Assembly: GCA_963823665.1 (NCBI GenBank)
Contig: CAWGMQ010000006.1
Span: forward strand, 1,790,865 to 1,822,864
Length of the DNA stretch: 32,000 nucleotides
Direction of reading: 5' to 3'
Source: an uncultured Planctomycetota bacterium
GTDB lineage: Bacteria; Planctomycetota; Planctomycetia; Isosphaerales; Isosphaeraceae
Part shown: positions 1 through 32,000 of the stretch, in pieces
Layout: each line of letters starts with the position of its first letter
How positions within the stretch are numbered: position 1 is the first letter of the stretch
Program-made: the position numbers and the translations under genes
The notes under the pieces: generated by a model
What the model saw: only the letters and a program-made list of their open reading frames with translations
What the model was told of the DNA's origin: nothing
The model's database searches: none

Positions 1-1945
1 GACGTGACCGTGCCAACGGCGCCATCATTGAACGCGACCGTGTTATTAGCGGCGGTTGGATCGAAGCCGAAGCCGTTGATGGTGATCTGGGGCGCATTGG
101 CGGCCAGGTGGCCCGTGCTGGCGGTTACCACCGGCGTCACCGTCGCCACTTGAACCGCAGTCCCGCTGCTGATCTTGTCGGTGGTCACGACCGCGGTGAG
201 GCTGCCGGAGGTGGTGGGCTCGGTCGTGAGCGTCACGGTGAACGAAGTGGGGCTGGACTTCGTGACCGTGCCGGCGGCGCCGTTGTTGAACGTGACTGTG
301 TCATTCGCGGCCGTCGCATCGAAGCCCAGGCCATTGATCGTGATCTGGGTCGCGCTCGCGGCTAGCTGGGCCGTGCTGGCAGTCACGACGGGCGTCACCG
401 TCGCCACTTGAACCGCGGCGCCGCTGCTTTGGTTGTCGGTGGTCACCACCGCGGTCAAGCTGCCGGCGGTGGTGGGCCTGGTCGAGAACGTCACGGTCAG
501 CGCGGTTGGGCTCGCCGTCATGACCGTGCCGACCGCGCCGTCGTTGAACGTGATCGTGTTATTGGCGGCGGTCGGATCGAAGCCCAGGCCCTTGATCGTG
601 ACCTGGGTCGCGCTCGCGGCCAGGTCGGCGGTGCTGGCGGTCACGACCGGCGTCACCGTCGCCACTTGCACCGCGGCGCCGCTGCTTTGCTTGTCGGTGG
701 TCACGATGGCGGTCAGGCTGCCGGCGGTGGTGGGCCTGGTCGTGAACGTCACGGTGAGCGCGGCTGGGCTCGCAGTCATGACCGTGCCGGCGGCGCCGTC
801 GTTGAACGTGACCGTGTTATTAGCGGCGGTCGGGTCGAAGCCCAGGCCGTTGATCGTGATCTGGGTCGCGCTCGCGGGTAGCTGGGCTGTGCTGGCGGTC
901 ACCACGGGCGTCACCGTCGCCACTTGCACCGCGGCGCCGCTGCTTTGCTTGTCGGTGGTCACGATGGCGGTCAGGCTGCCGGCGGTGGTGGGCCTGGTCG
1001 AGAACGTCACAGTCAGCGCGGTTGGGCTCGCCGTCATGACCGTGCCGACCGCGCCGTCGTTGAACGTGATCGTGTTATTGGCGGCGGTCGGATCGAAGCC
1101 CAGGCCGTTGATCGTGATCTGCGACGCGCTCGCGGCCAGGTTGGCCGTGCTGGACGTCACCACGGGCGTCACCGTCGCCACTTGCACCGCAGTCCCGCTG
1201 CTGATCTTGTCGGTGGTCACGATGGCGGTCAGGCTACCGGCGGTTGTGGGCTTGGTCGTGAACGTCACGGTGAGCGAAGTCGGGCTGGCCGTCGCGACCG
1301 TGCCGGCGGCGCCGTCGTTGAACGTGACTGTGTCATTGGCGGCGGTCGCATCGAAGCCCAGGCCCTTGATCGTGATCTGGGTCGCGCTCGCGGGTAGCTG
1401 GGCTGTGCTGGCGGTCACCACGGGCGTCACCGTCGCCACTTGCACCGCGGCGCCGCTGCTTTGCTTGTCGGTGGTCACGATGGCGGTCAGGCTGCCGGCC
1501 GTGGTGGGCCTGGTCGAGAACGTCACAGTCAGCGCGGTTGGGCTCGCCGTCATGACCGTGCCGACCGCGCCGTCGTTGAACGTGATCGTGTTATTGGCGG
1601 CGGTCGGATCGAAGCCCAGGCCCTTGATCGTGATCTGGGACGCGCTCGCGGCCAAGTCGGCGGTGCTGGCGGTCACGACCGGCGTCACGGTCGCCACTTG
1701 CACGGCGGCGCCGCTGCTGACGCCGTCCGAGTGGACGATGGCAGTCAGGCTGCCGGCGGTGGTGGGCCTGGTCGAGAACGTTACGGTCAGTGAGTCGAAA
1801 GTCGCGGCCGTGACCGTGCCAATCGCGCCGTCGTTGAATGTGACGGTGTCGTTGGCGACGATCGGATCGAAGGCCACACCGTTGATCGTGATCTGGGTCG
1901 CGCTGGCAGCGAGGTTGGCGGTGCTGGCGGTCGGCACCGGGGTCG
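1..1945. repeat. Coding tandem array with a 258-bp (86-codon) unit, 7 full plus 1 partial copies, and a 516-bp higher-order periodicity
   Basis: The landmark GTCAC(C/G)GTCGCCACTTG recurs at 136, 394, 652, 910, 1168, 1426 and 1684, an exact 258 spacing. Antisense shadow ORFs start at 408, 924 and 1440 (516 spacing). Segments 901-1140 and 1417-1656 are nearly identical by eye. Confidence 0.9.
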
Positions 1946-3473
1946 TGGTGCCGGTCAGGCCGTTGGGCGGGGCCGGGTTGTCGCTGACCAAATTGTGGGT
2001 GCTGCCGGTCAGGCTGGGCGCGAGGGCGCCATCGATGGCGCTCGCGTAGAATTCGCTGACGGTGGTCGAGGCATTCTGGCCGAGGATGCTGTTGACGACG
2101 GTGGCGGTCGCCTTTTCGTTGCTGCCATCGCTGAGGACGTAGACGCCTTCGCCCGCCTGGGCCCCCTGGTCGGTGGTGCCGAACTGGCCCCCGGCGGCGC
2201 CTGAGGCAGTGTTGCCGCGGAAGGTGTCGGAGGTGGCGTTCAGGATGCCGTTGAGAAGGAAGACGGCACCGCCGTATCCGGAGCCGCCGCCGGCGAGCAG
2301 GTCAGTGGGGGATTGGGAAGTAACGATGTTACCGCCGGCGCCGCCGGCGGCGGTGTTGCCGGTGAACGTGTCGCTGGTCAGGGTGAGGGTCCCGCCGTTG
2401 CTGAAGATGCCTCCTCCCAGCCCGGCACCGCCGCCGCCGGCGCCATCGTAACTACTGCCGCCTTCTATGCCGCCGCCACCGCCGAAGCCCCCTCTTCCGG
2501 GATAGAGCCCGTTGGTGGGAGACAGAGGGTTGAAGCCGGCGCCGCCGCCGCCGCCGCCGAAGCCCCCGTTACCGCCATTGCCGCCACCGTGGTCGACCAA
2601 GCCAAAAGTAGTCGGCCAGGAAACGCCCGTACCGCCGCCGCCGCCGCCGCCGCCAAAACCGCCGGAGCCGCCGGGCCCGGTTGTGAGTTGCCCACCGATA
2701 TCGAAGCCGCCGCCGCCGCCGCCGCCGCCGAAGCCGCCGTTTTTGTTGTGGGCGCCGCCATTGAGTCCGCCCCCTTTATCGCCATCCCCTGATGAGGTCG
2801 AGCCAAGGCCTCCGCCACCTCCGCCCGAGCTCGCCGGGTCCGAACCAGGTTGAGCATTTCCTCCGCTGCCGCCTTGGGCGCTGTTATTGACGAAAGTGCA
2901 GCCGTCCGCCTCGAAGACACCTTCGACGAACACCGCGCCGCCCAAACCAGCGCCGCCGCCGCCGCCGCCGCCGAAGGTGCTGTCGCCGGCGCCGCCGGTG
3001 GCTTTCCCGTCTGCCAGAGTCAGGTTGTCGAGCGTCAGCGAGTCGCCGCCGGCCACGACGAACGGCCGCACAGCATTGCCGCCGTTGATGACCAGTCCAG
3101 GCGCCCCGGAGCCTTCGATGGTAATCTTGGTGCCGGACCCGGTGATGTAGAACGCCGTCGGGCCAAACTCTGCGGCAGCCGAGTTGACGTCTTCGGAATT
3201 GAGCTGGATCGTGGAATTGGCGGGCACGCCACTGAACGTGATCACGGCTGCGGGGTCGTGGACGGCCACGGCCGCGGTGATGGCGGCGCCGAGACTGCCC
3301 GTGCCACTGTAATCCGTGTTGGTGACTGAGTACGTGCTGAGCAAGCAGCGATCCTCCAGCAGCTCCAGAAGGTGCTTGCGGGTCCGAAACGCGCCGGATG
3401 GGATGGGCCGGCGGCGAGCGGGCGAGGAGCGGAACAGCGTTCGGAGGGTGGAGAGAAGGATGCGGCGCGGCAT
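1..3473 (-). CDS. Giant secreted/surface protein, C-terminus cut by the left window edge (>=1157 codons). It has a basic N-terminal leader with an LLELLEDRCLLS motif, Gly-rich pmp-like parallel beta-helix repeats, then tandem 86-aa IPT/TIG-like Ig domains
   Basis: Hand translation of the minus frame whose codons have low coordinates divisible by 3. ATG at 3473..3471 gives MPRRILLSTLRTLFRSSPARRRPIPSGAFRTRKHLLELLEDRCLLSTYSVTNTDYSGTGSL... followed by GGAVFVEGVFEADGCTFVNNSAQGG and similar GGA..F..N repeats. The same frame at the left edge reads ...GFGFDPTAANNTVAFNDGAVGTVT. The next upstream in-frame stop is the TGA (3570..3572) of the neighbouring gene. The track lists no minus ORF in this frame, as expected if there is no stop inside the window. 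Confidence 0.85.
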   Translation of the reverse strand, partial: MPRRILLSTLRTLFRSSPARRRPIPSGAFRTRKHLLELLEDRCLLSTYSVTNTDYSGTGSLGAAITAAVAVHDPAAVITFSGVPANSTIQLNSEDVNSAAAEFGPTAFYITGSGTKITIEGSGAPGLVINGGNAVRPFVVAGGDSLTLDNLTLADGKATGGAGDSTFGGGGGGGAGLGGAVFVEGVFEADGCTFVNNSAQGGSGGNAQPGSDPASSGGGGGGLGSTSSGDGDKGGGLNGGAHNKNGGFGGGGGGGGFDIGGQLTTGPGGSGGFGGGGGGGGTGVSWPTTFGLVDHGGGNGGNGGFGGGGGGAGFNPLSPTNGLYPGRGGFGGGGGIEGGSSYDGAGGGGAGLGGGIFSNGGTLTLTSDTFTGNTAAGGAGGNIVTSQSPTDLLAGGGSGYGGAVFLLNGILNATSDTFRGNTASGAAGGQFGTTDQGAQAGEGVYVLSDGSNEKATATVVNSILGQNASTTVSEFYASAIDGALAPSLTGSTHNLVSDNPAPPNGLTGTTTPVPTASTANLAASATQITINGVAFDPIVANDTVTFNDGAIGTVTAATFDSLTVTFSTRPTTAGSLTAIVHSDGVSSGAAVQVATVTPVVTASTADLAASASQITIKGLGFDPTAANNTITFNDGAVGTVMTASPTALTVTFSTRPTTAGSLTAIVTTDKQSSGAAVQVATVTPVVTASTAQLPASATQITIKGLGFDATAANDTVTFNDGAAGTVATASPTSLTVTFTTKPTTAGSLTAIVTTDKISSGTAVQVATVTPVVTSSTANLAASASQITINGLGFDPTAANNTITFNDGAVGTVMTASPTALTVTFSTRPTTAGSLTAIVTTDKQSSGAAVQVATVTPVVTASTAQLPASATQITINGLGFDPTAANNTVTFNDGAAGTVMTASPAALTVTFTTRPTTAGSLTAIVTTDKQSSGAAVQVATVTPVVTASTADLAASATQVTIKGLGFDPTAANNTITFNDGAVGTVMTASPTALTVTFSTRPTTAGSLTAVVTTDNQSSGAAVQVATVTPVVTASTAQLAASATQITINGLGFDATAANDTVTFNNGAAGTVTKSSPTSFTVTLTTEPTTSGSLTAVVTTDKISSGTAVQVATVTPVVTASTGHLAANAPQITINGFGFDPTAANNTVAFNDGAVGTVT

Positions 3474-3569
3474 GGTCAAGCTCCGGTGTGTTCTCGGGGT
3501 CGCAACGGGATCGAAGGGAGTCCCGACTCGAGGCCGGGCGCGGCTGCGCCACGGGGCGCAGTCCCACGG

Positions 3570-5846
3570 TCATTCCACAGGCAAACGAGCGAACAGATCG
3601 GCAAGGGTTGCTTCGTAGTGTTTCCACCGCGCCAGTGACCGGCGATAGAGCGACTGGCGGACTTGCGTCACGCTGGCGGTTTGTACTGGTCGGACCGTTT
3701 GATGGAAGCGACCGCAGGCCGGCTCCCACTCCAGGCCGCACGCGGCCAGCAGGCGCCGGGCCTCGGTGTCGAAGTCATCGACCAGGTGTTCGTAAACCAC
3801 CTCATGCACCGGCACCGGCAACACGGTGCGCCAGTACTGCATCAGCCGTGCGTAATCACGGCAGCGGCCGGCCAGATGCTTGCGATCGTTGGTCCAGCGA
3901 ATGGTGCGGAAATCGGTCATCCAGCACGAGACCGCGACATCGCGCAGGTCACGGCGAACGTGGATGAAGGTCGCCCGGGGGAACAAGAGTGCCACCAGGC
4001 CCAGATAGAGGTAATTGTCCGGCAGCTTGTCCACGATCCGATCCTTGGCCGCGCCTGGTCCGACGGTGGGGAGGGTCCGGAGCAGCGCCTCGAGGCCGTC
4101 GCGGTGACGCCGGGTCAGTTGCCGCACGGCCCCCGTATCGAGGGCTTCCAGGCAGGGCAGCATCTGGTCGGGGCGGCCCAGTAGCTCGGGTATGGACACG
4201 AATTCCGCGTGGGCCAGGCCCAATTCGCCGGCGCCATGCACCCGCGAATGACTGGCCAGTACCTGCTCGACCAGCGTGGTGCCGGAGCGCGGCATGCCGA
4301 AGACGAACAGCGGCTGCCGGGTGTCGTCGCCTGCCCCTGCCAGGCGATCGAAGAGTTGCGGCGTGAAGCCCGCGATGATCCGGTCGACCAGTGCCGCATG
4401 CCCGTCGGGGTTGTAGTGTTTCCCCTGCTTGCGGCGCTGCGCAAGCGCCAGGGCATTGGCCTGTTCCAGGCAGTCGGCGGCCGCGGCGTACGCGCCCTGG
4501 GCGTCCAGCACCTGGGCCAGGCCGAACAGCAAGCTGCGACGCGCCGGCGAGCGAGGCGGTAGACTCCGATCGTCGGCGCGGCCGCGGCCGCTTCGCCCGA
4601 GCTGGGTTTCGATCGCGTCGCGGTCGATGTCGGGCAACTTGCCGCGGAGCAGCAACGCCAACCGAGCGAGCGGCCCCGGTGCCCGGGGATAGAGCGCCTG
4701 GGCCCGGCGATACCACGCCTCGGCCTCGGCCATATCCCCCAGCTCCTCGTGCAGGCCGCCACTGTTCAGGAGCGCATCCACATATTGTGGTTGCAGTTCA
4801 AGGGCCCGGCGATAGCAGGCGGCGGCCTCGGCGAACCGGCCCTCCTGTTGCAGCGCCCGGCCCAGATGGTTGTGCCCCGGGGAGTGCGTGGGATTCAGCT
4901 CGACGACCCGTTGCCAGCACGACAGCGCGGCGGCGCGGTCCTCGTCGGCGTCATGGGCGTTGGCCAGGTACTGCCACATCGCGGCATCGTCCGGAGCCAG
5001 CTCGACGGCACGGCGGAAGCCGGCATAGGCGTCGGCGCGCTTGCCTTCCAGGAACAAGGCCAGGCCGCGGTTGGCGTGGACCCGCGCCAGCTCACCCGGT
5101 CGCTCCTGGATCAAGCTCGCGGCGCGGAGGGCCTCGTCGTAGGCCGCCTGCGCTTCGCTCCAGCGTTCCAGGGCACGGTACGCGTTGCCCAGGTTGTTGA
5201 GTGCGGCCGGCCTTCGGGGCTCGAGGCGGACGGCCTCCTGGCAGTGCGTCAGGCCCTCCTCGGCTTCGCCCTGATCCACCAGCATCGCGCCGAGGTTGCT
5301 GCGGGCCAGGGGCAGGTTGGGATCGAGCGCGACCGCGGCGCGATACGCCCGGAGAGCCTCGCCGAGCTGACCCAGCTCGTGGAGAGACGTACCGAGGTTG
5401 TTCCGGGCCAGGGCGAAATCGGCACGCATCTCCAGCGCGGCGCGGAACTGCGCGACGGCCTCGGCAAACTGGCCCAGCGCATGCAGCGCGAGGCCGAGGT
5501 TGTTGGCCGCCTCGGGGTAGGCCTGTCGCAGTCTCAGGGCGGTCCGGCAGCAGTCAATGGCCTGTTGGTGCTGGCCGAGCGAGCGGTGGGCCTCGGCCAG
5601 GTTGGCGTGGTAAACGGCGGTATCGGGTTGCAGAGCCACCGCCCGGCCGATCAGCTCGACGGCGCGGGCAAAATACCCGTTCTGGTAATGCAGGACGCCA
5701 AAAAGGTGCAGGGCCTCGGCCTGGTCGGGCTGCCGGACGAGCAGGGTGTGATAAGACCGCGCGGCGTCGGCGAAGCGACCCTCCTGATGGAACTGCCAGG
5801 CGGTCGCGAGGTCGGAAGTGACCACGGTCGTCGCTCCGTGACTCAT
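3570..5846 (-). CDS. TPR-repeat protein with a C-terminal sulfotransferase domain (758 aa)
   Basis: Complete ORF. The N-terminal ~400 aa are TPR-type repeats (AEALHLFGVLHYQNGYFARAVELIGRAVALQPD, ANNLGLALHALGQFAEAVAQFRAALEMRAD, and others). The C-terminal part carries sulfotransferase PAPS-binding signatures FVFGMPRSGTTLVEQVL (5'-PSB loop) and FIHVRRDLRDVAVSCW (3'-PB-like). Confidence 0.9.
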   Translation of the reverse strand: MSHGATTVVTSDLATAWQFHQEGRFADAARSYHTLLVRQPDQAEALHLFGVLHYQNGYFARAVELIGRAVALQPDTAVYHANLAEAHRSLGQHQQAIDCCRTALRLRQAYPEAANNLGLALHALGQFAEAVAQFRAALEMRADFALARNNLGTSLHELGQLGEALRAYRAAVALDPNLPLARSNLGAMLVDQGEAEEGLTHCQEAVRLEPRRPAALNNLGNAYRALERWSEAQAAYDEALRAASLIQERPGELARVHANRGLALFLEGKRADAYAGFRRAVELAPDDAAMWQYLANAHDADEDRAAALSCWQRVVELNPTHSPGHNHLGRALQQEGRFAEAAACYRRALELQPQYVDALLNSGGLHEELGDMAEAEAWYRRAQALYPRAPGPLARLALLLRGKLPDIDRDAIETQLGRSGRGRADDRSLPPRSPARRSLLFGLAQVLDAQGAYAAAADCLEQANALALAQRRKQGKHYNPDGHAALVDRIIAGFTPQLFDRLAGAGDDTRQPLFVFGMPRSGTTLVEQVLASHSRVHGAGELGLAHAEFVSIPELLGRPDQMLPCLEALDTGAVRQLTRRHRDGLEALLRTLPTVGPGAAKDRIVDKLPDNYLYLGLVALLFPRATFIHVRRDLRDVAVSCWMTDFRTIRWTNDRKHLAGRCRDYARLMQYWRTVLPVPVHEVVYEHLVDDFDTEARRLLAACGLEWEPACGRFHQTVRPVQTASVTQVRQSLYRRSLARWKHYEATLADLFARLPVE

Positions 5847-5893
5847 CTCTGAGTTGGTGAATCTGACTTCCCGTTGTTGCTAGTACTGCGGGC

Positions 5894-6065
5894 CGACCGC
5901 GATCCTCGACTGGGTCCTCTCAAAAGTCTCGAACTTGCCAAATTTGGCCTTGCGGCGGTATTTAAGGCTAGCAAGTGGGGTACTCGGGTTGAGGGGGCCG
6001 AATTCCGCGCGGAAGACCCCGGAGACGTGTCCCAACTCGTTGAATCCCGCTGTCCAGAACTTAAG
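5894..6065 (+). promoter_or_regulatory. Conserved sigma-gene leader, copy 1 (decayed arms)
   Basis: 5' arm TACTGCGGG (5894..5902) followed by CCGACCGCGAT. Palindrome TTCCGCGCGGAA at 6003..6014. TTGAATC followed by 3' arm CCCGCtGTc (6046..6054), which has 2 mismatches to the 5' arm. Confidence 0.35.
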
Positions 6066-6232
6066 ATGATCGAGATGTCGCCACCTCCAGGGCAGGTCTC
6101 CGGACTTGTCGCACGCGCCGCGGCAGGCGACCGGGCTGCGATCCTCGAGCTGCTCGAGCGCAAGATGCAGCTCGAGGACGCGCTCAACCGGATGGATCCG
6201 CTCGACCGCGAGATCCTCGTGCTGCGGCACTT
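6066..6232 (+). pseudogene. ECF sigma factor remnant (copy 1) with an internal in-frame deletion and 3' truncation
   Basis: It reads MIEMSPPPGQVSGLVARAAAGDRAAILELLER joined directly to KMQLEDALNRMDPLDREILVLRHF. The intact paralogue 7515..8168 has about 115 codons between ELLER and KMQL. Similarity ends near 6232. Confidence 0.8.
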
Positions 6233-6337
6233 CGACCCGATCTCCGGTCCCGACGGTTTTATTCGACCGCCTTCGGCGCATTGCCCGCCGCTCGTCCCGA
6301 CCGCGTGCGTTCTGTCGCGACTTTCCGGGGTTATGGC

Positions 6338-7258
6338 TCAGCACACGCTCTTGGTCCGACCCAAAAGACAAGATGACGAGGCGGAACGATTGTCCGGTAA
6401 CGTGATTGGCGATCCGTCATCCGAGGATCTTGTCAAGCGGCACGGGCGGCGCGCTGATCTCGCGCATCGCGACCGTGCGAGGGCCAGAATCGCGACCGCG
6501 GTTGTGCCCAAGACCAGGGTTGAGGGCTCGGGGACGGAGGCGATCCGCAAGTTGTCGAACGTTACGTCCACGGCACTGGTCGACCCCATTTGGGCCGAAG
6601 CTACGACACCGCTGAAACCGGAAGTATACGTCGTGTCCGTCGCAGTCACGGTGGCCAAGGCCACGCCCGGTGCGCTCAGGTCGAACAGGCTCGCCGACAG
6701 GTTCGCGCCCACCCCTGTGAAACTAATCTGGTACGACTGAGTCGGGTCGAGCGTCACCGCGACGTCAGAGATGTCGGTCGCGATCTCGTTGGTGATCCGT
6801 TCGATGACCAGGAGGCCCGTGTTCCCACCGTTGCCCGCCGTGAGGTAGAGGGCGACGTAACCGTCGGAGGTGCCGAGGCCGAGGTTGCTCGTTCGCCCCC
6901 CCACGCCGAAGGCTTCGCCCAGCGTGTCGTTCCAGCCCACGATGTCGGCCGAGGTCGAGAAGTTGGTGAGCGACACCGCGGTGTCGATGCTGTACAGCCG
7001 CGCCTGGCCGATGACCGGGACCAGTGCCGACGGCACGCCGGGCGAGGCGAGTTCGTAGCCGTAGTTGCCCGGCGCGAGCAGGGGAAACGTGAAGGAGCCG
7101 CCCGGCTGGCCGGCGACCCCTGCGAGCGGGTTGAAGCGGGTCAGTCCCGCGTCGCTCTGGTTGTTGAAGTCGAACAGGATACCGGCCCGGGCTTCGCCGG
7201 CCAAGGCCAGGCCGATGATCAGAGCGAGCGGCGTCGCGAACGTCTTGGCACATCTCAT
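6338..7258 (-). CDS. PEP-CTERM-motif secreted protein (306 aa as an ORF), with a signal peptide and an uncharacterised beta-rich body
   Basis: N-terminus MRCAKTFATPLALIIGLALAGEARA looks like a signal peptide. Near the C-terminus, VPEPSTLVLGTTAVAILALARSRCARSARRP shows the PEP motif, a hydrophobic helix and a basic cluster. The ORF then continues about 35 further codons. Confidence 0.75.
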   Translation of the reverse strand: MRCAKTFATPLALIIGLALAGEARAGILFDFNNQSDAGLTRFNPLAGVAGQPGGSFTFPLLAPGNYGYELASPGVPSALVPVIGQARLYSIDTAVSLTNFSTSADIVGWNDTLGEAFGVGGRTSNLGLGTSDGYVALYLTAGNGGNTGLLVIERITNEIATDISDVAVTLDPTQSYQISFTGVGANLSASLFDLSAPGVALATVTATDTTYTSGFSGVVASAQMGSTSAVDVTFDNLRIASVPEPSTLVLGTTAVAILALARSRCARSARRPCRLTRSSDDGSPITLPDNRSASSSCLLGRTKSVC

Positions 7259-7328
7259 GTCGTAACCTCTTTGGTCTGCGAGTCACAAATCTCGCCGAGT
7301 TGTTGGGCTTCACTTCCCCCTGCTGTCA

Positions 7329-7514
7329 ATACTCCGGACCGACCGCGATTCTGGACTGAATTCCGTCAAAAAGACCTTTGCGGCGCCATATTTGGCCGCG
7401 AGGCGACATCTAAGGCTCCATTGTGCGATCCCGGGCTGACGAGAGCCCTATTCCGCGCGGAAGGCTGCGGAGACGTGTCGCCAACTCGTTGAAACCCGGA
7501 GTATAGAGCTTAAG
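7329..7514 (+). promoter_or_regulatory. Conserved sigma-gene leader, copy 2
   Basis: 5' arm ATACTCCGG (7329..7337) followed by ACCGACCGCGAT. Palindrome TTCCGCGCGGAA at 7451..7462. TTGAAAC followed by 3' arm CCGGAGTAT (7496..7504), which is a perfect complement of the 5' arm. The ATG lies 10 nt downstream. Confidence 0.5.
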
Positions 7515-8168
7515 ATGAGCGACATGTCACCACCGCCGGGACAGGTGCCGGACTTAGTCGCGCGCGCCGCGTCGGGCGACCGCGCCGCTATTGTCGAGCT
7601 GCTGGAGCGGTATCGCGGGCGGCTGCGGCGGATGGTGGCGATGCGCATGGATCCCAGGCTGCGCGGCCGCGTCGACGCGTCGGATGTCATCCAGGAGGGT
7701 TACCTCGAAGCCATGAACCGGCTCGAGGAGTTCATCCGGGACCCGTCCGTGCCGTTCTACATCTGGCTGCGGTTCCTGGTCGGCCAGCGGTTGCAGAAAC
7801 AGCATCGCCACCACCTCGGGACAACAGGCCGCGACGTTGGCCGCGAGGTTTCGATTTATCGGGGCGCGATGCCCGGCGCCAGCACAGGGGCCATCGCCGC
7901 CCGGCTCCTCGGCAAGCTGACGAGCCCCAGCCAGGCGGCGCGAAGGGCCGAGCGCAAGATGCAGCTCCAGAACGCGCTCAATCAGATGGATCCACTCGAC
8001 CGCGAGATCCTCGTGTTGCGGCACTATGAGCAGATGTCGAACGTTAACGCGGCGGCCGCACTGGGGCTGAACGAATCAGCGGCCAGCAAACGCTACACAC
8101 GGGCGCTCGAGCGGCTCAGGGAGATCATGGCCGCCTTGCCCGGGGGGATCTCCGAGGACATCCCATGA
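7515..8168 (+). CDS. ECF-type RNA polymerase sigma factor (copy 2, 217 aa) of the kind paired with a Ser/Thr kinase
   Basis: The sigma-2 region contains DASDVIQEGYLEAMNRLEEFIRDPSVPFYIWLRFLVGQRL. The sigma-4 HTH contains LDREILVLRHYEQMSNVNAAAALGLNESAASKRYTRALERLREI. The stop overlaps the kinase start (ATGA at 8165..8168). Confidence 0.9.
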   Translation: MSDMSPPPGQVPDLVARAASGDRAAIVELLERYRGRLRRMVAMRMDPRLRGRVDASDVIQEGYLEAMNRLEEFIRDPSVPFYIWLRFLVGQRLQKQHRHHLGTTGRDVGREVSIYRGAMPGASTGAIAARLLGKLTSPSQAARRAERKMQLQNALNQMDPLDREILVLRHYEQMSNVNAAAALGLNESAASKRYTRALERLREIMAALPGGISEDIP

Positions 8169-9574
8169 ACGCGCCAGTCGGCGATCGCGATCCGTTCGAG
8201 ATCGTTGCCGAGGCGTTTCTCGCGCGGTTCCGGGCCGGGGAGCGGCCCAGCGTGAACGATTACGCCGCAGAGCACCCCGAGCTGGCCGACCAGATCCGCC
8301 GGCTGCTGCCGGCACTGGTGATGATCGAGCGGGACGTGTCGATTGCCGAAGAGCCCGCCCTCGACCCCACCGAAGTGAGGGACCTGGCGGGCCCAAAGCC
8401 GGGCGACTCGCGACTCCTGGGCGACTACCGGATCGTCCGAGAGATCGGCCGGGGGGGCATGGGGCTCGTGTACGAAGCGCAGCAAATCTCGCTGGGACGG
8501 CGCGTGGCTTTGAAGGTGCTCCCCCGCCACGTGCTGCGCGACCACAAGGCGCTGCAACGGTTCCATCGCGAGGCCAAGGCCGCCGCGCGGTTGCACCACA
8601 CGAACATCGTGCCTGTCTTCGACGTCGGGCAGGAAGGTGAGCACGCCTTCTACACAATGCAGTTCATCGCAGGCCAGGCACTCGACCAGGTTATCGACGA
8701 GCTGGTGCGGCTCCGGAATCGCGTCGATCGGAATCCGCTCGAGAACGGCATGGGCGGGCGGAGGGATGCGTCGAGCGGCATGCGAACCGCGGCCACGGTG
8801 GCGGACGGCCCGCGAGGTGCCAGGCTAGGGCAAGTCGCCGAGTCCCTCCTGGACGGCCGGCTGGCGACCGGAGGGATGAAATCGGCCCCGGGCGGAACCG
8901 AGCGAATCACCGAAATTGCGATGACCGAGCCGGTCGAACCGGCAGTACCCCGCTCGACCGTGCTGCCGGGCGGCGCTACGCTCTCGCTGGTCGAATCCGC
9001 CTCGCGTCGCCAGCCATACTTCCGAAGTGTCGCGCAGATCGGCCGCCAGGTGGCACAGGGGCTCTCGCACGCGCACTCGCGCGGCATCGTGCACCGCGAC
9101 ATCAAGCCGTCAAACCTTTTGCTCGATACCGCGGGCGTTGTCTGGATTACCGACTTCGGCCTGGCCAAGGCCGAGGAAGACGGATTGACGGTTACCGGCG
9201 ACATCCTGGGGACACTGCGCTACATGGCGCCGGAGCGGTTCAGCGGCACAGGAGACGCACGCAGCGATGTTTACTCGTTGGGCTTGACGCTCTACGAATT
9301 GCTCACCCTGCGGCCCGCCTTCGAGACGTCCGACCGGCTCCGGCTCATCGAGGAAATCAAATCCAAAGATGCAGAGCGTCTCCGTTCGATCGACGGCCGA
9401 ATTCCTCGGGACCTGGAAACGATCGTTCGCAAGGCGATCGACAAGGACCCGGCGCGGCGGTATTCGTCGGCAGAAGCCATGGCCGAGGACCTTCGACGGT
9501 TCCTGGACAATGAGACAATCCGCGCGCGACAGAGCAGCAGCGTCGAGCGCGTACTGGCGCTGGGCACGCCGTAA
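8165..9574 (+). CDS. Ser/Thr protein kinase, catalytic-domain segment of a frameshifted kinase-TM-WD40 gene (copy 2)
   Basis: Hanks kinase motifs are present: GRGGMGLVYEA, VALKVL, HRDIKPSNLLLD, DFGLAK, YMAPE. The ORF ends ...ARQSSSVERVLALGTP*, whereas the paralogue continues ...[18 protein letters not shown]. Confidence 0.9.
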   Translation: MNAPVGDRDPFEIVAEAFLARFRAGERPSVNDYAAEHPELADQIRRLLPALVMIERDVSIAEEPALDPTEVRDLAGPKPGDSRLLGDYRIVREIGRGGMGLVYEAQQISLGRRVALKVLPRHVLRDHKALQRFHREAKAAARLHHTNIVPVFDVGQEGEHAFYTMQFIAGQALDQVIDELVRLRNRVDRNPLENGMGGRRDASSGMRTAATVADGPRGARLGQVAESLLDGRLATGGMKSAPGGTERITEIAMTEPVEPAVPRSTVLPGGATLSLVESASRRQPYFRSVAQIGRQVAQGLSHAHSRGIVHRDIKPSNLLLDTAGVVWITDFGLAKAEEDGLTVTGDILGTLRYMAPERFSGTGDARSDVYSLGLTLYELLTLRPAFETSDRLRLIEEIKSKDAERLRSIDGRIPRDLETIVRKAIDKDPARRYSSAEAMAEDLRRFLDNETIRARQSSSVERVLALGTP

Positions 9575-11888
9575 TCCCTGGATCGCCACGCTGGGCGCGG
9601 CGCTCGCAACACTGCTCCTGGCCGTGACGATCGCTTCGCTCATCGCGGTGGGCCGGTTTGCCGATCTGGCCACGCGTCAGGAGAACTCAGCGGCGGCAGA
9701 GCGATCGTCGCGCGTGGCGGCCGAGGCCGAAACTTACCGGGCGATGCTCAGCGAGGTCAGAGCGCTGCGAGCCGGTCGCCCGCTGGGCTGGCGCGACGGC
9801 GCCCTGGGCAACCTGGCCCGGATGACCAGGGCAACGACTCCGCGCCGCGATCTGGCCGAGCTTCGAAGCGAGGCGGTCGCCTGTCTCGGCGAGTTCGACA
9901 TTGTCGAAGTGGCGCGGCTGGAAAAGCGCGAGCAGCGGCTTTGGTCGCTTGCCTTCAGCCCTGACTCCCAGACCCTGGTCACTGCAACTCTCAACGGAGA
10001 CGTCGACCTCTGGGACGTAACGCGCAAGTGCCATCTCTGGCACGCCGCGGATCCGGCCGGCCAGATTCGGCCCAAAAACTGGCCGTCCATCGACGACCCG
10101 CTCATCAAGACTGTGTTCCTGCCGGACGGCACTTTGGGTCGGACTGCCTGGAGCCATCGCATTGAATTCCTTGACGCCAAGGGCCGGCCGACCGGTCGTC
10201 CGCCATTGAGCGGCGGTAAGGCCCAAGCGACTGGGCTGGAAACTGATCGCACGGGCCGTCGCCTTGCCGTCGGGTGGGATGACGGCCGCATCGAGATCCA
10301 CGATGCGGGCATGGGTATCGTTCGAACGATCGCCGGGAGCAGGCCCGATCTCAGGATCTTTGCAATGAGTCCAGACGGCCGGTGGCTGGCTCATCGTGGT
10401 CCGAACGATTCCGTCCAGATCCGTTCGATCGAATCCGAGGCACCGCCGGTGACGCTCGGGCGACATCGTGGTGAGATCACGTCTCTTACCTTCAGCCCCG
10501 ACGGCAACACCCTGGCCAGCACATCCTGGGACCACTCGGCGCGGCTGTGGGACGTAGCTCGCCGCGACGAACTCATGGCGCTCTACGGGCACAACGAAAC
10601 GGTGACGAGCCTCGCATTCAGCCCCGATGGCAACTGGATCGCCACCACGAGCCGAGACTATTCCGTGCGAATCTGGGAAGCCAGAACCGGCGAGACTTTG
10701 TCCTTGTTGCCGGGGCTGTGGTTCCGGCAAGTCGTCGCGTTCAGCCCCGACGGCCGTTATCTGGCGGTTGACGAGATTTCCAGATTTGGGACCGCCGCGC
10801 GCGCTCGACTTTACGAGCTCAGAGGCCGCCGCGCGCGGCGGCTGCTTGCCGGCCACTTGAATGGAGCCGAATGCCTTGCAGCGCACCCCGTCCTGCCCCG
10901 GTTCGCTTCGGGAGCCGACGATCATTGCGTCATCGTCTGGGACGCGGAGACGGGCCGTGCGCTAGAGCACTGGAGGGCCCACGTGCGGTTTGTCGGCGCG
11001 GTGGCGTACAGTCCCGATGGCAGCTTGCTCGCCACTGGACAAGGCGACCAGTCTTGCGAAGTTAAACTCTGGGATTCCGCGACCGGCTCGTTGCGCCATA
11101 CCCTCATGGGCCACGCAGCGCGCGTGTTTGCCATGACGTTCGACCACGCGGGCCGCCGGCTCGCCAGCGTGGACGGAAATGGAGTGCTGGTGATCTGGGA
11201 CGTGAACACGGGGCACATACTGCGCCGCGAGCCCGAGGGAACAGACATGGTTCGCGCAGTCGCCATCACGGAGGGAGATCGGTACGTTGTCACCGGTACG
11301 GGCTCGGGTCTCATTGTCTACGATCTGGATGGGAACGCACCGCCTCGAGTCATCCCGATTCCGCGGGGCGCGCGCGAATTCGTGATCGATCGCACGCGCG
11401 ATGATCTGATTGTCGCGGGCGCCGACGGTGCGCTCTCGCGAGTCTCGCTCCGCACTTTCGCCGCCGGCGAGCGGCTCGAGGCCGCGCACGACGGCGCGAT
11501 CGAAGCGATCGCAATCTCCGGCGACGGACGGATGCTGGCGACAGGAGGCAGAACGGACGGCCAGGTTTTTCTCCGCGATGCGCAGAGCTTCGACCTGCTC
11601 TTCGCCCTACCGCCGCGGACCGGGATCGTCAAGGACCTGGAGTTCGACGCTACCGGTCGATGGTTGGCGATGGCCGGCGCCGCTGCCGACATCACGCTCT
11701 GGGATCTGAACCTGCTTCACGAAGAGCTCGCCGCGATCGGTCTGGCCTGGGACCAACCGGCGGCCCCGATCGGGCCCGCGGCGAATCTGGCGGAAATCGC
11801 CGAGCGCGAAAGGCCAAATGTTCCGACCGTATGGCCCGGTAATCACGACCCTACCGAAATCGATGCAGCCAAGGGGCTTTCTCAATGA
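9552..11888 (+). CDS. TM helix plus WD40 beta-propeller segment, the +1-frame continuation of the copy-2 kinase gene (track ORF 9369..11888)
   Basis: From 9552 it reads [33 protein letters not shown] (TM helix). WD40-type repeats follow: LAFSPDSQTLVTATLNGDVDLWDV, LTFSPDGNTLASTSWDHSARLWDV, LAFSPDGNWIATTSRDYSVRIWEA, VAYSPDGSLLATGQGDQSCEVKLWD. There is no convincing start codon of its own at the homology boundary. Confidence 0.85.
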   Translation, partial: YWRWARRNPWIATLGAALATLLLAVTIASLIAVGRFADLATRQENSAAAERSSRVAAEAETYRAMLSEVRALRAGRPLGWRDGALGNLARMTRATTPRRDLAELRSEAVACLGEFDIVEVARLEKREQRLWSLAFSPDSQTLVTATLNGDVDLWDVTRKCHLWHAADPAGQIRPKNWPSIDDPLIKTVFLPDGTLGRTAWSHRIEFLDAKGRPTGRPPLSGGKAQATGLETDRTGRRLAVGWDDGRIEIHDAGMGIVRTIAGSRPDLRIFAMSPDGRWLAHRGPNDSVQIRSIESEAPPVTLGRHRGEITSLTFSPDGNTLASTSWDHSARLWDVARRDELMALYGHNETVTSLAFSPDGNWIATTSRDYSVRIWEARTGETLSLLPGLWFRQVVAFSPDGRYLAVDEISRFGTAARARLYELRGRRARRLLAGHLNGAECLAAHPVLPRFASGADDHCVIVWDAETGRALEHWRAHVRFVGAVAYSPDGSLLATGQGDQSCEVKLWDSATGSLRHTLMGHAARVFAMTFDHAGRRLASVDGNGVLVIWDVNTGHILRREPEGTDMVRAVAITEGDRYVVTGTGSGLIVYDLDGNAPPRVIPIPRGAREFVIDRTRDDLIVAGADGALSRVSLRTFAAGERLEAAHDGAIEAIAISGDGRMLATGGRTDGQVFLRDAQSFDLLFALPPRTGIVKDLEFDATGRWLAMAGAAADITLWDLNLLHEELAAIGLAWDQPAAPIGPAANLAEIAERERPNVPTVWPGNHDPTEIDAAKGLSQ

Positions 11889-11989
11889 AGAGGCCTCGCC
11901 CGCCGACCGCGAGCAACTCGAAGCGCGGGTCGTACGATACCTGAGGAGGCTGTTCAGGCGAACCGTCGCTTCAAGCATTTCCTCTCGAG

Positions 11990-14362
11990 CTAGGCTGGCT
12001 CAAGCGGGCGTCCGAAGCTGCGAAGTTGCGCGACCCGGAAGCCGTGGCGGCGAGCCGAATCGCGCAGGCGGCACAGACTCTCCGCCGTCAGGTCGGTACC
12101 AAGGCTGGAGTTTTGGAGATGCCCGTCCAAGGCCAGCAACATCGTCTCGGCCATGCAGGCATAAGCCAGCCCGGGTCCGAGCCCGAACCGACCGAGGTGA
12201 GGGCGGCCGGGGACTTCGATAATCCCGCCATCAATGATGAGCACATCGGGCCGCGCGATAGCGACTTCGGGGCCAACATTCGCCGGCCGCGACAGGTCGC
12301 AAACGACGGCCCCGGCCCGGAGCGATCCTGGGTTGATGATCGACCCGGTGGCGCTGGTGGCAGTGACAACCAGATCGGCCGACGGCAGGACCTCGTCGAC
12401 CGCTGTGGTCAGCATCAGGGCGCCCCGACGCTCCAGGCGGCCGACGAGCGCCGCGAACGCCTCGGCCGAGGCGTCAGGGTCGGGCGCCCCGCGGCACTCC
12501 GCCAGGAATCGGGCGAACAGCGAGCCCGAGACGAAGCTGCACCCTTGGCGGTAGCCCGTGGTCAGGTGCCGGCAGATGTCGGCGGCGACCGCCAGCAGCC
12601 GGCGGCGGATTGCGGCCGGGTCGCGGTCGGGGTTGCCGACGAGCGTGAGGCGGCCGACGTTTTCGGCGAGGAGCAGGGCAACCGCCCGCCCAATCGCCCC
12701 GCCCGCCCCGACAATCGTGGCTCGCGTAGCGGCGCCGAAGTAGCCGCCGAGGGCTACCACGGCTATCGCCGCCGCCTGGACCGATGACACGGCCGTGAAC
12801 GAGTTCCCCGTGGTTACCGGGATCCCTTCCCGCGACACGTCGAGGCCACCCCGGGTGGCGATCGACGTGAACGCACCCAGCCCAACGAGCTGGGCGCCGC
12901 GCGACCGGGCTAACCCCAGCGCGGCCCGAACGCCTGCGACCGCCTTACGACGTGGCATTGCTGCCATTTGCGCGGCGGTCCAGGGTAGCGCGATGAACTC
13001 GCCGAAGATCTTCTGGCCGCCCGCGGACGTGATCCGAGCCCGGCTGACAACGAACGGCTCGAGCAGGCCCGCAACGTCGCGGCCGACCGTCCGAAGCTCG
13101 TCCGAGTCCAGTACTTTGAGCGATGGGTCAAAGTCAGCGATGTTCGCGAAGACGGGCGTGAACAGGCCCTGTTCTGCGACCGCGCCCAGCAGGCTGTCGG
13201 GCCACAGATCGCGATTGACGCGGAACCGGACGCCTAGCATATACCCTCGTCCGCGAATTTCGGCGATCAGGTGCGGGTAACGGCGCGCCAGGGCCCCGAG
13301 CCGGCGACGCAGCCGCCGGCCGTTACGTGCGACCCGGCGGACAAGTCGGCGGTTGTCGCGGGTTAGCAGCTCCAGCGTCGCAAGGCCGGCGCGGCACGCC
13401 AGGGCGTTTCCGGCAAAGGTAGAGGAGTGCTTCATTGCGAAGGTTGACGTGTATGCCGCCTCGGAGCAGAGCACCGCTCCGATCGGAACCAAGCCGCCGC
13501 CAAGCGCCTTGGCGAGCGCCATCACGTCTGGAACCACTCCCTCGGCCTCGCACGCAAAGAGGGCCCCGGTGCGCCCCAGGCCGGACTGGATCTCGTCCAA
13601 GACGAGCAGGACGCCCGCATCACGGCAGATCGCACGCGCCTCTGCCAGGTACCCGCGGGGAGGCTCCACAATACCGCCTTCGCCCTGGATCGGCTCGACG
13701 AGGAACGCGGCGTAATGCGCCGGCCGCTCGGCGAGGGCGAGCCGCAGCGCGACGGCGTCTCCAAACGGAATCGCGTCGAAGTGTGGGGCGGGCGCCCCGA
13801 AGTCCTTCTGGTATTCGGCGTTGCCAGTCGCGGAGAGCGCCCCGAGCGTTTTGCCATGGAAGCTGCGGTCGGTTGATAAGATACCGAGGCGTCCCGTGGC
13901 GGCGCGGCAGAGCTTGATCGCTACCTCGATGGCCTCGGCGCCGCTGTTCGTGAATGTCACTCGCTCGAGGCCCTGTGGAGCGATCTCCACCAATCGTGCC
14001 GCGAGCTCCCCTGCGGGACCGACCAGCGAGGGTTGTACGAAGCTGGGCTCGCGTCGGTCGCGCACGCCCTCAAGCGCTCGCCAGATCGCGGCAGGGTTGA
14101 AGCCAAACGGCAGGGCGCCGTAGGCGGCGATGCAATCCAGGTAACGCCGACCCTCGTCGTCATAAAGTTCAGTTCCTTTCCCCCGCGCGAAATGCTTATC
14201 GAGGCGGATCCTGCCGAGGAGATCGGCCAGGTAGGGGTTGACGTGGCGGGCGAAGGGATGGGCCTCACTGAGGCCGCCGGATTCGTCCATCGGGCTAATG
14301 GAGGATGAGGAAAGCGGGCTGATTTGATCACCGTTCGGCTTCCCTGTAGGTGCGGTTTTCAT
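11990..14362 (-). CDS. Bifunctional fusion: a class-III PLP aminotransferase (N-terminal) joined to an acyl-ACP-reductase-like NAD(P)-dependent reductase domain (C-terminal); 790 aa
   Basis: The N-terminal half carries FTNSGAEAIEVAIKL, FLVEPIQGEGG, LVLDEIQSGLGRTG and DVMALAKALGGG, which are aminotransferase class-III signatures including the PLP lysine context. The C-terminal half carries LGAFTSIATRGG, VTTGNSFTAVSSVQAA, ATIVGAGGAIGRAVALLL (Rossmann), ADLVVTATSATG, VLIIDGGIIEVPG and AYACMAETMLLALDG. From memory these align with cyanobacterial acyl-ACP reductase (LGGFTSII, FTTGNTHTAYV, VAVVGATGDIGSAV, MFACFAEAMLLEFEG, which contains the catalytic Cys). Confidence 0.8.
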   Translation of the reverse strand: MKTAPTGKPNGDQISPLSSSSISPMDESGGLSEAHPFARHVNPYLADLLGRIRLDKHFARGKGTELYDDEGRRYLDCIAAYGALPFGFNPAAIWRALEGVRDRREPSFVQPSLVGPAGELAARLVEIAPQGLERVTFTNSGAEAIEVAIKLCRAATGRLGILSTDRSFHGKTLGALSATGNAEYQKDFGAPAPHFDAIPFGDAVALRLALAERPAHYAAFLVEPIQGEGGIVEPPRGYLAEARAICRDAGVLLVLDEIQSGLGRTGALFACEAEGVVPDVMALAKALGGGLVPIGAVLCSEAAYTSTFAMKHSSTFAGNALACRAGLATLELLTRDNRRLVRRVARNGRRLRRRLGALARRYPHLIAEIRGRGYMLGVRFRVNRDLWPDSLLGAVAEQGLFTPVFANIADFDPSLKVLDSDELRTVGRDVAGLLEPFVVSRARITSAGGQKIFGEFIALPWTAAQMAAMPRRKAVAGVRAALGLARSRGAQLVGLGAFTSIATRGGLDVSREGIPVTTGNSFTAVSSVQAAAIAVVALGGYFGAATRATIVGAGGAIGRAVALLLAENVGRLTLVGNPDRDPAAIRRRLLAVAADICRHLTTGYRQGCSFVSGSLFARFLAECRGAPDPDASAEAFAALVGRLERRGALMLTTAVDEVLPSADLVVTATSATGSIINPGSLRAGAVVCDLSRPANVGPEVAIARPDVLIIDGGIIEVPGRPHLGRFGLGPGLAYACMAETMLLALDGHLQNSSLGTDLTAESLCRLRDSARRHGFRVAQLRSFGRPLEPA

Positions 14363-14724
14363 CGGAGGCGTTCTCTTTCTGAGCAGGTCTGGACGAGCCG
14401 GAGCGCGCAGATTTCGGCGGCCGCCACGTTCATCCGCATTTCCCGCTGCGTTTGTTAGCCCGCAGGCCGGCCGGCTCGTCAGTGTCGTCCGGCGCCGAAC
14501 CAGGGCAGAAGAGCGGCGCCCGCAGCGGAATGAGCAAACGGCGAATCGCGCTCGCTCGCCGAGAGTTAGCCCGACAGAACGTTGACTGTCACACTCTCGG
14601 AATGGCTGCCGTCGGTCCTCTCCTCGACAGGAGATTCGGGTTGCTGAGCGTCTTGGCGATCAGTGACCCGATATCCCTTATCCGCGCGCCGATCAGAAAG
14701 CGTGACTGCCCGTCTTACTACTCA

Positions 14725-14974
14725 TACTGCGAGCCGACCGGAATGCTCGCCTGGCCTTGGCTTTTTTCGTCTCCGTTTGTTGAAACGGCGGGTTCCAGGG
14801 CGTTGCCCTGGGCTGATTTGTTACTGCCCCTTCGGGGCGAGGAGTCAGTCATTCGGCGACCGCCTCGTTAGAATCGACCAGAATCGGTTAGCCGGTTCCG
14901 CCGAGTCCCACGCGCGCAAGAACCGGGAGCCTTTTTTGTCTCCGTTTATTGAAACTCGCAGTACTGTAAGTACT
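14725..14974 (+). promoter_or_regulatory. Conserved sigma-gene leader, copy 3, carrying a 170-bp duplication/insertion
   Basis: 5' arm TACTGCGAG (14725..14733) followed by CCGACCGGAAT. 3' arm CTCGCAGTA (14955..14963) directly after TTGAAAC. The 25-26-nt block CTTTTTT(C)GTCTCCGTTT(G/A)TTGAAAC occurs twice, at 14761..14786 and 14931..14955. Confidence 0.5.
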
Positions 14975-15628
14975 ATGGACGAGCTGTCGCCACCTCCAGG
15001 ACAGGTCCCCGGAGTTGTCACGCGCGCCGCCGGAGGCGACCGGGCTGCTATCGTCGAGCTGCTCGAGCGCTACCGCGCCCGGCTGCGCCGAATGGTGGCG
15101 CTGCGGCTGGACCCCCGGCTCCGGGGGCGGGTCGACGCCTCGGACGTGATCCAGGAGGGCTATCTCGATGCGATGCGGCGGCTTGAGGAGTTCATCCAGG
15201 ATCCGGCCGTGCCGTTCTACATCTGGCTGCGGTTCCTGGTCGGCCAGCGGGTGCAGGAGCAGCACCGGCGGCACCTCGGCACCTCCGGCCGGGATGACGG
15301 CCGCGAGGTGTCGATCTACCGGGGCGCCATGCCCGGCGCCAGCACCGGGGCCCTGGCCGCCCGGCTGCTCGGCAAGCTCACGAGCCCCAGCCAGGCGGCG
15401 GTGCGGGCCGAGCGGAAGGTCCGGCTCCAGGAGGCCCTTAACCGCATGGACCCGCTCGACCGCGAGATCCTGGTCCTGCGCCACTACGAGCAGATGACCA
15501 ACGGCGATGCCGCCGCGGCCCTGGGGCTCTCGTTCAAGGCGGCGAGCAAACGGTACACGCGCGCGCTCGAGCGGCTCGAGAAGATCCTGAATGCCTTACC
15601 CGGAGACCCGGGAGGGCAGGGATCATGA
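14975..15628 (+). CDS. ECF-type sigma factor (copy 3, 217 aa)
   Basis: It starts MDELSPPPGQVPGVVTRAAGGDRAAIVELLERYRARLRRMVALRLDP and is collinear with copies 2 and 4 at the same length (654 nt). The longer track ORF from 14663 adds a non-conserved extension that overlaps the leader. ATGA overlap with the kinase stub at 15625..15628. Confidence 0.85.
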   Translation: MDELSPPPGQVPGVVTRAAGGDRAAIVELLERYRARLRRMVALRLDPRLRGRVDASDVIQEGYLDAMRRLEEFIQDPAVPFYIWLRFLVGQRVQEQHRRHLGTSGRDDGREVSIYRGAMPGASTGALAARLLGKLTSPSQAAVRAERKVRLQEALNRMDPLDREILVLRHYEQMTNGDAAAALGLSFKAASKRYTRALERLEKILNALPGDPGGQGS

Positions 15629-15702
15629 GCGAACGATCTGTCGATCGCGATCCCTTCGGGGGCATTGCCGAGTCGTTCCTGGCACGGTTCCGGACTGGTT
15701 AA
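15625..15702 (+). pseudogene. N-terminal 25-codon stub of the copy-3 Ser/Thr kinase
   Basis: [25 protein letters not shown] matches [29 protein letters not shown] of copy 4. DNA similarity stops at 15699/15700, where a TAA follows. Confidence 0.8.
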
Positions 15703-15863
15703 CCGTTTGTCGGAGCTGCAGCGTGGCTGACGGCTTCGCCGGGACCATTCTGGCCACTCCCTGCTGGGCCGGACTGATCGCGATCGACAACCCGTGTATA
15801 GCCATTCACATTTGCGCTTACATTTAAACAACGGGTTGCCACACTACCACACTATGTTTGGGA

Positions 15864-15892
15864 TTGACGAGATTCCTGCCGCCTTGTAGATA
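15864..15892 (+). promoter_or_regulatory. Candidate sigma70-like promoter for the methyltransferase gene
   Basis: TTGACG (15864..15869), a 17-nt spacer, then TAGATA (15887..15892), about 68 nt upstream of the ATG at 15960. This is a pattern match only, and the -10 box is weak. Confidence 0.25.
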
Positions 15893-15959
15893 GAGCAAGC
15901 CACCAAGCAGGCCTTTTTGCACCTTTGGTACAAGTGATCACACACAAGTGAGGCTCAAC

Positions 15960-16736
15960 ATGCCCCAAGTGAAACAGACGGGGGTCAGTGGTCGTGACCA
16001 TTACGACAGCCTTTTTCAGAATGAACTTGATCGAGAAGCGGAGTGGCTTGATCGCACCGCAGGACACAAGGCCGATTCGATAGAGCGGTTGCTCAAGAAG
16101 AACAACATCGAGTGTGATACCCTTCTCGAACTCGGGTGTGGCACAGGCTCGGTCATTCGTGAGTGTCAGCGGCGTAAAATTGCCAAGTCTTATATCGCAG
16201 TGGATTACTCCGACACCGCAATAGACTATTTGAACAGTAATTCAAACGAAATTGAAACACATTCATTTGATGTCACTTCAGAAGATTTCTCATTCAATAG
16301 GCCGGTTGATGTGGTTGTCGTGAGCCATGTCATCGAGCATCTCGAAGAACCGCTTGCCTTCTTGCAATCGTTGCGGCGCCTTAATTTCAAATACCTGGTT
16401 TCCGAGGTTCCGCTCGATGATCTACTTATGGGCAGGCTTAGCGCTTTGGCGAAGGAGGATCGGACTCAGAATCTTGCCGGTCACGTGCAGTTTTTCACAG
16501 CCTCATCGTTTCGCCGGCTATTAGAATCGAGCGGGATGAAGGTGATCGATACTCGCAGATATTTGCCATTACTCGATAGAGAGACAATCAAATTTGTGTG
16601 CAAGAAGAACAAATCTTCGAATCTAACATATTGCAAAATGCTGTTCGGTCGATATCTGAGGCTCGCATTGGGGCCGATCTGGGCCTATTTCTTTAGCGCA
16701 CATTACGCGGTGCTCTCTCGGTTCTCTCCGGAATAA
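15960..16736 (+). CDS. Class I SAM-dependent methyltransferase (258 aa from the ATG at 15960) in a low-GC islet
   Basis: SAM-binding motif I is LLELGCGTGSVIRE, followed by an acidic loop AVDYSD and VVVSHVIEHLEEP. The ATG at 15960 is preceded by GTGAGG; the track ORF starts at a GTG at 15948. GC is far below the flanks (22/60 at 16201-16260 and 30/60 at 16081-16140, against 48/60 at 15301-15360, hand counted). Confidence 0.8.
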   Translation: MPQVKQTGVSGRDHYDSLFQNELDREAEWLDRTAGHKADSIERLLKKNNIECDTLLELGCGTGSVIRECQRRKIAKSYIAVDYSDTAIDYLNSNSNEIETHSFDVTSEDFSFNRPVDVVVVSHVIEHLEEPLAFLQSLRRLNFKYLVSEVPLDDLLMGRLSALAKEDRTQNLAGHVQFFTASSFRRLLESSGMKVIDTRRYLPLLDRETIKFVCKKNKSSNLTYCKMLFGRYLRLALGPIWAYFFSAHYAVLSRFSPE

Positions 16737-16770
16737 CATCAAGGGCCACGCGAAACGGCACGGCCCCGAA

Positions 16771-18117
16771 CAGGAGGTCCGTGCGAATATCTCGCATTCA
16801 GCCCTGACGGACGATTCTTTGTCACGGGTTTCCGCTCTGCGGATCACGTGTGCGCCAAGCCCATCGACCTCTGGGACACCGCCTCGGGGCGAAAGCTCTC
16901 CTCGTTGCCGGGGACATTCGCTCCGGCCGCATTCCAGGCGGCGGGCGATTACCACGGACTGGTTCGGTTCTGGGATACGTCCAGCGGCCGGGAGATCGGG
17001 CAGCCGCTTCCTCAAAGGGAGATCGATCTGGCCCTGGCCTACAGCCCGGATGGCAAGACGCTGGCGGTGGGGCTCGCCGAAGTTTTTACACACAAGCCGG
17101 GCACTCGACTCTGGGATACCGCGACAGGCCGGCCCATCGGCGAATTGTTGCCCAGCGTTGCGGGCGTGACCCGAATCGAGTTCCGTCCGGACGGTCGCGC
17201 CCTGCTCACGTGCGGCGGTTCCACCCGGCTGTGGGATGCCGTCCGGGCGCAGGCAATGGGTGAAGAAATTATTGACGATCAGGCCGGCGGATTTCGTCCG
17301 GATGGCCGCGTATTCCTCACACTGGGATCGGACCGGTTCGACAAATCGGCCGCCGATTACCGTGAGGCCGAGCGGCTCGGTAAGCGAGACGATGTGCGGG
17401 ACTTCCAGATTCACTGCGTCGTCGATTGCACCAAGGCCGAGCGCTGGGCCGAGGCCCTCTGGTATCTCGACCGCCTGATCGCCGCACGGCCAGGGGACGG
17501 GACGCTGCACGAGGACCGCGCAGCGGTCTACGGCAAGCTCGGCCGCGAGGCCGAGCGCCAGGCCGAGCTGGCAAGCGTGTTTGCGCTGGGAGCTGACGAG
17601 GGGCTCGTGATCGCGCGGGCCGAGGAGCTTGGCCGCGGCGGCCGCTGGGCCGAGGCCGCGGGCCTGCTGGCGCGCGGCGGGAGGGCAGGCCCGCTCAGTT
17701 CGGTTCTGGCCCAGGCCTGGGGCATCGCCTGTCTGCGGGCCGGCGATCGCGCCGGCTACCGCGAGGCCTGCGCGGCGTTCATGGACTACCAGGGGCCGGA
17801 CCCGACGGTCGTCTGGAACGCACTCGCGGCGGCATCGTTCTTCGCCCTGGGGGCCGAGGGCCTGGACGACTACCGGGTGCCGATGCGATGGATCGAGCGC
17901 CGGCTTTCCGCCAGTCCCACGCTGAACCCCGTAATCAAACATTACTTCTCGAACGTTCTGGGAGGCCTCTCGCTCCGCGCCGGGCGGCTGGACGATGCGA
18001 TTGGCCGCGTCAACGAAGGAATTGCCGCCGCGAACCAAGTGGAACTGCCCACCGACTGGGCTCACCTGGCCCTGGCCCATGCGCTCAAGGGGAACCTGGC
18101 TGAAGCCCGCCGCGGTC
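16771..18117 (+). pseudogene. C-terminal debris of the copy-3 kinase (WD40 plus helical-repeat region) with two internal in-frame deletions and a 3' truncation (track ORF 16848..18206)
   Basis: GGPCEYLAFSPDGRFFVTGF...PIDLWDTASGRKLSSLPGTFAP is collinear with copy 4 at 23084 onward. It then jumps to GDYHGLVRFWDTSSGREIG (copy 4 near 24380). It jumps again from FLTLGSD to RFDKSAADYREAERLG (copy 4 near 25385). Similarity ends after LAEARR at about 18117. Confidence 0.8.
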
Positions 18118-18130
18118 ACGCCGGAGAGTC

Positions 18131-19260
18131 TCAGCCTCCGAATTCCACGATGAGGCCTTGCAGCAGGATGTTGGCCGGACCCGAGAGGGCCTCTGCCTGG
18201 GCCTGAGTCAAAATGCCGGCCTTGCGGAACGCGGCAACCTCACTCAGGAACGTCTGCACCTTGCTGGTGTCGCCGTTGTTGCCTTTAAGGATCAGCTTCA
18301 CACCGACGGAGTCGGCCTGCGCCGCGTTCAGCACCCCCGCCGCCTCCAGCGTTTCCACCTGTTCCTCGAGGTCGGCATCCTGCTGGGTCGATCGACGCCA
18401 CGGTGATCGCCACGCTGGCATCCGAGCTGATGTTGCCGAGGCTGACGGCGAGGCTCAGCGTGTCGGCGCCGCTGAAATTGAGGCCGCCGCGGTAGACCAG
18501 GGTGGCCAGGGCGGCTTTGAGCTCGACCGTGCTGCCGGTCAAGGACACCGAGCCGCTGCCGTTGCCGGTGGCCGTCAAGCCGCTGGTCGTCCCCAGGGTC
18601 AACGTGCCGTGGCCGACGGCGAGGGTGACCGTCAGGCTGCCGCTCTGCCCGCTGCCGATGGTGATGCCGCTGATGGCCTGGCCCACGTTCTCGTAGGCGG
18701 TCAGGGCGGCCGGGACGGTGATGGCCGGGCTGCCGGCCAGCAGGGCGATGGTCTTGGTCGGGCCGCCGTTGTTGGCCAGCCCGGCGGCCGCGAACTTCGG
18801 GCTGCCGATGCTGATGGCAGCGGTCCCGGGGGCCCCGGTCAACGCGCTCGACCCGGTTGCGTCCAGGCTGAGCAGGTCGTTTCTGCTGCCGGACAGTTTG
18901 GGGGCGCCGGCGCCATGGATGGCATTGGCGTAGAAGTCGCTGACGGTGGTGGTGCCGTTCTGGCCGAGGATGCTGTTGACGATCGTGGCCGTGGCGGTAG
19001 CGCCGCTGAAGCCGCTGCCGGAGCTGCTGTCGCTGAGAACGTAGACGTCGCTGGCGGTGCCGGCGCTGCTATTGCCGCTCGCGACGGCGTTGCCGCTGAA
19101 GGTGTCGAAGGTGGCGGCCAGGGTGCCGTTGCGTATGAAGACGGCGCCGCCGTCGCCTTGCCCCGCGCTGCCGTTGTTGCCGCCGCTACCGCCGGCGCCG
19201 GCGGTGGCCTTGTTCTGGGTGAAGGTGTCGTTGGTGAGGGTGAGTGCGCCGCCGGTGCTG
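18131..19260 (-). pseudogene. 5'-truncated, frameshifted paralogue of the beta-helix surface protein (pmp-like repeats plus a helical-hairpin tail)
   Basis: GGALTLTNDTFTQNKATAGAGG...GGAVFIRNGTLAATFDTFSGN...VYVLSDSS...IVNSILGQNGTTTVSDFYANAI parallels the 1..3473 protein (GGTLTLTSDTFTGNTAAGG...VYVLSDGS...VVNSILGQNASTTVSEFYASAI). There is no N-terminus or start codon. The tail QQDADLEEQVETLEAAGVLNAAQADSVGVKLILKGNNGD...LLQGLIVEFGG* is in a different frame (ORF 18131..18421), with the switch near 18386. Confidence 0.75.
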
Positions 19261-20319
19261 GTCGGCGTCGTAGGGCTGGTAACGGCTGCGGCGCAGCTCC
19301 CGGGCCAGGGCGTTGGCCGGCTCCAGGCAGGCGGCGGCCTCGGCGTGCTCGCCCCGCGCGTCGGCGACATGGGCGAGGGCAAAGAGCAGGTTCATCCGCA
19401 CCACCGGGGCGATCGGCCCGTGCATCGCGAAGCGGAGCCGGTCGCGGTCGGCCTCGGGCAGCCGGCCGCGCACGAGCACCGCCCGCCGCGCCAGCGGCAA
19501 CGGTGACTGCGGATGACGGGTCTCGGCCTCGTGGTAGCACGCCTCGGCCTCGGCCATGGCCCCGAGCTCCTCGTGCAGTGAGCCCAGGCTGATCCACGAG
19601 TCCAGGTGATCGGGTCGCAGCTCCAGGGCGCGGCGATAAGCGGCCTCGGCTTCGGCATGGCGGCCGTCGGACAGGTAGGCCCAGCCGAGCTCGTTGTGCG
19701 CGTCAGCATCGGCCGGCTTCTTCAGGGCGCGGCGCTCGCAAAGCTCAACCGCGGCGGGCCAGTCCTCGGCCTGGCCGTGGACGTAGGCCAATTGCAGCCA
19801 CAGGGCGTCATCTTCGGGGGCCAGCTCGGCGGCCCGGCGCGAATGCGCGAGGGCAACGACCGGCTTGCCCTGCCCAAGGAGCGCCAGGCCCAGGTTGGCG
19901 TGCGCGACGGCCAGGTCGGGCTCTAGCCGGAGGGCCTCGGCATAGGCATCGGCCGCCTCGGCCCACCGCTCCAGGCCGCGCAGAACGTTGCCGAGGTTGT
20001 TGAGCGCCTCGGGGTAGTCCGGCCGCAGGCGGAGGGCCGAGCGGCAGCTTTCGGCGGCTTGCTCGCGCTGGCCCAGGGCACGCTGGATCTCGGCGAAGTT
20101 GGCATGATACGTGGCGACGTCGGGCCGCAGCTCGATGGCCCTGCCCGTTAGCTCGACGGCACGGGCGGAGTAACCGCACTGGTGATGCAAGACGCCAAAC
20201 AGGTGCAGCACGTTAGCGTCATCAGGATCGCGGTCCAGCAGGGCCTGGTAGGTGCGGCCCGCGTCGGCGTAGCGACCGGCCTGATGGCATTCCCAAGCGT
20301 TCATCAAGTCCGGACTCAT
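19261..20319 (-). pseudogene. TPR protein paralogue that has lost its sulfotransferase domain (track ORF 19186..20319)
   Basis: MSPDLMNAWECHQAGRYADAGRTYQALLDRDPDDANVLHLFGVLHHQCGYSARAVEL... is collinear with 3570..5846 as far as ANALARELRRSRYQPYD (compare ANALALAQRRKQGKHYNPDG). The sequence then abuts beta-helix coding sequence in another frame. Confidence 0.8.
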
Positions 20320-20501
20320 CTTGTGACTCCGTCAAGAGCTGCGAGGTTCTGGTTGCATAAGGTCAGGATTGGTTGCACGGCGCGTGGACCGACCTCTCGG
20401 GGCTAACCCGCGGCGACAACGCGACGCTGGTGCTCCGCGGCTCAGACGCTGGTCATCACGATCCCTGGCGGGCCTTGTCCTCTCCTTGGGCTTACCACCT
20501 A

Positions 20502-20580
20502 TACTGCGAGGCGACCGCGATGCTCGCCTGGCTTTGGCTTTTTTTTGTCTCGGTTTATTGAAACTCGCAGTACTGTAAGT
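20502..20580 (+). promoter_or_regulatory. Conserved sigma-gene leader, copy 4 (most compact form)
   Basis: 5' arm TACTGCGAG (20502..20510) followed by GCGACCGCGAT. A T-rich tract follows, then TTGAAAC and the 3' arm CTCGCAGTA (20564..20572). The ATG lies 8 nt downstream. Confidence 0.5.
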
Positions 20581-21234
20581 ATGGACGAGATGTCGCCACC
20601 TCCAGGACAGGTCCCCGGAGTTGTCACGCGGGCCGCGGCGGGCGACCGGGCTGCGATCGTCGTGCTGCTCGAGCGCTACCGCGCCCGGCTTCGCCGGATG
20701 GTGGCGCTGCGGCTGGACCCCCGGCTCCGGGGGCGGGTTGACGCCTCGGACGTGATCCAGGAGGGGTACCTCGATGCGATGCGGCGGCTCGAGGAGTTCA
20801 TCCGGGATCCGGCCGTGCCGTTCTACATCTGGCTGCGGTTCCTGGTTGGCCAGCGGGTGCAGGAGCAGCATCGGCGGCACCTGGGCTCGCCCGGCCGGGA
20901 TGTCGGCCGCGAGGTGTCGATCTACCGGGGCGCGATGCCCGGCGCCAGCACCGGGGCCCTGGCCGCCCGGCTTCTCGGCAAGCTCACGAGCCCCAGCCAG
21001 GCGGCGGTGCGGGCCGAGCGGAAGGTTCGGCTCCAGGAGGCCCTTAACCGCATGGACCCGCTCGACCGCGAGATCCTGGTCTTGCGCCACTACGAGCAGA
21101 TGGCCAACGGCGATGCCGCCGCGGCCTTAGGGCTGAAGTTCAAGGCGGCGAGCAAACGGTACACGCGGGCGCTCGAGCGGCTCGAGAAGGTCCTCAATGC
21201 CTTACCCGGAGACACGTCAGGGCAGGAGCCATGA
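20581..21234 (+). CDS. ECF-type sigma factor (copy 4, 217 aa)
   Basis: MDEMSPPPGQVPGVVTRAAAGDRAAIVVLLERYRARLRRMVALRLDP...LDREILVLRHYEQMANGDAAAALGLKFKAASKRYTRALERLEKV. It is 654 nt long like copies 2 and 3. ATGA overlap with the kinase at 21231..21234. Confidence 0.9.
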   Translation: MDEMSPPPGQVPGVVTRAAAGDRAAIVVLLERYRARLRRMVALRLDPRLRGRVDASDVIQEGYLDAMRRLEEFIRDPAVPFYIWLRFLVGQRVQEQHRRHLGSPGRDVGREVSIYRGAMPGASTGALAARLLGKLTSPSQAAVRAERKVRLQEALNRMDPLDREILVLRHYEQMANGDAAAALGLKFKAASKRYTRALERLEKVLNALPGDTSGQEP

Positions 21235-23759
21235 GCGAGCCATCGGTCGATTGCGATCCTTTCGAGGGCGTAGCGGAGTCGTTCCTGGCGCGGTTCCGGG
21301 CTGGTGAGCGTCCCAGCATCGTCGAGTACGCCGCCCGCCACCCCGAGCTGGCCGACCAGATTCGCAGGCTGCTGCCGGCGCTGGTGATGGTCGAGCAAGA
21401 CCTCTCGATCGACGTCGACGCGGCTCCGGCCGGCCGGGATGCGATCGAGAGCCAGTCGAGGCGGCTGGGTGATTACCGGATCGTGCGTGAGATCGGGCGC
21501 GGCGGCATGGGGGTGGTCTATGAGGCCGAGCAGGTCAGCCTGGGCCGACGGGTGGCGCTCAAAGTTTTGCCCGGCCACGTGGTGGGCGACCGCCATGCCC
21601 TGGAGCGGTTCCGACGGGAGGCGAAGGCCGCAGCGCGGTTGCACCACACCAACATCGTGCCGGTTTTCGAGGTCGGGCAAGAGGGCGAGGTCGCTTTTTA
21701 CGCGATGCAGTTCATTCAGGGCCAAGGGCTCGAGCAGGTCATCGCCGAGCTGCGGCGGCTGCTCGCGCCGGGTCTCGACGCCGGCGAGGCCGGAACGGGC
21801 CGGGCCGAAGGCCTCGAGGCATCGACGACCGTCGGGGCGTCGCGGGTTTCCGTGAAGTCGATCCTCCGGCAGCGCGAGCTCGGCCAGCTTGCGGAATCTG
21901 TGCTGACCGGCCGCCTGATGAGGGACGGGACGGAACGGCCGGCGACCAACCCGCCCACGACGAACGCCGCTGTCGCTACGGAAGGATTCGGCTCAAACGC
22001 GACCGCCGCACTGGCGCCCTTGGCCGCCAAGGAGGGGCAACCTCCGGCTCGCCCCGGTTCCACCAACCTGTCGGGCTCGGCGATGCTGCCGGGCGGCACG
22101 CACATCTCCGAGATCGATTCCTCGGGCCGCCGGCAGCCGTTCTTCCGGAGCGTCGCGCAGATCGGCAGGCAGGCAGCGCAAGGGCTGGCCTACGCGCACT
22201 CACGCGGCATCATCCACCGCGACATCAAGCCGTCGGACCTGCTGCTGGATTCGGCGGGAGTGGTCTGGATCACCGACTTCGGCCTGGCCAAGGCGGAGGA
22301 AGACGGGCTGACCGCGACCGGCGACATCCTGGGGACGTTCCGATACATGGCGCCTGAGCGGTTCCGCGGGCTGGGGGACGCCCGCGCCGATGTCTATGCG
22401 CTGGGGCTGACCCTGTACGAGCTGCTGACCCTCCGGCCGGCGTTCGAATCGTCCGACCGGCTGAAGCTGGTCGAGCAAGTCAAGACCGCAGAGCCAGTCC
22501 ACCCCCGATCGATCGACCGCCACATCCCCCGCGACCTCGAGACGATCGTTCTGAAGGCGATCGAGAAGGAGCCCGGAGCGCGGTACCAGTCGGCCGACGC
22601 GATGGCCGAGGACCTGCGGCGGTTCCTGGCCGACGAGCCGATCAAGGCCCGCCAGGTCAGCACCTCGGAGCGATACTGGCGGTGGGCCAGGCGGAACCCC
22701 GTGATCGCGACACTGGGCGGCGTGCTGGGGATGGTGCTCGTCGCGGTGACGATCGGCTCGACATTGGCGGCGGCTTATTTCAAGGAGTCGGCCCGGCGCG
22801 AGACGAACCTGGCCGCGCGCGAGCAACTGGCGAATCAGCAATCGCAGCGCGATCGGCAAGCGGCCATCGAAGAGCGCGATCATTCGCGCCGGCTGTCCGC
22901 AGGTCTGGCGCTCGACAAGGGGATCGCCCTGGCCGAAGAGGGTCACGCCGACCGGGGCTTGCTCTGGATGCTCGAGGCCCTCAAGACGGCCCCGGACGAA
23001 GCGGAGGGATTTCAGAATGCGGTTCGCTGGAACCTGGGTGCCTGGCTCGGGCAGGTTCACAAGACGCTGCGGATCGTCGATACAGGCGGTCCCTGCGATT
23101 ACGTCGCCTTCAGCCCGGACGGACGATCGTTTGCAACGGGTTTCAATCCACATGACCGTGCGATAGCAACGCCCATCAACCTGTGGGACACCGCCTCGGG
23201 ACAAAAGCTCTCCTCCTTGCCCGGTGCTTTCGCCCCGTTCGCCTTCCGACCGGACGGAAAAGTCCTCGTCGCTCGCGACGACCAGCGCCGCGTCGTTGCC
23301 ATCGATCTGATCACGGGGCGGGTGCTCTGGACGACGTCGCAGCCCCTCGGACAGCACGGGGAATGGATCGAGTTGAGTCCGGACGGCTCAACGGCTTTTG
23401 TCACTTATACTGACAACTCAGAGAGTTGGTGGTTATCGCGACTCGACGTGGCGACGGGCCGGGGCGCGGAGAGCCGATCCGGAGCAGTGGATCGGCTGCT
23501 GCCGCCCCTGACGGCAGGATGGTCGCGATCCGCCGAGTCGAGAACGGTAAGGCGTTCATCGATGTGCTCGACCTCCCCTCGGGCCGGCGAACGGCGAGCT
23601 GGCCAGCCGCCGAGAACGCCCTTTCCCTGTTACTCTTCAGCCCCGACGCCCGGTCGCTGTTCGTGTCGGAAAATAAGCGATCTGTCATCAACCAGAACAA
23701 CAGCTTCTTCGGTCAGGTCTGGGATCCGGGCAAGGGAAGACCGATTACTGCTCCCATGA
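21231..23759 (+). CDS. Ser/Thr kinase, TM helix and first WD40-like region: upstream segment of the frameshifted copy-4 gene (meaningful to about 23470)
   Basis: Kinase motifs are [35 protein letters not shown] and YMAPE. The TM helix is [27 protein letters not shown]. After ...[14 protein letters not shown] the translation turns into low-complexity nonsense, while the -1 frame becomes WD40-like. Confidence 0.9.
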
Positions 23760-26308
23760 CAAGCACGAAGTCCGCTTTTTTTACTCGAGCGGCTGATTGT
23801 CTGGTGACGAATACCAACAACCTGTGGGTCGTACATGATGCCAAGGACGGCCGCGTGAGGGGTGCTGGCCTTCATGCCGGGACTGCTGAATGGCTTGATT
23901 CGCGTCCGTTTGGTCGCACCATGCTTGCCGCGTCCCATCGCGACGTTCATCTGTGGCAGATATCAACGGATTCAGAGCTGGTTCTCCGTGGAGGAACCGA
24001 GTCGCAAGCATCGCTCTCGGGGATCGAACCCGCGAGCCGGATGCGGGATATCACCTCATTCTGGACCGGGCTGTGGACGGACGGGCGAATCGCGATTGCA
24101 CTGGCCAAGCGGGCGGGCGAGCGAGCACTGATCCGATTCTCGGATCCGGCGACGGGACGCACTCTGGGAAGGCCCGCCTCGCACTACCCCGGCTGGAAGT
24201 TCGGTAGCTTCGCAGTCAGTCCCGACGGCCGATGCCTCGCGACCGAGAGCCATCAGGACGGTCGCTTCGCGAGCGAGGTGCGACTCTGGGACGCGAGCAC
24301 GGGCCGGTTGCAGTGCCCGCCGATTCCGCAACTCAACTACGTCGCGGCCCTGGCCTTCCAGTCCGACGGCAAGGTGCTGGCCACCGGCGATTTCTACGGA
24401 CTGGTCCGGCTCTGGGATACCTCGACAGGCCGGGAGATCGGGCATCCGCTTTTTCAATGCGAGATCGTGCTCAGCCTGGCGTTCAGCCCGGATGGCCAGA
24501 TGCTCGCGGTGGGGCTTTCCAACGATCATACCGCCAAACCGGGCGTCCGGGTCTGGGACACCGGGACACGCCAACCCGTCGGCGATTTGCTGCCGAGCAC
24601 CCATCCCGTCAACCGGATTGAATTCCGTCCCGATGGTCGAGCCCTGCTCGTGGATGCCGGTCCCACCACGCGGCTCTGGGATCTGCCCCGACGGCAGACG
24701 ATCGGCGAGCCGATCATTGACGAGGTGTCTTGCGGATTCCGTAGGGATGGTGGGGCGTTCCTCACGGTCGGAAGTGACGGCACGGTCAAACTTCGCGACG
24801 CAGCGACGGCGGCGGTTATTTCCAGCCTGCTCTCCAGCACGTCGCCGGCCACCTGCGCGGCGTTTCGCAGTGATGGTGCGCTCGTCGTCGCGGGGTTCGC
24901 GGATGGCAGCGCCCGGCTCTGCGACCCGGCCACATCGCAGCCGGTCGGTCCACCGCGCTTGCTAAGTCACGGCGTTCATCACGTCGCGTTCGCGCCCGAA
25001 GGCCGGACTTTTGCCGCGATCGACGAGTTCGGCGAAGCCCGCACCTGGCCCGTTGCCGAGCCGGTCCAGGATGCCGAGCTCGCCGACTTGACGCTGCGGA
25101 TCGAGGCCCGGACCGGCCTCCGGATGGACACCGGTCAGGCGATCTCGCGGCTCGACGACCGGGCCTGGCGCGACCGGCTCGAGCGGTTAGGGCAACTCGA
25201 TCCCACCGCGTTGCAGCCGGATGACGATTCCGCCTGGTACGAGTTGATGCTCAGTGAGGCCGAGCGGAACGGCCATGCGTTCGCGGCGCTGTGGCATCTC
25301 GACCGCCTGATCGCCGCGCGGCCCGACGATTGGTCCCTCTATGCGCGCCGGAGGCGTGCGCGGTCCTTGTCCGACAACTCCGACAGGTTCGCCAAGGCCG
25401 CCACGGACTACGGGCAGGCGGAGCGGCTGGGCTCCCGCGAGGAGGTCTTGGATTTCCAGACTCAGTGCGTGGTCGACTGCACCGAAGCCGGGCGCTGGGC
25501 CGAGGCCCTCTGGTATCTCGACCGCCTGATCGCCGCGCGGCCCGAGGACGGTTTCCTGCACGAGGACCGCGCGGCGGTCTTCGGCAAACTGGGGCGCGAG
25601 GCCGACCGCCAGGCCGAGCTTGCCCGCGTCTTCGAGCTGGGGGCCGACCAGGGACTGGTCATTCCCCGGGCCGAGGAGCTCGGCAAGGCAGGCCGCTGGG
25701 CCAAGGCCGCGGTCCTGCTGGCGCACTGCGGCCGGACCGGTCCGCTGAGCCGGGAGCTCGCCCAGGCCTGGGTGATCGCCTGTATGAGGGCGGGTGATCG
25801 CGCGGGCTACCGCGAGGCCTGCGCTGCGTTCATCGCCTGCCATCGACCGGAACCGACGGTCTTCTGGAACACCCTGGCCGCGGCTTCGTTCATTGGCCTG
25901 GGGGCGCAGGGCCTGGACGACTACCAGGTGCCAATACACTGGTGCGAAAACCGGCTTGCCGCCGTCCCCGCGCCGGGCAAGCTGGCTCGTCACCTGTTGG
26001 TGAGCGCCCTGGGAGGACTGCTGCTCCGGGCCGGCCGGGAGGATGAGGCGATCGCGCGCCTGAACGAAGGAATCAACCTCGGAGTAATGGAATTCGCCAC
26101 CGACTGGGCCTTCCTGGCAATGGCGCACGCGCGGAAGGGAAGGATCGAACAAGCCCGCCGCTCACTGGAGCGTCTCCGCGCTGCGGCTCCGGATCCGTTG
26201 GGATCTTTCTGGGAATTCCAGGAGCTGGCCCTCCTGCGGAGCGAGGCCGAGTCAATGCTCTTCGATGCCGGGTTTCCGAGTGACCCGTTTCACGGTTCGA
26301 AGCCGTGA
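23426..26308 (+). CDS. WD40 beta-propeller plus TPR-like helical C-terminal region: downstream segment of the copy-4 kinase gene (meaningful from about 23470)
   Basis: [90 protein letters not shown]. Helical repeats follow (ALWHLDRLIAARPDDW..., ALWYLDRLIAARPEDG...). The protein ends FPSDPFHGSKP*. Confidence 0.85.
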   Translation: MVVIATRRGDGPGRGEPIRSSGSAAAAPDGRMVAIRRVENGKAFIDVLDLPSGRRTASWPAAENALSLLLFSPDARSLFVSENKRSVINQNNSFFGQVWDPGKGRPITAPMTSTKSAFFTRAADCLVTNTNNLWVVHDAKDGRVRGAGLHAGTAEWLDSRPFGRTMLAASHRDVHLWQISTDSELVLRGGTESQASLSGIEPASRMRDITSFWTGLWTDGRIAIALAKRAGERALIRFSDPATGRTLGRPASHYPGWKFGSFAVSPDGRCLATESHQDGRFASEVRLWDASTGRLQCPPIPQLNYVAALAFQSDGKVLATGDFYGLVRLWDTSTGREIGHPLFQCEIVLSLAFSPDGQMLAVGLSNDHTAKPGVRVWDTGTRQPVGDLLPSTHPVNRIEFRPDGRALLVDAGPTTRLWDLPRRQTIGEPIIDEVSCGFRRDGGAFLTVGSDGTVKLRDAATAAVISSLLSSTSPATCAAFRSDGALVVAGFADGSARLCDPATSQPVGPPRLLSHGVHHVAFAPEGRTFAAIDEFGEARTWPVAEPVQDAELADLTLRIEARTGLRMDTGQAISRLDDRAWRDRLERLGQLDPTALQPDDDSAWYELMLSEAERNGHAFAALWHLDRLIAARPDDWSLYARRRRARSLSDNSDRFAKAATDYGQAERLGSREEVLDFQTQCVVDCTEAGRWAEALWYLDRLIAARPEDGFLHEDRAAVFGKLGREADRQAELARVFELGADQGLVIPRAEELGKAGRWAKAAVLLAHCGRTGPLSRELAQAWVIACMRAGDRAGYREACAAFIACHRPEPTVFWNTLAAASFIGLGAQGLDDYQVPIHWCENRLAAVPAPGKLARHLLVSALGGLLLRAGREDEAIARLNEGINLGVMEFATDWAFLAMAHARKGRIEQARRSLERLRAAAPDPLGSFWEFQELALLRSEAESMLFDAGFPSDPFHGSKP

Positions 26309-26473
26309 TCCCGGCGGCATTCGTCCGACAAGCGGCTTCCGAACGCGATCTCGATTCGCTCCGAAACTACGCCGATTTCCGGGCGCTCAATGCCCGACCG
26401 GACTGTCCCACGCGATCCATTCGCTCGACCGTGACGACCTCAGTCTCATTTTTGTCTGGGCGCCGCCACTGAT

Positions 26474-27046
26474 TCATCCTTGATTGTCCTCGCGGGGAGC
26501 ATGCCTTGCGGGCGGCCGTTCGGCGCACCTGGACGGGTTTAACGCCGCCGCGGCCATGCGTCGTTCGAGCACGGCGTGAAGACGGCTGACCGTTCGTAGC
26601 AAATCAGCTCGGTCAACTTCACTCAACTCATCGAATACCGTCGTCATTGCCCTGCAATGTTCTCCCCAAACCCGCTCGCCGACCTTGCTCCCTTCAGGAG
26701 TGGTTTCGATCACGGTGGCGCGCCGGTCGGTGCAATGGGCGACGCGCCGGACCAACCCCTCGTGCTCGAGCGCATCGACCAGCTTGGTAATGTTGCGGGC
26801 CGAGACGTCGAGCCTCACGCCCAGTTCGCTCATGATCATCGGCCCTTTGACGTGTAGCATGCCGATCAGCTTGAGCCGAGCGTAGCTAATCGATCCCTTC
26901 TCATACTTTAACTCGAGCCAACGCCTGAATAATGGCATGAGGCGCCCGAAGGCTTCAACGAGGGACTGGGAGTCGGACGTGCGGTCCGAGGAAGACCTTG
27001 ACATTTCAGACTCGACTCTCATAATACTGGACCGGTACAATATCAA
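26474..27046 (-). CDS. MarR-family transcriptional regulator (up to 190 aa; the start may be a downstream Met)
   Basis: Winged-helix core: YARLKLIGMLHVKGPMIMSELGVRLDVSARNITKLVDALEHEGLVRRVAHCTDRRATVIETTPEG. Confidence 0.85.
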   Translation of the reverse strand: MILYRSSIMRVESEMSRSSSDRTSDSQSLVEAFGRLMPLFRRWLELKYEKGSISYARLKLIGMLHVKGPMIMSELGVRLDVSARNITKLVDALEHEGLVRRVAHCTDRRATVIETTPEGSKVGERVWGEHCRAMTTVFDELSEVDRADLLRTVSRLHAVLERRMAAAALNPSRCAERPPARHAPREDNQG

Positions 27047-27318
27047 CTCGGTAAGTAGATCGGTCGATATTATAAACCGGCGACAGGCCCCTGGACAGCA
27101 AAGCCCTCAACCGGCCCCGACAATAAGTCGGGCTCCAGGGCGGAGGCCGACACGGGGCCTGCACAGTAAAAACGAAGGCGACGACATGGATGCGATGCTC
27201 CGGATGCTGTTGGGATCTCACCGTTGGGACGTCGCCCAACGTGAGTATCCGCGCGTTGATCGAGCCGTCGATCGGTCCAGCATCCCAGTCATGCCCAGAA
27301 CAATGAAGGCGCGAGAAA

Positions 27319-27597
27319 ATGGTGCTTTATCTCCTTTGGCTTCTCACACTTTCGGCACCCTTGATTGCTCTGGCGCTAACGGCCGGTTGCACACCCTTAC
27401 AGAGGACGGTTTCCGAAACGCGCTTCGTCGCGACGACCGCCAGCGATGCGACTGCTGCGGCGGCGCCACAAGAGGCCGCAGGGCAGTCTCGGAAGCGCGA
27501 GCACTCACGGGAGATCAAAATCTCGCACAGCGGAATTTGTCGATCATCGAAAGGGAAGGTCCACTCGATGAAGAATCGACCGTGGGCCGACGGGTAG
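27319..27597 (+). CDS. Hypothetical small lipoprotein (92 aa)
   Basis: The N-terminus MVLYLLWLLTLSAPLIALALTAGC has a hydrophobic core plus a lipobox-like LTAGC. There is no recognisable homology, and the ORF sits in the 640-bp MarR/MFS intergenic region. Confidence 0.3.
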   Translation: MVLYLLWLLTLSAPLIALALTAGCTPLQRTVSETRFVATTASDATAAAAPQEAAGQSRKREHSREIKISHSGICRSSKGKVHSMKNRPWADG

Positions 27598-27686
27598 ACC
27601 ACACCGCGTCGCCGTGACCGTTCGGCGGGCGGCGGCCATAAAACAAACGATTGGACCCTGATCGAGACTCTAGGGAAGGATTCTTC

Positions 27687-28670
27687 GTGCCCTCTACAGA
27701 ACTCAGCCGCCGATTGTCGCGTCAAGAACGCTTGATCTTGCTTGTCCTGGCCACAGTGCAGTTCACGTCGATCGTCGACTTCATGGTGATCATGCCGCTG
27801 GCACCTCAGCTCAAGCGGGCGATCGGCCTGACGACGGACCGATTTGCCTTGGTGGTGGCGGCCTACACCATCGCGGCAGGATTGGCCGGTCTCGATTTCG
27901 ACGGTCTTCCTGGACCGGTTCGCGCGGAAACCGACGTACCTGGTGCTTTTCGCCGGGTTTCTGATCGGGACGCTCGCCTGCGGCATCGCTCCCGACTTCG
28001 TCAGCCTGTTGGCGGCCCGGCCACTGACCGGCGCGTTCGGCGGAATCTTGGGTGGCATGGCGATGACGATCATCGGCGATGTCTTCCCCGAGAATCGCCG
28101 TGGAACGGCCACCGGCATCCTGATGGTATCGTTCTCGATCGCCTCGGTCCTCGGAGTACCGATCGGCCTGACGCTCGGGCAGGAGTATGGTTGGCACATC
28201 CCGTTCCTTGTCCTCGCGGCGCTTTGCGTCCCCTTCTTCATCCTGGCAGCTCGGGTGTTGCCCCGACTGGAATGATCACCTCGAGTGTCGTCCCGCGCCT
28301 TCGGGGCGGCTTCATGGGTGCCAACTCGGCCATTCAACATCTCTCCTCGAGCCTCGGGGTCATCGTCGCCGGTTTCATCCTGTTCGAGCCCAAGAATGGG
28401 CCGATCGAGCACTTCCCCGTCGTCGGCCTGATGGCTGCCATCGTCTCGCTCTCGACCTTGTGGCTTGCCGGCCGACTTCGGGTGGAGGGTGTTGCCGCGG
28501 ACGAAGCGGCCGTGGAACCGGTGAAGTCTCAGCTTTCGGTAGCGCACGGACAGGAGGAAGTGCTAAAACCAGCCGTAACAACAAGAGTCGTCTTGTCTCG
28601 GGAGGACCAGGTCGCCGATCTCGGCCCGCACCGGATAGACGGAGCAGGAGGAATCGGCCATGCGCTTTGA
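27687..28670 (+). pseudogene. MFS transporter pseudogene (frameshift plus internal deletion), divergent from the MarR gene
   Basis: Frame A from the GTG at 27687 (preceded by GGAAGGA) reads LILLVLATVQFTSIVDFMVIMPLAP...FALVVAAYTIAAGLAGL. Frame B from about 27893 reads ISTVFLDRFARKPTYLVLFAGFLIGTLACGIA...GWHIPFLVLAALCVPFFILAARVLPRLE* (MFS motif A and TM3-6). The sequence returns to frame A at about 28273 with RLRGGFMGANSAIQHLSSSLGVIVAGFIL...VVGLMAAIVSLSTLWLAG (TM11-12-like). About 4 helices are missing. Confidence 0.75.
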
Positions 28671-30089
28671 TCACATGCACTCTGCGGAATTCCTGGAACT
28701 GTGCTCACAGATTTCCACTGACGCCGATCGAGGATGACGGTTCGTACCGGGCTGCCGATCGGGATCCTCGATCGTCTCTTCGAACTTGATGACCTGCGGA
28801 CTCCGGCCGAGCTGGAGTATTTCCGGACATTCACGCAATTTCGCTGCTGATATGAATGAAATCCGATTCGACGCCCGCCAGCGTTGTTTCCTTCGCCGCA
28901 CGGCGAGCGACGAGCACTGGTCTCCGGCTCGTCTTAACGCCGGCGGTCGGGAGACCATGTCACCGGGACCGAGACCATCCACAAGGCGGCCAGAGGCGGC
29001 CGAAACGGTCGATCCAGCTCGGGCTCGGGATACCAGCGGCGACCGTTGCGATCAGGCGTACCCGGCCAGCGGCGCAACGGCGGTGACCAACACCACTCGG
29101 AGGCTGATGACGATGATTCGCCCGGCGAGCCCAGGAACGCCAGGAAGGCGAAGGGCAGAGAGGCCAGGAAACGTCGCGAGGCCGGGCACAGGCGGCGAAT
29201 GCCAGCTGGCCGATCAGCGAACGCAACGGAGACGCGGCGATTCAGTCGCATGATCGCGAAGGCCGGCAGCAGGAAGAAGAGGAAGCAGAGCTCGATGATC
29301 ATCGAGATGCTGTTGCAGAGTTTAGGGAGTTACCGAAATTGCAGAAATAGTCGACCGGGACCGAGCGGATTCTGAATGCGAGCGAGAAGGGGCGGGCCGG
29401 GCCAACGCGGCCCCAGCACAACGCGATGATGAGGATCATGGCATCGCCCACCCTGAACGGGCGCCGCTGTCTGTGGTCGATGCCGGTGACTGTCGGGTGC
29501 TGCATCGATCGGTCCTTCTCCCCGTTCGTTGTCGGCGTGCGTCGTCTCGCCAGATAAGCCAATGGCCGCTCGCCCAGGGCGTAGGCTGCCACGTGCACTC
29601 AGCTCGGCACCCGAAAGATGTCCGCGACCACGTTTCACCTGCTAGTATCTTTTGCGGCAGGTTGTGTCTGTTGAATGAGTTAGTGAAATATGGATGAAGC
29701 CTTGTTCTTCAGTTGGTGATGACAAGCTTGCCTTTTGTGAAGGCCAACGACTGAATTGCCGAAACCGTCGCCCAGGAAGAGGGAGCCCGTTGCCGCCTAC
29801 CTGTTCGTGTTTTCCATTGCGAGCATTGATCGCTCTGGGTGTATTGCTCCTGGATATCAGATCATCGTGTTCCCGTGGCGTGGACTCGAACGGCTGTGGA
29901 CTCGACACTTGGGCCGGGCGCAACCAGCCGAGGTTTTGTAGGTCCGGCCCTGTTGCGGTTCGGCTCGAAGCGCTCGAAGGATGGAGGTGGTTGATGACCG
30001 TCGATGACAACGGACGACTGTCCGCAACCCGTTCAACCGCCATGCACGAGATGACAAGTGCGGAAGATGCCGAGATCCAGCACTACGGC

Positions 30090-30980
30090 GACTCGAATTT
30101 TCGGATGTCGCGCTGTCACGGCCGATCTCATCGTGGAAGCCGGTGCAGGCCGACCTCGTCCAGCGCCGGCAGCTTCCGGATCGGCTGATCGAGGTGCTTC
30201 CACGTCGGCGAAGACGAGCTCGACACGTATCTTCTGGAAATTGCCCTTACCCCGAAGCACGTGTGCGAGTGAGGTAATGGACGACATCGCATCTTCGTCG
30301 CTGGGCGACATCTACTCCGGAGGTCGTGGTCCTATTCCTCTACCCCAAGGGAAATGTCTTGCCGGCGGAAACCATCAAGTTGAAGAGCCGCCAGGGCTCT
30401 ACGACATCGGATGCGTCATCGCACATCGTCAAGCTGTCGGAAGTGCCGGTTGGCGAGCTTCTGGCGACCGGCGATATGGGTGTAGTCCGTGGGTACGGCT
30501 GGCGAGATTCGGATGGACCGCCTGAGCCGATCATCCGCGAATGCCGAGCTCGCATCGACAAAGTCGGCTCGCGCCGTCGAGAAGGAATATCTACTCGCAG
30601 TGACTGCTCAATTCCTGGCACGCTTTCGGATAATACGGGGCAGATGCTTCGAGATCCTGGGAGGGCGGAAAGGAGTTGATCGAGTCGCCGCTGCTCAAGG
30701 ACTCGAGAAGAATGGACCCGAAGAGGGAGAAGCGCAAAGGGAAGCGCGAAGGGAAACACAAAGGAAAGCACAAAGGGAAGCGCGAAGGGAAGCGGAAGGG
30801 AAGCACGAGAAGGGGAAACGCGAAGGGGAAATCGGATTGCTCATGACGTTCTTGATACAGCAGTTGGCACCCAAGCTCGTCGCTCAAGACGGAGATCACG
30901 GCGATCGCCGATGACGCGCGGTTGAAAGACTTGATCGAGCATGCCGCCACGTGCCGGAGCCTGGCGACGTTTCGCAGAAG
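30090..30980 (+). pseudogene. Multiply frameshifted remnant of an Rpn/YhgA-like PD-(D/E)XK recombination-promoting nuclease / putative transposase (boundaries approximate)
   Basis: The pieces lie in three frames. They are VVVLFLYPKGNVLPAETIKLKS...HIVKLSEVPVGELLATGDMGVV (ORF 30326..30679); a K/E/R/G-rich repeat (30726..30831); GEIGLLMTFLIQQLAPKL (30825..30878); and LKTEITAIADDARLKDLIEHAATCRSLATF (30883..30975). From memory, the order and wording resemble Rpn-family proteins with a DUF4351-type C-terminal module. This was not verified by any search. Confidence 0.4.
30726..30831. repeat. Degenerate 12-nt purine-rich tandem repeat, consensus GGGAAGCRCGAA, 9 units, inside a 118-nt T-free stretch
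   Basis: The units are GGAGAAGCGCAAA, GGGAAGCGCGAA, GGGAAACACAAA, GGAAAGCACAAA, GGGAAGCGCGAA, GGGAAGCGGAA, GGGAAGCACGAGAA, GGGGAAACGCGAA and GGGGAAA. No T occurs on the + strand from 30714 to 30831. Confidence 0.85.
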
Positions 30981-32000
30981 CTCACGTCATGATGCGCCTG
31001 TCGGCTCGGCGGAGATGTCTTCTGAGCGCTCTCAGCTTGTGGCCAAACGTAGGCGTCCCTGTTTCCGTCCCCTGTTTCCCGTCCCATGAAATCAATCACC
31101 GCAACGAATTATCAGAAAACCAAATTTTATCCCGCGGTCGCCGGGGCCGTGCGGAAATCCTCCAAACGACAAATCGTGGCTCACTCCGGTCGAGTTGCTG
31201 TGCGACTCAGCGGATCACGAAAGCGCAGTGCGAGGGTTTGCGGTATCGGACGCATCCCCTATGTGGAGAGCATCTCGTCGGGAACCTCTCCAAGCTCTCC
31301 GTCATCCTGCGGCTTCTTGACTACCACGCCCAAGACTATGCGGATTGAAGACCGTCGCAAACCATATATCATAAATGGGGCGCGCGGTGGTTGAAACGTG
31401 CTCGTGCTTCGTTCTTCGAAAGCAGGTGCACCGGCGCTGAAGGCGTGCGTACGCCCGGCACTACGTGCCGGCGACGCACCGGCTGAAGAAGGCGACGGCG
31501 ATCAAGCTCGTGGCGGCCTGCTCGCGTCGAAGCGTCGTGCAGGATCGCTCTGACCCAAGGGCACCCATCGCGAAGCCGAGGTGGTGAAGAGTCGCGGCGT
31601 GGAGATCGGTGATTGACGATGGCTGCGGTAGGCGTCCGCGAGAAGTTGGACGAGTCCTGTCGTCAGCGAGAAACCAACAACGCGGCCACCCTGGCGAGCG
31701 GCGCATTCGTTTCCATGATTGAAATTCCGGGAGTGTTGGAAGAAAAGGCCGTCCGGACGACATACAAGGACAGCCTTGTACGCGAGGATGAGATTGGACG
31801 CCGGTAAAGGATCATCACAATGTCGATGCTGAGGAATTCGCGGGCGACGCCAGCCTTGCAATGCTGTCTCCACTTCGGCGCAACCGGTGCCCTGGCGAGC
31901 GACCTTGAGCTGCTGCGCACGGTTCCGGCAGGACGACCGCGACGTATCCGAGGCGGCGCCTTGCCGCGCTCGTCGCCCGACATGGCCGGATGGTCCAAGG

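Follow-up and report, generated by a model that had tools for sequence, protein, structure and literature searches.

The window analysed here, a stretch of 32,000 nucleotides from an uncultured, high-GC Planctomycetota bacterium that probably belongs to the Isosphaeraceae, carries three intact ECF sigma genes, one in-frame sigma stub and three kinase copies, one of which is debris (Table 1). A second copy of the TPR-sulfotransferase/surface-protein pair is also present in a collapsed form. The three sigma ORFs are each exactly 654 nt long and all contain the Pfam domains Sigma70_r2 and r4_2; the family is TIGR02984 (Sig-70_plancto1), against which sigma2 scored 191 bits for a cut-off of 183.75. 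ORF analysis, Pfam and self-BLASTN bear out the three intact copies and the stub that an earlier note had described. The sigma stop codon and the kinase start codon overlap as ATGA in each pair, and from this sequence the two genes are predicted to be translationally coupled.

Table 1. Coordinates of the genes, gene remnants and leaders of the sigma/kinase cluster
Feature	Position	Strand	Basis	Remarks
BH1, secreted repeat protein	1..3473	-		continues past the left edge of the window
TPR-sulfotransferase 1	3570..5846	-	Pfam TPR families, Sulfotransfer_3	intact, 758 aa
Leader 1	5847..6065	+		divergent intergenic region; homologous to sigma2 leader, 75%
Sigma stub	6066..6244	+		codons 1-33 joined in frame to part of region 4, then cut off
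PEP-CTERM secreted protein	6338..7258	-	NCBIfam/Pfam PEP-CTERM, weak matches	
Leader 2 (of sigma2)	7312..7514	+	self-BLASTN, alignment	
Sigma2	7515..8168	+	Pfam r2/r4_2, TIGR02984	intact ECF sigma
Kinase K1	8165..11888	+	Pfam	Pkinase, one TM segment, WD40 propellers
Displaced K1-tail fragment	11889..11943	+	aligns with L001/L002 K1 tail	now non-coding
Aminotransferase class III fusion protein	11990..14362	-	Pfam/NCBIfam	790 aa
Solo leader	14714..14786	+		fifth copy of proximal leader, no sigma gene behind
Leader 3 (of sigma3)	14929..14974	+		proximal part only
Sigma3	14975..15628	+	Pfam	intact; 93.5% aa identity to sigma4
Kinase K2 5' stub	15625..15699	+	self-BLASTN, L069 comparison	25 codons
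Replacement segment in K2	15700..16769	+	GC profile	low-GC (~52%) island
Class I SAM methyltransferase	15948-16736		Pfam Methyltransf_23	within the replacement
Kinase K2 debris	16770..18113	+		three in-frame pieces of WD40/TPR sensor part
BH4 remnant	18285..19260	-	NCBIfam NF041518	second surface-protein gene, C-terminal part, choice-of-anchor Q motif
TPR-sulfotransferase 4 remnant	19261..20319	-	protein alignment, L068 comparison	
Leader 4 (of sigma4)	20320..20580	+		divergent intergenic region
Sigma4	20581..21234	+	Pfam r2/r4_2, NCBIfam	intact
Kinase K3	21231..26308	+		Pkinase, TM segment, WD40 propellers, TPR-like tail; ~1692 aa when rejoined
Last ~130 nt of K1 coding sequence	26310..26440	+		directly behind the K3 stop codon

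Self-BLASTN of the window revealed collinear nucleotide similarity between the copies that takes in their upstream leaders; the E-values, 1e-25 to 0, exclude a chance origin. The sigma2 region matches those of sigma3 (7489-8233 with 14949-15693, 78%) and sigma4 (7489-8712 with 20558-21760, 77%), and the latter two match each other at 92.8% (14932-15699 with 20541-21305). The stub aligns in two blocks (5866-6160 with 7312-7609, 75%; 6155-6244 with 7949-8038, 88%) and corresponds to an in-frame internal deletion at a direct repeat, the GAGCGC motif. Its 3′ cut is a rearrangement junction, because orthology to the related contigs L001 and L002 begins at 6228. The solo leader lies about 146 nt from the sigma3 leader and matches 20491-20564 at 85% and positions 1881-1953 of contig L069 at 89%. 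No module fragments beyond those listed were found in the window.

The translated BH1 shows an N-terminal LEDR-type leader followed by a Gly-rich putative beta-helix part, for which no Pfam match was obtained, and at least 7.5 tandem IPT/TIG-like repeats of 86 aa (258 nt) at 5-1932. Orthologues of BH1 (89% nt) and of TPR-sulfotransferase 1 are found in contig L071. The recurrence of this pair as a collapsed remnant left of sigma4, proposed in the earlier note, was confirmed by self-BLASTN at 65-71% (2000-2403 with 18884-19260, at 68%; 4430-5204 with 19287-20007; 5458-5805 with 19955-20302), and the strings quoted there were located at 2044/2074 and 18958. The segment 18884-19260 of the BH4 remnant is 80% identical to 3577-3944 of contig L068. 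The TPR-sulfotransferase 4 remnant, which keeps the TPR part minus three repeats, has lost the sulfotransferase domain and is joined out of frame to the BH4 remnant; it is 83-84% identical to L068 7677-9058, and L068 3945-7676 is absent from the window. The conserved divergent partner of sigma2 is the PEP-CTERM gene, which lies outside the repeated unit and has an orthologue at the same position in L001 (90% aa). The aminotransferase gene is a passenger unrelated to the module: the sigma gene next to it in the window is absent from all 80 related metagenome loci. A neighbouring MFS gene is clearly degraded, an instance of real decay in the region.

In the kinases, a Hanks kinase domain in the cytoplasm is linked by a single TM helix to a large WD40/TPR sensor in the periplasm; no anti-sigma domain was detected in their N-termini. 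K1 and K3 possess the catalytic motifs GxGxxG, VALK, HRDIKPSN, DFG and APE. Three kinase copies do exist, as had been noted, but neither K1 nor K3, both taken for intact, is a single ORF. In K1 a single additional base at 9551 breaks the reading frame; furthermore, the gene lacks about 290 nt of its C-terminal tail, and this deletion creates the stop at 11886-11888. The end of its coding sequence is stranded behind K3, where it matches L001 12565-12694 at 90%, L002 at 88.6% and L069 5820-5948 at 88.5%. These alignments place about 14.4 kb (~11944-26309) inside the 3′ end of K1. K3 is interrupted where the G-run at 23461-23464 is one nucleotide short, and its orthologue P0121 (1641 aa, 87% aa) is in frame. 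In K2, the replacement segment occupies the place of 1.7 kb of kinase domain and TM segment in the orthologue (L069 6798-8525, absent from the window), and two more internal deletions of about 1.1 and 0.6 kb are found in the debris. Its pieces 16770-16935, 16944-17320 and 17328-18135 match K3 at 23082-23247, 24386-24765 and 25379-26179 (73-76%, self-BLASTN) with dN/dS of 0.24-0.45, and share 91-94% of their nucleotides with an undamaged orthologue of 1670 aa (P0131/L069).

Five related metagenomic contigs, 88-91% identical in nucleotides where orthologous, each hold an intact version of some part that is decayed in the window; they are error-prone assemblies, and two of them, L001 and L002, cannot count as independent at 98% identity. 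L001 and L002 correspond to the PEP-CTERM gene divergent from sigma2-K1, with a dN/dS of 0.13 between sigma2 and its L001 orthologue. L068 is the uncollapsed orthologue of BH4 and TPR-sulfotransferase 4 divergent from sigma4-K3, its left side intact; L069 carries K1, sigma3 and an intact K2 in this order, and L071 the BH1/TPR-sulfotransferase 1 pair. The dS values are about 0.6-0.9 between paralogues, given more closely as 0.63-0.84, and 0.25-0.37 between orthologues. The paralogues therefore predate the species split: they are old, and the damage to them is recent and specific to the host lineage. Sigma3 and sigma4 diverge from each other (dS 0.15, dN/dS 0.23) less than each does from its positional orthologue (0.20 and 0.28), differences of about two standard errors as support for conversion after the split. 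K3 shows a mosaic dS to the K2 orthologue, of 0.21-0.29 in the N-terminus and C-lobe and 0.5-1.3 elsewhere.

Each of the two 1-nt frameshifts probably reflects either a consensus error from long reads or a lesion of very recent date. We give slightly better than even odds to an assembly artefact, in which both shifts, and perhaps the unusual junctions too, would have arisen as long-read metagenome assembly errors and the true K1 and K3 would be intact. The extra K1 base, in GAGCG[C]GTAC where L001 reads CGC-TAC and L069 CGG-TAC, resembles a merger of two alleles and recurs in L002 yet not in the nearly identical L001; the K3 frameshift falls in a G homopolymer. Moreover, the frames past the two sites are open for 780 and 950 codons, that of K1 having no stop codons and a dN/dS of 0.32, and split genes are numerous in related ENA contigs. 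Against this, the other long genes in the window, about 12 kb of sequence, contain no frameshift, and the degraded MFS gene attests real decay nearby. Consensus errors cannot produce deletions of kilobases, the low-GC replacement or the split in the K1 tail, and copies merely 75% identical do not collapse during assembly. A conserved K1 frameshift of biological origin, either as a programmed +1 event at CGC-GUA-C, with its rare Val codon, or as a deliberately split kinase/sensor, is very improbable. The same extra base does occur in two assemblies distinct at the species level (the window and L002), purifying selection acts on either side of it, and GTA codons are rare in a genome of 67% GC. 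However, L001, L069 and all paralogues are in frame at this site, the P-site tRNA would have no slippery re-pairing option, and no start codon lies near the frameshift in the downstream frame.

As for the cluster as a whole, the abundance of WD40, TPR and kinase domains in planctomycetes (PMC11032199) could suggest mere protein-domain sharing between unrelated genes, a reading that would have undone the homology claimed in the earlier note. The collinear similarity through non-coding leaders and intergenic regions and over gene boundaries refutes this reading and leaves it a negligible probability. The model of that note, one divergent locus serially duplicated in place to give a graded decay series, is unlikely and, taken over the entire array, mostly refuted. 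In its favour, all copies are homologous at the DNA level, leaders included, and the K1-sigma3-K2 order is common to L069, so that some of the array goes back to an old tandem arrangement. The proposed whole divergent unit does exist twice, as L068 illustrates, but among the four sigma copies just the stub and sigma4 have TPR/surface-protein neighbours, and the genes left of modules 2 and 3, the PEP-CTERM and aminotransferase genes, are unrelated. For every module a separate orthologue exists in related genomes, paralogue dS far exceeds orthologue dS, a 14.4-kb block interrupts the K1 tail, and the sole recent-looking pair, sigma3/sigma4, is attached to kinases with dS of 0.63-0.8. The suggestion that the series reveals which parts are dispensable is likewise weakened by an inconsistent order of loss: L071 has wholly lost sigma and kinase and kept the left side, and L069 keeps a kinase behind a sigma stub.

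We thus consider it likely, as one joint explanation, that the cluster consists of four paralogous two-gene ECF sigma/Ser-Thr kinase operons in differing states of decay, shaped by birth-and-death and gene conversion in a recombination-prone region, and that conversion homogenised sigma3/sigma4 and the cytoplasmic parts of the kinases (N-terminus and C-lobe; dS 0.15-0.29). On this explanation, illegitimate recombination with breakpoints inside sigma and kinase genes brought or kept the modules together in the host lineage, two of them having been duplicated jointly with their divergent left-hand genes. Recent deletions left the sigma stub, the K2 debris, the collapsed TPR/surface-protein pair and the truncated K1 tail, and a foreign methyltransferase now stands where the K2 kinase domain was. 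The order of rearrangements is only partly resolvable, as the K1 end precedes sigma3-K2 in L069 but follows K3 in the window.

By analogy, the kinase would sense a periplasmic signal and phosphorylate its own sigma factor, the likely site being the Ser of a conserved DASD motif in sigma region 2.2. Among 123 family sequences, the surrounding motif could be placed in 110, and 106 of these have DASD. The phosphorylated sigma factor could then bind core RNA polymerase and would drive its own operon, possibly also the divergent TPR-sulfotransferase/secreted repeat-protein operon. Of the 65 TPR-sulfotransferase loci in reference genomes, only about 5 have a divergent STK gene beside them, with other sigma classes or none. 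Regulatory coupling in cis to the divergent operon is putative, because the pair in L071 persists with no adjoining sigma or kinase gene.

The system is the known planctomycete ECF sigma/STK pairing and shows gene-family turnover of an ordinary sort, not a new kind of system. Birth-and-death and concerted evolution of multigene families are set against each other in the framework of Nei and Rooney. As in birth-and-death families, the window holds old duplicates, pseudogenes and stubs; as in concerted evolution, paralogues within the genome are closer to each other than to their positional orthologues. Unlike either mode alone, both act within one two-gene operon on different segments, sigma and the cytoplasmic kinase parts being homogenised while the sensor parts diverge. 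STK-linked ECF groups devoid of anti-sigma factors are established (PMC7826278, PMC8999054), and the earlier note was right to call this a planctomycete trait. In the planctomycete groups ECFSTK1-4 (ECF59-62, ECF217; Jogler et al. 2012, Casas-Pastor et al. 2021), an ECF sigma gene is likewise followed by a membrane Hanks-type STK; the missing anti-sigma gene and the planctomycete host are shared as well (PMC7826278). The window sigma factors match TIGR02984, "Planctomycetaceae-specific subfamily 1", and are assigned at this family level, with no ECF group number. Unlike the single pairs of those groups, they form a cluster of four copies in which decay and homogenisation have each affected a part.

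[quoted passage not shown] ECF43 factors are devoid of any acidic motif (STTA in EcfP), whereas the window sigma factors keep two acidic residues (D-A-S-D) and thus may not be intrinsically inactive like EcfP. The window kinases differ from the ECF43 systems by their huge WD40/TPR periplasmic domains, and phosphorylation of the window sigma factors is putative. Finally, a lineage-specific expansion of WD40/TPR-bearing membrane Ser/Thr kinases is known in Planctomycetota and Myxobacteria, with which the window shares the cytoplasmic Pkinase, single TM helix and periplasmic WD40/TPR arrays; this expansion grew via duplication and recombination, some copies adjoining (PMC11032199). That work is a proteome-level survey, to which the window adds breakpoints at the nucleotide level, conversion tracts and pseudogenes.

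The three intact sigma genes of 654 nt announced by the earlier note were found in the window, each product carrying Sigma70_r2 and Sigma70_r4_2, and the sequence strings quoted there were also recovered. Self-BLASTN gave collinear matches for the sigma stub, the kinase debris and the collapsed TPR/surface-protein remnant, and these features are thus real. sigma2 is 77-78% identical in nucleotides to sigma3 and sigma4, collinearly and with the upstream leaders included, and sigma3 and sigma4 share 92.8% over 768 nt. E-values of 1e-25 to 0 exclude chance, and the likeness of the non-coding leaders excludes mere domain sharing. The observation as a whole stands, far above chance level. A tBLASTN search with all module proteins revealed no additional fragments in the window.

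Coordinates of the features of the array and its right flank (window positions; identities are nucleotide identities)
Feature	Position	Strand	Description
sigma stub	6066-6244	+	leader and codons 1-33, continued in frame by part of region 4; junction at a repeated GAGCGC motif
sigma2	7515-8168		654 nt, 217 aa; Sigma70_r2 + Sigma70_r4_2
K1 (kinase after sigma2)	8165-9574 and 9369-11888		two ORFs, split at 9551
aminotransferase fusion	11990-14362	-	790 aa; class III aminotransferase + C-terminal Rossmann-like domain (weak Shikimate_DH match)
fifth leader copy	14714-14786		sigma-less
insert	14787-14928		~146 nt; two GC-rich hairpins, CCAGGGCGTTGCCCTGG and GCCCCTTCGGGGC
sigma3	14975-15628		654 nt, 217 aa; Sigma70_r2 + Sigma70_r4_2
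K2 debris (kinase after sigma3)	15625-15699 and 16770-18113		65-76% to intact counterpart (range shared with the TPR/surface-protein remnant)
segment replacing K2 kinase domain/TM	15700-16769		~1.07 kb
low-GC island	15790-16740		class I SAM-dependent methyltransferase gene, AT-rich upstream region
TPR/surface-protein collapsed remnant	18285-20319		65-76% to intact counterparts (range shared with the K2 debris)
sigma4	20581-21234		654 nt, 217 aa; Sigma70_r2 + Sigma70_r4_2
K3 (kinase after sigma4)	21231-23759 and 23426-26308		two ORFs, split in G-run 23461-23464
MarR-family regulator gene	26477-27106	-	apparently intact
MFS_1 transporter pseudogene	27651-28670		adjoins the MarR gene
right-hand stretch	28700-32000		~3.3 kb, ~60% GC

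All three intact copies have the make-up of ECF (group IV) sigma-70 factors (domains sigma2 and sigma4 only, ~200 aa), and TIGR02937 matched the window sigma proteins with E-values of 6e-23 and 3e-18. On profile scores, they would be placed in TIGR02984 'Sig-70_plancto1': in an NCBIfam scan that covered sigma2 and sigma4, sigma2 exceeded the curated cut-off (183.75 bits) with 191.2 bits, and sigma4, with 183.2 bits, fell 0.5 bit short. The nearest named relatives are Paludisphaera, Aquisphaera and Isosphaeraceae MAGs. The three copies share the region 2.2 motif D-A-S-D with 106 of the 110 family members that have a locatable motif; compared with DAED, Ser stands for Glu only, and both Asp are kept in sigma2, sigma3 and sigma4. 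Of the 14 residue differences between sigma3 and sigma4, one is beside the region 4 recognition helix; the region 2.4 stretch has none. The two are probably alike in promoter specificity.

At every intact sigma gene, the stop codon overlaps the start codon of a Ser/Thr kinase gene (ATGA). No ORF separates sigma and kinase genes in the window, and no anti-sigma Pfam domain was detected in the kinase N-termini or neighbouring genes, a scan that a novel type could escape. The proposed pairing of sigma factor and Ser/Thr kinase without anti-sigma factor was therefore borne out; such a kinase gene adjoins the sigma gene likewise in the related metagenomic contigs L001, L068 and L069, as in the STK-regulated ECF groups. 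K1 and K3 carry the Hanks catalytic motifs GRGGMG, VALKVL, HRDIKPS(N/D), ITDFG and YMAPE (Pkinase E-values 8.5e-46 and 5.7e-39, respectively). The kinases have a single transmembrane segment and long arrays of WD40 propellers, with a TPR-like tail also in K2 and K3. A conserved extension of ~60 aa without Pfam match, a candidate for sigma docking, precedes the kinase domain (8165-8400 and 21231-21450) and lies within a homogenised tract.

Three kinase copies exist, one of them debris, as had been described, but the two taken as intact, K1 and K3, are each split and not one ORF. K2 is devoid of its entire kinase domain. Relative to the L069 orthologue, three internal segments are gone, the first comprising the kinase domain and TM helix; the segment that stands in for them contains the low-GC island and the methyltransferase gene. 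The dN/dS of the K2 debris against K3 (0.24-0.45) indicates that K2 was functional through most of its history. The island has a GC content of ~52%, compared with ~67% in the window as a whole. Neither a transposase nor repeats at its flanks were seen, and it was probably acquired horizontally. K1 has additionally lost ~290 nt of its tail by a deletion at a short microhomology, which made its present stop codon.

In-frame sigma stubs arose independently in two genomes, the window and L069, at CTCGAGCG, a motif with three occurrences within the sigma gene. Both stubs (window 6155-6161, L069 2059-2068) have in-frame internal sigma deletions with a common 5′ breakpoint at this motif. Direct 26-nt copies of the leader core, TTTTT(T/C)GTCTCCGTTT(G/A)TTGAAAC, flank the insert that follows the fifth leader copy; it may be either a small mobile element that duplicated its target or the product of a local duplication. 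Rfam gave no match in the window, so the conserved leader belongs to no known RNA family, and no tRNA was found. The element TTGAAA(C)-N16-TA(A/C)(G/T)(A/T)T is present at 7489-7516, 14949-14976 and 20558-20585 and is conserved in the leaders of L001, L068, L069 and L071. Its last bases touch or overlap the annotated start codon in each sigma copy and orthologue, and 9 nt past that start there is another in-frame ATG, replaced by CTG in sigma3. A sigma-70-type promoter scan retrieved TTGAAA-N16-TAAGAT/TACTAT at the sigma2 and sigma3 starts, i.e. two hits versus 2.0 in shuffled sequence. The sigma mRNA may be leaderless, starting from this element.

The TPR-sulfotransferase left of the stub (TPR-ST1) is a 758-aa protein with TPR and Sulfotransfer_3 domains, whose best match among GTDB representatives reaches 59%. 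The secreted protein beside it is Gly-rich, contains at least 7.5 tandem 86-aa repeats, and has a putative 'beta-helix' fold. These neighbours are found at the stub and at sigma4, but not at sigma2 or sigma3. The suggestion that the duplicated unit was the whole divergent locus holds in part, since whole-unit duplication happened once but not throughout the array. sigma2 lies opposite a PEP-CTERM protein gene, a pairing kept in relatives, and sigma3 opposite the aminotransferase fusion gene. The fusion has the PigE aminotransferase part as best NCBIfam match, and its architecture is widespread in metagenomes (identity up to 69%). It was considered as a module partner and rejected as a passenger gene, because this sigma gene adjoins it at none of 80 related loci.

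Orthologues of the parts of the array occur in five related metagenomic contigs. L001 and L002, which are 98% identical, match window 6228-11884 at 88-89%, with the PEP-CTERM gene divergent from sigma2 and K1. Their K1 ORF runs on into the TPR-like tail, and the final ~130 nt of this tail correspond to window 26310-26440, directly past the K3 stop. Thus, window ~11944-26309 sits inside the K1 3′ end; within this block lie, in order, the aminotransferase gene, sigma3 and the K2 debris with the methyltransferase, then the TPR/surface-protein remnant, sigma4 and K3. L068 matches window 20478-26309 at 90.4% and has K3 in frame (1641 aa). Its left side is uncollapsed and comprises surface-protein genes as well as a full TPR-sulfotransferase; of this side the window lacks ~3.7 kb and three TPR units. 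L069 carries an intact K2 orthologue of 1670 aa, 91-94% identical in nucleotides to the window debris, and its gene order is K1, then directly sigma3-K2. The L069 stub retains the ATGA overlap and is fused to a chimeric kinase (2119-5943), K2/K3-like over the N-terminal ~860 nt (77%) and a K1 orthologue in the remainder (88.5%), with the TPR-like tail deleted in frame. This chimera is evidence for unequal recombination among tandem paralogues in a relative. Finally, L071 is an 89% orthologue of window 3-5784, whose divergent side consists of a 112-nt leader only, the sigma and kinase genes being gone.

Nei-Gojobori estimates of dS between paralogues were 0.75-0.79 for sigma2 versus sigma3/4, 0.84 for the kinase domains of K1 and K3, 0.63-0.80 for the K2 debris versus K3, and 0.84 for TPR-ST1 versus the remnant near sigma4. 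Orthologues in the window and L001 differ by 0.25-0.37. The duplications are therefore older than the split from the relatives, and the lesions restricted to the window are younger. In a tandem duplication the copies of the array should be mutually closest, but sigma2/K1, K2, K3 and TPR-ST1 have closer orthologues elsewhere, so the earlier note's local graded series does not hold. sigma3 and sigma4 are the only mutually closest pair. Their dS is 0.15, against 0.20 and 0.28, respectively, to their positional orthologues; those orthologues are only 0.22 apart, although the sensors of the attached kinases stand at 0.6-1.3. Between K3 and the K2 orthologue, dS is 0.29 over the first 60 codons, 0.5 to >1 in the N-lobe and insert, 0.21-0.29 in the C-lobe and juxtamembrane part, and 0.5-1.3 in the periplasmic part. 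Within-genome paralogues closer than positional orthologues, together with a mosaic dS along the gene, mark concerted evolution or gene conversion. Both were seen, in sigma3/sigma4 and in the kinases, with a modest statistical margin on the timing. A mosaic of this kind is characteristic of segment exchange or gene conversion limited to the cytoplasmic signalling parts. The old paralogues thus form a recombination-prone cluster, subject both to birth-and-death and to concerted evolution.

To the right of the array, the N-terminus and middle of the MFS_1 pseudogene are in different frames, and the C-terminal half of the profile is absent. In the stretch beyond, which may be degraded or non-coding, there is a 12/24/36-nt tandem repeat (30729-30827), and none of its ORFs matches Pfam.

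The splits in K1 and K3 could be genuine lesions or could stem from the assembly, and we lean cautiously towards an assembly artefact. The K1 site reads GAGCGCGTACTGG in the window and GAGCGCGTGCTGG in L002, versus GAGCGC-TACTGG in L001 and GAGCG-GTACTGG in L069, and all paralogues are in frame there. The extra base resembles a CGC/CGG ambiguity entered twice; its recurrence in L002, yet not in the nearly identical L001, suggests a context-specific consensus error. Past the shift, the K1 frame stays open for 780 codons with a dN/dS of 0.32. At the K3 site a G homopolymer is one base short, and the orthologue keeps the frame. Split genes are numerous in related ENA contigs, which bear long-read-style names. 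However, other long genes of the window, ~12 kb in all, are free of frameshifts, and the MFS transporter gene nearby is clearly degraded. If real, the K1 and K3 shifts are very young. Putative pseudogenes in long-read metagenome assemblies call for read-level confirmation.

What is observed is the sigma-kinase operon itself, with no anti-sigma factor, intact catalytic motifs and a conserved Ser in the DAED position. By analogy with EcfP/PknT, EcfK/PknS and the planctomycete STK-linked ECF groups, the kinase would activate its sigma factor by phosphorylation. We hypothesise that the divergent TPR-sulfotransferase operon is under a regulatory link to the sigma/kinase pair. The divergent arrangement recurs in L068 and L070. 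A divergent STK occurs at ~5 of 65 reference TPR-sulfotransferase loci, where the sigma class differs or a sigma gene is absent, and L071 keeps the left-hand genes without any sigma gene. The case for a general pairing is suggestive, not convincing. It is possible, if unlikely, that sigma3 and sigma4 form a 'many sensors, one sigma' hub with the TPR-sulfotransferase/secreted repeat-protein operon as regulated output. Conversion would hold the sigma factor, the kinase N-terminal extension and the C-lobe near-identical, with periplasmic WD40/TPR sensors long diverged, so that different sensors would feed one promoter specificity. The kinase-orphaned sigma3 would remain functional because the neighbouring K3 could phosphorylate it in trans.

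The locus provides a base-level view of turnover in the very large ECF sigma and Ser/Thr kinase repertoires of planctomycetes: breakpoints fall inside sigma and kinase genes, sensor domains are lost via in-frame repeat deletions, and cytoplasmic signalling parts are homogenised while sensors diverge. This is useful for annotating and counting such genes, or for studying crosstalk between paralogous sigma/kinase pairs. What it chiefly adds is anatomy at nucleotide level and a caveat for frameshifts found in long-read assemblies. The expansion of such kinases through duplication and recombination is already documented (PMC11032199). The signalling system itself is of a known kind and reveals no new mechanism: EcfP/PknT and EcfK/PknS are precedents for sigma activation by kinase phosphorylation (PMC8999054, PMC13147305), and planctomycete ECF groups are linked to STKs (PMC7826278). 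In the EcfP-like ECF43 the acidic DAED motif is lost to Ser/Thr, whereas the window sigma factors have DASD and are therefore not filed as ECF43. With the STK-regulated groups as a whole (ECF43, ECF59-62, ECF217), they share the conserved adjacent Ser/Thr kinase gene and no co-encoded anti-sigma factor.

Follow-up and report, generated by a model that had tools for sequence, protein, structure and literature searches.

Enzymes that carry an acyl thioester to a primary amine within a single polypeptide are not new, and the route has been demonstrated in TamH and PigE. TamH (2022), from the tambjamine YP1 pathway of Pseudoalteromonas tunicata, converts C12-ACP to the C12 amine dodecylamine with NADH, and is ordered with the transaminase ahead of the thioester reductase (TA-TR; PMC9594044). 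Its reductase resembles acyl-ACP reductase (AAR) and carries a GxxGxxG motif and C887 (PMC9594044). PigE (2021), from the MAP pathway of prodigiosin biosynthesis in Serratia, has an AAR-like N-terminal domain with C296; its substrate is a 3-acetyloctanoyl thioester, and conversion of the thioester to H2MAP was obtained in lysate (PMC8341465).

AAR itself is a stand-alone protein of 341 aa that works through a covalent acyl-Cys intermediate and hydride transfer (PMC7089970), and passes its aldehyde on to an aldehyde-deformylating oxygenase (ADO). Couturier et al. have drawn an analogy between PigE and the GluTR-GSAM pair. In that pair, which serves tetrapyrrole synthesis, a Cys-dependent (thio)ester reductase likewise passes its aldehyde product to a PLP enzyme of class III, and the folds are distantly related, but the two partners are separate proteins, the substrate is bound to tRNA, and the second enzyme is an aminomutase, not a transaminase. 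The terminal amidation domain (TAD) of the carmabin and vatiamide NRPSs (9e4u) likewise has an AAR-like fold, an invariant Cys, NAD binding, carrier-bound thioesters and a TTG motif, which touches the catalytic Cys (bioRxiv 10.1101/2024.10.28.620694). Unlike the fusions considered here, TAD is a terminal NRPS domain, a proposed amide maker with no fused transaminase.

Here we describe a gene of this kind in a stretch of 32,000 nucleotides (the window) from an uncultured planctomycete. An earlier note on this DNA had described the gene as intact, with a complete aminotransferase, and as a candidate one-protein path from thioester through aldehyde to amine. The path it proposed is right for the family but is not new, the route being already published for TamH (PMC9594044) and PigE (PMC8341465); the gene is not intact, nor is its aminotransferase complete.

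Domain architecture and catalytic motifs

The gene and the features of its two halves are as follows:

11990..14362 (-): ORF of 790 aa, ATG to stop; damaged TA-TR (omega-transaminase / AAR-type thioester reductase) fusion gene
13145..14260 (-): class-III (omega) aminotransferase domain, aa 35-406; C-terminal end truncated
13508..13510 (-): codon of Lys285, within ALAKALGGG; predicted PLP Schiff-base lysine
11993..13144 (-): AAR-like thioester reductase domain, aa 407-790; first beta-strand absent
12802..12816 (-): TTGNS motif, aa 517-521; joins the N-terminal and nucleotide-binding sub-domains
12680..12712 (-): dinucleotide-binding loop VGAGGAIGRAV (GxxGxxG), aa 551-561
12155..12157 (-): codon of Cys736, in AYACMAETMLL; predicted acyl-enzyme nucleophile

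The ORF and the four motifs quoted in the earlier note are all present, with DEIQSGLGRTG at aa 256 and ALAKALGGG at aa 282 in the aminotransferase half, VGAGGAIGRAV at aa 551 and AYACMAETMLL at aa 733. The window contains a single copy of the fusion gene, as had been stated. Undamaged orthologs measure 903-905 aa, against 790 aa for the window ORF. The best-scoring curated family for both halves of the protein is PigE (NF053554), in which the domain order is reversed (TR-TA). The match falls into three stretches, the transaminase half aligning to profile positions 380-729 and the reductase half to the N-terminal part of the profile (best 203-346). The family cut-off of 850 bits is reached neither by the window protein (543) nor by an intact ortholog (548).

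A match to Aminotran_3 (aa 59-418, E = 3e-82) identifies the N-terminal half as a class-III aminotransferase, nearest to putrescine aminotransferase and to PigE, whose transaminase fold (PDB 4ppm) is the top structural match at 39-40% identity. Lys285 occupies a column that is at least 90% conserved in a 60-sequence alignment and invariant in an 8-sequence alignment, and it aligns with the lysine of 'lakalggg' in YgjG and of 'lsKslsgg' in PigE. Its catalytic role is predicted from what is known of the family.

By both sequence and fold, the C-terminal half is a true AAR-like domain, and the earlier note's assignment of this half, with its catalytic Cys, is borne out. Its scores are E = 1.8e-46 (159 bits) against the PigE profile, over the N-terminal part of that profile, E = 3.8e-20 (72.5 bits, below the cut-off of 449.7) against the acyl-ACP reductase family TIGR04058 and E = 6e-18 against the sequence of PDB AAR 6jzq, with 21-24% identity to AAR. 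Like AAR (6jzq, 6jzu, 6jzy; PMC7089970), it has a three-sub-domain fold, a GxxGxxG loop, a TTGN motif and a Cys in the same helix context ('ACxAExMLL'). All five residues of the TTGNS motif (T517, T518, G519, N520 and S521; 'FTTGNT' in AAR) are invariant columns of the 8-sequence alignment, as are G552, G555 and G558 of the VGAGGAIGRAV loop, which aligns with 'vGAtGdIGsAV' of AAR. Cys736 is also invariant and aligns with the Cys of FACFAEAMLL in AAR and of GCMAETIVLAL in PigE, which are C294 and C296, respectively, in the published numbering. The contrary identity that the earlier note had raised, an ordinary dehydrogenase of the shikimate or GluTR type, was rejected: hemA (E = 1.4e-4, 21 bits) and Shikimate_DH (E = 4e-6, 27 bits) both score well below PigE and AAR.

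Structure models gave the same picture. The best 50 matches in a full-length fold search were all aminotransferases; the C-terminal half was modelled separately. Its AF2 model (pLDDT 89.8) found AAR (6jzy and 6jzu) as the best Foldseek matches, with E = 2.7e-17 and TM 0.67/0.75. The carmabin TAD 9e4u followed as a weaker second (E = 5e-11, TM 0.67/0.61), and generic dehydrogenases came at E 2e-4 or worse.

Like the family of the window gene, TamH has a class-III omega-transaminase at the N terminus and an AAR-like reductase at the C terminus, with a linker of roughly 50 aa between them. Compared through published residue numbers only, its motif spacing of K340-G707-C887 (367/180) lies close to the K285-G653-C837 (368/184) of the intact ortholog. 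TamH is a protein of 941 aa encoded in a bipyrrole pigment cluster beside its ANL-ACP partner TamA, whereas no biosynthetic genes adjoin the window gene, which carries an internal deletion and falls in another clade of far greater breadth.

In intact members of the family, an acyl thioester, bound to a carrier protein or to CoA, would be transferred to the conserved Cys; the acyl-enzyme would be reduced with NAD(P)H to an aldehyde, and the fused transaminase would convert the aldehyde to a primary amine with an amino-acid donor. For TamH and PigE this sequence of reactions is experimental; for the window gene's clade it is suggested by homology to them, as are the likely substrate, cofactor and product across the planctomycete/Firmicutes clade. 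At the level of the family, acyl-thioester substrates are further supported by fusions of the reductase domain to AMP-binding and PP-binding domains, in the arrangements ANL-ACP-TA-TR, TA-TR-ANL and TR-ANL.

A deletion across the domain junction and a premature stop codon

Comparison with close relatives revealed two lesions in the window gene:

13144..13148 (-): junction of a 303-bp (101-codon) in-frame deletion, between aa 406 and 407; 5-bp CGCGA microhomology
11990..11992 (-): premature TAG stop; GAG (Glu892) in the intact L081 copy, Glu in the L082 product P0123
11954..11989 (-): relic of the original last 11 codons and native TGA, in frame past the TAG ('...PLEPA*LERKCLKRRFA*')

Window positions 14497..13144 correspond to 2246..3597 of L081 and positions 13148..11952 to 3896..5092, with the flanks of the deletion aligning gap-free at 97.5%. 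Comparison with L082 gives the same gap. The CGCGA sequence is found at both deletion borders in intact relatives, and three relatives that are about 97% identical (P0002, P0122 and P0123) have the approximately 101 extra residues. We saw the 101-residue gap in no other homolog, either in the 60-sequence alignment or among shorter homologs, and the missing 303-bp block occurs nowhere else in the window.

Through the deletion the aminotransferase fold has lost its conserved C-terminal end and the reductase its first strand; the linker between the two domains is gone as well, and 11 invariant positions fall within the missing block. The aminotransferase that the earlier note called complete has lost about 50 residues of this block, including the conserved 'VAPTLNG..VIRIEPPLT' segment, whose 'VIRIEPPL' motif is common to YgjG and PigE. 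The putrescine-aminotransferase profile is covered over 79-403 of 464 positions in the window protein versus 79-458 in intact P0002, and the YgjG alignment with the intact relative extends through aa 456. The reductase half begins at aa 407, ahead of the position of about aa 450 that had been proposed, and lacks the 'RFAFLxHP' strand that corresponds to about residues 1-11 of AAR. In the confident AF2 model of an intact ortholog (pLDDT 89.4), the deleted block comprises strands around 415-429, helices at 437-455 and 459-468, and a strand at 495-501. Its linker portion of 36 residues, about one third of the block, is of low conservation (0.36) and lower pLDDT; the rest of the block has conservation values of 0.71 and 0.73, compared with 0.73 and 0.62 in the retained domains.

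The GAG-to-TAG change shortens the window protein by a further 12 residues. The pairwise dN/dS between the window gene and a relative is 0.28. In three-taxon counts, the terminal branch of the window gene carries 8 synonymous and 11 nonsynonymous changes, the corresponding counts for the relatives being 21:13 and 29:20; the nonsynonymous excess is in the direction expected of relaxed selection and is not significant (Fisher p = 0.20).

The surroundings of the gene are also disturbed. Several genes that run as one ORF in a close relative are split in the window, in agreement with the earlier note's description of decaying neighbours, and the interval downstream of the fusion gene lacks sequence that is present in L081:

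11884..11953: gap stretch between the fusion gene and a WD40 gene; about 219 bp and about 295 bp of L081 absent

The end of the WD40 ORF falls at one of the junctions in this stretch.

Probable inactivation and its alternatives

We consider the window gene to be a recently inactivated member of the TamH/PigE kind, most likely a young pseudogene with a misfolded or inactive product. A recent break is probable because 101 conserved codons have been lost over the domain junction and a premature stop is present as well. In this scenario, a microhomology-mediated 303-bp in-frame deletion would have cost the transaminase the end of its fold and the reductase its first strand, together with the linker, and a nonsense mutation would additionally have cut the last 12 residues, at a locus whose neighbouring genes appear likewise to have been rearranged or frameshifted. 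Several observations count against inactivation: the deletion is in frame, 790 codons remain open, the catalytic motifs outside the deletion are all kept, and the C-terminal half is modelled with confidence, though AF2 is insensitive to such lesions. The in-frame deletion and the open ORF would suit a functional, naturally shortened variant that lost mainly a flexible linker and still converts acyl thioester to amine. The retained PLP lysine, GxxGxxG loop, TTGN motif and catalytic Cys are in line with such a variant, as are the poor conservation and lower pLDDT of the linker and the pairwise dN/dS. We regard it as improbable, since about two thirds of what was lost is not linker but some 51 residues of conserved transaminase fold and the invariant 'RFAFLxH' strand, the gap recurs in none of the other homologs inspected, and the same gene carries a second lesion in the premature TAG. 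A natural short isoform was also sought among other short homologs and rejected, these being N-terminal truncations or frameshifts that all keep the block.

The lesions could instead lie in the assembly, as consensus artefacts or a minority haplotype, with the organism carrying an intact 903-aa gene. The source resembles a long-read MAG (the contig of a close relative is labelled 'np'), frame-damaged copies occur on related contigs too (P0122 and P0035), and several split genes of the window that are single ORFs in the close relative are what long-read indel errors would be expected to produce. A clean loss of 303 bp between 5-bp direct repeats and a single G-to-T change are, however, unlike homopolymer indel errors, and the gap-free flanks and the absence of the block from the window also weigh against this explanation, which we judge unlikely. 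It is very improbable that the C-terminal domain is no reductase at all but a TAD-like or other NAD-dependent enzyme, in which case the fusion would not lead from thioester to amine. The carmabin TAD is the second-best structural match and has the invariant Cys and TTG motif in common with the window protein, but AAR is the better match in fold (2.7e-17 versus 5e-11) and in sequence. [quoted passage not shown]

Distribution and gene neighbourhood of the family

The TA-TR fusion is very common, answering the earlier note's question of how widespread it is: species-representative genomes from many phyla contain at least 557 such loci. The clade spans Planctomycetota, Bacillota, Myxococcota, Actinomycetota, Pseudomonadota, Atribacterota and Acidobacteriota, and its loci lie mostly outside recognisable natural-product clusters. 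The host of the window gene is a GC-rich planctomycete, with Singulisphaera and Gemmataceae MAGs as the closest named relatives. An mce lipid-uptake operon precedes the fusion gene in Rhodococcus, and a desaturase-like gene lies next to it in Pseudomonas. The literature on the wider TA-TR clade yielded nothing past the TamH, PigE, TabE and TAD papers.

Neighbours were surveyed as ORFs within 8 kb at 65 related loci, 63 of them in the fusion-gene cluster, with 918 proteins clustered. No neighbour was shared across lineages in the 63 related loci, and this survey gave no clue to the substrate. The largest neighbour clusters reached 13-14 loci and belonged to a single Firmicutes group. Annotated by eye, the neighbours in these clusters resemble M16 peptidases, ProRS, a 5-formyl-THF cyclo-ligase and the like.

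Around the window gene itself there was no PigD, PigB or other pig gene, and no AMP-binding, PP-binding or other biosynthetic gene was found among the window ORFs. A Pfam scan of 20 window ORFs turned up nothing ADO-like, consistent with the earlier note's statement that a deformylating-oxygenase partner is missing. Scans for tRNA and Rfam families found no RNA genes in the window.

Implications for the family

A long ORF with all of its textbook motifs may be a young pseudogene, exposed only by comparison with close relatives. The window copy offers little in itself, as it is probably dead and its route was already known. The TamH-type architecture, on the other hand, extends far beyond the pigment pathways of the characterised enzymes, and recurs with adenylation and carrier domains. 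This spread may interest those seeking fatty-acid-to-amine biocatalysts or bacterial amino lipids, for whom the intact 903-aa orthologs P0002 and P0123, not the window copy, are suitable. Tentatively, the orphan TA-TR clade could represent a general, undescribed bacterial way of making free long-chain primary amines or amino-lipid head groups out of fatty acyl-ACP or acyl-CoA, and the window copy may then mark a lineage just past losing that route.

An aminotransferase fused to an acyl-ACP reductase-like domain

The gene under study is a single ORF with the codon-position pattern of a real gene (GC3 0.79 versus GC2 0.54, in a window of ~68% GC):

11990..14362, - strand, fusion ORF with an ATG start and 790 codons (ORF calling)

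The four motifs quoted in the earlier note are found at residues 256, 282, 551 and 733 of its product, the window protein. Pfam places Aminotran_3 at residues 59-418 (E = 3e-82) and gives the C-terminal half only a marginal Shikimate_DH match. Over its full length the protein finds its best NCBIfam match in PigE (NF053554; 543 bits in three stretches), with the aminotransferase half corresponding to profile positions 380-729. A separate search with the last 382 residues hit the PigE profile in its N-terminal part (E = 1.8e-46, 159 bits; best stretch 203-346) as well as TIGR04058, the cyanobacterial acyl-ACP reductase (AAR) model (E = 3.8e-20), while the glutamyl-tRNA reductase model reaches 1.4e-4 and Shikimate_DH 27 bits. 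A PDB sequence search with this half returned full-length PigE (4ppm, 3e-29) and AAR (6jzq and 6jzu, ~6e-18), and in the PDB alignments the Cys of AYACMAETMLL is aligned with that of AAR FACFAEAMLL and PigE GCMAETIVLAL, which in published numbering are C294 and C296.

The AlphaFold model of the C-terminal half is confident (pLDDT 89.8, pTM 0.89) and closest to AAR crystal structures (E = 2.7e-17, TM 0.67/0.75), followed by the AAR-related terminal amidation domain (TAD) of carmabin at 5e-11, with generic NAD(P) dehydrogenases at 2e-4 or worse. This half is AAR-like in both sequence and modelled fold, and a TAD-like or other non-reductase role seems very improbable. The alternative of an ordinary shikimate/glutamyl-tRNA-reductase-type dehydrogenase without the Cys context, raised in the earlier note, falls away because PigE and AAR outscore both of those models, AAR leads in fold, and the Cys context is kept.

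Enzymes of this kind are known. PigE carries an N-terminal AAR-like thioester reductase (26% identity to AAR, Cys296 conserved) and a C-terminal class-III transaminase, and lysate containing it turns a 3-acetyloctanoyl thioester into H2MAP, a conversion that needs reduction and then transamination (Couturier et al. 2021, PMC8341465). TamH is a natural fusion of an aminotransferase (TA) and a thioester reductase (TR) in the same TA-TR order as the window gene; its TR is explicitly classed as AAR (G707xxG710xxG713 and C887), and together with TamA, an adenylation-carrier protein (ANL-ACP), it takes dodecanoic acid to dodecylamine via C12-ACP and C12 aldehyde with NADH and L-Glu (Richardson et al. 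2022, PMC9594044). In an intact ortholog of the window gene, the PLP lysine, the GxxGxxG motif and the catalytic Cys lie at K285, G653 and C837, spaced 368 and 184 residues apart, nearly equal to TamH (K340, G707 and C887; 367 and 180). AAR acts through a covalent acyl-Cys intermediate and hydride transfer, as shown in the literature, and its N-terminal sub-domain (residues 1-130) contributes to the acyl tunnel (PMC7089970). By analogy with TamH and PigE, intact members of the clade would convert a fatty acyl-ACP or acyl-CoA thioester to an aldehyde and then to an amine. The earlier proposal that a single protein might lead from an acyl thioester to a primary amine therefore named the right kind of enzyme but not a new one, since experiments on TamH and PigE have already established the class.

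The window copy carries a 303-bp deletion and a premature stop

The window protein is ~100 residues shorter than its homologs. In alignments with seven homologs, then with 60, plus other short homologs, a block between residues 406 (…LFTPVF) and 407 (ANIADFDP…) was absent from the window protein alone. Two environmental contigs, L081 and L082, encode intact, near-identical orthologs of 903 aa each (P0002 and P0123), and a third ~97% identical relative, P0122, also retains the block. At the DNA level, window 14497..13144 aligns to L081 2246..3597 (97.5% identity) and window 13148..11952 to L081 3896..5092 (97.6%), leaving a gap of 303 bp, or 101 codons, that is identical against L082. In the intact genes the two borders have the sequences …TTCGCGA|GCTACC… and …GACGCGA|ACATCG…, and the window junction reads …TTCGCGAACATCG…, with a 5-bp CGCGA microhomology, the signature of deletion by illegitimate recombination or slippage. 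The missing block was not found elsewhere in the window.

In the numbering of the intact protein, the deleted block is 407-507. It includes 11 columns invariant in the 60-sequence alignment (L410, N411, R416, P419, L421, R428, P431, L433, R496, F499 and H502) and many near-invariant ones. Its transaminase and reductase portions are as conserved as the retained domains, as listed here.

Table. Mean conservation by region
Deleted transaminase part: 0.71
Deleted reductase-domain start: 0.73
Retained transaminase domain: 0.73
Retained reductase domain: 0.62
36-residue linker: 0.36

The intact ortholog was modelled with confidence (pLDDT 89.4, pTM 0.86). In that model the block takes in the tail of helix 401-413, strands near 415-429 and helices 437-455 and 459-468. 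It continues through the linker to strand 495-501, which opens the N-terminal sub-domain of the reductase and is the counterpart of the AAR start MFGLIGH. The intact transaminase can be aligned as far as residue 456 with YgjG, the putrescine aminotransferase of E. coli, with a '…TLN…IRIEPPLT…' motif in common, and covers 79-458 of the 464 positions of the putrescine-aminotransferase profile, versus 79-403 for the window protein. As in other class-III aminotransferases (GabT R398, OAT R413), the arginine of this motif would bind the alpha-carboxylate of glutamate or 2-oxoglutarate.

A second lesion, a GAG->TAG change, ends the window protein 12 codons ahead of the native TGA; that original stop remains in frame. 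Just downstream, ~219 bp and ~295 bp of L081 sequence are missing from the window, and the neighboring WD40 ORF terminates at one of these junctions. Pairwise dN/dS against L081 is 0.28. Among three taxa, synonymous to nonsynonymous changes on the terminal branches number 8:11 for the window and 21:13 and 29:20 for the relatives, an excess on the window branch that is not significant (Fisher p = 0.20); the selection analysis is suggestive at most, and compatible with a very recent loss of constraint. Two close planctomycete relatives are also damaged: P0035 (692 aa, on a 164-kb contig) has a frameshift within the GxxGxxG region and P0122 (720 aa) has frame damage at both ends, suggesting either recurrent gene decay in the lineage or systematic indel errors in the assemblies.

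An assembly artefact or minority allele is an unlikely source of the window lesions: split neighboring genes and frame-damaged relatives do resemble long-read errors, but neither a base substitution nor the clean loss of 303 bp between microhomologous borders looks like one. A shortened variant that still functions is likewise improbable: the in-frame gap speaks for it, and against it the loss goes beyond the linker to remove conserved parts of both domains. We infer that the window copy is inactive, and the fusion gene is probably an inactivated member of a known enzyme kind. The ORF, motifs, domain types and kind of enzyme given in the earlier note all stand, while its description of the gene as intact gives way to the in-frame gap and the early TAG.

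Genomic context

The window consists mostly of the kinase-WD40 modules and the TPR-sulfotransferase given below, along with other TPR proteins and a MarR regulator adjoining an MFS transporter; a methyltransferase is listed as well.

3570-5846, - strand, 758-aa protein with many TPR repeats and a C-terminal Sulfotransfer_3 domain (E = 1.8e-36)
7515-11888, 14663-18206 and 20545-26308, three paralogous ECF sigma + Ser/Thr kinase-WD40 modules
15948-16736, + strand, SAM-dependent methyltransferase (Methyltransf_23, E = 3.5e-20), 52% GC in a ~68% region

A WD40 gene converges on the monocistronic fusion gene, an ECF sigma gene diverges from it, and no biosynthetic partner was found among the window ORFs. 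Adjoining it is an extra ~6-kb segment (~14544-20476), absent at that position in L082, with a second sigma-factor copy, the low-GC methyltransferase, a kinase-less WD40 fragment and a TPR gene; the methyltransferase, from its GC and its place in this segment, is probably a foreign insertion. The neighbors are decaying, as the earlier note observed: kinase-WD40 genes are broken up into ORFs that overlap (8165-9574 with 9369-11888; 21231-23759 with 23426-26308) where L082 has one 1693-aa ORF, and in the middle module the kinase part is gone. The splits could be either true gene decay or long-read indel errors. The fusion gene is itself part of the neighborhood decay. Between the kinase-WD40 and MarR genes, L082 (2622-3211) has a MazE/PemK toxin-antitoxin pair plus a small ORF, both of which the window lacks (26308-26472). 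At 29000-32000, GC falls to ~0.59-0.61, and this stretch has no ORF of at least 165 aa, convincing codon-position GC signal or tRNA/Rfam match.

Across 63 related loci, fusion-gene contexts are lineage-specific, and no neighbor is universally conserved. Read by eye, an intact TA-TR gene in Rhodococcus (L034, L038, L041 and L043) directly follows an apparent mce operon of five Mce-like paralogs and two small membrane proteins; in Pseudomonas (L048, L049 and L072) it adjoins a fatty-acid-desaturase-like gene, an FtsX-type ABC permease and a LolA-like protein; and in Syntrophomonadaceae it sits amid housekeeping genes. The mce and desaturase-like surroundings hint at a lipid-related role.

Distribution and architectures of the family

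The TA-TR family is very common. A word-indexed search returned 4022 proteins at E <= 1e-10, many of which likely match the aminotransferase half alone; the best 120 of these are almost all 870-930 aa and stem from numerous sources. When a single genome was scanned for each species, relatives turned up at no fewer than 557 loci, in Planctomycetota, Bacillota (Symbiobacterium, Thermaerobacter, Syntrophomonadaceae and Peptococcaceae), Myxococcota, Rhodococcus, Pseudarthrobacter, Pseudomonas, Atribacterota, Acidobacteriota and others. An exhaustive HMMER search with the reductase half alone gave 2614 clusters of 50% identity at E <= 1e-3 and 387 at E <= 1e-30. The reductase occurs in several further architectures:

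P0134, 427 aa, stand-alone TR
P0244, 949 aa, TR-ANL
P0147, 1423 aa, TA-TR-ANL
P0137, 1599 aa, ANL-ACP-TA-TR
P0155, 2624 aa, ANL, class-I/II aminotransferase, second ANL-ACP, then TA-TR

By their domain content, the larger fusions are 'Rosetta-stone' proteins, single-polypeptide counterparts of the TamA and TamH cascade from fatty acid to amine. They lend independent support to the view that the substrates of the family are activated acyl groups bound to a carrier. What is mildly new here is solely the spread of the TamH-type architecture, which reaches far beyond the pigment pathways where it was studied.

Follow-up and report, generated by a model that had tools for sequence, protein, structure and literature searches.

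Complementary arms upstream of tandem planctomycete ECF sigma genes are probably the -10 boxes of two divergent promoters read by the local sigma

The promoters recognized by ECF sigma factors include GGAACTT-N16-TCAAA for sigma-E, TGAAAC-N16-CGTA for sigma-W and TGTCACA-N16-CGTC for ECF41. Orthogonal ECF sigma/promoter pairs and the rewiring of -10 specificity have reportedly been described by Rhodius et al. (2013) and Campagne et al. (2014). ECF sigmas usually autoregulate from a promoter located upstream of their own gene (PMC7826278), and some are activated by kinases, as in the ECF43 system EcfP/PknT and in EcfK/PknS (PMC8999054, PMC13147305). The sigma genes described here resemble the kinase-activated systems in that the sigma is encoded beside a Hanks-type kinase, without an anti-sigma, and in that the acidic motif of region 2.2 is altered, reading DASD, with Ser replacing the Glu of DAED (PMC8999054). 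No homologue deviates from DASD among the ~140 loci at which this region 2.2 motif could be located. By contrast with ECF43, which has STTA rather than DASD, these sigmas belong to the family TIGR02984 and their kinases carry WD40/TPR domains. By analogy with these systems, the kinases may activate the sigmas by phosphorylation.

The window, that is, the whole stretch of 32,000 nucleotides that was analysed, has a base composition of ~66% G+C, and its nearest relatives are Isosphaeraceae (Planctomycetota), comprising Aquisphaera insulae and several metagenome-assembled genomes. It contains four copies of a module consisting of an ECF sigma and a Ser/Thr-kinase/WD40-TPR protein (Table 1). The sigmas are 217 aa in length and contain only the Pfam domains Sigma70_r2 and r4_2. 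Against the curated cutoff of 183.75 bits for TIGR02984 (Sig-70_plancto1, "Planctomycetaceae-specific subfamily 1"), copy 2 scores 191.2 bits, above the cutoff, and copy 4 scores 183.2 bits, just below it. The Pkinase gene overlaps the stop codon of the sigma gene. The sigma of copy 1 is a pseudogene with an internal deletion (repeat families D5 and D12), and in copy 3 the kinase is replaced and a 168-nt insertion lies between 25-nt duplications.

Table 1. Coordinates of the sigma modules, the facing genes and the promoter-like sites in the window.
Feature	Coordinates	Strand	Remarks
TPR-sulfotransferase gene, facing copy 1	3570-5846	-	
Copy 1 divergent block C, intact, CCCGCAGTAC	5883..5892	-	GTC 5908-5910; TPR-sulfotransferase start 5846, 36-37 nt off
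GAA..TTC-type block TTCCGCGCGGAA	6003-6014 and 7451-7462		
Copy 1 sigma-proximal block C, decayed, CCCGCTGTCC	6046..6055	+	fronts the sigma pseudogene
Weakly PEP-CTERM-like protein gene, facing copy 2	6338-7258	-	
Copy 2 divergent block C, TCCGGAGTAT	7329..7338	-	GTC 7354-7356; gene 6338-7258 starts 70 nt on
Copy 2 sigma-proximal block C, CCCGGAGTAT, GGAG variant	7495..7504	+	GTC 7477-7479
ECF sigma copy 2	7515..8168	+	region 2.4 = RLQKQHRHH
Aminotransferase gene, facing copy 3	11990-14362	-	
Copy 3 divergent block C, CTCGCAGTAT	14724..14733	-	
Copy 3 sigma-proximal block C, CTCGCAGTAC	14955..14964	+	GTC 14938-14940
ECF sigma copy 3	14975..15628	+	region 2.4 = RVQEQHRRH, as in copy 4
TPR gene, facing copy 4	19186..20319	-	presumed target of the copy 4 minus-strand site
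Conserved segment aggtGGTAAGCCC...GGGATCGTGATGACC	20451..20500	-	similar in L002, L007, L013, L022
Copy 4 divergent block C, CTCGCAGTAT (the 5' arm)	20501..20510	-	
Copy 4 divergent spacer and weak -35 (AGGCGA, 20524-20529)	20511..20529	-	spacer on the minus strand ATCGCGGTCGc
T8/A8 tract between the back-to-back sites	20539..20546	.	at the block A position of the minus-strand site
Copy 4 sigma-proximal block B, GTCTC, proposed -35	20547..20551	+	17 nt upstream of block C
Copy 4 spacer TTGAAA	20558..20563	+	
Copy 4 sigma-proximal block C, CTCGCAGTAC	20564..20573	+	
ECF sigma copy 4	20581..21234	+	217 aa; first ATG 20581, conserved second ATG 20590
Ser/Thr kinase with beta-propeller	21231..23759	+	listed as co-transcribed with sigma copy 4

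A first-pass annotation of the window had described a leader with complementary arms upstream of all four sigma copies, and inverted arms of 9-10 nt are indeed present in the sequence at each of them. For three copies the arms lie where that annotation placed them, namely at 20502-20510 and 20564-20572 in copy 4 (53 nt apart), at 14725-14733 and 14955-14963 in copy 3 (221 nt apart), and at 7329-7337 and 7496-7504 in copy 2 (158 nt apart), and in copies 4, 3, 2 and 1 the 3' arms precede the ATG by 8, 11, 10 and 11 nt, within the 8-11 nt described. For copy 1, the decayed 3' arm CCCGCtGTc was correctly located at 6046-6054, but the 5' arm TACTGCGGG lies at 5884-5892 rather than 5894-5902, which gives a loop of 153 nt instead of 143 nt. 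Two further elements of the supposedly common layout hold for the other copies only: the CGACCGCGAT box reads CGACCGGAAT in copy 3, and the TTGAAAC before the 3' arm reads TTGAATC in copy 1.

The 3' arm sits within a directional bipartite motif, nGTCnC-N15-nnnG(C/G)AGTAy, which is present at ~46 homologous loci in a regular-expression search for its two halves (blocks B and C) that left the C/G position free and extended to homologues of roughly 38% protein identity. The upstream regions of the sigma orthologues have wholly diverged except for a block structure A-B-C-D. Block A is A/T-rich, often palindromic, and in most sites located ~12 nt upstream of the GTC; block B, nGTC(C/T)C, is often extended to ..AAyC and is the proposed -35 element; block C, nnnG(C/G)AGTAy, follows 15 nt past block B, is identical with the 3' arm and is the proposed -10 element; and block D, TA(A/G), lies 6-8 nt past block C and is followed by the start codon. 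In all 18 of the 18 plus-strand sites aligned, the GTC precedes the 10-mer by 17 or 18 nt, over a background of 0-1 GTC per offset. The distance from the end of block C to the first in-frame ATG or GTG is 8-13 nt at 38 of the 46 loci, most commonly 8 nt, which is compatible with transcription starting 6-9 nt past a -10 element, and because this is the geometry of a -10 element, the sigma mRNA is probably leaderless or nearly so. Most plus-strand sites, and only those on the plus strand, also have a TTG at a fixed position in the spacer, and the TTGAAA present here could double as a sigma70-type -35 element with TAnnAT located 16-18 nt downstream. Transcripts from the sigma70-like promoter TTGnnn-N16-18-TAnnAT that overlaps the plus-strand sites would begin at the second, conserved ATG. 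TAnnAT or TAAGAC is kept even in L006, L011 and L012, which lack the first ATG. Speculatively, this overlapping promoter may provide basal expression. A scan of positions 20300-20700 for sigma70 promoters and terminators returned no matches.

On the minus strand, the 5' arm presents the same directional motif a second time and in full. Of the 18 minus-strand sites, 15 have a GTC at exactly -18, over the same background of 0-1 per offset; TAAG often follows after 7-8 nt, and an A/T block often precedes the site. The best upstream matches to a hidden Markov model (HMM) built from the sigma-proximal sites are all on the minus strand, down to E ~2. In copies 3 and 4, the minus-strand site shows GGC in place of GTC. 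The CGACCGCGAT box is the spacer of the minus-strand site (ATCGCGGTCGG), not an independent motif; outside the window it is intact only in L010, and the minus-strand spacer is conserved in W1-4, L006, L010, L022 and L082, more loosely in L006, L022 and L082. The conserved segment at 20451..20500, which lies downstream of the divergent site of copy 4, probably corresponds to the divergent gene's 5' UTR. Two other minus-strand occurrences of the box in the window, CGCAGTA at 11218-11224 and CCGGAGTA at 30313-30320, were considered as extra sites but have no GTC at the correct spacing and were treated as chance.

The location of the minus-strand copy goes with the divergent gene rather than with the sigma gene. 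The distance between the two sites of a locus ranges over 53-575 nt. In L016 and L017, 575 and 571 nt separate the minus-strand copy from the sigma site, but it lies ~55 nt from the start of the minus-strand gene, which encodes a beta-helix (NosD-like) protein. In L002, L003, L007, L010, L013 and L022 the minus-strand copy precedes a TIGR03032/DUF4915 gene. The divergent start codon is 361 nt from the minus-strand site in copy 3 and 181 nt in copy 4. No minus-strand copy was found in L004, where the upstream gene is a co-directional threonine dehydratase, or in L001, the closest orthologue (90% identity), where an IS200-like transposase with REP-like repeats lies upstream; the sigma-proximal site is kept in both. 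Three minus-strand copies are present in L014 and two in L013, and the minus-strand site is absent from L011 and L012, in which a divergent kinase gene is present. At the dead copy 1, the sigma-proximal box has decayed (GCTGTC), and the divergent box is still a perfect class I site before an intact gene.

The co-variation of the arms, claimed from the window copies, persists when more homologues are added. One 9-nt inverted repeat per ~250 nt is in itself not rare, roughly 0.1 being expected per region by our own estimate. The arms recur, however, in the same position in 14 further Isosphaeraceae loci of other genomes, fetched via the sigma protein, with locus-specific variants such as CTGGCAGTA/TACTGCCAG in L002 and L013, CCCGCGGTA/TACCGCGGG in L010, and GCAGTC/GACTGC in L016 and L017. 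In an alignment of 18 loci comprising both arms and 6-nt flanks, the 10-nt arm is 91.7% paired and the flanks on either side are 37-38% paired, with changes on both sides at 7 of the 10 arm pairs. Shuffling of the partners among 15 non-redundant loci gave a mean of 26 mismatches as compared to 11 observed, with 0 of 20,000 shuffles as good, a figure that is inflated because some of the partners were first found by a reverse-complement search. An HMM built from the sigma-proximal sites alone recovered most of the minus-strand partners (L010 and L137 were missed, and L008 was weak), and the shuffling and this recovery together indicate that the co-variation is real. Variation falls on the three bases that precede GCAGTA and on a few positions within it; the GCAGTA core is near-invariant as sequence, not merely as complementarity, six arm positions being essentially fixed. 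Block B shows no co-variation between the two sites of one locus. A metagenome scan yielded only three further close loci (L081, L082 and L137), and among homologues of 50-60% identity no further divergent site pair was convincing, besides a possible pair in L071.

The variant of the box correlates with a residue of the sigma. Wherever a site was recognisable, the residue at the position of Glu95 (copy 4 numbering) is Lys in 14 of 14 sigmas with a GGAG box, and a residue other than Lys in 38 of 38 sigmas with a GCAG or GCGG box. Copy 2, with RLQKQH and CCGGAGTA at both of its sites, belongs to the Lys/GGAG set. The paralogue classes differ in the GQRVQEQHRRHL helix, which contains this residue, follows FYxWL and aligns with AINTAKNH of AlgU/sigma-E. 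This position is region 2.4, the portion of sigma70-family proteins that recognizes the upstream part of the -10 element. The recognition helix of sigma-4, AASKRYTRAL, is invariant, as is block B. When region 2.4 was masked in a neighbour-joining tree of the sigmas, copy 2 branched among the Glu/GCAG sigmas. The main Lys clade contained, or had as its neighbours, L100 (Thr, GCGG), L091 (Ile, GCAG) and L106 (Ile, GCAG), and L071 and L133 made up a separate Lys lineage, so that the association of residue and box arose at least three times independently. Glu-cytosine and Lys-guanine are classic protein-DNA contacts. As judged from the sequence comparison, this link ties block C to the DNA-reading surface of the sigma.

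The explanation that is favoured here, and is considered probable, is that the paired arms are the -10 elements of two back-to-back promoters, read by the locally encoded ECF sigma. The decay of the sigma-proximal box alone at the dead copy 1 fits this model. Several observations count against it, namely a motif that is not the textbook ECF consensus, the GGC at the minus-strand sites of copies 3 and 4 and the distance of these sites from the divergent start codons, and the divergent genes of L011 and L012 that have no minus-strand site. The -35 and -10 elements are assigned by their geometry and by the correlation with the sigma residue. The plus-strand site would provide positive autoregulation of the sigma/Ser-Thr-kinase operon, giving rise to a leaderless or nearly leaderless mRNA, and the minus-strand site, 53-575 nt away, would drive the divergent gene, with candidate targets that include TPR/sulfotransferase, TIGR03032/DUF4915, PEP-CTERM and beta-helix proteins. 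The inverted repeat would then result from the presence of one and the same box on each strand, and the arms would co-vary because one sigma paralogue reads both boxes, with no need for RNA; between paralogues, the difference would lie in region 2.4, with Glu matched to GCAG and Lys to GGAG. If block C is the -10 element, both arms lie upstream of the 5' ends of transcripts, and on different transcripts. The first-pass annotation had itself cautioned that the 5' arm overlaps a -10-like hexamer, and this caveat came closer than the helix, as both arms look like -10 boxes.

Such sites resemble the autoregulated ECF promoters in being bipartite, with fixed spacing, placed immediately before the operon of the sigma itself and shared by orthologues. 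The motif GTCnC(..AAyC)...GCAGTA contains AAyC and AGTA, and differs from the textbook ECF consensus AAC...CGT: the -35 element is of the GTC type, as in ECF41, rather than the AAC type, with a geometry similar to that of the ECF41 promoter, and the -10 element is a long nnnGCAGTAy instead of CGT(C). A start codon within 8-13 nt, and hence a probably leaderless mRNA, is a further departure from the usual ECF promoters. Like other back-to-back divergent promoters, the two sites would fire in opposite directions and their identical boxes appear as an inverted repeat; unlike in ordinary divergent promoters, a single alternative sigma apparently serves both, and the -10 boxes co-vary between paralogues. 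An autoregulated ECF promoter combined with a divergent target promoter is a well-known arrangement (PMC7826278), and the twist is the co-variation of the box with a residue of the sigma. It may further be suggested, though more tentatively and with some doubt, that the tandem modules form insulated sigma-promoter pairs, in which Glu or Lys sets C or G in the upstream part of the long -10 element and each sigma serves its own operon and target only. This would resemble the orthogonal ECF pairs in that paralogue-specific promoter variants are matched to the DNA-reading surface of sigma-2, and would differ from them in involving natural tandem paralogues within 32 kb and an apparent single Glu/Lys-C/G switch, recognized by comparison only.

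The helix originally proposed by the first-pass annotation, in which the arms pair on one plus-strand mRNA and hide the translation start of sigma and kinase, would account for arms that are complementary and co-varying, one of them beside the start codon as in RBS-sequestering RNA leaders. If the whole spacer is transcribed, the arms pair in the minimum-energy folds of copies 4 and 2, and the copy 2 fold is marginal relative to shuffles (z = -1.99), but that of copy 4 is not above them (z = -0.86). Pairing of the arms in such folds does not discriminate between the promoter and RNA models. A search of the whole window against Rfam 15 at gathering thresholds gave 0 matches, and the pattern of conservation is not that of a helix, since complementarity ends at the 10-mer, the GCAGTA core is conserved as sequence, and G·U is not favoured among the mismatches (by hand count of the 10-mer pairs, ~8 are G·U-compatible, 5-7 are A·C and 6 are transversions). 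On the opposite strand, the 5' arm is accompanied by a GTC of its own, at -18. Moreover, L001 and L004 keep the 3' arm without a partner and L013 and L014 have two and three 5' copies, and a 3' arm with zero, two or three partners leaves no dedicated helix possible. In copy 1, the divergent start codon is so close to the 5' arm (36-37 nt) that there is little room for an upstream promoter, and an RNA helix offers no rationale for an arm variant that follows a sigma residue. The RNA helix is therefore regarded as very unlikely, and its place is taken by a directional, promoter-like motif whose partner is dispensable or duplicated and which probably lies upstream of the transcription start.

The alternative offered by the first-pass annotation, a DNA inverted repeat bound by a regulator, fares better in part, as the repeat does seem to act at the DNA level, although the likely binder is sigma-RNA polymerase rather than a looping regulator. 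A separate transcription factor that binds both boxes as an operator pair, perhaps with DNA looping, and controls both genes would fit an inverted repeat in a shared intergenic region, and the palindromic, A/T-rich block of the GAA..TTC type beside most sites is a possible factor-binding site. Such an operator pair is nonetheless unlikely: the sites are directional and bipartite with promoter-like spacing and have no internal dyad, the distance between them is highly variable, the plus-strand box keeps its 8-13 nt to the start codon, and the box variant is paralogue-specific and tracked by region 2.4 of the sigma, the only paralogue-specific DNA-binding protein of the module. A shifted promoter, in which the GGAAAAAT-like A/T block serves as the -35 element and TGTC as the -10 element, would place block C in both 5' UTRs, as a Shine-Dalgarno-like or protein-binding RNA element. 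GGAA-N16-GTC does resemble canonical ECF promoters, and in the Lys-type clade block C is a Shine-Dalgarno-like GGAGGT located 8 nt before the ATG, which also counts against the promoter reading preferred here. However, about one site in three lacks the A/T block, among them those on the plus strand of copies 3 and 4, L007, L016, L017 and L022, and the block is an A-run or T-run whatever the orientation of the site; GCAGTA is unable to pair with the anti-Shine-Dalgarno, the minus-strand boxes are 36-361 nt from the start codons, and the correlation with the region 2.4 residue points to a sigma-DNA contact. The shifted assignment is thus less likely than one with block C as the -10 element and, jointly with a role of block C in RNA, improbable. 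Taken simply as a Shine-Dalgarno sequence, block C fits the GGAGGT clade, but neither GCAGTA nor the minus-strand sites. A sigma-54 promoter (GG at -24 and GC at -12; TGGCAC-N5-TTGC) was also considered, but only the CTGGCAGTA variants resemble TGGCA, and it was rejected because most sites read CGCAGTA, without the GG. Finally, the arms might be the terminal inverted repeats of a MITE-like insertion, as suggested by inverted termini around a variable internal length and by the inserted and duplicated sequences in copy 3. This origin is scarcely conceivable, as the interiors are unrelated between loci, the position of the arm relative to the start codon is the same across genera, target-site duplications were not found around the arms, and the window contains no further copies elsewhere.

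The two-promoter model takes one candidate off the list of new RNA leaders and offers in its stead a promoter model for a large family of kinase-paired planctomycete ECF sigmas. It predicts leaderless sigma mRNAs and names likely members of the regulons, namely the TPR-sulfotransferase, TIGR03032/DUF4915, PEP-CTERM and beta-helix proteins. The recurrent match of Glu or Lys to C or G suggests how tandem paralogues may avoid cross-talk, and could be exploited for orthogonal expression parts. If the insulated pairs are borne out, they would constitute a simple and evolvable switch of ECF specificity, and the first promoter model for the kinase-linked ECF sigmas of planctomycetes.

In the proposed sigma-proximal promoter, which comprises an A/T-rich block A, a GTC block (-35) and a -10 block, block A of copies 1 and 2 of the sigma/kinase module is TTCCGCGCGGAA, with ~12 nt separating it from the GTC block that follows. 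Block A is seen in most of the homologous loci fetched from other genomes via the sigma protein; some of these carry GGAAAATTCC, GAATTCCCCCGGAATTC or TTTCGCGAAA in its position. A dimeric factor might bind here, or the block might serve as an UP-like element. The ECF-type site is overlapped by a sigma70-like arrangement, TTGnnn-N16-18-TAnnAT-N7-ATG, at 20558-20592 in copy 4 and correspondingly placed in copies 2 and 3. Transcription from the putative sigma70-like promoter would begin at the second ATG, which is conserved (ATGTCGCCACC), whereas three of the fetched loci (L006, L011 and L012) lack the first sigma ATG. The copy 3 leader corresponds to the copy 4 leader with a 168-nt insertion (14787-14955), which contains two GC-rich hairpins (CCAGGGC..GCCCTGG and GCCCCTTCGGGGC) and has no further copies elsewhere in the window. 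The insertion has a duplicated 25-nt stretch of the -35/spacer on its flanks, CTTTTTTGTCTCCGTTTrTTGAAAC, and in the first of the two copies the -10 box is missing.

On the side of the divergent site, the minus-strand copy of the proposed promoter facing the gene transcribed away from sigma, a downstream stretch of ~50 nt is conserved between genomes (minus strand of 20451-20500; L002, L007, L013 and L022). This segment reads aggtGGTAAGCCC...CCGGGGTCGTGATGACC, precedes a TPR or DUF4915 gene, and may represent either a small upstream ORF or a conserved 5' UTR. Some loci carry several minus-strand sites within one upstream region, and the two in L013 belong to different classes (CCCGCAGTAC versus CTGGCAGTAC), a sequence difference which hints that two sigma paralogues can serve one target gene. 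L001, the closest orthologous locus, has no divergent site in its upstream region (positions 1-1500); present there are tandem GC-rich REP-like repeats (GGCCAGGGGGCTGACGCCCCCCGCTCGCCCGGAAACGCGA) and a transposase ORF of the IS200/Y1 type.

Coordinates of features in the window and in two homologous loci
Feature	Coordinates	Remark
Perfect palindrome, copy 1	6003-6014	block A
Perfect palindrome, copy 2	7451-7462	block A
Sigma copy 1 remnant	6066-6400	internal deletion of ~113 codons
Post-sigma region, copy 3	15624-18206	kinase lost
Methyltransferase gene	15948-16736	after copy 3 kinase remnant
WD40/TPR remnant	16848-18206	downstream of methyltransferase gene
Seven tandem copies of 258-nt unit	5-1950	77-88% identical
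L013 minus-strand sites	1088-1121, 1341-1381	one upstream region
L014 minus-strand sites	532-572, 1112-1150, 1361-1400	one upstream region

The deletion in sigma copy 1, a pseudogene, removes the sigma-2 domain and fuses residues ~1-31 directly to ERKMQLEDALNRMDP, beyond which the frame continues into the minus-strand gene 6338-7258. Only ~75 nt of the 5' end of the copy 3 kinase are left (repeat D17), and the methyltransferase gene lies within a low-GC stretch (0.52 vs ~0.67). The 258-nt tandem units fall within ORF 433-2049, a frame that matches no Pfam family and encodes a repeat protein built of 86-aa units. GCC/GCG-rich repeats (CGCCGCCGCC..GAAGCC), noted at 2500-3000 and 19160-19260, and related segments of ~70-180 nt are common to 1950-2400 and 18835-19260 (repeat families D6, D15 and D16) and point to more duplicated genes flanking the sigma modules.

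The region 2.2 motif of the sigma protein is DASD in copies 4 (20581-21234), 3 (14975-15628) and 2 (7515-8168), and shows no variation among the homologues where it could be located, ~140 of the fetched loci. Its Ser occupies the position of the Glu in the DAED of canonical ECFs. By analogy with ECF43, whose sigma factors are activated through phosphorylation by a Ser/Thr kinase, this Ser could plausibly be phosphorylated by the kinase encoded alongside.
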